From Ginglymostoma cirratum (taxonomy: Eukaryota), in assembly GCA_024137785.1 (NCBI GenBank), contig JAHRHZ010000022.1:31518024-31582023 (forward strand): a DNA stretch of 64,000 bases, read 5' to 3'. Positions within the stretch are counted from its first letter, which is position 1. The number at the start of each line of letters is the position of its first letter. The notes beneath the pieces were generated by a model. It did no database searches. It was not told where the DNA came from and saw only the letters and a list, made by a program, of their open reading frames with translations. Position numbers and translations under genes: made by a program. Below, piece by piece: positions 1 to 64,000 of the stretch.

Positions 1-44
1 GCTCTGTGAGATAGCAGTGCTAACTATTAAGCCACCGTGTCGCC
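1..44 (-). mobile_element. 5' head of HE1-type tRNA-derived (V-)SINE, continuing off the window edge
   Basis: Reverse complement reads GGCGACACGGTGGCTTAATAGTTAGCACTGCTATCTCACAGAGC, an A-box-containing tRNA-like head that matches the head of the full copy at 26023-26373. Confidence 0.75.
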
Positions 45-677
45 TTATGGTCTGAACCATTCTTATGCTATTTCCCTGGAACCATCATGTGTTTCAGGCA
101 CATTGCCTTTGCAAATTTGGGGCATAACCACGGTTACAGCGTCTCACAGGGACGATCACGTTACTAATGTTTCGTGGAGAATAATCCAGATTATAAAATC
201 ACACGGTGGTTAATTACATTCGTGAAGCTGCTTGGGGGATAACCAAGTTTGTGGTGGGGATATACAATATCATTTAGAAATTTGACTTGAGGTATGGAGT
301 AAATGGTCTAATATTTTGAAGGTTTACATCATGTAATCTTTTGGGCTTTCTGATTTTCATTAAGTGTAGTTTCTGGTGCAATTCCATTTGTATCAAATGT
401 TCATGACAGGATGCTAAAATAAATTTCTGAAGGTTCATTTCAGAATTTTTGGCAGATTAACCCCCTTCCAATTACCAGCAACTTTAACCAAATGATAGGA
501 ATTTTTAATTTTGTTTTTCAAATTAAACATGCATCAAAATCACATTTATTAGGGAAGGAATTATGAACTATATTCAATTTTTCCGAAGTGTGAAAAATAG
601 TTGAGCCAGGTTCTAAACAATAAAGTTCGTATTTTTGTCACTTTATACAAACAAAATTAAACACAAATACTTTCTCT

Positions 678-1088
678 TATTTATTCATGGGAAATGGGCA
701 TCACTGGCTGGGCAGCATTTATTGCCAGTCGCTAGTAGCCCTGGAGATGGTGGTACTGAGCTGCCTTTTTGAACCAGCGCAGTCTACGTGCTGCAGGTTG
801 ACCCACAGTGCCCTGAGGGTGGGAGTTCCTGGATTTTGACCCAGTGACAGTGAAGGAATGGTGATATATTTCCAAGTAAGGATGGTGAGTGGCTTGGAAA
901 GGAACTTGCAGATGTGATGTTCCCATGTATCTGCTGCCCTTGTCCTTCGAGATGGAAGAGGTCGTGGGTTTGGAAGGTGCTGTCTAAGGATCTTTGAATT
1001 TCTGTAGCGCGTCTTGTAGTTAATACACAGTGCTACTACTGAGTGTCGATGTTGGAGGGAATGGATGCTTGTGGATGTCATGCCAACC
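678..1088 (-). mobile_element. 3' end of CR1-clade LINE (family B), ORF2 C-terminus plus 3' tail
   Basis: Minus-strand frames give SIHSLQHRHSV..LRQHLPNPRPLPSRRTRAADTWEH and QVPFQATHHPYLEIYHHSFTVTGSKSRNS..RWFKKAAQYHHLQG (LINE ORF2 C-terminus). Tail GCAATAAATGCTGCCCAGCCAGTGATGCCCATTTCCCATGAATAAA recurs at 13310 and 37255. Confidence 0.85.
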
Positions 1089-2699
1089 ACAAAGTTGTAT
1101 GTGTGTAGATTGTAATTTGACTTTTGAGAATTTGTTGGTCTTCAGGTTTAAAGCAATTAAGGATAGTTTTACGGAACACTGTTCTGTTCATTGGACTTTT
1201 GTCTTCTGAAGTGGTGAATCAATGCAAGTGGTTTGCAGCTTTTTTTAGCTTGTAATCCCTGTGCATTCTCTTGTAAACTGAAATTATTTGTCTTAAAAAT
1301 CAATAGGGCACAGTTTTCTGAACTCTCATTACTGTAATGTACTGACATGATATGACAGACCTGAAAGCCTTGTGTTGGCACATACTTTGTATGATTTATT
1401 ACGTATTCCAATAGAGTAAACTATCTCCACTTGGAATGAGTAATTTTGTGTTTATTATGATTAAGTGATTGTACACTGACACTTAGGCAACTTACAAATT
1501 AGAATGAATGAACTGGCTCAGGTTTGGGTTTTATTTAGTTTTATTTATTGAGCTAAGACCAATATATACCCTTCAGTTATAAACTGTGACTTCTCATCAT
1601 TTCCCACCCTAATTCTATGAAATGGCTCCTGAAGATGGCATCACTTGTGCAATAGGCATCCAGAATAACTGCTCCCACTGCATTTTTCAATGATATCTTT
1701 AAGGTTCTCCTCCAGGCACAAAGGACTAAATATGACTCCAGAGTCTAGAAAAAGGCAATGAGGGTCCAAAATGATTGGTGATGCATGTATTCCCATCCCA
1801 CAATGAACGTTTGCCAAGCGCAATATTGGTATGGGTCCAAGCCTGCAGGTTGCACAACAGAGATATTCTGCAAGTGCATTATTATAGTAAAGAAGGACAG
1901 TCCATTTTTAAAACTTGGCCTGATGTGAATCTATCACATGACAAACTGATAAAGTAAGTGGCAGGTCTAGTACTTAGCAGTACCCTGCAGGGGTCTTTCC
2001 CTCCATCGTCCTGTTGGGGAGTAAATCAACTTCTGAGTCTTTCTGTAGAAATTTTCTCTATTCAATTACTACCATTATAAGTTGTGGAAATAACATTGGC
2101 GTGGAGCTGGGCGGTTTGCCTTACAGTTATTTGATTTCACTCACAAGGAGTGTCTGGTAGGTCTGCTTTTGAGGTGCAGATAGGAAACGAGGCTATACGA
2201 AGCCTAGCTCTCAGGAGATGTTTCAAATCTCGACCCGATCAGGCATCAACATTTGAGATGCTTGTGCTTCATCAAAGAAACTGTCTCAAAGCTATGTCAC
2301 CTACCGCAGCATTGACTGCACAGCCTTGGCTTTCAAAGGTCATATGGCTGTTACCATTTATATCACCGGTTCCAGTAGAGGACAACAATGGCATATCCCA
2401 GTTTTCTCTACACTGTTGTATTTTTCACATCACCAAAGCTCTCTTCTTCAGAAGATACACTGAAATCTCCTGCCCTGTGGACGATGCATAGCAGGACAAG
2501 CCTACGTTGGCTTTCCAAGCATTGCAGGTTTTCTCATTATACAGAGGTAATAATCTTCTCCCTCAATTGAAAACAGGTTTATCAATCCCTCAATTTCCAC
2601 CCGGTTTGCAGCCTTAAGCAGCATACCATGCAAGCCTGTGTAACAGCCATGAATCATTCAATCCTGTACGTGTCAGCTTTCCTGACTCGATTCCAAGTC

Positions 2700-3013
2700 G
2701 AATGTCAAGTCAAATGCTGATAACTTGATGTTAGAGAAAATACCTTAAATTGCAGTCTGAAAGAGATACATCTGACTGTGTGATCTGTTAATGAGACACA
2801 GTATAATCATCTCAAGAAGGGATGCATTGTCATATCATCTTGTGTTCTGTCTTGCAGCCTTGTGGCATGATGAAGTGATAGTAACATGCTTCTTAAATAA
2901 AGTTAATGTTTTCCTTACCTAGGCAGTCTCTCTAATTTCTTTTCAGGCAGCACAATGTGATCACAAATACAATGTGGTGGCACAATGCAACCACAAATAC
3001 AATATGGTGGCAG
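2700..3013 (+). mobile_element. Possible Gypsy-type LTR 3' half followed by PBS-like sequence
   Basis: AATAAA at ~2896, then ...AAATACAATA followed by TGGTGGCAG, resembling an LTR end plus primer-binding site. No partner LTR or gag/pol is recognisable. Confidence 0.3.
2950..3012. repeat. 30-bp tandem duplication (2 copies)
   Basis: GCACAATGTGATCACAAATACAATGTGGTG (2950-2979) and GCACAATGCAACCACAAATACAATATGGTG (2980-3009). Confidence 0.85.
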
Positions 3014-3467
3014 AAAATAGAAGCAGGTCGTAAATTAAGCAGCTGAGTGTTTGAAACGGCATAGGATTTTCACAAGGTATCATTTTGCATGTATATCTGG
3101 TCATGCTATGTCAGAGTTCTTGGACTGACCCATCTCTTAACATAAAAGAATAAATAATCTACCATAACATCTCCTCTCAGTTCACAGTACTGACTGAGAA
3201 TGAGACGGTATGGTATGTGTGCTGGCCAAACTTTTTGACACTGTTTTCTCTGATCTGAGTACATTGTTCATCAGATTTCGGTGCATTGCTAATTTCACTC
3301 AGTTGTTGTGCTGTTGCTGATAAGACTTGTGGTTGTTGTCACTCTAAACTTCTCCATCTCTCCAACGAAAATTACATTGTTCTCCTCTAAGCCTTGATGT
3401 TACCTCCCCTGAATCGCTGTGTAGCATTTGCTATAGTCTCTTGTGTTTTTGCTATATATTCTGGGTT

Positions 3468-3715
3468 TGTTATGATTCTAGCAGATGGTATCACTGGACA
3501 AGTCAGATCCCAAACTAAAATTTGCCTTGACAGATCATTTTTTTTAAGTTGTTATTTAATGTGCTGGTCTTTCATTGAAACACAAACATGCAACGATTCG
3601 GGTCTGGTTTCAATAATAAGACAGCAGTTTATTATATATAAGAAAAGAAGGATAAAAGAATACTCCAAGCTATTTACATAATGCAAATTAAAAGATTTCG
3701 AAACGGACAGGAATG
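3468..3715 (-). mobile_element. Possible LTR 3' fragment
   Basis: The minus strand ends in ...CATAACA with an internal AATAAA (plus-strand TTTATT ~3628), typical of LTR R/U5 ends. The other end is not visible. Confidence 0.3.
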
Positions 3716-3719
3716 GCTT

Positions 3720-4345
3720 CTGTGGAGACACTGCAATCTGATGCGAGCCTAGTTCTGCCACTTGCTGTATCCAGAAGATTTGCTACTGCAGGGACATCCC
3801 AGTTATCCTTGGCTCTGGTACCATCTTTAAAAGGCCACCGTGTACCCAGACTGGCACTGTCCAGACCTTCCCTGCACGGTCGATACCATGTGCTTTGCAC
3901 ATTGCAGATAAGGATCCTTGTTTTGTGAACAGGGACCTGGTGGATGGGGTGGAGCAGTGAAGGGACATGCTCTTCTCAAAGTACCAGTGGATGAGGCCAC
4001 TCCACCAGATCCTGACCTGTGATGTTGCCACCTCACATTCTATGAGTTTCTGCTACCACACCTACCTCCCAACAAAGCTTATACTCTACCTTTCTGACCA
4101 TTGCATGAAATATCTTGTCTCACCCACCACAACCCTTCACACCTATATGCCTTCTGTGCTTTGGCAGGGATTTTTTTCTGAATCCAGGTGGCATTTACTT
4201 TCTTTGAGCCTGAGGGAGGAAGTGAACGTCCCTGAGATGCAGCCTGGTCCATTCCGTGGGCTGCATCTCTGGCCCTGTACGCAAAGTGACCTTGCAGCAG
4301 CATTGTCATCATAGCTGCTGGGGCACCTTGAGGTGCAATTTCAGA
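3720..4345 (-). mobile_element. Degraded internal fragment, probably PIF/Harbinger Myb-gene 3' region
   Basis: GC-richer than its flanks, with patchy resemblance to 32360-32700 of the Harbinger relic (GCTACTG, GTACC..CTGGCACTG, GAGGAAGTGA). Confidence 0.3.
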
Positions 4346-4389
4346 ATACAGAAGTGAATAAGTAGTAATTTGGAGATATGCTTTGATGA

Positions 4390-7300
4390 TGCAGATAGGC
4401 CATCAAATTTCTAATGCCATGGTTTGTAGTATTGGATGTTTTGGGACTGGATCTGAGGAAGATGAGACCAGTGCTTGGCCGATATCCTCGGGGGTAAGCT
4501 TGATAGTTCTTTAAGATAGAGTTTAAGCTAAAATGGCGGGAGGTGTGAACCTGAACAAGGAGAAACAGAAGAAGGTAACAGTGGTAGAAATAAAAGACAG
4601 AAAAGTGAGAAGCGAAAGTGGAAGGCAGAAAAATTGATGGCAAGAACCAATGGGACCATTGTAAAAAATAAAGCAAAGATGACTAAGAAAGTTAAAAGGA
4701 CACGTCTAAAAGCATTGTGCCCTAATGCGTGGAGCATTCGCAATACAGCAGATGAATAATGAACAGAAAAAGATACACACAGTTCTATTGCAGTTATAAT
4801 TACAGAGACATAGTTTAAGGTGACCAAGGATGGAAAGAAAACATCCAGGGGTTTTCAAGAATTAAGAAAGAGAGACAAAGCGAGAGAAGAGGTAAGGCAA
4901 TAATGTTAGTAAATGAGTTTTCAATGCAATAATGAGGAAGGATATCGGCTCAGAAAAACATGATGTAGAGTTGGAGGTAAGAATTACCAAGACACAGAAA
5001 ACATTGGTGGAGATTCTCTGTTGGGCCCTGAACCTTGGCAGAAATTTAAGGAAAGGCATTAAACAGGAGATGAAAGACTTCTGCAATGAAGGTACAACTA
5101 CAATCATGAGCAACTTTAATCTATATATAGATTGGACAACTAGACAACAAGCTATTCTAGACTTGATATTGTGCAATGAGAAAAGATGAATTGATAATCT
5201 CGTTGTGTAGGGCAGAACAGAAATAAAATGATAACATTGTTCATTAAGGTGGAGAGAGAAGAATTTGAACCCAAAACTAGGGTCCTGAATCTAAATAAAG
5301 GGAATTATAAGGGTTTGAGGTGTAAACTGGCAATGGCTTATTAAAAGAGTTACCAGTGGATAAACAATGGCTAATATTAAGAACACATATACACTTTACA
5401 CAATTATTCATTCTCTTTTGATTCCTTGTTCATTCCTTATTCATTATTGGTGCAGTAATGAAACAAGGTTTATGAAAGAAATCAAGGATAGTATTAGATT
5501 CAAAGCAGAGACAAATAAAATTGCCAGAGAAAGCAGCAAGCCTGAAGTCTGGCAGGGGTTTCGGATTCAGCAAAAGAAAATTGATTGGTGGGGGGAGTCG
5601 GGTGTGTTGGGGTAAGAGTGTGAGACTAAACTTATAAGGAACATAAATACTGATTGTAAAAGCTTCTATAAATATGTGAGGAGCAGAAGAAACTTTTATG
5701 AGGAACAAAGAACTGACAGAAGATTTGAACACACATTTTGTTCCGTCTTCACAAACGATAAAACAAATAATTTCCCAGAAATGTCAGGGAGCCAAAGGTC
5801 TTATGAGAGGGAAGAGTGCGAAAAGAAATCATTATTTGTTAAAGACAAAGGTCTCAAGAAATGAATGGTGTTAAAGGCTGACAAATTCCCAGGGCCTGAT
5901 AATCTGCATCTAGGTTACTAAAGGAAGTAGCCATGGAGTTATTGTTTGCTTTGGTGACCGTCTTCCAAAATTCTTTAGACTCTGGCGTAGTTTCCACAGA
6001 TTGAAGGGTGGCAAATGTAACTCCACTATTTAAAGAAGGAGGGAGAGAACAAAATAAAGAATTACAGACCAATAATCATAATATCTGTGATGGGAAAATG
6101 TTACAGTCTATTATAAAAGATGTCATGAAACAACATTTGGAAAGCATTATTAGAAAAAGACAAAGATGGCATGAGTTTGAAACCGAAATCAAACTTAATT
6201 AATTTTCTGGGCCTTGTTGAGCTTTTAACTAGTTGAATAGATGAGGAAGAACCAATGGATGTGGTGTATTTGGATTTCAGGCATGTTTTTGATGAGGTCC
6301 CACATGACAGGCTAATAGTCACAACTGAAGCACAGGGGATTGGAGACAATACACTGGTATGGATTGAAAATTGGTTGACAGATCGGAAGCAAAGGGTGGA
6401 AATAAATGGCTCTTTTTCTGGGTATCGGGCAGAGATTAGTAGATCAGCGCTTGGGCCCCAGCTATTCGTGATATAGGGTTATTGGCAAGTGTCTTTTCCC
6501 TTGGATGAGAAATTCCAAGACCAGATGGCACATTTTTAAGGTGAGAGGTTAGAGATTTAGAAAGACGTAAGGGATGGTTCATGTATGGAATGAACTGCCT
6601 GAGGAAGTGGTGTATGTGAGTACAATTATAATGCTTAAAAGACATTGGGATAAGTACATGAACAGGCAAGGTTTGGACGGATAGGACCCAGGAGCAAGAA
6701 GGCGGGACTAGTTTAGGTTGGAGCTATGTTTGGCATGGACTGGTTAGACTGAAGGATCTGTCTTACTTGGTTGGTGGAACCAAATGTAATATTTTAAAGT
6801 TTGCTGTGGCTGAGATAATGAATTGTATGGAAACTGCAAGGAAGCTTCAAGTTGTTTGAGATAAGTTGAGTGTGTGGGCAACACATGGCAGGTGCAATAC
6901 TAGATGGATAAATGTAAAGTTATACACTTTGGTGTGAAAATCAAAAAGGCAGAGTACTACTTAAATCATAACATATTGAGGAATGTGTAAATATAAAGGC
7001 ATCTGGGTGTCCCTGTACCCTAATCAACGAAATTAAACAGGCATGTGCAGCATGCGATTCGGAGGATAATCGTGTGTTAGCCTTTGTTGCAAGAGGATTT
7101 CAGTTCAGAAGCAGGTATGTCTTATTGTAGTTATGCAGGACCTTGTTAAAACTGCACCTGGTGTGTTGCGTGTAGTTTTGGTCTCGTTACCCAAGAGAGG
7201 ATATACTTGCCATTGAGACGACAGGATTGTTGTATGAGGAGAGATTGGTTCAACGGGGTCTGTATTCACTACAGTTTAGAAGAGTGAGAAGGAATCTGAT

Positions 7301-7670
7301 CAAAACGTATAAAATTCCAACAACACTAGACAGACTAGATGCAAGGAGGACGATTTTCCTGATTTGGGAAGCTAGAACCGAAGGTCACAGGCTCAGAATG
7401 TGTGGTAAACCATTTAAGGTGGATTTGAGGCACCATTTCTTCACCCAGTTGGTAGTCAGCCCCTGTCAAGTTCTCTATCACAGAAGGCTGTGGAGGCTGG
7501 GTCATTGAGTGTGTTCGAGAAAGAGATTAACATCTAAAAATGTATCAATGGCAACAAGGGATATGGAAAGGAAGCTGGCAAATGGTGTTGAGATAGAGGA
7601 TCAGCCATGATCAAATTGAATGGCAGCACACGCCCAAAGGGTCATATAGCCCATTCCTACTTCTAAATTC
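4390..7670 (+). mobile_element. Long decayed CR1 LINE (family A): end of ORF1, APE endonuclease, RT, 3' UTR
   Basis: LKALCPNAWSIRN and ITET (APE, ~4707-4812), NFNLYIDW, QQAILDLILCNE, ANVTPLFKEGGRE, MDVVYLDFRHVFDEVPHDRL..WIENWLTDRKQRVEING (RT), YEERLVQRGLYSLQFRRVRRNLIKTYKI, and a CR1 tail ending ~7670. Many stops and frameshifts. Confidence 0.92.
6476..6742 (+). mobile_element. 3' end of a second CR1 (HER1-like) nested in the RT of the long CR1
   Basis: The host frame PQLFVI stops at 6476 and resumes ~6745 as a degenerate DL..GTKCNI.KFA. Between them lies a CR1 3' UTR (AAGACCAGATGGCACATTTTTAAGGTGAGAG..GGCATGGACTGGTTAGACTGAAGGATCTGT). Confidence 0.8.
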
Positions 7671-7674
7671 AATG

Positions 7675-8030
7675 GTTGACCTGGTGTGAGCAGCATTTAA
7701 AAACGTGAGTTCCACACTTCTGTTGCCCTTCATACGTAGAGTTGTTTCCTGGTTTACTCCTGAAAAGTCTGGCTTTAATTTTGAGACCGAAGGCCTACAC
7801 TTCCCAAACAGCAACAATAGTTTATTCCTATCTACCCCATCTGTTTTCCTCAATATCTTGAAAACTTTGAATAAATCACCCCTTAACTTTCTAAATTCCT
7901 GGGAATTCAACACTAATTTGTGTATTTTTTCCTTGTAAGTCCCTGGTGATCAGATAATCTTCTGATAAATCTGTGCTGTATTCTCTCTAAAATGAATCGA
8001 GCTTTCCAAGATGTGGTGCTTAGAACAGTG
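7675..8030 (-). mobile_element. CR1 LINE 3' fragment, tail-to-tail with the preceding copy
   Basis: ORF 7611-7913(-) LNSQEFRKLRGDLFKVFKILRKTDGVDRNKL resembles the CR1 C-terminal LFSLE.RRLRGDLIEVFKI motif. Confidence 0.8.
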
Positions 8031-8599
8031 TCCCTGTGTTTTCTTTAAGAGAATTCACCGAAGTGCAGGCTGATAAAATTCAATTTGAAAAATACAAATG
8101 TTAGAAAAAAATGCAAGTGATTAAAAGTAAATGAATGTCATCTTTAAATGTATGTGTTGACTTAATGCCCGTATAACTTTGCAGATATTAGATAGCACTT
8201 AAAGGAGTCTTCAGTGGCAAACGTTAGAAACCACTTACCGTTACCTTGTATTTGAATGTTATCCTAGTGTTTAAAATCTGACATTTGGCATTTAGACATT
8301 GTAATGCCATTGTTTCATATCTAATGGTGTCATTATGGTTGGGAGTGACATTGTGATTACATGTTGTGTTATTTTGAATCACACCTTTCTGTAGAATTTT
8401 GGTCCCAAAGGGAATGTGCACTGCTGATATTAAAAATAAACTGACGTAAAAATGGAGGAATTGGCTTGTTCTAGGAAGTATATAGTTGGATATTTAGCTA
8501 TTAAAGATATTTCTCCATGTTGTCTTGAAATGCTCCATTTTTTTTCTCTCTGTTCATGACATTTGAATACCTCCACAAACTTGCTCGTTCTTCTCTAGT

Positions 8600-9413
8600 G
8601 GAACAAATGGCGCAGAGCTACTGAGCTTGGGGTTCTGTCCATTCCGTTCTTTATTCTTTTAGTTTCTTTTTACTTCTTTTCTCTCTTCCCTCATCTTCTT
8701 TTCCTTTTTTCTGTCTTATTTTACTTAGCTCTTGTTGAAGAGCTGGGTTGAGCTGACGGTATCAGCGATGGCAAGTAGGCCCATCGCAGACTCATGGTGG
8801 TTGGCGAGTGGGCCTGGCACAGACTCATGGCGGTGGCATCGGAGTGAGATTGAGTTCCCGGTGGCTTCTGCATTGGCGAGGCCGTCCTGGTGCTGACTCA
8901 TGGTTGCTGCAGAGGAGGTAAGTTTGAGTTCCTGGTGATGTCTGTGTCCAGTGCAGATTCTTGGAGATGGTGGCAGAGGCGAGTTTAGGCTGAGCACAAG
9001 ACCAGGGGGCAGCAGCTGAATCAGCGAGGTGGGCCCGAAGCAGACTCACGGTAGTGGCGAAGTCGGGTTTAGGCCGATGGGGTACCTGTTGGCATCAGTG
9101 GCGCCTGCATTGACAAGGCCCAGTGAGACTCATAGTGATGAAGGCATTGGTGGAGGTGAGATGACGCTAAAGGGTGGCAGCTTTCTTGCCAGCGCCAACC
9201 TGGCCCCTAGGCCCAGGGCCCACGACGGAGCACTTAACAAGAAGGATTGTAAAGTTGAACACGTTTTCTTCATTTCTTTATTCTTCTGCCTTTATATTCT
9301 ATGTTTTGGTTTATTTCTCTGTGTTTTAAGATGGCGCCATAGAGTAGCAACGTTATACAATATTTTTCACCATATTTTGCAACAAAATACACATGACAAT
9401 AAATGAATCAAAT
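8600..9413 (+). mobile_element. Composite non-autonomous retroelement: pyrimidine-rich head, GC-rich degenerate tandem repeats, LINE-like 3' tail
   Basis: T/C-rich at 8645-8725. GACTCAY(G/A)G recurs at 8789, 8822, 8895, 9043 and 9127. The end AAGATGGCGCC..TTTTCACC..CATGACAATAAATGAATCAAAT is similar to 16390-16484. Confidence 0.55.
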
Positions 9414-9689
9414 AACATCAGATAAAGTTACACTGCAGGCTTTTCTCCTCGAGGTTCCTAGGTACGAATGAAAAAGTTTACTTTGAAGCTTCAGTGTAAT
9501 AATTTAAAAGGAAAACAAACATCACAGTCAGGCCAAATGTGATTTATTTTCCCCAGGTTACTAGATCAACGTTCATGTTCAAGGTTTCGGTTCCACGCTT
9601 GCTAAATTCTTACTAACGATGGATATTGATATGAGCAACAGTGTTTATCATGTAAACGTGAAGTAGTGACTTAAATTTCCATTTATCAG

Positions 9690-11135
9690 TTGACGCACTG
9701 GTAGTAATTTTGGAAAAGTTCCAGAGGATTGGGAGTTTTACAATGGAGCACCTTTATTTCAAAAAGGAAGGACACAAAAGACAGGTAACTATAAACCAGT
9801 TAATGCAACACATGTTATTGGGACAACATTAGAGTATATTTTGAAGGATGTAATAACAGACCATTTAGAAATTAAGAGTACGATCAAGAAATATGACTTC
9901 ACGGAGGGGAATCATGCCTGACGACAAATTTACAAGAATTTTTTGAGGAGACAGCAAGCAGGATAGATAAAGGGGTAGTTGTGGATGTCATGTATTTGGA
10001 TTTTGCGAAGTTGTTTGATAAAGTATCGCATGTTTGACTGTTTAATAAAATAAGAGTGCATGGTGTTGGAGGTAGTGTGTGAGAATTGATAGAGGGTCGA
10101 CTAACTGGTAGAAGTCAGAGTTGGGTTAAGGAGGACATTTTCAGGATGGCAACCTATATCTAGTGGAGTACCACAGAGCCTGGGGCCACAATTATTTAGA
10201 ATATATGTTAATGACTTAGACGAGGAAAATTAATGTACTGTCAACGAGTTTGCAGATGACACTAAAATAAGTGGGAGGGAAGTGGTGTGAATACCAAAGG
10301 GTCTGCAGAGGGCCATAGACAATGTTAAGCAATTGGGCCAGTACTTAGCAGATGGACAATAATGTGAGGAAAATGTGAGTTATGCATTTTGGCAGGAAGA
10401 GTAGATGAGGTGAATATTGTCTCAATGAAAGGACTGCAGATAGCTACAGCACAGATGAGTTTGAAAGTCCTCGTGTTTGAATCATGAGAAGCTAGCATCC
10501 AAGTTCAGTGGTCAAGGGGGAAGACAAATTGGATACTGACCTTTGTTTCAATGGGAAAGGAGTGTAAAGATAATGAGGGTTTATGAAAACTGGAAAAGGC
10601 GGTAGTCCAATCACAGCTAGAATACTATAAGGAACTTTGGATGACTTATCCAAGGAAAGATATACTGGCATTGGAAGCAGTCCAGAGAAGGTTTACTAGT
10701 CTGATCCTGGGTATGGAAGGATAGTTATACGAGCAGAGGTTGAGTAGATTGGGCCTGTGCTCATCGGAATTTAGAACCTTCTTGTAACAAGGGGACTTAA
10801 CAGGGTAAGTGTGGAGAGGTGTTTCCCCTTGTGGGAGAGTCAGGGACCAGTGGGCATAATTTCAGAGTAAGTTGTTCCTCATTTAAAACAGAGATGAGGA
10901 GGAATCTGTTTCTTCAGAAGGTGGTGAATCTGTGGAATTCTTTACCACAGAACATTGTCAACTATTCGAGGCTGAGATAGACAGATTTTTGATTAGTAAC
11001 AGAATCCAGGGTTGGGAGAAAAGGCAGGAAAATGGATTTGAAGATGTTTAGGTCAGCTACGATCTCATTGAATGATGGAACAGGTTTGATGGGCTGAACG
11101 GCTCACTTCTGCTCCTACATCTTATTGTCTTATGT
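9690..11135 (+). mobile_element. 5'-truncated CR1 LINE (RT to 3' tail)
   Basis: GNYKPV, VDVMYLDFAKLFDKVSH, YVNDLDE..FADDTKI, ALEAVQRRFTSLI; CR1 tail GGGCTGAACGGCTCACTTCTGCTCCTACATCTTATTGTCTTATG. Confidence 0.92.
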
Positions 11136-11299
11136 TTAAAGTGAGCTTTACAGTCGTCACTGCATGTTGGGAGAAGCAAATCTAGAAGATGGCTGGAAAA
11201 AGTTATAGAACTATTTGAATCCTCAAAATGTCTGCTTTGGGACTTTTGGAAACCTTTGTTCTAGAAATTATAATCCTACCTAAAATTGCATTTTTTTCC

Positions 11300-11700
11300 A
11301 CATTGAGTGCCTGCTTTGTTAAACACCCCTGTTCAGTTTGCGTGCCTGACCCTGAGCTACCAGTCACCTCTCCACCTTACACTTGCACTGACCCCTCTTT
11401 CCTCCGCCTTCTGCAATATTTCAATGAAGCTCAATGTAAACTCGAGAAACAGCACCTCATCTTTTGGATCAGCATTTCTGGACACAACATTGAGTACATC
11501 AATTTCGAACGTGATCCATGTTACCAATTTTGAAAACTTTTTTGGTCATTTATCTCTTCTGTCTTCCACCCAATCAGAGACTTTCCATTTTGTTCTCTGG
11601 TCCATGTTCTCCTTTCCTCAAACTTTTCCCAGTTTTGATGAAAGGTCATTGGCATGAAACTAACTGTTTCTCTGTCCATAGAGCTGATAGAACTATTAAT
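11300..11700 (+). mobile_element. Penelope-like element 3' end: GIY-YIG endonuclease C-terminus plus pseudo-LTR with degenerate hammerhead
   Basis: ORF 11228-11533 contains DPELPV..LRLLQYFNEAQCKLEKQHLIFWI..GHNIEYINF, like the vertebrate PLE C-terminus (PVA.HF..RKLEEQHLIF.L..GLNIEF). It is followed at ~11631-11665 by AGTT-TTGATGA-AAGGTCATTGGCAT-GAAAC-T-AACT. Confidence 0.8.
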
Positions 11701-13309
11701 GCTCATGGTAGATGAGGGTATCATATTCAATTCAAAACTTTACTCTTTGCCATTCAGGAGGGATTTGTGCAAACTACAGATTACTTACATGAGCTGAGCA
11801 GCATCATAGAAATTACTGGGATTTCAGTCCAATGTCCACCTTAAAATTTAGGCTGTACATTGTATCAATTCAAATCAGAAATTCAACAATAGAGCTTTAC
11901 TGCCCCTTCGACTAGGGGAGAGAATCATAGGCATGCAATGCATTCATGTGTATTCATCACATAGGTGTGCAGCTTCTTTATAAAAAAAATGCTTTCGGAG
12001 AATGTATGAGGCAGTGACTTGTTTAAAACATCTTAATGTAACTTCTCCCAATGTGTGGGTCCAGCTTACAATTGAGGTGGGCTATAAAATTGATGCTGTG
12101 GTGATGCCACTGTGCCCGTCATGTACCTACTTGAAGTGATCAATTACTAGTCATTTAAGGGCCTCCTCCACTGCACCCACTGGGGTCTCCTACTCTGGCT
12201 TGCTGGTTCTGAGCCAATTAATAGTCCAATGTTCATAAAGTGGCAACAAATCTGATCCAGTGATTGAGATGTGAGGTTGGTTTTAGCCAAAGGATGGGGC
12301 TATATGTTTCACATAAAATTCTGGCCGACATTTCTGTGCTCTTTTTGCCACTAGAGTCAACCTTATACTATACCTGTGCTTTTACCTCTGTCCTGCATAT
12401 GTTATGTGTGACATGTATTGTGTTTGTAGAATCCTTTCACAATTTCAACATTTTCTTGTGTTTCTCTATCCAGAATTGTGCATTAAATGTCGGGCAAGTA
12501 TTAATTCTGCAATTTCAGTGCGTATTGTTCAGCACTTCCACAGTATTTTGTCTCTTTGTTCTTGTTTTGAAGCTTTTGCAAGTTGTGTCAGAATGGTTTA
12601 AGTCCTTTCGTAACAAACAGATGACTTAGAAGTTACAGAAAATTCTACGTGTTTTTATTTCGGGTCGTAAATCTGTAAATATGATAAAAATGCAGTTCTC
12701 AGCAGGATGTGAGAGCTTACAGGCCCTGAAATATCTGTCGTTCACTGGACACAGCACAATTTTTCTGTCAAACTGAGACTAATATCAGCAAATCTCCATG
12801 TTGTAGACAGTGATGATTTTTAATTGCATCCTTTAACTTCACCATAAAATAAAGAAATGATTTGGCAATTTTGACTTTGTACATTGCTAACTAAAATGCC
12901 ACATCATCATTCTGGGCACTGTTAAATAACTTTGCTTTGGAGTTTTCAGAATTTACGTTACATTTAACATCTTTTAAAAAGTATATACAGAAAATTCAAC
13001 AGAACAGTGCCCATTTTTCAGGTGTGAAGCAACTCCGAACTTTTCCAAAATGGTAGATTCTTTACCAGTATTTTTCCAAAGGAATTACACATTATGTATA
13101 CATTGATTGCTAGCTTATCATGTCCCGTTTCTGGTGTTATACCATTCTTAATGACCGAATTGATGAGAATTTGCCTGTAGAGTTCAGGAATGAATAGTAA
13201 AATAGAAGCAGAGAACAGGAACAGCTACCATAGAAGCTCTTAACTATATGGATAATTGGAGAATTTCTCTTACATTGCTTCAATATATGAGATGCTGTTA
13301 CATGATTTT

Positions 13310-13650
13310 TTAAATTCATTTATGGGATATGGGCATCACTCGCTAGCTAGCATTTATTGCCCATCCCTAGTTGCCGTTGATAAGGTGTTAGTGCACTACC
13401 TTCTTGAACCGTTGCAGCCCACCTGCTGTGGGTTGACCCACAATGCCTTTAGGGAGAGAATTCCGGGATTTTGACTCAGCAACAGTGAAGGGACAGTGAT
13501 ATATTTCCAAATTAGGATGGTGAGTGGCTAGGAGGGGAATTTCAAGGTGGTGGTGTTTCCATGCATCTCTGCCCTTGTACTTGTGCATAGAAGTGGTCGT
13601 GAGTTTGGACGGTGCTGTCTGAGGATCTTTAGTGAACTTCTGCAGAGCTA
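13310..13650 (-). mobile_element. 3' end of CR1-clade LINE family B
   Basis: ORF 13388-13588(-) AWKHHHLEIPLLATHHPNLEIYHCPFTVAESKSRNSLPKGIVGQPTAGGLQRFKK; colinear with 678-1000. Confidence 0.85.
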
Positions 13651-13954
13651 TGTCAATGATTGATGTGATCTGCTACAGCCACAAATTAAATCCCAAGCCA
13701 GTGCCCAGACAGTACTACATCTGGTCACCAAGATCACAATGGTTCATAGCTTTCAGGTCCCAGGATGAAAAGTCAGTGATATCTGGTGGTTCACAGACCA
13801 CTTTTGAGTCAAAGATGGCACTGAGGTTCTCTATGTCTGAAGGCAATGCTGCCTCTCGTATACCTAACATTTTCCACACAGGCTACGCTCAGGTCAGTTC
13901 TTCTGAGTTAGCAGGGTACAAGGCTGTGTAAAAATGATTAAATGGGCTGTACAC

Positions 13955-14095
13955 TTGAAGAAATTTTCACCATGGCGGCTGTTGGAGTCTAAATTCAATG
14001 TAATTAATCAGGAATACACAAGTAGTCTCAATAATGGTGACATTTGTAAAAATCTGTTTCACTATTAACTATTCTTTAGAAAAGGAAATCTACTT
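13955..14095 (+). mobile_element. Degraded internal fragment of the tRNA-SINE family seen at 58254
   Basis: CACCATGGCGGCTGTTGGAGTCTAAATTCAAT..GTAAAAATCTGTTTCACTA..CTTTAGAAAAGGAAATCT resembles the reverse complement of 58400-58540. Confidence 0.45.
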
Positions 14096-14149
14096 AGGGA
14101 AGCCTCCATGTGCATGTTTACTGATCCTGTGCTTCCTCATTGCTACAGC

Positions 14150-14620
14150 TTGGGAGGTGAAGGTTTACTGAACTTCAGGGAGGATAGGATTGACTAGCTC
14201 TGGAGCTTGATGGTTCTTATGTAGATTGTGTCACCTTAGCACAGTTTGCCACAGATGGTTGCATGGTACCATTAGTGGATCAGGCAGGGGAATCTACATG
14301 CTGTTATGGTAAGAAATGATTAGGAGGTGCCTTCCCCACAGATAGTGGCTCAGTACTTCAACAGCACTGAATGGAAACAGAATGCTTGATTAATCTGGTG
14401 TCCTGGAAAATCTTTTCAACTCTGATCTCAAAGTGAAGTCAAGTGAACAGCTCTTTTGGCTTCCATTGCCAGCTGTTTGAGCAATCAAGGAAAGCTTCAT
14501 GATGGGGACTGTTCGGGGTGGGGGTGTGGGGGCGCGGTACATGGAGTTTAATGAAACTGACCACATGGTCCTTGTGGAAGGAATACTCTCCATCCTCTTA
14601 GTAACACTTGGAGACAAGCT
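14150..14620 (-). mobile_element. Possible old LINE (L2/CR1) endonuclease remnant
   Basis: Minus-frame SMYRAP..SLDFTL resembles the APE YRPP and GDFN motifs; very degraded. Confidence 0.3.
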
Positions 14621-14984
14621 GGAGCCAACTCCTCAATGCTTTACAGCAGCACAAGGTCGTTGGCAGGCTAGCCAGGTGACCATGTCTTTTTCTGGTACAT
14701 TCCCATATCCTGTGATAACATGTGGTAAGAAATTCAGCAGAGGATCCCACCCTTTGGCAAGCTGACACTTTTGGCATCATGTGCCCTTTCCCTTGCTCTT
14801 GTTCACATGTGCCCATTGGTTCCACATATGTAGATGATCTCTGTCATGTCTGGCAAAGAGCTTACGCCTTTTCAGCACCTGAAATGGAAGAGAGACCAAG
14901 GTTAGTTTGTGGATTGATGAGGGAGAGCAGATGGAGAAGAGTGCATTAACGTACCTACGGCTGATTATAGAGAGGGTTAGTCTC

Positions 14985-15120
14985 TGAATTACAGAACAGT
15001 TACAGTACAGGGGAGGCCATTCAGTCCATTGTGCCTGTATCAGCTCGTCAAATAAGAATCAATACCTTGTGTCAATTTCCTACTTGTTGCCCATCCCCTT
15101 GCACACTACTTCTATCCAAA
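14985..15120 (-). mobile_element. CR1/HER1-type 3' tail fragment
   Basis: ACAGTACAGGGGAGGCCATTCAGTCCATTGTGCCTGTATCAGCTC is the reverse complement of the CR1/HE1 tail. Confidence 0.55.
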
Positions 15121-15366
15121 AGTTGAGAGTGAAGACTAAAGATAAAACACTGTTAAGCTTGATGAAATAAAATTTACAAATGTACTCCAGTACTGCCAGA
15201 TGACATGGCCTTGAATCTGGACATGCCCATGGTGATCAGTGCACTCTAGTCAAGGCAGCCTCTTCCTCCTGTAAACCAATCTGCTGCGAGGAGAATTGGA
15301 GCGTATTATCAAAAGTCTTGGTGTGTATTCAGAGAATGTACCGGTCATGGTAGAAAAGCTGATACA

Positions 15367-15388
15367 GTGTGTGTGTGTGTGTGTGTGT
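15367..15388. repeat. (GT)11 microsatellite
   Basis: Direct reading. Confidence 0.95.
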
Positions 15389-16157
15389 ATGTCAGCCGTT
15401 ATCTGTAAATAAAAGCTGTAATGGTGATACAGGAGAAGACATTTTTGTGATGTATGGTGCGGTAATTGTATTCAAGTGAAATAAAGTGGGGGACGGAATC
15501 TGAGAAGGATGTCTGAGCAAAAAGTCACAGAGCATTAGCCACACCTTGGCAACTCCAATGAAGTCATTCGACTTTTTTGGGAATTCCAGTTGTGTCATGG
15601 ATACTAAACACTTGTGAACTTCTGAGTTGTGCCTGGGGAACTTTCAACGCATTGGGAAGAAGTGATATCTTGCTGCGCTTGTCCATTGCTAACGCTATAA
15701 TTTCTGAGATTAAATCGAAGAACCTGTCCTCTCCTCATGCTTGCTGCAGCTACGTTGCATGTTATTGTGTGCACCCTTTGTTCTGCAGCTGAAACACATT
15801 TTTTAAACTTTTTACATCGACACAGAACAGCACTGGCTGAGTGATTAAAATGATCAGGTAGCACAACGTTTGCATGCTGTCTGGGCCTAAATTAACAGTC
15901 ACGTGCAACTGGGCAAGTCGTGCCTACTGAGAACCTGTTTTCGGGCAAGATCCAATTCCTCAACTCCGAAGCACAGGTATAGACCAGAAACTGATGGTTT
16001 GAAATCAAAGACACGCAAAGAAAATAAATTGAACTCTGTGACCTTGAACATGTTCCTCATAGAGTGTAGATGTTTGTTTCAATTCAAGGGTGGTCACTTT
16101 CAGAACAGCTCATGTCTCAGGTGGACAATGGTTCATTTAAAAGAAATCTTGTACGAC

Positions 16158-16612
16158 TCGGCCAGCATTTATTGCCCATCCTGATTTACCCTTGAACTAA
16201 TTGGCTTTCTAGGGCAAGTCGGAGGGCACAGTCAACCACGTTGCTTTAAGCGCAGCAGTTTTAATATTAACTATCACCTTATTTCTTTTTATTTTTCTAC
16301 TTGTCCTATGAAGGTAATGCTTCTCTTTTTAAAATTTGTTTCTTTTACTACTTTGTACCTCAGTTTTTTCTTAACCTACGTACCTTTGTACCTAAGACGG
16401 TGCTATGTGTGGCGACATTATACTTTTCACTGTACTCCTGTACTTGAGTAAGCATGACAGTAAAAATTTAAATCTAAATCTAAAAGATTTTCATCCTTAA
16501 AGGACATAAGTGAAGCTGATGGATTTTTATGACATTATTCATACCGTTGCCATTAGACGAGCTTTTTAAATACCAGATTTTTATTGAATTCAAATTTTAC
16601 TACATGCAGTCC
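16158..16612 (-). mobile_element. tRNA-derived SINE (58254 family), interrupted by an insertion at 16250-16484
   Basis: GCCAGCATTTATTGCCCATCC..GTCAACCACGTTGCT, then after the insert AGATTTTCATCCTTAAAGGACATAAGTGAA..CCAGATTTTTATTGAATTCAAATT, colinear with 58300-58525. Confidence 0.75.
16250..16484 (+). mobile_element. 3' fragment related to the 8600-9413 element, nested in a SINE
   Basis: AAGACGGTGCTATGTGTGGCGACATTATACTTTTCACTGTAC..CATGACAGTAAA followed by a short (AAATCT)n tail. Confidence 0.6.
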
Positions 16613-17129
16613 ATTGACTTGATCACAATGTCAGCACTTCCCCAATTCACCGCAGTCTAGTGATTTCTGAGCGAGAGCGCTGTACAAAATGTTTTAAATC
16701 CTTTTTTTAACCAATGTAGAACATTGATTGGCTTACAATCTCTATACCCTGCAGCTTTTCAACATGCCCATTCCCAATTGTCCTTGAAAACTTTCAGAGC
16801 GATACCTTTATTCTATTAAATGCATTGTTGAAACCCAGGGCAGCGCTGATCGAGTGTTTAGAATGCCTACCACATTGGCTGCTGTTAACTATCAATCAAT
16901 AAGTGATGAAAGTGTTTTACTTCTTGAGTTTTCAATTACTGTTGTTTTCTCCCATGTCTGCTACAGCTTTGTGTCCAACATGATGCAGCAAAACTTATTG
17001 GAAACACAAAGTGAAAATATGATTTATAATGTTGTTTTCAACCTTACACAGACAAAGTGGTTTGTGTTTATAATTGTTGAAATGTATTTGCAGATTAATA
17101 GCAGCAGTTTTAAAGTAGCTGAGTTTACA

Positions 17130-17335
17130 GACTGGGGAGGATGGGAGGCAGGCTAGAAAACCACTGGCATTGTCTGGAAGTAACAAAGACATGGATGAGT
17201 GCTTCAGTGGCTGATAGTTTGAGGCTGGAGTTGAGGTGGGAGATGATGGGCATTGACATTTTTTGGGATGGAGTGAATATGTTATTGGAAGCTTAATTCA
17301 GGTTCAGTGAGGATTCCGGGGTTGCAGTTCAGCAC
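17130..17335 (-). mobile_element. Probable L2-clade LINE fragment
   Basis: AAGTAACAAAGACATGGATGAGTGCTTCAG corresponds on the minus strand to AEALIHVFVTSRQ, like the L2 AETLIHAFVTSRLDY motif. Confidence 0.5.
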
Positions 17336-17524
17336 TACTTAAAAAAGAAAGTAGCTGGAAAGGAGATTTGAATCATGACGAGGGAAGAAAAAATTCTAGT
17401 TCGCAGTTGAGGCATGAGTATCAGGCTTTTGGCTCCGTGGCAAAGAGAGGCAGCATCGTTTTGTAGGAAGGGCAGGTTTGCAACAGCAGGAGGCCGTGCA
17501 AAAGAAAAGGAGGACAAGACCAAA

Positions 17525-17615
17525 AGTCACAGGAGTAGAATTAGGCCATTTGGCCCATCGGGTTTGCTCCATCATTTGATTATGGCTCATGTGGTTCTCA
17601 ATCCCATTTGCCACC
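17525..17615 (-). mobile_element. CR1 3' tail fragment
   Basis: AGGAGTAGAATTAGGCCATTTGGCCCATCGGGTTTGCTCCATCATTTGATTATGGCT is the reverse complement of the tail at 11050-11130. Confidence 0.65.
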
Positions 17616-18338
17616 TGTGTAAACGTATGCAAAGTGATTTTCCTGCATACCTAAAGCAAACACTGCCTGAAACCAAAGTCAGATCCTGATTGATGACCAG
17701 TCTAAACTGCTGTAACCAGAGGAGATATTCTGACCCTGCTTTGATGCAAGTTCAGTCCTTTGCCATCCATTCGCAATCCAATTTCAGGTTTCAACTAATG
17801 CCAATCTTAAGCAGTATGAATGCAATTTAAGTTCTCAACATCAATTAATAGTGGGGAAGATCTGTTGCCTGGATATGTTAATTAGGCTGCTCCTGGCATT
17901 TTTGGAAGCCTTGTCAATGGGCCGACTTGGCTTTGTGCACATTTACATGAGTGAATGAGCTTGGTTAGCTTGATCCAAGAATTTTAATTTTCTCCCAACT
18001 CTCTCCTGAATGTTTGGAATGGTAGGAGGACAGTAGTTAACATTGAGGTTTTAGGTGTCAGTGAGGACGGCAGTGATGTTTTCATTATTTTAAATGAAGT
18101 CAGGTCTTAGTTCTGAGACTGTTTTACTTGGAAAAAAATTCTTCATGAAGAAATAAGACACAAACAATCAAGTGGATTTATTTAACCAAAGATTTATCAT
18201 GCATGGTTTCATTTTCAGTAATATACCCTCTGCTGTTTGGAAATATATGAAGATATGGGTCACATGGATCTGAAATTATGCCATTGGACTTCAATGCTCG
18301 ACAGATGATCAGATGTTTCTGTCTCTTTCTCTTGAAAG

Positions 18339-18556
18339 ACGTGTTAACCCGTTTGTTTCCAGCTAATGGGGAAACCACAGGATTTTTAAAAATGAGTACA
18401 TCCACCAATGAAGCTTCATCCGAAATGACTGCGACTGAACATATTTGTCTGAATATCTTGATGCAGCAAGAGCGAACAAGATTCTTACATCCTGACGATT
18501 TGCTAAAAGAGAATGTAATCCTCGAAATGGGATTAACTTCTTTTAAAAATGAGTGA
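18339..18556 (+). CDS. Candidate terminal coding exon of an unidentified gene
   Basis: Polypyrimidine tract plus AG (TTTCTGTCTCTTTCTCTTGAAAG, AG at 18337-18338; alternative AG at 18361-18362). Open frame (D)VLTRLFPANGETTGFLKM..HPDDLLKENVILEMGLTSFKNE-stop with several retained CpGs and AATAAA at ~18858. It is not repeat-like, but I do not recognise the protein. Confidence 0.3.
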
Positions 18557-18951
18557 AATGCAATCAACAACTGAAGCACTCATTTTTAGACATCAATCTC
18601 GTCCTTGCGTATACTCCGCTGTTCTGTCAGCTGTGACATTGTTTGCACCTTGATCTGAAATGCATGAAGATCAACACTTTGGATAATCCAGACTTGCACA
18701 TTGTAACATGTTCAAGTAACATTCCTTGTCCAATCATGTGAGAAGTAAATTGTCTCCCTTCTTTTATACCCTTCTCACCCTCCCCATTTCAATTGTAGCA
18801 CTTCTTTTTTAGCGCACAGCTATACATATTAATTAAAAATGTAGTTAACTAGATCAAAATAAAGGTGCTAATTTCAGGTTTTCTTGAGTGATAGAAAGTG
18901 GAATTTCATTACCTATTAATCCCAAGAGGAGAAAAGTAAACACGCAGCATC

Positions 18952-18952
<1 letters not shown>

Positions 18953-18988
<36 letters not shown>
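18953..18988. repeat. (AC)18 microsatellite
   Basis: Direct reading. Confidence 0.95.
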
Positions 18989-18990
<2 letters not shown>

Positions 18991-19035
18991 TAATATTTGT
19001 AAAGGGAGACAGTGCCTGGCACAAACAAGAAGAAT

Positions 19036-19105
19036 AAAGGAACAAAAACAAAATTGCTGGAGAGGCTCAGCAGGTCTGGCAGCATCTGTGAACGAAAAAA
19101 GCTCA
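19036..19105 (-). mobile_element. Penelope-like terminal fragment (family F2)
   Basis: GGAACAAAAACAAAATTGCTGGAGAGGCTCAGCAGGTCTGGCAGCATCTG is nearly the reverse complement of 28546-28595. Confidence 0.7.
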
Positions 19106-20564
19106 TGCTTTAAATTTCTTGAGATGTTAGATTTTTAACCTAAGATCAAAGTTGTTTAATTATTGACTGGTATTCTCAGTAATAATGGAGTTTGTAGATA
19201 TCTGAGAGTTGTCTGTGATGGCTGTGTTCCCCAATTTACTTTTTCACTGAGTGCTGCCTTCTGAGAAGCTAAGAAACGAGGGGAGAGAGAGAGAAAGAAA
19301 CTTCCAGCACTTGCTAAAAATTCACTTTCTCTTCTCTCTGCTCTGTCAAACAGCTACTGAAATAGGATTCATTTGTATATTCCCAAGCTGAACCGCAGCA
19401 AACAACTTTCCATGTTAAATACGTGCAACATCTCATGTAAGTGTGAATTAAGATGAAAGATGTAAATTTATTAACACTAAGTCAATTAACTGTTTTCGGT
19501 ATTTATAGATAAAATAGTGTCTTCAATGCTGATGGTTTTGTTTATTCCACATTAATTTCTGGATTGCCGCAATCTATGTTCAGGTGTTCACTGCAGCTAT
19601 TTCAGCTCCATGGTTGATTCCTGTTTAAGAATCATTTTAGTCCCTGAACGATTTATATATTAAAATCACATGATGGAATTTACAATTCGATAGACCACAT
19701 ACAATTATTGTAACAAACATCAAAATTCTTTTGTGATAATTATCACAATACTGTTGTAAAAATGTTTCTCACTGGATTAGTGGTTCACCCTTAAATCTTG
19801 TTCATGGTGGTTTACAAAGTATTCCCTTTTCTAAGGACAAAATTGTTAAAATTTTGTTAAAATTATGGTGCAATTGTGAGTTAATTTGTGTTGTCTCCAA
19901 GATCGAATCCTTGCATCAGTCTTGGATAATTGAAGACCAATTAACAGCAGGAAACATTTAGATTTTGATTTCATACACATGGAAAGAAAAGTAAATTTGC
20001 ATACATGGTGAAGAAAACTGAACCAACTGACCTTCAGTGGTGAAGCATTTGTGATGTGTGACTGACATGCCTCAAGTATACAAACATTTCTATGAGAGAG
20101 CTGTGAACACTAAGCATTGTGATAACTGCATTTTGGAATGCTGTGAATTTGTTTAAAATTTATGTTTATATTTAATTATTTACTGCATGTAATTTTTCTT
20201 GTTGAAGCACTCACTGAATCCTACTTCAGTGCTACCTCTCTTCACTTATTACTGCGTTCTTCAAAAATACAACATACTCACCACATAATGGTGCTCATGA
20301 AAAATATTTGCCTTAAGCAAAAGTGGAATCAATAATGTTGTGCTAGTCTCTCATTTTTTTCTGTTTTTTTAAAAATCGTAAATAAGGAGGTTCGATTGGA
20401 ACATAAACAATGGCATAAACTGATTGGGTCAAATGACCTGTTCAGTCTGTATCTCTCACGTAGTCTTACTTTTTTCACAAGAAAGACACGTAGATGCTAA
20501 TTATTTATTGTTGATCATTTGTGCACATTCTCCTTAGGTGGCTTGTAGATTAATTTAGGAAGTA

Positions 20565-20872
20565 AAAACTTGCATTTTTGTCGCACCTTTCATGACTTGA
20601 GGAAATCTCAAACTGCTTTACTCATGACCTTGGGAGACCCCAACCCACTTTGCAATCAATGAATTATTGAGGTGAAGCCAGGACTTCTGGGATGATGCCC
20701 CTGCTCTTTTCGACAAAGTGCTTTTACCTGGGTAGTCAGAGCCCCGTTCGATACCCTATCCAGGAGACAGTGCTTCCAATTCTGTCAGAACTATACTGGA
20801 GTGTCAGTTTATATTCTTCAGTCCACTTCTCCCAGAGGCAGAAGGGCTACTGACAAAGCCATAGCTGAGACA
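20565..20872 (-). mobile_element. Old Deu-domain SINE (SacSINE1/AmnSINE-like)
   Basis: ACTTGCATTT..CACCTTTCATGAC tail, CCCCTGCTCTTTTCGA..TTTTAC Deu core, and GGAGTGTCAG..CAGAGGCAGAAGGGCTACTGAC..AGCCATAGCTGA head, all reverse complement. Confidence 0.6.
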
Positions 20873-22489
20873 CAGTCAGTGTTTGATGATCTGTCTCAAT
20901 AACAGTGATCTTCAGAAAGGAAAAGACAAGGAGAAGGGAAATCAATTGTGGACTGAAAGCAACCTCGGGAGTACTGTGGTGTGGGATGTAGCATTCCTGG
21001 CTCCATATCAAAGCTGACTTACCTTTTGCTGGCAGCCACTGTTCAGTTCCCAGGTCTGAAAACAAATTTGAAGGAATTTGTTTATATTTGTAAAGGAACT
21101 AGTGTCTGTTTTGTGTTGTCTCCAGGGACATCTGATAATTTCTGACTCTAGGCTCCCTTTAGGGATAGATACAAAACCATAACATTGTTGCTTTTTATCT
21201 TCATCTTGTGCAGAAAGAATGTGTGGGAGAGGCTCCAGATCTTTTTTCCAACTGGGTTATTTCATTCTGAGAATGCACCCTCCCATCTGTTCAGAAATAT
21301 TGCTTCTCCATAGTCATCCTGAACAATTAAGGATAGTTTGTGAAGAATTATTGAATATGATGTATCACGGAGCAAAATAAAACAAGTTCACCAAAATAAA
21401 ACATCATGTTCCCCTACAATCCGACTTTCTTTTTCCCCAGCATGAAACTGGAGTGAATGTGCCATGGCTGAAGAAATGATTCCAAAAATTCTTGGACTGT
21501 TTAGAATTTGATGCCAAGGTTTTTGTTTTTGAGTCAGGCTAATTATTGATATTGTGATCTCAAATCCTGTCTGATAATGTCCACCCACTCACTTTTTGTG
21601 GTGGAGAAAGGGCGGAATCAGAGACTCTGGCCCCTGAAGCAGATGGATGCAAAGTTGGGTGGGTTAGGAGGCCTGCCTCTCCAGACTAGCTGTCAGCCTT
21701 ATTATTTATGAGGTGTTTAGGCACCCTACCTTATACCCTCTAACCACACACCCACCTTCTCCATCGAGTATGGACAAAACTTAAACTATGGCGATATTTG
21801 GAAATAATTGAGATGTTCATTTAACTGTCATAATATGCAAACAAACATTCAAAATCTCTTCAAGAAATGATATCCTCTAACTGCCCATAGATTTTAAGTA
21901 AAGCTCAGAATCGCCTTAACAATTTTGTCAGCACCCCTGGCAGAACCAAGTCCATTTGTGTGGCTAGACTAAAAGCATTATTGTGATTTGAAATTGACCC
22001 AAACATTCATAATGGGATTCCATTGACCAACTGTGACAACAAACCCTCTAGAGCTGAATACACAAAAATATTTGATGGTCATCCGCCCCATTGATTTGAA
22101 GTGTCTTACAGATGGATGGACTACTAATCAAAAACAAAATCACAGAGGGAAATTTGAGAGATTAAAACCTGAATCTTGATACTGTTTAATACATAAGAGC
22201 ATTTTATCCACCAAATAAAGTAATTTAATACATTTAAACATTTCCACAATGCTGGTCAATTTAATGGTTGGTTTTCTTTTCTAGACAAAGTCCTTCATTA
22301 ATCATTACTTAAAGACACTAATTTATCATATGGCATTACATTATGACATGGAACATCGGCACCCCTTTAAACTTACCGATCAAAGGATTCCTGACTCCTC
22401 TGAGTTGATGTGCATCATATTTCCTACCAGAATGGTCCGAATGTTGTGTAACTAGCAGGGAGCCTAAAATTTCCACACACCAACCCTGG

Positions 22490-23235
22490 AGTTGACAATG
22501 GCAGAATTGTTGAATACAAGCTCACTGCTGACATCTTCATCCCCTGCTCTGAAAAATTCCACAAACTGAGAATAGGGAGGTGCATTGTGGAATAAGGGTT
22601 GGGTTTAGGTATGTAAAAAGAAGCTTCAATGCCAAACTTGACATATCTCCACCCTTTTTTCAGTGTGTGTTGTTATGTTGAGACCCATATTGCCCTGAGT
22701 AGTTTATGTTCCTTTACCTAAGGAAAGACGTAACAGCATTGGAGGCAGTCTGGAAAAAGGTCCAGTAGGTTGATCTGCCATATGGGATGGATTTTCTTAT
22801 GAGGAGCGGTTGATTTCGATTGGGTATGTATTCATTGGAGTTTAGAATAATGAGAGGTGTTGTTATTGAAACATAGATGATTTTAAATGACTTGACAGGG
22901 TAGATGGGGAAAGGTTGTTGTTTCCTTGTGGGACCATCTAGGGCCAGAGGGTATAACCTCAGAATAAGCAGCTGCCCATCTAAGATAAAGATAAGAAGGA
23001 TTTTTTTCAGTGTAGGGAAGCTGTGGAATTCTTTATCAAAGAAATCTATTGTGGCTGGGTCATTAATTGTGTCCAAGGTTGAGGCAGAGAGATGTTAATC
23101 AGTAAGGAAATCAAGGGGAATGGGGAAAAGGCAGGACAATGGAGTTGAGGATGATCAAATCAGCCATGATGTCATTGATAGGGAGACTCAATGGGCTGAA
23201 TGCGCCTCTTCTGCTCCTATATCTTCTGCTCTTAT
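22490..23235 (+). mobile_element. CR1 LINE fragment with 3' end
   Basis: YLRKDVTALEAVWK, GPSRARGYNLRI, GKLWNSLSKKSIVAGSL; tail GGGCTGAATGCGCCTCTTCTGCTCCTATATCTT. Confidence 0.85.
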
Positions 23236-23429
23236 ACAAAGCAGCTCATGCTAATGTGTTTCTGAACTCTTTGCATGTTAAATAACCAAAAATTCGACCT
23301 TTAGGCCGGGAAATGCTTGAAAGAATGGTACACAATCACCAATAATGATTTAACTGTCTGTTAGATAACTGAGCTCACTGTAAATAATAAAAAAATGTAG
23401 TAAAGGAAATGTAAGGATGATTAAAAGAT

Positions 23430-23580
23430 GTTCTCGTGGCTGAGATATTAACTGAGTATTTTGCAACTGTCTTCACTAAAGGATAGGATGCAGCCAATAT
23501 TACAGTAAAGGAGGTGATATAGAAATTGAATTGGATAAAAATAGATAAAGTGGGGAAAAGATTGAATTGCCTCTGAAAAT
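23430..23580 (+). mobile_element. CR1 ORF2 internal fragment
   Basis: GTGGCTGAGATATTAACTGAGTATTTTGCAACTGTCTTCACTAAAG = VAEILTEYFATVFTK. Confidence 0.55.
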
Positions 23581-23659
23581 AGACACCAGAATTCCAACAG
23601 AGGATTAACTTCCATCAGATGTTTCTGATGCAGATAGCACAGCAATTTTTAGCTCTGCC

Positions 23660-24060
23660 TGCTAATTAAAATGATTACAGGCTGCAGGCTTCAGTCGTGG
23701 CCCAGAATTGTGAGATGCTAGTATCAAATAATGACAAACCAGACTACTTAAAGCTTGTCTGCACCCTTTAAAGGGGAACTGCAGTACCTGGAGCTGGTGC
23801 TGGAAATACTCAGGAAGAGCACAAAAAGGAGACAGCGGCACTCCAAGATTTTCTGATACTGCTTTGGAGGCCTTGCTCAAGTGGTACAGAATGGAGAGAG
23901 ACAATATACCCATAAGATGCAAGGGGCTCTCCAGACCATCTATTAGAAGGCAGTGGGATCCAATAACTCTGGGAGTCAATGCCAGGATCACGTCCTGTAG
24001 GTATTAATGCAGTACTGCAAGAGGTTTGATGACCTTACAAGATCAGTCAAGGTCAGTGAA
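23660..24060 (+). mobile_element. PIF/Harbinger relic, Myb/SANT-like (trihelix) first exon
   Basis: TPRFSDTALEALL..IRRQWDPITLGVNAR..CKRFDDLTRSVK followed by a GTCAGT donor; a typical Harbinger Myb-like domain with frameshifts. Confidence 0.65.
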
Positions 24061-24087
24061 TGTATGTTCGAATACCTGAACTTATGG

Positions 24088-24200
24088 CAAAAGTCATCAT
24101 CCTGAAATGTTTCTCTCTCCAAAGATGCTGCGAGGCATTCCAAATGCTTCCTGTATTCTCTGCTTTTACTTCTAACATCTGCAATATTTTGCTTCTATGT
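24088..24200 (+). mobile_element. Degraded Penelope-like terminal fragment
   Basis: AAAGTCATCATCCTGAAATGTTTCTCTCTCCAAAGATGCTGC..CATCTGCAATATTTTGCTT has the same layout as the other PLE termini. Confidence 0.5.
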
Positions 24201-25780
24201 CACGCACATAGTGTTAGGCAAGTATACACTAGTGTCCTCCCAGGGATTGCTGTTGGGATCATTGCCCTTTTCACATATTTTCAACCTGGACTTTGGGTTA
24301 GTTACAAATTTCAACTGTGTTGTGTTATTCTACCATTCTTTGGGATGGGGGAGTTTTAAATTACCTCCCTCCCTCACTCTCAATGACTCCCATTCCTACA
24401 ACAGGCGAGAATAAGCAGAGTTCAATTGAAAAGGGATCGAAAATGAACAGCTAATCTGCTCTCAGACAGTTCTTTAAATATTTTTAAAAGGTTGCATGCC
24501 TCAAATGCTAATGGGGCTTCTACACTTTATGGTTGTGGGATGGTTTTCCCAGGAGACATAACAAGAGAAATAGTGGAGATGGACTGGAATCAATAATTAA
24601 AAAGCCTTTTTGAGCTGCTTATTAGCATCCACCCCTCTCTTATCCAGCTAACTTGCACGCTCTCCATCATCTGAACACCCTGATCCAACATTCAAAGTAC
24701 TCCCATGATCCACTAAAAATTTCCATTCTGCTCCAACCATTCCCCACAGCCTGCAGTCTCTTCAATGTCTTATAGTCTCTTACCTCGTTATGCATCTCTT
24801 CCTAGCTTAGAATCTCTCCTGAACCAGACCTTCCCTATCATACAAACTCTTCAATTTTTTCAAAATACAAGCCTTCTTGCCTAACAGTCAGTTCTCAATC
24901 TGGTTACTGAAGCAAGAGGGAGTGGGGATACACACAAATGAGAACATGCTGTTAAATTGAACAAGATATCAGATTACTTCTTTGGGTTTCCAGCCACTAC
25001 ACCCCACTGCTCCCTGTCTAACTCTTTATCAGTATTGGGGTCCAAGATTTTATGTGAGGAAGTACGCAAACGGAACGGAAGCAGCATGCAGATATAGAGA
25101 TATACAGTTCTGTTCTTGGCATTGGTTGGGGATGGTTTCTCATTTATAACTGGAAATAAGTGAGATAAAAAAAAAACAGAAAACCATATTCTGAAAAAAG
25201 TAGGATTTACAGCTGTTTCAACATTTCAAACTCTTATTAGGTTTGTAACCCTACATAAAGTAGACAGAGTCGTTGTTCGGAGAGATTATGCACAGAAAAG
25301 TGAGTAGTTTAACTTGAGTAGCAATTATGCCATTTTATAAATTAGACCATAGAAGAGTTGAAAGGATACTTGGATTCAAAAGTGGCAATTTACTCTCCTG
25401 TGTATGACACACTGTGAAGGAGCAGTGCAGGACTACTTCAAATCATTTGTGTTCTCATGTATAATATTTAGAATGCGACCCAGTGCTGGACAAAATTGCT
25501 GCTATTAGTTAAATGGATTTTTCTGGTAGAAGTGAGTTCCTCAGCAATATGTTCAAGCGGCTTCTTTAATAATACACATGGTAGCTATTCTATAGGTTAT
25601 GTCACATCTGCGATAAATGTTGCTTTTTTTCCCTTAGTTTGCTAATTTGAGCAAAAAAGTAGTTGAGTTTTGAGCACTGCTCACATTGTATGGTCGCAGC
25701 TACTCTTTTAACAAAATAGAACAAATAGAGGAAAATGTAGCCCATGTGTAAAAATTTAAAGATCAATAACAATTCTGTTT

Positions 25781-25802
25781 TATATATATATATATATATA
25801 TA
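25781..25802. repeat. (TA)11 microsatellite
   Basis: Direct reading. Confidence 0.95.
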
Positions 25803-26022
25803 GATATCTTGCTCTGAGTCGAAGTACATACCTTTGTTTTAAACTGGTGGGGGACAGAGGCAGTGACTTTTGACATTTGGTTAAATCTGCATGATGTTGG
25901 TCGAATGACGACAAGTCTCTCTTGCCGAAAATTGTTACCTGATGATCCAAACCATCTTCAGTCGTTGTAGCTCCTTGGTTGTGGGAAGGTTGGAAATTAA
26001 CTGAGGCCGAACTTCATTGTGT

Positions 26023-26373
26023 CCTTGCAGTGTGGAAGCAGGCCCTTCGGCCCTTCGAGTCCACACTGACCCTTCTGAACAGCCCTCTACCCAGACCCAC
26101 GCCCTACCTTATCCCTGTTACCCTGCATTTACCATGGCTAAACCACCTAGGCTGCACATTCCTGGATGCTATGGGCAATTTATCATGGCCAATCCACCTA
26201 ATCTGTACGTTTTTGGACTATGGGAGGAAATGGAAGCGCCTAGAGGAAACCCACGCAGACACCGGGCAAATGTGCAAGCTCCACACAGACAGCCACCCGA
26301 GGGTGTAATCAAACCTGAGTCCCTGGCACTCTAAGGCAGCAGTGCTAAATACTGAGAGCCACTATGCCTGTCC
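26023..26373 (-). mobile_element. Near full-length HE1-type V-SINE
   Basis: Minus strand: tRNA head GCACTGCTGCCTTAGAGTGCCAGGGACTCAGGTTTGATT, V-domain CTGTCTGTGTGGAGCTTGCACATTTGCCCGGTGTCTGCGTGGGTTTCCTC, and CR1-shared tail GACTCGAAGGGCCGAAGGGCCTGCTTCCACACTG. Confidence 0.92.
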
Positions 26374-27004
26374 AGTTCAGGCTGTGAGGAGTTAACAGGC
26401 CAGTGGATCTCTGTACTAGAGAAATTCAGCCCCCTGATTCCCCAGAGAAACACAACCAAATGTAAGAAACTGGGGGTATTTTGAGGAGTGACCACAGGGT
26501 TTTTTTACAGCTTAGGCCGCTCTCTGCCTGGTACGAATATGTAGACGATGTGCTGTGGAGGACCAGAATCATAGCTTCAAGCAATCTCCTGCTAAAAGTT
26601 GCATGAACTGCGAATGGCAGGCACTTGCATCCAATACTAAATATTAATAACAAAGTAGAACAACAAAGGTATTGCGGGAAGTAAATGTGACACCGGAGGA
26701 AATGTGAGTTAATTGCAAGAAGTTTGTTCCAAGGGAGCTGTTGAAATGGAGTCAAATGCTTGACAAAGAAAAGCTTTAATACTATCTACAACTTCTGATT
26801 CAGTTATTTTCTAGAAATTAGGTGGTTTATTTTTGGAGAGAAATCATTTATTTACAGATGTCTGCTCTTCTGAGCTAGACACCACTGTCCCTGACTGATT
26901 ACATTTTTTGATTAAAGCCTAAAGTTGAAGAATGGCATTTGAACTGGTTCTAGGAAACATGCCAATAATATAAGTATGTAGCATTAAGAATCTTTAAACC
27001 TTGT

Positions 27005-27330
27005 CATGGAATCATAAAAACTAAGTGGGAGGACATTCAGCCTATTAAGCTTGTGCTGGCTCAGTGAAAGATCTTTCCCATTAGGTCCAATTCCCTGCTC
27101 TTTCTACGCAAATCCGCAAATTCTCCAGTTCAAAAATATATCCAACTTCCTGTTGTAAGTTCCACTTTGCTTTACGCATTCCATTCCAGATCACAATACC
27201 CTAATTCTGGTGATTTTATTAACTCTCTGATTCTTTTACAATTATCTTAACTGTGTGACGTCTAGTGACCACTGTTATTTCGATGGAATCAGTTCTCCCT
27301 TTACATTAATTTAAATTGGTCAATATTTTG
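27005..27330 (-). mobile_element. Old CR1 3' fragment
   Basis: CATGGAATCATA..GGAGGACATTCAGCCTATT..TATCCAACTTCC..GCATTCCATTCCAGATCACAA, reverse complement of a CR1 3' UTR. Confidence 0.55.
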
Positions 27331-28495
27331 AATACGTCAGTTAAAACCTTGTGTTAAATATCAAGGCTGGGTTTTTACTGCTGGGCTGTGAATTTAAGTT
27401 GACACACCTTCCTTGCTATGTGAACCTGCCTTGGGATAATATCCTCAATAGTTCAGAGCTTTGCTCTGAGTGTGGGGGAGGGGTAGTTGGGTTTCATCCT
27501 CCTCCTATCTATGCCCCCTTGCCCCCTCCAAAAAAAAAGAGGTCGCAGAATGCCAGATGCAGAGTAGGAGTTGGGCTGAAGGCTGGTTGCAGTGATCTGT
27601 CTCTTCCTAGCTGTAGAAAAAGAACAAAACATTTTCCAGGTCCTTGCCTACCCTCTCTCCTTGTGTCACATCCATGCCAGCTCATGTCTGTCTATCCACC
27701 ATCCTGGTGCCTCACCCCCTTTACCCCCTACTCAACTATTATAGCCCTTATGCCAGATTAATGCAGCTCATGCCAATTCATTCTCCTATTCACCACCTTT
27801 CCACTCACCAAATATTTAACTTTGGCAGGTTTCGGAACCCCTGTTATTACTAAATAAAGTTCTCAAGTGCCTATCAATAAAAGCACAATTTAAAAAAAGT
27901 TCTCCCTTCTGTCACTCCTCCATTGTCGGGAGATATTTCAATTGCTTTCATCTATTCTCTATCTCTCAGTTTACATTATAAAAATACCTTCCATCCTTCA
28001 AACTAGCTTTTGGTCACTCTTTCTAATGTAAATCTCCTCGTTCAGCTTACACTTCCTTTCTATGTTTCTTAAAAGTGGCTAAACATATTTTTAAGAGGAC
28101 AGTATTAAATTTTAAATGCTTATTCTCCTTGTAGTTGTCCTCCACATTGACAATGAGCTTCCTTGTGACACAGTTTCCTGAGCTGTGTGACAATTTGAAG
28201 TATGTTTGCTTGCTGCTTTAGGGTGGGATCTGGACCAGAACCTTAAAAGACCTGTGTATTGTGCATAAGTGATTATGATTCCTCAACTGTTTCCTAGAGC
28301 TGAAAGTTAATGTTTGCGGAACATCTAATTAAGTGATTCAATCGGTTCTTTGTCACTGGATGTGCCAATTTCCACTGATTTGTGGAGATGTGTTCTATTG
28401 CTTATGTACTAAATAATAGCTGTCAAACACTTAGATTTTCAATGTGTGTCATAGATACTAACAATTTGAGAGATATTGTTCTGCCCCCAATTATT

Positions 28496-28593
28496 CCTGA
28501 GGAAGGTTCGCCGGACCCGAAACGTTAACGCTGTTTTTTCCTCCGCAGATGCTGCCAGACCGGCTGAGCTTTTCCAGCAACTTTGTTTTTGTT
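28496..28593 (+). mobile_element. 98-bp Penelope-like terminal insertion (F2) with perfect 10-bp target-site duplication
   Basis: CCCAATTATT at 28486-28495 and 28594-28603 flanks CCTGAGGAAGGTTCGCCGGACCCGAAACGTTAAC..GATGCTGCCAGACCGGCTGAGC..TTTGTT. Confidence 0.85.
28497..28529 (+). ncRNA. Minimal type I hammerhead ribozyme motif (PLE type)
   Basis: CUGAGGA (28497-28503), stem II GGUUC/GACCC with a GCCG loop (one mismatch), GAAA (28519-28522), palindromic AACGUU, predicted GUU cleavage after 28526. The 5' strand of stem I is truncated. Confidence 0.6.
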
Positions 28594-29449
28594 CCCAATT
28601 ATTACTGACTGGTTATGATGCCTTTTGCAATCCAAGAATTGTGATCAATGTCTCCAATTCTTAATTTACCCTCATTCTGTTGTAAATGGCAGGATTACGT
28701 GGACATTATTATCGAATCAAAGAGTGATTACAGAACAGAAGATACTATTTAGTCCATTGTGTCTGTACTGACTCTCTCCACGAACAATTTAACTTGTACC
28801 ATCATCACCGTGGAGGTGCCATTGATCCACACAGGGCACACCCCCACAATACCCTCACCACCAGGTGGCTGACTTCCTAATCATTCCTGCTTTCTCATCT
28901 CGGTGAGAAATTGGACTCTCAACCCTTGCCTGCCCTCCTAAGCTAGCCACTTTACATCATTAGCGGTGTAATTTTGGGTCAGTTGGGTTGTTATCAAACT
29001 GAGTCATCCATTCATGATGTTTTTAGAGAAGGTGGGCGAGCTGCTGATTTCAGTGGAAATGAAATTATGGAAAAGTGAGCTGTTGACATCAGATTCGTGG
29101 CAGGTAGAGTTTATGCAGGATGACAGTTATCCCAATTTTCAAACATAAATTCTTGGCCCTTCAGAAAAGAAATAGCACCTAACATGGCAAAAACTGAGAA
29201 AGACAGAAAACAAAATTATAATCTGGGATGGTAAAGAAGATTTTGCAGGCTAGAAGAGGGTGGATTAGCACAAAGGAAATATGCAACAATTTCAGGAAAT
29301 TATCTTTGGACAGTCTTTCAATTGTTCCCAGGATGTCCTATTTCTCTAAGTATTCCAGAGCCTCTTCTGCCCCATGGAATAAAAACAGCACTTTGCTGGT
29401 GACAGTGAGTTATCAGTGTTCCTTCCATGGTATATTAGACTGTCAGACT

Positions 29450-31022
29450 TGCATTGCCACTTGCTGTATTTGTGAATTATAGTCCTTTCACACTTGTGGA
29501 TGAACATCAGTAACTCACTGTCAACAGATATTGCCTGTGTGGCTGAAGGACATATCTACCAAACTGGACTTGCAGCAAGCGCTGGGGGAACCAACATGAA
29601 GAAAGGAAAACTTATTTGACCGTATCCTCATCAATCTACTTGTCACAGAATCATCTGTCTGCGAAGGCATTGAAAAGAATCACCACTGCACAATCCTCAT
29701 GGAAACCAAGCCCCGCCTTCACACTGAGAGCACTCTCCATCATTTTGTGTGGCACCACCGTGCGAAGTGTGTTACGTTAAACGTATCGAGCTGCTCAAAA
29801 CAGGGCGTTCAGAAACTACTGTGGGCCATTGGCACTGCCAGATTATATATCCCCATAATCTTTAACCTCTTGGACTGATATATCTCTCATTCTACCATCA
29901 CCATCAAGACAAATTTCCAAGCTTGGTTCAAAGGGGAGTGTAAAAGATTTTGCCAGGAAGTCTAACTACAGATCTAACCTAGTGAAGCTGGAACATAAGA
30001 TGATATGGATGACATTTTGTTGCTTTAGCAGTGATCCCAACAGATGAAGTCAAAGCTCTGTAATCATTGTACAATCAGCATCTATGATGGTGAACAAGTA
30101 ACAGGAATAGGAAGCATCATGAGCATGCCCTATCGTTAGGAATGGTCAAAATCAGTTTGAAACTTTAAAAAACACAAGGGTGTAAGCTTCGCAACCATCT
30201 TAGGTTATAACTGTGAAGTGAATTTTCTTTTTTTGACTTTCTGCTGAGGTCCCCACCATCATAAATGCAAGTTTTCGTCCAATTTGGTTCACTACACTAA
30301 GAGACTGCTCTTCATTGAGCACAACAAAGGTTAGCATCCCAGACAACATTGTTTTTCTTTTGTGCTGATTTCCTGTGTTCTTGAGATAAACTCCATTAGC
30401 TAACACGGTTTGAGTATAGCTACAGTACTAACGTCCATTCAGTTTTGCGGTAAATTTCTGATGTACATCTTACAAAACAGAACTAATCCAAGCTAGACAA
30501 TGTATTCCCATTAACCTGCTCCCAATCTTCACCGAAATAGATGGGAAGAATCTGCTACAGAGTGATCAAGTGTAACTTATTCACTAGTTTTCTGCTTCCA
30601 ACATCCAATGTGGGTTCAGAGTATCTCAGAATCAACTCAGAATAAGAGCAGTCCAAAGTAGGACTGAGATAAGAAAGAATAAAATTCTCTGCCCAGAAGA
30701 CTGTGGGCATTCAATTGTTGAGTGTGTTTATAACTGATGCTGACAAATTTCTGAGTATGAAAAACATACAGGGATATGGAGATAGTGCATTATAAGGATA
30801 TCAGTGATAATATCATTGAATGGTAGAATGAGCCCTAAGAGCTAAATGGCCTATTCTGTTCCTATTTCTTATGTTCTGCAAGAACCAGTAGGCTCCAGTA
30901 TTCATTACAATCTTGGTCCAAAGATGGACACAATGCTTGAATGCTAGAGGTGAGGTGAGAATGACAATCCTTGGGATGAAAGCAGGGTTTCATCAAGTTT
31001 TGCGCCAAGGAGACCTGGCAAC
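29450..31022 (+). mobile_element. Decayed CR1-clade LINE family B, endonuclease to RT
   Basis: LKDISTKLDLQQALGEPT..DRILINL..HCTILMETKPRLHTE (APE C-terminus) and LVQRWTQCLNARGEVRMTILGMKAGFHQVLRQG (cf. RT ALDIKAAFDRVWHQG). Confidence 0.8.
30635..30875 (+). mobile_element. CR1 family A 3' tail nested in the family B LINE
   Basis: CTCAGAATAAG..GACTGAGATAAG..GAGCTAAATGGCCTATTCTGTTCCTATTTCTTATGTTCT; the host RT resumes at ~30880. Confidence 0.7.
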
Positions 31023-31029
31023 ATTTGAA

Positions 31030-31342
31030 TGTCTTTATTCTTTCATGGGATGTGTGTATCACTGGCAATGCCAACATCTATTATTCATCCCAAAATGCCT
31101 TTGAACGAAATGGTTTGCTGGGTCAAAGGGCAGTTAAGGATCAACCATATTGTAGTAGAGTAAAAGTCACAGGTAGACCAGGTAAGAATGACCTTCCCAA
31201 AAAGTACATCAGTCAACCATATTGGTTTTTACGATAATTAAGGAGCATATCAGATTTCTACCACTATTGTTCCAGATGTTTTATTCGTGGAATTTGAATT
31301 ACACCAGCTGTTATGGTGGGATTTGAACTCATGTTCCAGAGT
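31030..31342 (-). mobile_element. tRNA-derived SINE (58254 family), older copy
   Basis: TTCATGGGATGTGTGTATCACTGGC tail through GAATTTGAATTACACCAGCTGTTATGGTGGGATTTGAACTC (B box, reverse complement). Confidence 0.75.
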
Positions 31343-31598
31343 TTTTTTTACTTCATTCATGAGCTATGGGTGTCACTGGCTAGGTCAGCATTTATTGCCC
31401 ATCCCTAATTGTCCAGAGGGCAGTTAAGAGTCAACCACATTGCTGTGGGTCTAGTGTCACATGTAGGCCAGGCCAGGTAAGGATGGCAGTTTCCCTCCCA
31501 AAGAGTATTAGTGAACCAGGTGGGTTTTCCTGACAATCGATAATGGATTCATGGTCATTGTTTGACCCAGATTCTTTACTGAATTCAAATTCTACCAA
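31343..31598 (-). mobile_element. tRNA-derived SINE (58254 family), younger 5'-truncated copy
   Basis: Poly-T, then CATTCATGAG..CAGCATTTATTGCCCATCCCTAATTGTCCAGAGGGCAGTTAAGAGTCAACCACATTGCTGTGGGTCT; highly similar to 58260-58525. Confidence 0.88.
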
Positions 31599-31599
31599 C

Positions 31600-34239
31600 G
31601 ACCAGCCAGGAAGTTGGGTAGGTGTAGGCTCAGGTATACAGGTTTGCTGAGGGCCTGGGGAGATGTGACACTAATGGGATTCACAGCGGATCTAGATAAT
31701 TGGGATCTCACTGACACAGAGGTGGAGTCAGGAAACCAACAGCTGAAGAACATTCTCTGTTGCCTTCCATCAAGCTGGGAATCAAAAGTATACAATGGAA
31801 GGGAATTGGCTGCAACCACAATCAATGGGGACAGGTGAGTATCTGGACCTGGCTGTGAGGACTTTAAAGGGAATAAAAGTTATGCACACACCCATGTATT
31901 TTACATAACACTGATCTGATGAGTCTCTAATGCCTGCGTTTCCAAGTAAATTGATTCCCTGTATGCTGTACACTTCTCTGCCCCAGACATTACTGACCAC
32001 CTCATCCTCATTGGTATTTGTAGACAAATGGCTAAGGAAGGAGTAGGGATGTTTTAGAATGAGGGGAAATGTTGTCAGCAGGTCCTGTATATGCCTTGTT
32101 CTTCTTGTTTTCGAATGCTGCAGCAGGCTCTGAACAGAGACATTGATGCATGATACATCCTGTGTGGACGTGAAGTTATGCTGGCGCAGTTATATTTGGG
32201 GTTCACATGCACTCAATCTCACACATGTCGAGCCAGCACAATAAAATTTACATAAATATGTAAATTCACGTACAGTGCAATACAACCTGTAACACCACAG
32301 CATTATTAATAGACTTTCTTCTTTCTCATCTCACTATATCTGAGTGTAAATCTTTGTTCCAAAGCTACTGTGGAGGGAGCCTGATCGACAGTGAAGCCCT
32401 TTGGTTCTGGAAGATTATTTCGGGTGGCCCTGGGAGTGTTTGTGTCTGGATGGCTCAGATGTACTGAGGGGTGTCTTGCCAGAGACAAGTGGACCCTCTT
32501 TGGCTTCCACTTCCATGAGCTAGAGGAGGCCATAGTCAGAAATGATGGGCCCAGTCACTTCCTGGAGTGCACTGAAGGGTGACTTCAAAGGGACCTGTAT
32601 GTCTGGTTCCTTGTCCAGCTGGGTACCTGCTGGCACTGCCCTTCGTGTGAGGAAGTGACACTGCGTGTGCATACCAGGCTACCTGTCCTATTCTTGCTAA
32701 GTCTTTGGCTTTCAGACCGATGGCTAGGGAAATGGAGTGCAGTTGTGTGTGCCTTTCCAACAGAGCCCAAAGGTGCTGTACTTGAGTTTCCATGGCAACA
32801 TAGGACCGGTGCATGTCTCGCTGCAGAATTTGGCCACTGAGGGTCATTGACCCCATGTCCCTGTCAGCTGCTCCTGCTTCTCCTTGTGCATGTGGACAGG
32901 TTGCCAACACACCACGATCCTCTCCTGCCTGGGGCTGAGCAGGTGCCTGGTCTCTGGCAGTGTTCCGAGTGTCAGCACCCTGCGGTGTTTATTCCTTAGC
33001 CAGCTGAGGAGTTGACACAGTGAAGTGCTCGCCAGATGGTGCTCCCACACTTTCTAAGCCTAACATTGCCCCTGAGGCGGCTGTACCTAAGCAGGTGAGG
33101 GGTGCAGAAGGCAGGTTTGCCCAATGCTTTCCTTGAAGCCATGGTACTCTCATCTGCAATGAGCAAGAAGGTGGCTTCTGATGGAGCCAGTGGTTTTCTC
33201 ATGGAGGTGAATGTTTGAGGGTTAACTGTTAGACAAAACAAAGAGAAGGCATTATGACCCATCATTAGAAGTGGTGTGCAATGGCGGACACTGACAGCAA
33301 GGTTAATGTGAGAGTTACAGTGGAATGAAGAGTGATATTTCCTCAGTTGGTGGCCTATGGATGTCTTGGCGTCACCACAAAACAGGTCTCGATCTTCTCC
33401 TGTGAGAACCAAGGGCTGAGCTGTCTACTATCAGGCATCTTTCCTTGCATTAGGGTCCGTCTTGCACCATTATGAGCAGTCTTCTCCTGGAAAGAGACAA
33501 AGGGAGGAATTGGGTGAGGTAGAAGTGGTGGCACAACAGTTAGTGCTGGTGGAGGTTGTGGAAGAGTTATGAAGCACTCAGAAGGATTGTGTAGGCAGCA
33601 CAGAGAGGGAGAAAAAGAATGGGTGAGGGAAGATGTGATAGAGTATGAACGTTGGTGGGAGCAGAGATAGAGTGAGTTTGAGATGGCAGACAGGAGTGTG
33701 GCAGTTATCCTTGTAGAGACAAGATGATCATTGACATTCTTAGAGCACTGCTGGCCATTTCTCTGCACTCGTGAATTGGCACTGTCATGGGTGGCCACTT
33801 TGGACCAGGTTGGCATGGTCTGGAGGAATGCCCTCTTCTGCTGGTCCTCCAGGCCCTCCATTCCAATACCCCATCTAGGAGGACCAGCTGGTCCCTTTTG
33901 GAAAATTGTTGCACCATCTTCCCCTTCTCCGACATCTTCTGATGAACTAACTGTCCATCACCGAGTGGGGCAGCTTCAGAATGCCAGTGCTCATCGGGGT
34001 GCATAACAACTTTTTACATATCCCATGGAAACCAGATATGTATTTGGCAGATGTCTGCTGAGCAGAGGGTTGTTCCAGGAACAATTGTAGGAAGGGGATA
34101 AATTGGAGAGAAATTGCATAGGGATGGAAAGATAATTAGTGAGGTGCGATGACAAGGGACAGTGTGAAATCTCGCTGAACCTGGCAGCAAGAATCTCTCC
34201 AAAAAACCTAACTCACACTTAGCCAAAAAATGTCAGCCC
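31600..34239 (-). mobile_element. PIF/Harbinger relic with intron-containing Myb/SANT-like gene
   Basis: Terminus GGGCTGAC..TTTTTTGGCTAAGT at 34239(-). Frames MSEKGKMVQQFSKRDQLVLLDGV and TWSKVATHDSANSRVQRNGQQCSKNVNDHL, then a pyrimidine tract/CAG and EKTAHN. The left boundary is uncertain. Confidence 0.75.
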
Positions 34240-34902
34240 ATTGATTTAGAATGCCCGCAGGAATCAATTGACATATAGAAGTTAGCCATGTTTCATGGAA
34301 CTGATGGGAATTAGGTCAACAGCAGTCTAAACTACTTTCATTATTATCCGGAAGAGGCAATGAAATGAGTCGGCCAAGTCTCCAAGTGAGGTATGAAAAT
34401 AACTTCATGTTCTATTTGGTTTATCCCATTGTAAGAATCCTCACATGTTGGAGATGAAACCACATCTGCAATTTTTAAGCTTGACATTATACCTGAGTTC
34501 ACATGGAAAGTGCAAACAAGCTGCTGCTTCAAGGATCTCTGTTTTTTGTACTAGATCAAATGGAATGACAATTAACAGGCTGAGAAGGCTCTCGCTCTCA
34601 AGGAAAAAAAATGCTCAGTTTAACAGCCCTGACACATAAGAAACGCTGGAGAATCAGAAACAATGATAACTGCAATATTCATGACTGCTGATGGTGAAAG
34701 AAACAGCCTAACCCATTATGGTCTCAAATTCAAGCCTTTTGCCTCAAGAATATCCAAAAACCGTTTCCAACTCTATCCATTCTAGAAATTTAAGTCCCTT
34801 CTATTCAATTCTTTACATTTTACTTTTTTTCTGCAGTTTCTTTCCTGTGACCTGTGGAATTTTCCATCTTACAATAGAAAACACTCAAAGCTACGAAATT
34901 AG

Positions 34903-35358
34903 GAGCAAATTACTGCAGATGCTTAAATCTCTGCTGAAAACAAAAAAATGCCAGAAATCTCTCAGAGATATTAGGAACTGCCGATGCTGGAGTCTGAGAT
35001 AACAAGGTGTAGAGCTGGATGAACACAGCAGGCCAGGCAGCATCAGAGGAGCAGGAAAGCTGAAGTTTTGTGTCTGGACCTTTCTTCAGAAAGAAGGGCC
35101 TTGACCCGAAATGTCAGCTTTCCTGCTCCTCTGACGCTGCATGGCCTGCTGTGTTCATCCCGCTCTACACCTTGTTATCTTATGCTAGAAATCACAATGG
35201 GTCAGGAACATCCATGGAGAGAAAGCAAGCTAACATTTCAAGTCTAGATGACTCTTCATCAGAACTGTTGAAGAGTCACTTGGACTCAATGTTAGCTTGC
35301 TGTCTCACCATGGATGCCGCCTGACCGGCTGTGATTTCCACCATTTTTAGTTTTCAGT
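34903..35358. mobile_element. Hairpin Penelope-like terminal element (F3), interrupted by an F1 element
   Basis: Arms GAAATCAC..CATCCATGG..GCAAGCTAACATT..GACTCTTCATCAG / CTGTTGAAGAGTC..AATGTTAGCTTGC..CCATGGATG..GTGATTTC. Minus-strand CUGAUGA-A-GAGUC/GACUU-GAAA. TSD-like AAGCTACGA at 34888-34896 and 35360-35368. Confidence 0.8.
34962..35181. mobile_element. Hairpin Penelope-like terminal element (F1)
   Basis: AGATAACAAGGTGTAGAGCTGGATGAACACAGCAGGCCA..AGCTGA inverted against TCAGCT..TGGCCTGCTGTGTTCATCCCGCTCTACACCTTGTTATCT. TSD-like ATGC(C/T)AGAAATC at 34948-34959 and 35182-35193. Confidence 0.9.
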
Positions 35359-35673
35359 CAAGCTACGATCTTAAACTTCCCTAGCTTCTAATAGTCCGCA
35401 GACTTCTAAGTGAACTCTCCTGGTTTGGAATTTTCACAAACTACTCTTTTGCTGAGGCAACATATTCCCTGAACTGTTCTGAGACATCCCTTTTTATGAG
35501 TGAACCTGTACTTGCTCTGACCACCACATGTTTTCTGACTGAACTGAGAAACTTGTTTCCGACCCCAGTCAGCTCTCCACAGAACTGCGCTAAAAACATT
35601 CTGTCCCTGAAATTTTTAAACTAAAATCAATCATTGCTTATTCTAAATGGAAAACAAACCAATTGAACCTTTA

Positions 35674-35875
35674 TAAAACAAGGAACTGCAGATGCTGAAG
35701 ATCTGGAACAAAAACAGAAATTGCTGGAGAAACTCGATGGATCAGACAGCATCCGTGGAGAGAATGCAGACTTCATGTTTCTTGTCTAGTGACCCTTTTT
35801 CAGTTCTGATTCCACTTTCTTTCTGCAGATGCTGCCAGATTTGTTAAGTTTCTCCAGCAATTTCTGCTTTATTTC
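35674..35875. mobile_element. Hairpin Penelope-like terminal element (F2)
   Basis: CAGAAATTGCTGGAGAAACT..CAGCATC inverted against GATGCTG..AGTTTCTCCAGCAATTTCTG; centre GACCCTTTTTCAGTTCTGA. Confidence 0.8.
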
Positions 35876-36469
35876 TCATGGTCTTGCTGCTTACTGTGGG
35901 GTTTATAACGAGTATAGTATAAACATTTTCTTCCATTTGACATTTTAGGGGTTTTCCTAAACTCTTGTCTCTAATCATCTCTGACAAATATTGGATGTAA
36001 TCGGTGTTCTGGAAGAATTCTCCGACCTTTACTTTACAGAAAATCCTTCATACAGCACACCTTTCATCACAAGAGCTTTACTACTGCGCGGCATTGCAGC
36101 TACTCATAGTGCCTCAGCAGAGAGCTGCCAACGCTTGTCTAATGAGGCTGGGTGAATTTGAATCTGTAACTGCACTTAAGAGTCAGAAACAGCACTTGAA
36201 CATTTGACTCTTGTTTGCTATTTTTGACAGCCCAATTTGGCTTTGAATCAAAACAAATTCACAAAAAGAGTTGATTTCAAACTTGGGACTATTCACAGTC
36301 ATACGACATATGGTGTTAGGTTGTATAAACAGACAGATGAACTCCACTGCTGGATATCCAGAATTTTAGCAACTAGGCAGTCCATCCCTCATAAAGTTCT
36401 GCGGAAATGCCTCTGCAAAGTTACTTAGAAGGCACAAAGGTAGTTTGAGATGACCTGAATTTTCAGCAA

Positions 36470-37600
36470 GCCTTTGAAGTACTCACAGTAGTTTACTTCA
36501 CAAGGTAGAATTTTGTGGTATCAGTGAGAATTTGATACACTGCATTAAGAATTGGCTCCTATCCCGCAGGCTACAAATTGTGGTTAATGGTTGTGTATCA
36601 GCCTGGAAACAGGTTATCAGTGGTGTACTCAAGAGATTTGTAGGACCCTTAATGTTCACTGCTTTTTGTTAATGATCTGGACAGAATTTGGATGTGTGGT
36701 CAGCACATTTGCTGACAGTAAGAAAATTTATTAAGGCTGTAGAGTACCACAATTTTCTCCAAGAAGATCTAGATCTGTTCAGACAATGGCAAATGCCACT
36801 TTAATGCAGTGTGAGGTATGCAGCTGGGCCAATACAGCACCTATTCATCACATAAAAGGCATAATGCTGGGAATGACTGACAGAGAAAACAATCTAGTCC
36901 TTTTCCACTGATCATGACTGATGCAGTAAAGCCTCAGTCAAAGCAAACAAGGTGATGGGCCACATTCATAGGTACAAGACCAAAGGACGCTATTCTGCCC
37001 TAATGCAGGTCCATGGTTAGATTGCGTCTAAAGTACTGTGCCCACTTTAATTTCTATCACATAATAGATCATATCCTTGAAAAGGATTTGAAACAGTGCA
37101 ACATAAATAATTCCTATCTTGCATAACCTTAGCTTCTCTCAAAGACTTAAAGAGCTGAGTTTATTTACTTTAGAACAGCATAGGTTTGAAGGAGATTTGA
37201 TAGAGGTGCATAAAATAATGAAAGAGCAGAATCACGTTCACATTGAACATTTTGTTTGTTATTTGTTCAAAGGATGTGGGTGTCACTGGCTAGACTATCA
37301 TTTATTCCCCATCCTAATAACCCTGGAGACAAGAGTTGGTGAGCTGTCTTCTTGAGCCGCTGCACTCTTTAAGGTGCAGATACACTCCGTGCTCTTTGAA
37401 AGGGAGATTTTAACCCAATTTTCAGTTTGACAGGTTGGGGAGGGTATAGTGGTGCACATTTAAACTGTACAGCAATAAGAATGGAGTAGATATTAGGCAA
37501 TTCTTATTACCTTAGAGTGTTTTGGGCCTTGGGATATATTTCCAGGCAATCCAATTGGGTGTTGACTCTCTGCCCAACTGAGATACATTTTCAGCAGTGG
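36470..37600 (+). mobile_element. Old CR1 LINE RT to 3' region
   Basis: LNFQQAFE, IKNWL, VISGVLK, VNDLD, STFADS, SQRLKELSLFTLEQHRFEGDLIEVHKIMK. Confidence 0.75.
37255..37420 (-). mobile_element. Family B LINE 3' tail nested in CR1
   Basis: GGATGTGGGTGTCACTGGCTAG..CATTTATTCCCCATCC..GGTGAGCTGTCTTCTTGAGCCGCTGCA, colinear with 690-845. Confidence 0.75.
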
Positions 37601-38530
37601 ATTAAGCTGACACCATTTTAGGTACATGATTTGGCCTGGTGGTACTTCATGAAACTGTGCAGTGCTTCGGCCTGTCAGATGGTAGTATCAGTCCATATTG
37701 AACCAGTGACAGAAAAACAATATCATCAAAATATGTATATTCTCAGGCATTAGGTAGAAATTTATGCTGTCTACGGTGCTGAAGTTATATTCTAATTATT
37801 GTCAGTCGGAAGGCTGGATAGTTATTTCATTGTTAAGAGCATACTAAATGTTCTTGCCTTGGCGATGAAGTAACAGGGTCATTGTCACTCCTCTTGTTGT
37901 TTTTAAGCAGTTTTATGTTATCTACTAGACTGTAATGTTCTCTAAATTGGCTGTCCATTTTCTTGGAGAGTGTGTTCTACCTAAAGGTCAGCAAGGTTAA
38001 TAACACTGATGAGTCAAGGCAACATCCTTTTCAGCTATGATAGTTGGGAAGTTGAATGACTTGCTCTCTCACTGCATTCTCCAATGAATGTATTCCATTT
38101 GTAACTGGGCTTTTCAAACACCAGTCCTAAAGTATAGCAACAACGTATTCCAAATCTACTGAAATATTTGCTTCAATAAAATTGTACAGTTTTGTTTTAG
38201 TAAATATTTATGAATACCATTTAAGTTAATAAAGATGAGGAAGGAAATTACACCTCATTTTTAGAACTCCTGTAGACAAATGGATTTACATATCTAATAA
38301 GATTCTCTTCATCATTGGGTGCTTTGATGTGGGCGTGGAGCACTCTTCACATTATGCTTACTGACCTCCTTTGCTGTGTGCAATCTGAGAGGAACTGGTG
38401 CTGGCATTAGCTGCATTAAGGCAAACTATTGTTAAAGGAAGGTGCTTTAAATGGGTGTAAAATGCTCCATTTGATTACGAATCTGCCTGCTTCCAGAGTG
38501 GAAAAAGGAAATTTGTTGTTTATCTTACCC

Positions 38531-38726
38531 AGAAGTCACATGACACCTGGTTGCAGTCCAATCAGCTTATTTAAAATCACAACCTTACGGAGTGCTGCTT
38601 CTTCACCTGATTATTAAGCAGCAATCCAGAAGCTTTTGATTTTCAGTAAACCTGTTGGACTCCAACGTGGTGTTGTGTGACTTCTGACTTTGTCCACCCC
38701 AGTCCAACACCAGCACCTCTACATCA
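38531..38726. mobile_element. Hairpin Penelope-like terminal element (F4)
   Basis: AGAAGTCACA..AGTCCAA..TTAT..AAATCACA inverted against TGATTTT..TAAACCTGTTGGACT..TGTGACTTCT. The centre carries degenerate CUGAUGA-AGGAGC/GCUCC-GAAAGCUU motifs. TACCCAG is repeated at 38526-38532 and 38734-38740. Confidence 0.75.
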
Positions 38727-41700
38727 TATCATATACCCAGTATGGTGAATGACATAAGCCCACACTTGCTTTCAGACTGTCATGTTACTATGTCAACCAT
38801 TTTCCAGGCAGTTAGATTTGGTCCTCTTGCTCTCTGTTAAAAATTACCATATTAAAATGGGTGTGAAGCTGAGTCTGCTGACTTGACCCGATCTTTGCCC
38901 AACTTTTAACCCTATTTCATGAGGAGACTACACTAGATATAATATATATGCATGTCATGTATGTGCATAGGATTCAATGTATGTCCTTAGTGGCCGTAAT
39001 TTCCAATGTCTTAACTGATTGTTTTGACATTAATTAGTGGCAATTAATTCCTTCTGATAAATGACTGTATTGTTTCTTTGACACTCCTACCATGAAGCTA
39101 ACCTGAAACACCACATGTTATAACAACCATGCCAACTTCCAGAAGAATTCATCCATATATGAGCAGTAAGACATAATAGCCTCCCAGCCAACGTGAAATT
39201 AATTTTAATTTTAATGAGATCTCTGCAAGAAATGGTTGTTTTCTAGTGGCTATCGCTTGCAACAGCTTTTTTGTCCCACTAGAAAAGCTAGTGAGAATGA
39301 AAAAGAGGACTTCAGTATTCAATTGACGATAGAGAATGACTTCTGGAAAGCTGAGATACTGGGTTGTGAATTGTGTTAACAAGTTCTTTCCAGTGTTAAG
39401 AAAACTGAATTACAACACTAAAACATTCCACAGTACTTTCCGAGTAAGCTAGTATTAAATTTGAGTCTTGCTCACTTTTAGGGTAATTGTTTCTTTTAAA
39501 AGCAGCATTTCCAATTAACTGCTCAGATTTCAGGCCAGAAAATCATTTTCTCAATTAATCATGAGAACACTTTTGCAGCAAAAAGGATAACAAAAGTAAA
39601 ATTGGAATGGAAAATAATATTTTTCATTTTCGTTTAATCACGCAGTTATTTAGATCAACATAAACATCTTTTTTTCTGAGATTTACTGGGTGCAGCAATG
39701 CTGCGGTCCTTTGATTCTCCAGAACTTCGCATTCTTTGTGAGCCACATGATTAGACTTGACAACAGCAAAACTATACTCTGTGATTGATTCAGCACAACT
39801 CTCCTTTTAACCTGAACTTTTCTGATATATTTAGTAAACACTTTGAAGTCTACATTCCAAGTGCCCCTCTTGGTAAGGATTGTCACATTCACACTAACTA
39901 CTGCGTAAAATTTTCATGCAACACTTGAATTGCAACATTTTGATTTCGTTCCCCATCCTGATAAAATCTGGTTAAGAGAAATCAGTTGGAGCTTATTATC
40001 AATCATTAGTTGAAAGTGATTGGGGCTATCTTCGTATTTGGAATTGAATCATTGATTTACTTCCCATTTTTCTGATTATGCCTACTTTCATTATTTGACT
40101 GTAAGGTCTTTGTTGAAATCAATAAATAAAAAGATACATTGCCTATCTTTGGGCTGCATGGGGCAAATGGAATTAGACAATGTGCCAATTACTACAGTTA
40201 TTGAGGCATTTACTTTGGGAGAGGACATTTTGAATGACATCAAGGTCTTTCTGCAGATTTGCAGTTTTGTTTTAAGAAAAGAATGCAAGCTCTTAATTGT
40301 GTAACAGTCCCAAGAGGAGAAGTGTTCATTTACTAATTGTAATGCGTAGGCAGCACACTTCCATGGCACTGTTATCGCACACAGTCAGAGTGATGAGGCT
40401 GTTGACTACATTAATTTGAATGCTTCGTTAATGACATCCCCAACATTAAGGCAGGTGAACAGAATGCCTTACAATTACCTGCAAATCTACCTAACGTAAA
40501 AACACATGACAGTTTGCTACCACTTTGCCTGATGTCAAAAATAAACACAATTACACAGACTTACTCAGGTTACTCCATTACCCTGCACTGGTTTCTAATT
40601 TATAACAATGTGATTTTTTTTGGGAAGGAAAATATAATTTTAATTATTCTTGGGAATTGCCAATTAACTAACTCATTGGTCAATTCTGCATGTCTGAAGA
40701 TTCTCTCTCTTAACCTCCATTTCTCACATTCCTCTTCATTTTCTCTTTCTTTTACATTTTCTCACAAGTACAGTATATTGAGAATGGGAAACAAACAGCC
40801 AGATAATACAGCCAGTTTTCCCTATATTTTAGCATCCAAAAAATGGTTACTGTATGCCAATGATACAATAGAATTTTCAAATCATTTCCACATGTTCTGA
40901 GCCAGACTGCTCACAGGTGAAGGGCATGAGACATATTCAAAGTGCTTCTTTTCAGCTCCATGGATAAAGCCGCACCAAATTTCCACTCATATTCAATCAA
41001 TAAATTATTTTGAATGGAATGAGGAAAAGTAACAATTACATTCTTTTATTCTGGTCGACTAGACTATCGTTGAGATGTTTGTATTGTGTTTTCGGAAACT
41101 TGAGCTGTAACGTAAGCAGCAAGCTTTTAAGCACATTTTGTACGCACAATTTCCCACTTGCATCCAACAGAGAAATTTTACTCCCTATTACTATTCAAGG
41201 TACAGTCAGAATCAACAGAACTTTGTCTAAAAGTGTACTATAACTCAATGATATTTTCTTAATTTTATTTCTGTCAGTTCCAGGGAACGCTGTGATTTGC
41301 CACAATGTTTTCAATCACTAGAATAATTCACTTCTATAACGTCGATGTCACTTATACAACAGATTTAATTTACATATTTAATGCGATATTGTTTCACTTC
41401 TGGAGCAAAATTGGAATGTAACCTATTGCCAGTAATGATGTGGTGGGAACTGTCCTCTTAAGGCATGGCTCTGGAATGAGGAGTGTAAATGTTTGCCTGC
41501 AGCATGAGGCATGCGGTTGCTGAGCAACAAATGCTTTAACAGGACAATGTCACCTCACTGGAGTCCTTGTGGTCTTAAAGTGATACAAACATTACAGCCA
41601 ATGTTTGTAATCTGAGTTGCGTATTAAGATTTGGTATATTGTAAGTGTGGCAGAAACGATGTCAGTGGTAATTAGATTCCAATAGAATTCCCTCTTGGGA

Positions 41701-43518
41701 TTCTAAGATAGTCAATTGCACAGTTTGTAAGAAAATGTTGCCTAAAATGTACCCTGCATGGCCCTGCAGTTTTACAGTTGAATTCTGGTGCCAGAGGCTG
41801 CAGAGCTCATAACAGGTGCCACACTGGAGCTGTCTTCTGCTGGGTCCTTCATCCCAGTATAAAATTGTTTTGGTCACATATTTGTATAAGTGTGCCAATT
41901 ATACTTTGCATAACAGCCGTACTTTGGCAGTGTGTTCATAAATTTTAAACTAATTAATCGTGCATTTATAACAATTAACAGAGCAATTTATTAGGAAAGC
42001 GCAGGCAACAAATATACACCTCGTCTAATTGCACCCATGGTGGAGAGATTTCATATCTGCCTTTTTGTAGCAGTGTTACACCAACTACACCTGACACCTG
42101 CAAATGACTATTTGTATTTGAATAAATAAACGTATGCATGGCCATGCAGTGAGAGATATATTAACATTTAAAGATGAGATGGGAAGGTAGATGTCACAAT
42201 GTGTTATAGCAGCTAATTTTTAATGCAGTAAATATTTTGTAATTTCAGATGTAAATATCCTGCTAGCACCGACATCTTTTTTGATGTTAGAAAATAAAAC
42301 TCTTCATTTATCTACTATAATGATCTTAATGCGATGTATTGCAGAATCTGCAAGCTGTATTAATGTTTGCAGATGTTATCATGTGGCAGGTTGTGAATTT
42401 GTATTTCGAAAAGACCAGACACGTACAGAACTGAATTCAAAATGTGCAAAGTCTTCAGTGAATTAAGCTGAGGGTGATAAAATAGAATTCAACACAATGG
42501 CAGTTTAATTTTGTAATGTGAGAACATCAAAATATTGTAGGGTTTATGCTAATTGAAGAATAAGCCAAAGATATCTTCAACGTGGTCCAATAGACTTTTA
42601 ATTCATGAAAGATGTGTATCTTTTAATGGAACATTTCCCATTTTCAATCTGTGTAAATGACTTTATCATCCTGTAGTTAATGAGAATTACATCCATGCAA
42701 TCTGCATATTGATACATCTCCACAGATCATTTTGTACCTCTGTACACCAGAGTGTTCCACTTGGAAATTTGCATGCTTATTATTCTTTATCAACACCAGC
42801 CTCAGTTGCATTTTGCTGTAGCATCGTAAAGCAGCAATAGCCATTTGTTGATAAATTGAAACAAGAGGGAAGGAATAAAATGAATATACTTCCCTGAATA
42901 AATGACGATAAATGCAGGCATGTTTAAAGGTCTCATATTGCCTTGAATCCTGTATATGTGGCGATAATGGATGCATAAATGTTCAGTGTACCTCCAAGGT
43001 GAATGCTGTCGATTCACATGCACTGTGATTGCAGGTTCTTGTACTTAAAGCAATAAGAGTTGTTGAGAAGCTAAAATGCTGCCCCAGTACTTCGTACTCT
43101 CAACCACAGATGCCTTTTAACACCTGGAAAATGGTTGATGCTCAATTTCTACTGAGGGCAAATTTTAAATTTCAGCCAGTATTCTAAAAGAGAAACCGAG
43201 CTGGAGAAGACAGATTTGTCCTTGTGTTGCTCAAATGCAGAAGCGAGGAGGTCAATAAAGGAGTATAACTCATGGCATCAAAGAAGGTATTTGCAGGTTA
43301 GATCTTTGGCTGATAGCTGAAAGCTCTATCAACCTGACCTGCAAGTTAATTCTAATAACACTCTGATGACTGGCTGAAAGGACAGGGAATAGCAGAAAGA
43401 TTATTTGGAACATGAACCAAAACAGTAGTTTACGTCTTAAGTCTGGCATTAAATTACAATTAACTAATCCATTTTGTTAACACTTACACTTTCTTTTCTT
43501 CACGGAGTAAAGATTTTC

Positions 43519-43797
43519 AAGGTGAAATTGGTCTCAACGAGCAAAACAAGATCCTGTTATATCAGCATCTGATTTCTCACTGCGCTCAGTCTTAATTCCA
43601 CTGAAGTTCACAGAATGATCATTGTTTTTGAAGACTCATTTTCTGGTTTCACTGTTGTGGTTACATGGTTCGAGATTAAAAATCTTAACAATATTTTCCA
43701 AGTCAATGGAAAAAGCAAACTGGTGCAGGGAGAAATCCGCTTCTGATTCACTTACGACCCATTCTGCAGTGCTGGAAATAGGCCAATTTTATACCCC
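43519..43797. mobile_element. Possible old MITE (Harbinger-like TIRs)
   Basis: AAGGTGAAATTGGTCT .. AGGCCAATTTTATACCCC imperfect terminal inverted repeats; internal TTCCACTGAAGTTCA and AAGTCAATGGAA motifs. Confidence 0.35.
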
Positions 43798-44720
43798 AAA
43801 TCTCTATATTTGAGTTGTTACTCAGCAATGCATAAAAAAAGTTTTTTTTGTGTGTGTCTGAAGCAAAAGATTTTCAAAGAGAATCTGAAGCAGAATGTCT
43901 ACTTCCCACTGAGCAACTATCTAATCCATACGTATTATTTTAGCAATCAATGAACCATTAAAATACTGATATGGAATCACATGTTTTATAAAAGACAGCA
44001 TGTGAATGATAACTTGCTTTGGGGCAAATGGTTATATTTGATCCTTGACCAAGCACTTATGATGGTGACTTTGTACGTGGTTAAATGTAAGTTTTAAGTC
44101 AGTTTCTGCTGGACATTTCATGTATTTTGGCAATCTAAATCAGAAAGTATTTAGGGTTATTTATAACATCCACATCTCATCATATCTCTGCAAGGATAGT
44201 CACCTGGATCAATTGTGCAAGGCAGTGTGCAATTTATGGTAATATTTATTTTTCCAATCAGTGACACAGAATTTTACATTGAAAATCTTTTGACTGATTT
44301 TATTAGATTGTTTTAATTTAGAAAATAGTGGGCACATTAGGCAACCAACAGTAACACGGGGTTTAGCAATGCATTATATATCTTCTATTGTCTATTTAAT
44401 TATTCACAAAATACTTGCAAGACAAAATAGACATTAGAAAGCAAACCTGTCCGTCACAGAAATAGAGCTGAAAAATTCTGAGGTTAAAGAATTTGAGATT
44501 GTTTTGGGCTTCATGTTAAAAAAACTGACAAATAGTCTGCTAATATATGTTGGCAAGCATGCGTATGAAGAAGTATAAAATGAAACGGGAATGCTAGTGC
44601 CTTGATAAGTACTTGTACATAGATTTGTGTTCCAATAATAGGCATCAGTCTGACTGTTACACACTTCCCTTTGCTGAAGTATTCCATCATAGATCACAGT
44701 AATCCTCCATTTAAACGCCA

Positions 44721-45249
44721 GGGACTGAATTTCCCACTTTCAATGGAAGTGTGTTTGAGTGAGATTCATGGCACTCAGAGTGCCTATTCTCATACAACGT
44801 TTGCCCCTTCACCTCACTAATTATGCATCTGTGTTGTATACCCTTCTTGTGTGGCAGGAAAGGCAGAAGAGCTGGTCACTGCCAGGCTGTGACATTCACA
44901 CTGCTGGCACTATGTTTAAAAGCCACACCGTGTGGAGCTGGAGGAACACAGCAGGTCAGGCAGCATCAGAGGAGCAGGAAAGTTGACATCTCGGATTGAA
45001 ACCCTTCTTCATTTGCTGAAATCTATGAGCTCTGGTTGGACTTAACATCTGACTGACACTGGCCAACCCCCAGAATGTAATCAGGCAAGCTCCTTGACTT
45101 GTCTGTGATGGTACTCCCCGACTCACTCTCAGGGAATTGGAAATATTTTTTCTCGACACCCAGATTCTGAGTGCTTTCATTCTTTCCATAACTTCGCAAT
45201 TTTCTTGCCATTGCCCACGTTACTCCAGAGAGGGCAAGATTCTGCCCCA
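44721..45249. mobile_element. Non-autonomous Harbinger-like MITE
   Basis: Ends GGGACTGAATTTCC and GCAAGATTCTGCCCC; internal inverted GCACTCAGA/TCTGAGTGC. Confidence 0.55.
44925..45010 (-). mobile_element. Single arm of an F1 Penelope-like terminus inserted in the MITE
   Basis: GTGTGGAGCTGGAGGAACACAGCAGGTCAGGCAGCATCAGAGGAGCAGGAAAGTTGACATCTCGGATTGAAACCCTTCTTCA; the minus strand begins at UGAAGA of the hammerhead core. Confidence 0.85.
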
Positions 45250-46984
45250 AGTTTCTGTGTGGACATCTTCCTAACGGTACGAGGCTAAATGACTCATTTA
45301 ATCTCGTTATCCTTTTATGTAAATATTATCAGAATTTTTTTCAAAACTCCGCATTGTGGAGTAAGGCTAATCATAAGTCTCTTTTATTGTTGCCTGATCA
45401 TGCTGCAAAATTGTTAATATATGAATTACTGCAATCAGTCCAAGAGTTTGAAGTAATCTTTTCCTAAAAAGATATGAGGATTTTCTGCTTTACACAAAGA
45501 ATCAGCAACTTCTGAAAGAGGTTCCTGATAGAGAATAAAGGCAAGAAACATGTAATAATGCTTTCTTTTTTTAAAAAAAAGCTAGATACAGCAATGAGGT
45601 GATGTTTCCAAACCTCTGAAATGCTTTAATCAGCCTCCCTTATTGGTATTCCCTTATTACATTCAGACTAGTTCCATACTAAGTCTCAAACATGAAATAC
45701 CATGTTAACCCACTGCAACTCTCTTATTGCCTGCATTTTAAATAAAAATTACTTAATATGGAGAAGTAATTAATTTATATTGTGCCAATTTATTAAATAA
45801 AATCTAACTTTGACATTCAGTTCTTTTGAATTATGCATGTACTTTGGGAAAGGACGTTAGCTTTTTTTCCAGATAAAATGTTTTATTACCCACACCATTA
45901 AACATTTGATAATAAAAGTTTAGCTGAAATATGGTTATAATTATAGTTCTGTCGGTGAGCAGGCTGAGATCCTGTTGCATTTTGAGTGTGCCTTGTGAAG
46001 CAGAACGGAAGATTTGAGGACTTGCGTGTGCAATAGGAATTTTTCCTATTTTATTGTCATTCATATGACCAAAGAGCTTCTGATGAATGTGGCATTATGA
46101 AGGGATCAGTTCACTACGCAAAAAACATATTGATAATGGGTCCTATTTGGGGCTATTAATATTAAAAAAAAGATCTGAACACCTGGTAATCAATTCACAG
46201 AACTACTCCTCAGATTTCACGTCTTCAAATGAAAACAAACTTCAATGCTTTCTTAAGTTCTTACGTGAGATCACTTTTGACATGACATTACAATATCTAA
46301 TTACTTATGCTGTTTATGGACTCCATTAGGGCTCAATTCTATTTTGTAGTACCCCACTCACACCAAACATTTGCACCTTCCCGTCCCTCGCAAGTATTCC
46401 CTTGTATGTTATGACAATCTTGAAGGTTCTTCTCTTCTTAACGATCAATCCACAAAGCCTGAGTGACACTTCAAAATTCTTTGATTTTCTTCACTGTTCA
46501 GCTATTCTTTGAGGGTTTATTTTTTGGGGATCTGGTGATTCACTTCTGAGCTGAATGATCTTTCCATCGTTTATTTTATACCTGGTGACAATGAATTCCT
46601 CAGCTCCTTAATCTGGTTCCTGACAGATACCTAACTGCCTTCTCACAGCTTCCAAGCTTATTCTGCTAAAGCCTTTCTGCTACAAGACTCGGTGAGGACC
46701 ATTGTGGACTACTTCCACTAGTTGCAAGAAAGTTCCTAGTTCCAGCTGGTTAGCTTGTTTTTTCCTCATAAAATCCAAACTGAGATTGCGTCCTACTCGC
46801 ATTCCATGGTGAGGTGTGGTAGGGAATGTTGGAAGTTGTATGTTCTCCACTTCAAATCCAGATCTAACTGTCAATTTTCTGTGCGATCTTTCAATCCAGT
46901 GAGGTAAAGTCATATACCACAGTGATGTGTCACCTGCCTCTGACAATTGACAACTCCCTTGCCTTTCAACAATCACAGCCAGGA

Positions 46985-47110
46985 GAAAGGTCTTGTAGTG
47001 CAGTGGTAGCGTCCCTATCTCTGGGCCAGAAGGTTCAGCTTCAAGTTGTGCTTCAGGATGTGATGGCCATGAATGATTGTCATAACACTTCCAACACCAG
47101 ATAAATTAAA
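46985..47110 (+). mobile_element. tRNA-SINE 5' fragment (family also at 63270-63620)
   Basis: TGTAGTGCAGTGGTAGCGTCCCTATCTCTGGGCCAGAAGG..CTTCAAGT, a tRNA-like A/B box head. Confidence 0.55.
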
Positions 47111-47282
47111 CCTTCCATCCCTACAACCCAACACAGTGGCATTGTGGCATGCTTTGGGATTTCTCAAATTATTTTACTTGCGTGCTACTCTTTGATTTTG
47201 CAATGAACGTGAATAATGTATATTGTTTATGTAGTTTTTACAACCCTTTCTCCAGAACGGCAGGATCCACCAAGACATTACA

Positions 47283-49310
47283 TGGACTGAACCTCACAAT
47301 TTTTTTGGTTAAGTCTGTCTTTTCTGAAGGGATTTCAGCTCCATCAGCCTATTGAGTCTGTTGGTGCATCTTACCAAACTCACCTAATTAGCAATCCTGA
47401 ACTTGATTGTCACGTCCAATTCCGGCCCCATCTTAGCATATTCCATTCCCAGAACAGTTCGCCACTCAGTGGATATCCACTGAAAGACCAGTGTCCGTAG
47501 TATTTGTAAATAGCCATTATCCAGCCAAACAAACGCTGGCATTTGAAGCTGCACTCATCAGCCACAGACAGAATTTGAATATGTCAGGGAAGGGGTAGAT
47601 GGTGCAATGATTCTCCAGTAGGGACCCGGAGGCCCTATGGGTAGAATGTTACAGAAGAGAGGTATTCATTTCCCAGAGGACCAGCAGTGGAGGCCACAAC
47701 ACCAGACCCTAGCTGCTTGGTCGAAGGTTGCCACTTGGGTCAGTGCCAGAATTAGATCAATGACCTTCGCTGCTCCACCAGGGTAAGTGTTGCGCATTTC
47801 TCTCTGCTACCACTCCGTCCCTGAGACTGCACTTACCTCCCACCAAACCTCATGCTTTTACCACTCTCACTATTGCCTGCAACAGCTTCCCTCATTCTTT
47901 CTCCTGCCCAACTTTCCACACCAACTCAACCTATTGCCCTCTGTGTTGCCCCCTCACTACTTCAGACTACTTCAGCATCTTTCCCCCTCCTGAGTCAACA
48001 GTAACATCTCTGCTATCATCTCACTCAACCCCTCCCTTCTTTCATTTCAGTGGAAGACAGCCATAAGAAGGCAGAAATGGATGGAGGGCTGGCGAACATT
48101 AAGCTGCTCACCCCTTTCTAGGCCTTGCAGGAGAAAACCAGGACTGCTCCTGTGGGGATGTCAAAACATCCATGTCCCAAAAAAACCAGTAATCACCAAT
48201 CTTCATTCTCTCTCATGAACCCTGCTATCAACCTCTTCCATTGCACACCACTTCTAACCACTAGCTATGATGCCTTTTCTCTCTTGTGTCTTATGGGTAC
48301 AACCAGCATGTCTACCACATCCTTGGTGAAATGCATGGCTTCCCCAGAGGCCACATCCTTGACTTCTGAGGATGTTAGTAACTAGACTTCGGAGGGAGCG
48401 TCAGCAAGGCTGCCTCCTGAAGCCCTCACCAGCTCAGATACTGACACCTCAGGTGGGAATGTTAATGATAGTACACTTGAGAGCACAATCCATTGAGCAC
48501 CTCACCGTGACAACTCTGCACAGGAAGAAAGACTCAGGCCAGTGATACTCGGAGGGCTGAGGAGACCTCACATGTGCTCTGCCTCAATGAGAAGAGGACC
48601 TTGTGGCGTCAATAGTTAGGGACATTGTCCACATGCACAGGGAGGAAGAGGACCAACAGACAGCCAAGTAGGGCATAATGGTCCTTGTTGCTCAGGAGCT
48701 GCCCAGTGCAATGTATATGTATCATAGAACCAACTGTCTGCACTCATGGATAGGTTGCTAGTTGCCATGGAAAACCCGGTTCTGCACCCTCAAGGTGTGC
48801 TGGAGAGACACACACACACACACATGGACACATCAGCAATGGCTTCCAGGACCCCAGCCGTTGGGCCTTAGGACCTCAGGCATGGGGGCAGGGAGCCTGG
48901 TGCTTACATTCCTCACATGAAGAAAGGGTAGAACCAGGATGCACCCAGCTCGAGGAGGAACCTTGCACAGTCCCCTCAGATGTCTCCACTCAGAACACCC
49001 AAAGGCACTGGGTCCTCTATGTACGTCCTGCCTGCCCCCATCCAACCTTTGGAAGTGACAGTCGAGGAGGATCTGGGATGAAGACCTTCAGCATGTCTGG
49101 CCCATCCAGACACAATCACTCCTTTGGAGGGGCTGACCAAATCCCTAGGGCCAGAGGTCTCCATTACTGAGCAGGCTCCTGTAGAACCAAGGGTTCACTA
49201 AGGCATAGTGGAAGGGAGAGAAAGACGGAGGCTTACTGAAGGCACTTTAGTGACACCAGTAGCAGTGGGTGATTTTTTACTTTGTACTTTTTGTTAATAG
49301 GTGAGCCTCG
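47283..49310 (+). mobile_element. PIF/Harbinger relic, same family as 31600-34239, opposite orientation
   Basis: Terminus GGACTGAA..TTTTTTGGTTAAGT. From 47581: MSGKG*MVQ*FSSRDPEAL..QTLAAWSKVATWVSA..INDLRCSTR, a GTAAGT donor at ~47783, an acceptor TTCATTTCAG at ~48050, then KTA. Confidence 0.75.
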
Positions 49311-49344
49311 GACAATACACTGTGGAAGTTCTGTAGAGTTGTCC

Positions 49345-49750
49345 TTGAGCTGAGATGAGTGGCCTCCAATTACCACAACCATCTTCCTTCGTGCTAAGTC
49401 TGACTCCAATCAGTGGTAGATTTCCTCTGATCCCCATTTGACTTCAGTTTTTCACAGGGTCTTGATGTCACATTTGGTTTAATGCTGCCTTGATGTCAAG
49501 GGCAGTCGATCTAATTTCATCTCTTTGATTCAACCTTTTTATCCCCGTATCAGGAATGAGGATATGATGAGGAGTCATGTTGACACTGGTGTTTTCTTCC
49601 TTATAATGATGTTTGAGAGTACACTCATGGGGCTGGGTTGGATTTGACCTGGTGGTTATGGACAGGACACACCAGGGTATATTTCACATCATCGGGAAGT
49701 AGTGGTTGGACTGGAACAGGTTGGCTATGGACACGGTTAGTTCAGTAGCT
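49345..49750 (-). mobile_element. Family B LINE RT fragment
   Basis: Plus-strand AATGCTGCCTTGATGTCAAGGGCAGTC corresponds to minus-strand TALDIKAAL (RT motif); also CCAATTACCACAACCATCTTCCTT. Confidence 0.7.
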
Positions 49751-50084
49751 AAGACTACTCAAGAGGTCTATTGGTTTCATTAAACCAACATAAAATATCC
49801 TCTATTGTTTATTATTTACAGTTCCATCTTATAATGTAAGTGTAGGTCACCTTCTTAGCAGTAACTAACCAAGGTATTGCTCGAATTGCATTTACATCAG
49901 AATTATTTCCAGTTTCTCAAGCAGATGTCCTCTTATGCTGCATTTAATATTTTAACCTCCAGCCGAAAAGTTACATTCCTTAAATTAAAAGTTAGGTTCA
50001 AAAACAGAGGAATTCTGAACGAGATATTTACAACAGTAACAGTGGTTTTCATTTGTAATATCGATGAAGTTTTCAGTGGCAATT

Positions 50085-50175
50085 AAACTCCTTTAAGCCT
50101 ATTGTAACAGAAAAAAGGTGAAGCAATTTGCATCGGTTGCCTAGGAACAAGCTTTGCGTGCTTAATGGCAGTTCA
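50085..50175. promoter_or_regulatory. Candidate enhancer core: Sox-like site, octamer, RFX X-box
   Basis: CTATTGT (~50099-50105), ATTTGCAT (50126-50133) and GTTGCCTAGGAAC (50136-50148) in repeat-free sequence. Motif matches only. Confidence 0.3.
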
Positions 50176-51639
50176 ATCCTTTAACACACTAATTATACTT
50201 TTCTCCCTCTCTCTGCACGAATAGAGTCTGAGTTATGTAACAGCAGTAAAATGAGAAGTTGGTAACATGCAGAATAGGAATCCAAGTTAGTAAGTGAAAT
50301 GTATGATGTAAACGCAAATATTTTCTTAGCTTCCCTTTATGTATAATGATTTATTTAAAAATGCTTCTAAATGTGGCCACCAACTGTTACTTTAACAGTC
50401 TTTTGTTCAATTAATGGTATAAAATTTTCTAAAGAATGAATTAGTCCTTGAATTGTTGTTATTTTGAAATAATGTTACGATTAAGAAGGTGGTTATATTT
50501 CATTTTGTCAACATTAAAGCATATTTGGACCGAAAATTTCGAAGATCAAAATCTGAAGTTTAATTCATAATGACCTATGCATTGAGAGATAGTTTGGATT
50601 GCCAGGTTTCCAATGCCATGTTTTTCCATAAGATTACCACAAACCCTGCTTTGTACCCTTCCAATTTGCACACGCCCATCAGACATTAAGAGTATACCAA
50701 CGCAAACACTACGTCACAAAAATAACACAACAAAAACCAAACCAGAATAAGAAAAGCAAAGCTAGTGATCTCAGTACGTGGGACCACGCCACTCAAGAAA
50801 ACGAAGATCGATGTCTCTTAAGCTGCAAATTTTGCTCATCGGTGAAGTAATTACTGACAAGCAGGAACAATTCAGATAACCATAACAAATCCAAATAATC
50901 TCATATTTGTCTTTTCTGATTTTCTATGCACTTTCGGTGAATTCAATTAGTTCCATTTTTACTTAATTTAATGAGTTATACTGCTTTCCACAAAGCTAAA
51001 ATAAAATTTTCCTAAAATATACAAGAATCAACAGGTCCTATAGAGTTTACCTGTTGATGTTAAAAATCAGAGACACAACCACATTTATGGAGGATAGGAA
51101 ATAATAAAAAGTGAAGACTATCTAAATGCCTTGAGATGTTTACCTCAAAACAAATTAAACACACGTGAAAAGCATCCTTAATTTCATGGATTGTGCTTAC
51201 TTTAAAAATATTTCTCAGTTAAATAAGTTCATATTTTGCAATCTTGTACAGTAGGGAGTTTAATAACCAACATATCCAGAACAAGACAAAAGTAAGCAGT
51301 TAATCTCTTCTTTATCTGTTATGATTACAACATTGACTCTATTAAAGTGTTGTCCACCACAGTACAGGAGAAGTTTGCGGGGATAAGATATGAGCCAGTT
51401 TCCTCATTTTAGAGAATGGAGATATGAAAGAAAAGTACCCTGTCACCCTTGTGAACAGACAAATCAGAGATGGTGATATAAAGCTACACAAAGAATCAGC
51501 AAAAATACCGTGATAAGACTACAAAATTCAGCTCTGTATCTCTGCAGACACCAGAAAGGCAAAAAACATCAAAAATATCAGGGTTTCTGCTTCTGTTGTA
51601 TCCTGTGTGGTACACCACGCTCAGAAGAAGAGCCGTGTC

Positions 51640-53760
51640 ACTAATGTGCTGGACGCATGAATAATGGGCAGACAGTGACATGATTCAGTGTCCAACATTG
51701 CTTTGGTGTCAGACTTGGCAGATCCTGTATAAACATTCCTGCTTGAAATGCATTCAGCTGTAGAAAAGTACCACTGTCCCACTGACTCAAGTTAAAGGTA
51801 GCAAGATGGGATTTGCAGGTGAGACATTTATGATTAGTTTTTGCTGATGCAGTTACTAGGAATTCTGCAAGCTGTACCATTGTCAAAACTCTCGCACATT
51901 ATCAGTGTCGAAAGGAAATGGTGCAGAAATTTTGTAACGAGTTGAGTTTATTTTGATGCCTTTTGAGAAGAGAGTTTGATCTGATTTTTGGGGCCTCTAA
52001 TCACAATCCTTCTTAGAGTGCAATAGAGAAGAGAAGAGGCAGAGAAGAGAGGCTGTAAGCAGAGGAAGGAGGAGATTGAGGATGATGAGCAAGAAGGGAG
52101 AAGGATGAAGAAGGGATTACATTTCTCGAAATGGGCTGCTGATAAGCAACATATTAGACTCCTGCTCCTTTAAAACCATCCCGTCATCAACATTGCTCTT
52201 TTCTCCCCCCATTATTCTAAACTATAGACACTGACCATCATAATATAGTGTTTAGCAAAATTCTTAAATAAAAAATGCTGTAAGAAAGTAAGAAAAACAA
52301 CTTAAACAAACTATACTTCCAATAATACATGAAAATCTCAACTATTCACTTTTATGCATTCCTCTGGTGTATGTCAAACAAGTGCCTTTGTCCTATTCTC
52401 CCTATGCAGTGCCTTCTCAGTGTATTCAGCATGGCTGATGAAATGATGCTCATTTCACTGGGACAGAGTGTAGATGGCCTGAACAGGACAACTTTAAGTA
52501 ACTCTGTGGCCTTGGGACCTTGCCTTAGACCGCAATATCTCAGCATGGGGATCAAAAGTTTTGGCCTGATGGCTGAGAGGCAAAATTGAGAGCGTAACCA
52601 GAATGGTGGTCGTGGGAGCATGAATGTTGACATCCTGAGAGAGAGTGATAGGTTTGTTCTCCATGATATCACGACTGTTCAGTGATCCTTAAAATGTGTT
52701 GTATGACACATTGCTGTGACAGACTGCATGCCCCTTGGAGGATTAGCATCTACAGCCATGATGGCATTGTTGGATCCTGCATGGAACTCAGGACTACAGT
52801 TTGAGCTTCTGCCACAACACTGAAGCATTGAATGGTTTGTGACTGTGCTGTAATAAAGACTGGACAAATGGCCACAACAAGTATTGTCATGGCATTGACC
52901 CTCATTTCTACACTGGAAAGAATAAGTTTCAAGCTCTGCAGAAATCCCTGTGTCAGGTTGGAGCCACCTCCTTCGTGCTCCTTGACTGTGGCAACATGTC
53001 AAATGGCAGGCCTGGCAATGTTTCAAGCATTTTCCTGTCCATGCCCATCCATGTTTTCTTGTATATTCCCTCATTGTAGCCCACCTTTGAATTTGCAGCA
53101 GAACCTGTATGCTATGTCACCCTTTTGTCTGGCTGCAGCTCATTCGTGCATAGGGCCTCACAATGTAATACTGGCCCTTAATCCTTACTACTCTCTGCAA
53201 GTATCAAACCTGGCGACTGCAAATGTCAGATCCAATGACTTTGCTTCTTCATTCACATCTGCCATTCATCTCACCCTTGGAGGTGAGGCTGCAATGGCTG
53301 CGCAGGCAGAAGAATCTTGGGTTTCTGAAAACAGGAATGCAGAAAGGGAGGAATGGGGTCAGGGAAGGGAGTATTGAGTTGTCGTTCAAAGATAAATGAT
53401 AACACACTCTTCGATGTTTTCTGGAGATGGAATTCAATGCATTGCACCGTATCCTCAGAGCTGGACTCCCAAGAATTGACCTTGTTGGCTGTTCCTTTTG
53501 GAAGATGTTTCTTCAGGACATCCTGTAGAGCCATTATGTCTCCCGTACTGTGGGTTTATATTGCTAAGATACCTAGCAGCCAATCTGAGGACTTGGTTTC
53601 CCCCTTGCTCACTGGCTTGTTTCCCAACTTGCAGTGTCTTTCCCTCGATACAAACGCTTTGTGACAAGTTCCAGCAGTTATAGCATTTTTGCACATCCCC
53701 AAAGGGGCAGGTTGCCTCTGTAGCTAGCTTATATCATGTTAGCCGCACATACCTCTGGCC
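51640..53760. mobile_element. Heavily decayed Harbinger-like element (transposase side +, Myb side -)
   Basis: Minus frame ANKVNSWESSSEDTVQCIEF resembles the Myb/SANT helix-3 region; acceptor TTCCTGTTTTCAG; acidic GAG/GAA-rich tail at 52025-52115 like the HARBI1 C-terminus. Confidence 0.4.
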
Positions 53761-53919
53761 CTGCCACTGAGCATTCTGCTAGTCAATAGTATATTTCATG
53801 CTGTAAATATATTGATGAGTGGCGTAAGAAGTTTGCATGCTGTCTGTCTCAACTCGAGCAAGTGTGGAGTAATTGTACATCATGATCTATGCACGAAAAA
53901 AGGCTGAATCATATCTTTA

Positions 53920-54260
53920 GCCCACAGAACCTTGACATTCATAATACATGCCAAAGCACTTTGCAGCAAACTATTTTTGAAGCGTTACCAATGTTATTAT
54001 CTCACTAAATATTTTGCATGCAAGTTCCCACCAATAACAAATTTACAATTAACCTGTTTTGGTGAAGTGTTGCAGGATGTTCCAAGAACTCCCTTCTTTT
54101 TATCAAATGATGTCGTCAGATTTTTTACCTCCACATAAACAGTCAGATGGGTCACCTCAGGCAATGCAACACCTTAGCCCTAGTGCAGAATCCAGGGGTC
54201 TTGGGCCACAGTGCCTCTGGATTAGGAATTCAAATCTCACCTGTTTCAGAAGTGTGTAAT
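53920..54260 (-). mobile_element. Old Deu-domain SINE
   Basis: CCAAAGCACTTTGCAGC..TTTTTGAAG, GCAAGTTCCCAC, AGAACTCCCTTCTTTTT..AAATGATGTCGTCAGATTTTTTACCTCCAC (Deu core, reverse complement). Confidence 0.55.
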
Positions 54261-55238
54261 AACATCTTTGAACAGTTTGGTTTCGAAAATATCTAGAATC
54301 CAGCTGATGCTGAGGTAAGGGGTTGAATTTCCCCATTCCCTTGAGGCAGATTAAAAGGTGGGACTGGGAATCGAGTTGAAAATTTGGATGTTGTTCGATC
54401 AGTTGTCCCACTTTGATGTCACTGCTCGGATCTTTCAGATATTTCCAGCTCCTGGACTCTGGCAGGTAACTGGACACCACCTCTCAATGATGTGCCAAGA
54501 GGCCATCCATGTTATCTCTCGATTACACAACAATATGGACCCACTGCGACTTGACGGCCTTGATCAGCTGAGTTCACCAGACATCTTGTAGCAGCCCACC
54601 AACACCGCCACCCCCACCCTACTTTGGTGTCCGGTCAGTTGTAACCATAATAATATTATTTTTAGATTTATTGAGTGGTATCTCCATTTTGAAGTGCGCA
54701 GCTCACATTCTCCCACGTTGTGTTGGCAAGTCCAACCTTTGCTGGTGTGACTCCTAGCCAGACATTGCTATGGGCCCTCACACTGGTTTCCCTGTTCCAT
54801 TTGGGCGCCATCATTAATTTGACCCTTGTGGAAAAAATTACAATTGATGGTCCACCACCCCAATCTGGGATCCAGAATTTTGGCCAATATCAGGACGATG
54901 AGCCGTCCTTGACATCTCAGGCCAATGACAATAAGGTATAGATATACCACTGATCTAGTGTACATTGGAACCTGTTAATGAAACTACCCAATGTTAATTT
55001 CTGTATGAAACAATGAATTTGAGAATAAGATGGCTTTGATAAAGGTCGGCTAATCCATGATATTTTTACAATAAGAAGGAAATTGAAATTCTAATCCATT
55101 GTATATAACATCGAGACAGCAAATTCAAAGCACCATTATTTTAAACTTCAAACATTATTTTAAATTTTAAACATTGACAGTAGGAGAGGGTTGCTAAAAC
55201 AATCAGTAGACTAATTTGGGTTGTTTGCAAGGAAGTCC

Positions 55239-55460
55239 TTCTCACAAAGTGAGATAGTAAGAACTGCTGATGCTGGAGTCAGAGATAACGGAGTGTGGAG
55301 CTGGAGGAACACAGCAGAAATTTATAAAGAAGGGTCCCAAACTGAAACGTCTGCTTTCCTGCTCCTCTGATGCTGCCTGGCCTGCTGTGTTCCTCCAGCT
55401 CCACACTCTGTTATCTCTGACTCCAGCATCAGCAGTCCTTACTATCTCACTTTGTGAGAA
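55239..55460. mobile_element. Hairpin Penelope-like terminal element (F1) with inverted flanking sequence
   Basis: About 78-bp near-perfect arms TTCTCACAAAGTGAGATAGTAAGAACTGCTGATGCTGGAGTCAGAGATAAC.. / ..GTTATCTCTGACTCCAGCATCAGCAGTCCTTACTATCTCACTTTGTGAGAA; internal AGAAGGGTCCCAAACTGAAACGTC. Confidence 0.9.
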
Positions 55461-55779
55461 ACACTTGTGCACTGTGTTCCACAAAGTGATATGTTTTGTG
55501 GTTTTTGATATGTTAGTCTGCATTACATGTACTGGAGAGTCCAATTATTGTTGAGCCAGATGTCTTGAAATTTATTAGCAACACTATTTACATGACAAAA
55601 ATCATCCAGACTTGAATACACAGTCTGGGTTCAACACGTACTGATATTGCTGTACATGATATACACATAGCTAACGAACTGAAGACATCGTACTGACCTC
55701 ATGGTACAGAGACTGATTGAAAGTGAGGTGGGTACCTTTGTGCTGAAATCTCGCATCTCATGGAACTGACTTCAAGGTA

Positions 55780-56076
55780 CAGGCCTGTTGAATCTGGGAT
55801 TTATGCTGTAATACACCACAAAGAACAAAGAATGAATCTCCAGAGAGCATAGTTTTGCAAAAGCTCTGAAGGATGTCAAGGAGCAACATGATATTGTGAT
55901 AGAGTTGTAGGTTCACTCTGGGAAAATAAGTCAAATAAATAGCCTTCTTCATCTTTATGTCACTTTTGGTATTGAAAGTGTTTAAAAATCAGTGACTATT
56001 GTCATAATTTTGTGGGAGACATTCATCTTTATTTACAATCGCTTATTAGATAAGTCATTACAGTCAAAGTACTTCA
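55780..56076 (+). repeat. Direct repeat copy 1 (~300 bp)
   Basis: CAGGCCTGTTGAATCTGGGATTTATGCTG..CAGTCAAAGTACTTCA, near-identical to 56911-57200. Confidence 0.95.
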
Positions 56077-56910
56077 TTGTATCTGAAGTAGAGATGCTCT
56101 GAGAGATGTGAAAATGTTCTATGAACTCAAGCCTTTTATATTTATAGTCAATAGTAGAAACGTGATAGACACCATATTACAGAGTCTAACACTGCCACTG
56201 ATGCAGAGTTGTGAAATAATGACCCCTTGCCCTTCAATAACTGATGCACTGTATCCTGGGAATTATAGCATTAATATAGTGATATTGCCTCTGTTAGATG
56301 GAAAAGCAGATTAAGCGGATGGTTATGTAATTGAATGTTGTCACTAGCAGGCAGTAGCAGGTCCTCTATTCACAAACCTAACTACATGGTTCATTAAATA
56401 AATGAACTATATAAAACATTGTTCAAGATTGCATTCTTGTAAAATAACCTTTGTTTTCTCCAGCGCTTTGTTGAAGAACAGCTGTCAGTGTAAGATATCA
56501 TGAAATATACTGAAGTTTTACTGTTTCTCTTTTCCAATGACCTGTGCATGTTGCTGTGATTTTTTTTCAGTTATGATAGAAAATCCTTTTGGCATAATTC
56601 TACACTACTGAAAGAAAACTAAGGGCTGAATCTTATGTTTTTTTTTGGCTGAGTTTGAGTTCTGTTGAGTTTGGAGTGTTATTTGCTTGCGGTCTAGTGA
56701 GTTATCTCAATTTGTCTTACCAAGCTTGCCTCATTAATTGCCTACTCTGTCCCTATGGTTTCTCTGTCTGATTTCTGCTGCATTTTATCGCATACTCTTC
56801 GCAATGCAACTCATCACTCAGCGGATATTCGTCCAAATACGCCATCCCTTGTGCCCGTGGCAAATTTGAAAGGCCACTGTGTATCCAGGTAAGTGTTGGC
56901 AGTCTGGTGT

Positions 56911-57200
56911 CAGGCCTGTTGAATCTGGGATTTATGCTGTAATACACCACAAAGAACAAAGAATGAATCTCCAGGAAGCATAGTGTTGCAAAAGTTCTGA
57001 AGGATGTCAAGGAGCAACATGACGTTGTGATAGAGTTGTAGGTTCACTCTGGGAAAATAAGTCAAATAAATAGCCTTCTTCATCTTTATGTCACTTTTGG
57101 TATTGAAAGTGTTTAAAAATCAGTGACTGTTTTCAGGGAGATATTCGTCTTTATTTACAATCATTTATTAGGTAGCAGTCATTACAGTCAAAGTACTTCA
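56911..57200 (+). repeat. Direct repeat copy 2 (~290 bp), inside a Harbinger relic
   Basis: Same start and end as copy 1, with scattered substitutions and a short indel near 57130. Confidence 0.95.
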
Positions 57201-57629
57201 CTGGCCACGTCATGGCCTTGTAGCCACAAAGCTACGACAGCCATGGCACATATTCACATGTGAAACCTCATTCACTCACTCTAGCCACTATTGAGCTATC
57301 ACGCCACACACTTTACCTCTCTCTCGCTACCTTCTGTCCAAACTGCCTAAACACCCTCCAAGTCAGTGCTACCCTGTCCCTACTGTAGACCACATCTTAT
57401 CATTGATCAGTATGGGAATATCACATACAGACAAGCAAATACGCACACAAACACAAATGAGATTTTATTTTCAGAATGCAAAGGGGAACAAAAACAAAGC
57501 TAAACATTGCCCTTACAGCGCCATTGAGTTTTAGGAAACATGACCAAAAAAATGGGTCAAGGGTTGCCTTCTGGACCCAGGTCTCTTCCATTCTTCCAGC
57601 TCTCAATCTGTCTGGCTTGTAGTGACCAT

Positions 57630-58015
57630 CACATCTGAACTCTGTCATGGACAGCTTTGGCTTTGTTCACTCCAATGTCTTTGTCATCCTCCATGGAAGA
57701 CTGGTCCTGTTCTCTCAGTTTCTCAGCACATTGCCTCATTGCCTGCTCCATTTGTACAGGGCACAGCATATCAGAATGATGCAGCACACTCTGTCTAGAC
57801 TGTACTGGAGGGACCACTTCAGACCAGTCCAAGCAATAGAACTGCATATTCAGCAGCCCGATTGCTTGCTGTGTCATGGCACTGTTGAAGCATGGGCAGG
57901 ATTATATCTATGTTCTGCATCAGTCAGGGGGTAGTGCGATGGTGTCATGAGCCAAGGTCACAGTAGATAGCCCTTGTCCCATAGTAACTAGAAAGGTACC
58001 TGGACCCTCAAAATA
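57630..58015 (-). pseudogene. HARBI1-like DDE transposase C-terminal remnant
   Basis: Minus strand across frameshifts: LWDKGYLL*PWLMTPSHYPLTDAEHRYNPAHAST / AMTQQAIGLLNMQFYCLDWS / LQYSLDRVCCIILICCALYK. This matches the Harbinger GDKGY..WLMTP..YN.AH..IE..IGLLK.RF.CL..CC.LHN pattern. Confidence 0.85.
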
Positions 58016-58019
58016 CAGA

Positions 58020-58978
58020 TCACCAGAACATTGAGCAATTGAAACTCCTTGTTGGAAATTCTGCTGAAACACCTGACCTGAGGGAACCATCAGCTGTGAC
58101 CCCTACATGTGGAGGCTGTTCAGCAGCTGCTGGTCCTGGGCTTGCTGGTGTACTTATTCCTCTTCGCCTTTGTTGTGCCACGGCCACAGTGAATCCATTG
58201 GACATGATTGCAGCGGAGCGGTCTCCACTCAATATTAGACTAAATAGATCTTAGTTTTTTTTTGTTTATTCATTCATGGGATGAGGGTGTTGCTGACCAG
58301 GCAGCATTTATTGCCCATCCCTAATTGCCCAGAGGGCAGTTCAGAGTCAAACATATTGCTGTGGGTCTGGAGTCACATGTAGGTCAGACCAAGTAAGGCT
58401 AGCAGATTTCCTTCCCTAAAGGACATTAGTGAACCAGATGGTTTTTTCCCTGAGAATCAACAATGGGTTCATGGTCATCAGTAGATTCTTAATTCCAGAT
58501 TTTTTTTATTGAATTCAAATTCCACCGTCTGCTGTGACAGGATTCGAACCCGCGTCCCCAGAACGTTATCTGGGTCTCTGGATTAACAGTCCAGCGATAA
58601 TACCACAAGGCCACTGCTTTCCCTGAGGAGTCAAAGTTATTTTGAGTTAATGTACTGCAGAATCTTAATTTTCTTCAGGCTTAAAGGTTTGTGTGTGTGT
58701 ATATGTATGTATGTTATTTTCAAAAAGGTTAATTAGACATATTGCATGTTTTAAATCATTTGTTTATAATTTGTGCATCTTCGTTTAACTCTTTTTTTTT
58801 CCAATAAAACAACATTTGCTTACTAAAGGAACCTGGCTGATTTGTTTCTAAAAATGTGATCTATAGACTAGATCAGTTGGCAATATCAGCTCCCATTAAA
58901 ATTTAAATTCGATTGTGGCCAGTGGCAAGAGGGATGAAGGAAATAAATCAGTTCACTCACACTAACTCAGTTGTAACA
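58020..58978 (+). mobile_element. Possible LTR fragment interrupted by a SINE
   Basis: Truncates the transposase; AATAAA at ~58803 and ends ..CTCAGTTGTAACA, like an LTR U5 end. Confidence 0.35.
58254..58624 (-). mobile_element. Full-length young tRNA-derived SINE sharing its tail with family B LINE
   Basis: Minus strand: A box TGGCCTTGTGG (58603-58613), perfect B box GGTTCGAATCC (58540-58550), and tail GGGCAATTAGGGATGGGCAATAAATGCTG..CATCCCATGAATGAATAAA plus A-rich end. Confidence 0.92.
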
Positions 58979-59299
58979 AGCGCCAGTCCCTAAACTGGAG
59001 TCCTTGTGTATAAAATTGAGTCACCGTATCTTATCATCTGCACTGCATTTGCTTTCCTCCTCCAGAACAAACAGTTCTCAGGTGCCTGAAATTAAAAAAA
59101 GATGAGGGTTGGTCTTACGAGGAGAGGGAAGAATGTAAGAAGAGTATTGTTACAACGTCTGCAATTTATGAATCATAGGGGGATAAGACATGAGTGAGAA
59201 TTGAGATGAGAGAAGGAGGATTAGGTATACAGAAACCTTTTGTCCTTCTCGTCCCATCAATGACCATGCGTTCAGTTATTCTCTTTCCCAAGATGGTCA

Positions 59300-59900
59300 G
59301 CAAGGGGTTGCGCAATGCAAGTAGACTTGTTCTCCTTCAGTTCTTTCTTGTTACTTGCTGTCATGCATCACCTTCTGCAAAAGAGAGGGAACTTTGTCAG
59401 TAAATGTCGTAAATTATGTTTGGGCGATGTGACTGTGATGGTTGAACAGTTGTAAGTAAGTGTGAGCATGTGTAAAGTTTGCAACAAATGTTAAGAGGGA
59501 GAGGATGAGGTAAAGCATTTGAGTATAAAGGTTAAGTATTGAATGATTATTGTTGGTTGACGGTTACTGGAGGTCAGAGGGGTCTACAGCATAGACAAAG
59601 GCCCTTCAGCCCATTCAAATATGCAGAGGATTGAGTGGTGGATGAGGCTATTGGTAGAATATGGTGTTTCAAGATGATCTCAGTTACTTTAACAATTTTT
59701 GTCAGATCATTAAACCCCTGCCTGCATTGCGTCCATGTTGTTGGAGGAACATTCTTCTTATTGATCTCTACCATTGGTAGGCTTTCCTCTAGCAATTGAA
59801 CATGACAGGGAGGATGAAGAGAGGCCACTCCCATGAAGTATGTTATCAGAAAGGTCGCTCACTTCATTTTTTTTTTTTGCACAATCTGAGTAAACCTGTG
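59300..59900 (-). mobile_element. PIF/Harbinger Myb/SANT-like gene remnant (family of 23660-24060)
   Basis: ORF 59574-59834(-) VEINKKNVPPTTWTQCRQGFNDLTKIVK followed by a GTAACT donor. Confidence 0.6.
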
Positions 59901-60189
59901 AGTCAAAAATCAATATATTTGCCTGAAATGATCATGCAGGTAGCTATTCCATTTAAACTACACATTAGAGTTCCTACTCTACTTTCTTGAGTCTTAGGGT
60001 TCTGGAGCAGTCCTAATTCCCTTTGAGAAGGTGGTGGTAAGCTACATTCTTGAACAACTCTCATTGTGTGGAGTAGATACATCCACGGTGCCACATAGAG
60101 AGACAGGGTGCACACGTGTGCACTTGTGATCATGTTTCTTTAAAGTGGGTGAAATGGAGAACACAGCCTTTTGTAAAATACCTGTTTAT

Positions 60190-60420
60190 TTGGTTAAGAA
60201 TATAATTATAGGAATTCCTCTATTATTTTCACATATTGGTTTGAACTTACTCCCCTTAAGGCATCGACCACACTGTCTGATTGCACTGTTCTGGACACTA
60301 AGAATTATCATGTTGTGGAATATGCTATTTAGTCCCCTTTCAATCCTAAAAGCAGCGATAATATCACCCGTTAATCTTCTCCTTTCCAGTGTGAACAGCC
60401 CCAGACTAATGATGCAGCCA
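60190..60420 (-). mobile_element. CR1 C-terminal fragment
   Basis: LGLFTLERRRLTGDIIAAFRIERG. Confidence 0.75.
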
Positions 60421-61179
60421 AACTGTAACCCAAGAAAGTTTTTCTTCCAATGTGGCAGGTTAAAGCGGTCTGGGAACAAGTAGACAGTTAGACAGGCACA
60501 GTAAAGCTTAATGCTTATAACTAATGAGGTTTATTCACCCCAAAGCTGTTAGGTGCACTGATGAACAAGGCTTTAACAGGAATTATTTTCCAGCGTGCAT
60601 CTCCCAAATCTCAACTCTTTCCTGTCCTCAAACTGAACTATTCCACTTCTTATCTTTCCAGTGTTAAATTTTGGGTGTTTGTGACCACAGTTTTCTAACT
60701 ACAGACAGTTAAACATTTGTAAGGAATTTTCAGATAGCTTATTAAGAAGCAGCAATGTAAATGTGATAAATTAGTTAATTAGACAAAAATGATATGAAAG
60801 TCGGAAGAATTGAGAATGGTTCCCTGATATCAGAGGACAAACAGGCAGTTAGCTCATTTAAATTGTGACATCCTGCTGTCCAGTGAAATAAGAAATTCCT
60901 CTCTGATTCTTCCTTCAATCTTTTCAGGTCCACCTTCTACTTGAAGAAGGCAGCTTCCTGATGAGGGCTGTCTTCTGACACTGAGCACTTGTTAATATGC
61001 TCAATTTCTAGGGGCTGGTAGTTTATGTCATGTCAATCACCCATTTGAATTCTTTCCAGTCAATGGACATGAGATAACTTCTCATGACATCAAGATAAAC
61101 ATTCCTTCATCTGACGGTTATTTTTCATTCTTTTTGGAACAGAACCTTTTTACTTCCCTGAACAGTGCATTACTGACAG

Positions 61180-61370
61180 GGGGCACATGGTACGCGGTTG
61201 GCTGGATGACTGGTTTGTAACATAGCGTGATGTCAACAGCGTGGGTTCACTTTCTTAACCCAAACTTCCTTACCATGAAGCACTGTCCTTTTCAATTTTT
61301 CCCCTCGCCTGAGGAGTGGCCACGCTCAGAATAAGCCACCTCCAGTCAGCTCCTCTGCAACTGTGATGAC
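61180..61370 (+). mobile_element. tRNA-like SINE (further family), degraded
   Basis: GTTGGCTGGATGACTGGTTTG..CAACAGCGTGGGTTCA..CCCCTCGCCTGAGG..TAAGCCACC layout of a shark SINE. Confidence 0.5.
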
Positions 61371-62077
61371 TGTACTTTGCTGTTCCTGCATTTGAACCTT
61401 TTGAGATTCATCTATGAGGACTCCTATTCGCTTAACCTAGCTATACAGGTCTGCATACTTTCCTATCTATCTTCGTGTCATCTGTAAATTGAATATATAT
61501 GCCTTCACTCCTCTAATCAAAATCATTGATGTAAAGTATAAAAGAATTGTGGCCCCAGCACAGACCTGTGCCGGACACTGCTCATCACACCTTGCCATCC
61601 AGGAGAAGTCCCATTTTTGCAAACCGTTTTCTACCAGCCAGCTAATTGTCTTTCCATGCTCTTCACCCTTACACGATGAGCTCCTACTTTGTTCAATGTC
61701 CTTTTTAAGTGACATCTTGTCAAATGCATTTTGCAAATCCAAGTGCAGTGCAGTACAATTACAGATGCCCCTGCTTGTTAGTCTTTATGAGAGTTCCAGT
61801 ACGTTGCTTAAATATGATTCCCCTTCCAAAAAATTGTATTGATTCTTCTTGATTATCTTGCGATTTTCCAAGTGTGCAGCTATAACCTTCTGTATCCTCC
61901 TTAACGATCAATTCCAACAGCTTCCCGATGACAGATGTCAAGCTAACTGGGTTAGAATTTCCTAATTTCTGCCACCCTCTTTTTGAAAGAAGGAGGTTAC
62001 ATTTGCAGCTGAGCTGTTTGATGCAACCTTCCCAGAATCTAGCAAATTTTGGAAAGTTAACGTCAAAGTAGCTACTA

Positions 62078-62310
62078 AGATAACACACAGTGTGGAGCTG
62101 GAGGAACACAGCAGGCCAGGCAGCATCAGAGGAGCAGGAAAGCTGATGTTTCAGGTCGGGACCCAAATTTTCTGAAGAAGGGTCCCGACCTGAAACGTCA
62201 CGTTTCCTGCTCCTCTGATGCTGCTTGGCCTGCTGTGTTCCTCCAGCTCCACACTGTGTCATCTCTGACTCCAGCGTTGGCAGTTCTCACTGTCTCTGAG
62301 TGAGTCATAC
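62078..62310. mobile_element. Hairpin Penelope-like terminal element (F1) with ~14-bp TSD
   Basis: About 85-bp arms around centre CCCAAATTTTCTGAAGAAGGG. TSD-like CAAAGTAGCTACTA (62064-62077) and CAAAGTATCTCCTA (62311-62324). Confidence 0.92.
62172..62199 (+). ncRNA. Minimal hammerhead ribozyme motif with intact core
   Basis: CUGAAGA (62172-62178), A, stem II GGGU/ACCU with a CCCG loop, GAAA (62192-62195), palindromic ACGU, GUC cleavage triplet ending 62199. Confidence 0.65.
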
Positions 62311-63269
62311 CAAAGTATCTCCTACCTCTTTTGCCATCACTTTAAAGACTCTCTTCAAACTCTTCAGTGCTTGAGAACAACTTAATTTGGTGGGCCAGTC
62401 CCAGAAGAGGCAATGCAGACCCCTGATTGCTATCTAGCTGGCAGCTTGCGTACACATCACCACTATTGAATCCAGTCCGTGATTTAATTTTCGAAAATCC
62501 TCACAGAACTTCCACAGCACGTTGAACTTCGGTACCAAAACTATAGTTTGAGCATTCATTGAGAGACTGTTATTGCCCTATAAAAAGCATCCCTACTTCC
62601 TTTGCCTAATTTTTTTGTATTTTTAGTTGCTGCAGTGTTTTTAGTTCTTTGTTCGGGTGAACCCCCCGATTTTTCAGCCCTAACGTTAATCTCGCCTGGA
62701 AAACGCCCTTACCGATTAATTAGCACTATTTTTGAATAGCTTCTGACTGCCTAGACACTCAATCTACAATCAGTTGAGTATCTCTTGGTGCCCTTTCCAA
62801 AGGTTGCACTAGACCTACAGCAATTCTTTCAAAGGCTACCTCAATTATGGGAGGAGAGATTAATGGGTCATCCAGTACTATTTGTCAGTCTGGACAGAAA
62901 TTACAATACACTTGCATTTTGTTATAAATCTCAAGTTGAAGGAATTATGATTTTCTCCTTTTTTTCCTACATTGGTGCGCTGCCCCACAATTGTTTACAC
63001 AACAGATCTAACCTTAGCTGTTGAAAGGGTTTTGCAACTAACAGTGATTTCATCTCCGATCTCTTTTCCACGGTGACTGGTCTTCCTGCATAACAAGTCA
63101 TTCTCGATTAAATAGTAAAAAGACCGACCCTCTTCAATTTACCTTCTGTTAGCTGAACATAATGCAATTTGCCATTTTATTGAGTTTTCTGCCCTAAGGA
63201 AGATCTGATCCACAACTTCCAAAAGGTTAGGCCAAGGAGATAGGTCCTGAATTCACCCTAGCTGGAAAT

Positions 63270-63620
63270 TCTATGCACTTGGCTCCAATCTGATATACAT
63301 CAACCATCTCGCCAACTCGGTCAACCAGTTGCCCCATGGAGTCCACGTTATTGTGGCAACATGCACTTTTGCATACATATTGTATCCTGGACCTATGGGT
63401 AGTAATGGTAGATGTTCCATTTGCTTTTCATCACATGGGTGACCAAGAGTCATTTCTGTCTTTACTGACAACCTATGGCATCTTTTGAAAGGATTTACAA
63501 GGTATAGACAACCTCCTTGGTGCATTTTGAATGCATCTTCTCAGCTCATCAAGCCATGAGTAGGACTTGAACCAAGAATTTCTTAGAGGCAAGAACACTC
63601 CCCACTGTGTCCCATTAGCC
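63270..63620 (-). mobile_element. tRNA-SINE (family of 46985), degraded
   Basis: Minus head GGGACACAGTGGGGAGTGTTCTTGCCTCT..TGGTTCAAGTCCTACTC has A/B-box-like motifs. Confidence 0.55.
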
Positions 63621-64000
63621 AATCCTGCTTTGGTTTTGTCATTTGTGATTGGTCAGGACATTCACCTGTACTCTTGAAACTTGGCATATACACTTGTGTC
63701 CCACATTCTCCTGAACAGGGCTTCTCCCTCTACATCTAATGAAGTTTGCTTGAGAAGTGAAAAGGATTGCAACGTGATTTCCTGTTGTTAAAATAGAATC
63801 CTGTCCTCTCGTTGTTTGAGCCTTATTCAGCTTCAACTCTCCTTGAGATTTTCATTTCTCATTGGAGCTCTTGTACAGTGTTTAGCTGCTTCTGGTATAC
63901 AATTATGGCCTGCATGAATATTCTCCCAATTTCCTTCCTGATTGTGGGTCTTGGCTTTGGTTCTGAGTGCTGGATCTGACTCCCAATTCATCTATGCATC

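Follow-up and report, generated by a model that had tools for sequence, protein, structure and literature searches.

Short Penelope-like copies in Ginglymostoma cirratum share a 5′ end just before the hammerhead core, probably at the start of the element RNA

Introduction

Why should copies of a short repeat begin, or fold back into hairpins, right beside the CUGANGA core of a predicted hammerhead ribozyme? The question is raised by a stretch of 64,000 nucleotides from Ginglymostoma cirratum (contig JAHRHZ010000022.1, positions 31,518,024 to 31,582,023; hereafter the window), for which the original prediction discounted self-cleavage and proposed fold-back priming at a quasi-palindrome by the core, or stalling of the reverse transcriptase (RT) at the folded ribozyme. 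All motifs named there were located at their positions. We identify the repeats as 3′ parts of Penelope-like retrotransposons (PLEs) of the GIY-YIG type, an ordinary and already known kind of element. This family is poorly understood, and 5′ ends at one spot hint at its mode of copying; for the regeneration of the pseudo-LTR (pLTR) and for head-to-head repeats, an earlier study saw no obvious mechanism (PMC2377424).

Identity of the repeats

At locus L294, the C-terminal GIY-YIG endonuclease matches Pfam PF01541 with 26.8 bits (cut-off 22.6). By eye, the domain is preceded by a C-X4-C-X2-C linker of the Neptune type, a clade defined in the covered part of PMC8557442 by a CX2-5CxxC linker in this place. 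The RT motifs DKG and YIDD are visible by eye in the broken frames of ORF fragments, seven of which gave no RT hit in Pfam; a PDB search for RT was also empty. Copies show the features by which EN+ PLEs are recognized, an inverted 5′-truncated copy and a one-sided tail of 30-40 nt. A partial tandem is present as well: in L293, the upstream 3′ UTR, TATA, hammerhead and tail continue into the ORF.

The predicted ribozyme in the pLTR is a minimal type I hammerhead, identified through a motif search and inspection of its sequence and helices by eye; an Rfam scan of the window gave no match at gathering score, hammerhead included. Exact motif matches number 15,932 (D) and 63,396 (A1) genome-wide. 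Counting from the C of CTGA as 0, with upstream positions negative, 3′ ends cluster at about +93 and +125/127 in family A and at +96 and +129/133 in family D. We rejected the class of non-LTR retrozymes, which are defined by head-to-tail tandem units with a hammerhead in each (bioRxiv 2026.07.22.740005), since the window contains no head-to-tail hammerhead array and copies are solo or head-to-head.

Copies in the window

Family A is represented by three head-to-head pairs and a solo copy. In the pair at 62078..62297, which has a target duplication of 7 nt, the minus arm spans +8 to +92 without a tail (62164-62078) and the plus arm -3 to +125 with one (62169-62297). At 34964..35180, the tailed arm is the minus arm (-3 to +125) and the plus arm spans +5 to +93, while at 55233..55466 both the plus arm (-4 to +124) and the minus arm (+58 to +124) are tailed. 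The solo copy, on the minus strand at 44925..45011, covers +1 to +87. A family C pair at 38530..38727 has, by eye, a plus arm from about -6 and a minus arm from about +1 that overlap by 5 nt at the joint. Two further pairs are old: a family B pair at 35187..35340 (by eye, the minus arm reaches about -5 and the plus arm begins near +1) and a D/B-type pair at 35673..35875 (minus arm -7 to +133, plus arm +40 to +92). Family D contributes a plus-strand solo copy at 28486..28603, which runs from about -1/0 to about +97 and has target duplications of 10 nt (28486-28495 and 28594-28603), and a minus-strand solo copy at 19038..19100, which is absent from the original prediction and, truncated at +37, lies outside the peak of ends described below.

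Hairpin centres do lie near the core, as proposed, because one arm of each pair ends there; the end of the other arm varies between +1 and +58.

A peak of 5′ ends before CUGANGA

We searched an unselected sample of 1,175,032 non-N bases of the genome for arms, using only their 3′ part for detection. Of 125 arms in family A, 44 begin at -8 to -1; of 110 in family D, 48 begin at -7 to -1. Starts at -99 to -9 are few (4/125 and 7/110). Uniform truncations simulated through the same pipeline placed 46/600 (A, -8 to -1) and 44/600 (D) in the peak interval, so that the ends cluster at the core beyond chance, as predicted (Fisher p 3e-20 for A and 3e-22 for D, in tests that omit 36 A arms starting upstream of -40 and 13 D arms upstream of -99). 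No second peak was found at the predicted cleavage site (+27 to +30), where 4/125 and 3/110 arms start, which bears out the view that self-cleavage is not the source of the ends.

The peak includes many solo copies without an inverted arm (21/46 in A, 33/51 in D), and target duplications were found for 10 of the 21 and 13 of the 33, with 1 and 0 in the controls. The commonest boundary lies one base past an initiator-like A, discussed below. The D solos carry G at -3 in 29/33 and A at -4 in 14/33 cases, and some copies retain -5 or -6. In four runs from three studies, 68, 74, 8 and 26 contigs have loose ends at -3, though a start cannot be read from contigs. Loose contig ends near +30 resemble a subfamily difference rather than cleavage-site junctions. 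A splice acceptor at the peak was considered and rejected: family A lacks an AG at this place, and upstream of it the letters vary among copies, without a shared exon.

The breakpoints would not be independent if the short copies derived from a few short non-autonomous masters starting at this position. The Cx core variants may share one ancestor and a few rows are duplicated, but short and long copies are of equal age and lack diagnostic differences: of 92 positions compared, none differs in A0 or A1, and a single one differs nominally in D. Furthermore, flanks are unique, partner arms are varied, the pattern is repeated in three families, and the ORF-bearing copies L291 and L292 begin at the same spot (-3 and -4). 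We thus regard descent from such masters as very unlikely.

TATA box and initiator

In long copies, the sole TATA-like hexamer in the upstream 160 nt is located at -36/-35 in A0 and A1, at -33 in D and at -39 in C3; one Cx copy, counted by hand, has such a hexamer at -37. Initiator-like A residues lie at -4 (A), -4 (D), -8 (C3) and -7 (Cx), and in five subfamilies the distance from TATA to the pyrimidine-A is 29-32 nt. The canonical spacing between the Pol II TATA box and the initiator is about 30 nt.

The peak tracks the initiator A, at -4 in A and D and at -7 in C. For three groups we tallied ends by hand, taking the first 100 rows of each as ordered by contig. In Cx, 10 rows are long, 3 end at -11 to -14 and 87 within -9 to 0; in D, 26 are long and 72 of the remaining 74 end within -6 to 0; in A1, 65 are long and the remaining 35 all end within -7 to 0.

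This layout is not universal among such elements, because the promoter of D. virilis Penelope is TATA-less and located further upstream (PMC2377424), and a TATA at -30 is missing from the unrelated element L299. Searches of other organisms yielded only two metagenome loci, one of them with pLTRs but no TATA at -30.

An extra G at the boundary

Many copies carry an additional G at the boundary, at a base where the template has C. Genome-wide in Cx, we counted G in 94 cases versus A/T in 58 (expected share 0.257, p 7e-21), leaving out the arm-confounded T-G class; among long or partly long Cx rows, G occupies that base in 0/13. By hand tally of the first 100 rows by contig, the extra G is present in 50/100 in D (36/86 without confounded rows, p 8e-4) and in 55/100 in A1 (45/90 without confounded rows, p 7e-7). 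The small local sample has too few copies and no extra-G signal (A solos 1/6, D solos 2/12). To judge from the sequences, the extra G is as expected from the copying of a cap, and in the covered part of a study on full-length L1 junctions an extra G marks the cap (PMC11702581). It could also be an untemplated addition without involvement of a cap.

On these patterns, the peak probably marks the capped start of the element RNA, where the RT would run off. The simpler reading that the pLTR just starts here, raised in the original prediction as a counter-argument, fails for the DNA element, which in long copies extends about 3.4 kb upstream, and would be nearly right for the RNA.

A stall of the RT at the folded ribozyme, or trimming of the RNA down to it by an exonuclease, would place the ends where helix I begins on its 5′ side, and this is where they lie in A and D, whose 4-bp helix I starts at -4. 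Family C alone separates the two: Cx, with a 4-bp helix I as in D, keeps sequence to -6/-7, so that the peak goes with TATA and initiator, independently of both core and helix I. Moreover, the modal end in A and D (-3) falls within the helix, neither process adds a G always at the same base, and an RT moving 3′ to 5′ would have unwound the whole ribozyme by -3/-4, with stops expected near +19 to +32. Stalling, as originally suggested, and trimming therefore have very little chance of being the cause.

Head-to-head pairs

In 57 of 67 pairs, one arm stops at the near site and the other at the far (tail) site, as two separate priming events predict. Neither arm is contained in the other in 23/67 pairs, and therefore one arm is not a copy of the other there. 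The microhomology sought at the centres is present as short overlaps of one or more bases at the joints of 29/67 pairs. It is likely that two strands were primed separately and then joined.

The competing proposal is that fold-back or self-priming at the quasi-palindrome by the core makes the inverted arm and sets the breakpoints; an earlier proposal of this kind has self-priming occur on an antisense template (PMC3846280, in the part covered). One pair of the 67, at 55233..55466, is a product of this type, with 12 nt of its own flank copied inverted. The overlapping joints also favour fold-back, and the 23 pairs in which the tailed arm includes the other arm are compatible with it. However, the identical peak in solos, the equally numerous non-nested pairs, the fixed near site at which the second arm ends, the extra G, which a palindrome does not explain, and the shift of the peak along with TATA all speak against it. 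Fold-back is largely refuted as the main cause, and we give it very little credence as an account of the peak; the original proposal survives for a single pair.

Most doubtful of all is that the 5′ end represents the downstream product of polyadenylation cleavage at CA: the commonest boundary does lie directly past CA, at -3 in families A and D and at -6 in Cx, and TATAAA is among the known weak poly(A) signals, but the TATTTA of family A is no sense poly(A) signal, the spacing of 29-32 nt suits a TATA box better, and copies that retain the A with the preceding G are incompatible with a cut past the A.

Proposed mechanism

With the peak as the capped RNA start, transcription would begin at the initiator A about 30 nt past the TATA box. 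Front and back of the transcript would then each carry the hammerhead and both internal priming sites, at about +93 and +125. Priming on the front copy of uncleaved RNA would yield a cDNA of 100-135 nt that ends at the cap or, in many cases, falls short of it by 1 nt; some of these cDNAs would include a G copied from the cap. The two strands of the presumably cut target would each prime a cDNA of their own, usually one per site. Two cDNAs joined head to head via short overlaps or inserted bases would form a hairpin, and one cDNA joined to the target a solo copy.

A retrovirus-like course of copying is conceivable, but we hold it to be rather unlikely. Front-copy priming would here produce a target-anchored strong-stop cDNA, which would jump to the back copy by means of the shared start-to-tail sequence and regenerate a TATA-bearing pLTR; stubs and hairpins would be failed jumps. 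At four ORF-bearing loci (L292, L295, L296, L298), a stub whose start lies between -4 and -8 is fused directly to mid-ORF, at L292, L295 and L296 inside one target duplication, and these fusions would represent jumps to the wrong place. Upstream of the unselected family A solo stubs, ORF pieces were found in 0/21 cases; stub-ORF joins are therefore rare outside ORF-selected loci.

Given a capped-start origin of the peak, natural records of an uncleaved template in vivo would be present in this genome by the tens of thousands, the same records showing priming at the RNA front and by both target strands. This would agree with the in vitro anole system and offers direct tests.

Comparison with known systems

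In a search that left subscription papers and Repbase/Dfam notes mostly outside, we found no paper that places the 5′ ends of PLEs at a capped RNA start. Poseidon of Anolis carolinensis (PAc) is similar to the present elements in the portions of PMC11167929 covered: two internal priming sites define the tail, the template is uncleaved RNA, both target strands are cut and extended, and the hammerhead lies about 100-150 nt upstream of the priming sites; 5′ truncation gives a shorter product. A cysteine linker of the Neptune type sets the present elements apart from PAc. Those portions hold no genomic 5′-end map, TATA/initiator or cap signature; Fig. S2 of that paper may contain the same boundary.

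Partial tandems, an inverted 5′-truncated copy, a 30-40 nt tail on one arm and target duplications are shared with EN+ PLE insertions, as far as the covered parts of PMC8557442 and PMC3846280 describe them; a TATA and an initiator-like motif are also noted there for the pLTR of a rotifer element. These parts describe the inverted copy as 5′-truncated, whereas here inner ends peak at one base and carry an extra G. PMC3846280 derives the inverted copy from antisense self-priming, whereas a third of the pairs here are non-nested.

The ribozyme resembles the metazoan PLE hammerheads in the covered part of PMC4209133, with CUGANGA, one bulged base, stem II, GAAA, a palindromic remnant of stem III and a 4-bp helix I, and there, too, motifs are mostly single and dispersed, with some opposite-strand pairs. 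That work proposes cleavage and a circular RNA template, whereas the short copies here would come from RNA uncut at the front hammerhead.

Full-length L1, according to the covered part of PMC11702581, shares the extra G at the RNA start, the second strand priming its own cDNA and joining by microhomology. In L1, the first primer uses the poly(A) tail and the position of the second is not fixed, whereas here both primers would use fixed internal sites, and because of this both arms share the same end.

Identity and layout of the elements

The motifs named in the original prediction were all found in the window, in short Penelope-like (PLE) 3′ pieces of family A (35088, 44925, 55322, 62170), families D/B (28496, 35260, 35803) and family C (38605). 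Upstream of the hammerhead, other copies in this 4.36 Gb genome have a pyrimidine-rich UTR and then GIY-YIG coding sequence (Pfam match), and about 3.4 kb farther upstream the same hammerhead and tail recur as a front copy that leads into the ORF. The repeats have two 3′ end sites, ∼33–37 nt apart, and we call the stretch between them the tail (∼+93 to ∼+125, relative to the C of CTGA in the hammerhead core as position 0; the predicted cleavage site is at +27 to +30). Judged from sequence, this layout matches endonuclease-bearing Penelope-like elements, as described in the accessible text of PMC8557442 and PMC3846280, with minimal hammerheads (accessible text of PMC4209133), and the elements themselves are of an already known kind.

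Families differ strongly in how many of their copies are long and TATA-bearing, with ∼65 (A1), 26 (D) and 10 (Cx) per 100 matches listed. Three family A loci (L291, L292, L293) have no ATG at the hammerhead itself, the first ATGs lying at ∼+45 or +150–160. Family D has a pyrimidine run ending in CAG and then ATG at ∼+30 to +50 (28527–28547), which resembles a 3′ splice site and whose AG is missing in family A. Family C carries AATAAA or AGTAAA at ∼+38 (38645–38655), downstream of the hammerhead and upstream of the priming sites, a motif absent from families A and D; were this motif active in the back repeat, the RNA would stop short of the priming sites. A 26-nt inverted repeat with an 80-nt spacer (29396–29527) matches none of these families. 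An unrelated Penelope-like element (L299:401–3330), whose direct repeats are spaced 2,885 nt from each other, has CAG 4 nt before the core and no TATA at −30, which is closer to the intron layout of D. virilis.

Position of the 5′ ends

The clustering of 5′ ends near the ribozyme core was borne out in a sample of 100 stretches of 10 kb picked by position alone, 40 adjoining stretches and the window (1,175,032 non-N bases). Arms, here copies standing alone or in a head-to-head hairpin pair, were sought through their 3′ part alone and their 5′ ends mapped on subfamily references; an arm was counted if its identity was 80% or higher across 30 bases or more past +30. Among 125 family A arms, 44 start at −8 to −1, 4 at −99 to −9, 33 upstream of −99 and 4 at +27 to +30; the 110 family D arms give 48 at −7 to −1, 7 at −99 to −9, 13 upstream of −99 and 3 at +27 to +30. 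In contrast, truncations simulated at uniformly distributed positions showed a flat profile, with 46/600 (A) and 44/600 (D) in the peak. Hand tallies of the first 100 matches listed genome-wide per subfamily agree with this peak: 35 of 35 short A1 copies end at −7 to 0, 72 of 74 in D at −6 to 0 and 87 of 90 in Cx at −9 to 0. Loose contig ends at −3 occur in contigs of three studies.

TATA, initiator and extra G

Long copies have one TATA-like hexamer, 29–32 nt before a pyrimidine-A, at −36/−35 in A0 (44/58 copies), −35 in A1 (33/38), −33 in D (8/16) and −37 to −40 in C3 (8/13). The pyrimidine-A lies at −4 in families A and D and at −7/−8 in C, and the 5′ ends track it: 40 short Cx copies among the first 100 matches listed retain both the A (−7) and the C (−6) despite a helix I of only 4 bp. 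Two ORF-bearing copies also start at −3 and −4, and short and long copies appear to share one lineage and age.

Where the template has C before the pyrimidine-A, short copies show an excess of G, for which the expected share is 0.257. Genome-wide, Cx has 94 G against 58 A/T, leaving out the T-G class because the inverted arm can supply T-G; G was found in 50 of 100 matches listed for D (36/86 after removing confounded rows) and in 55 of 100 for A1 (45/90). The excess was not seen in the local sample of solo copies (those without an inverted arm), where 1 of 6 in A and 2 of 12 in D have the G. Such a G marks cap copying in L1 (accessible text of PMC11702581). Against the probable RNA start at the pyrimidine-A, the commonest boundary is one base 3′ of the A, and some copies retain −5/−6. 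Separately, T occupies −4 in 12 of the 22 family D matches listed that start at −3, which is not significant on this sample; this T may be untemplated.

Among 20 loci chosen by presence of a front ORF piece, five have a stub (a short copy starting at the peak) at −4 to −12 directly behind ORF sequence. Three of four joins examined sit within one target duplication; in L292, L295, L296 and L298 (G000:C18, C40, C41, C12) the ORF pieces, of 750–1370 nt, are in direct orientation and the stub starts at −4 to −8. Run-off with a subsequent template jump is the best reading of these joins, because cDNA synthesis primed in the back repeat would not be expected to stop at −4. Correct jumps, landing on the back repeat, may be what makes the long copies.

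Formation of the hairpins

We collected 67 distinct short pairs (37 A, 30 D), not all from unselected loci. An arm ends at −9 to +1 in 49 pairs, but both arms do so in only 14, and exactly one tail is present in 57. The joints are overlapping (29), nearly blunt (13) or carry at least three inserted bases (25), and target duplications flank many pairs. In 23 pairs, including L286, which continues into the ORF, the tailless arm extends farther 5′ than the tailed arm so that, barring later deletions, neither was copied from the other. These features fit a model in which two cDNAs, one per target strand, would make a hairpin pair. Fold-back priming, which the original prediction had invoked at the quasi-palindrome, is at odds with these longer tailless arms, yet one exception in the window (55233–55466), in which 12 nt of flank are repeated in inverted form, appears to be a true fold-back product. 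The palindrome-like core assists joining without determining where the peak lies.

Many joints (L058, L193 and copies among the D and A1 matches listed) have short tandem duplications of the first 7–10 nt of the stub, found for A1 in 10 of 100 matches listed, which suggests that priming recurred, or that bases were inserted from a template, as the ends were joined.

Comparison with known systems

No publication that places the 5′ ends of PLEs at a capped start came up in our literature search, and the promoter is not treated in the accessible text of bioRxiv 2026.07.22.740005 or PMC7229834. Self-priming has been proposed for Penelope-like palindromes (accessible text of PMC3846280), which also notes TATA and initiator in a rotifer pseudo-LTR, an arrangement that D. 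virilis does not share according to the accessible text of PMC2377424. The two-cDNA model for the hairpins has its likeness in an anole element for which the accessible text of PMC11167929 describes cleavage and extension of both strands, with two internal sites used on RNA that is uncleaved.
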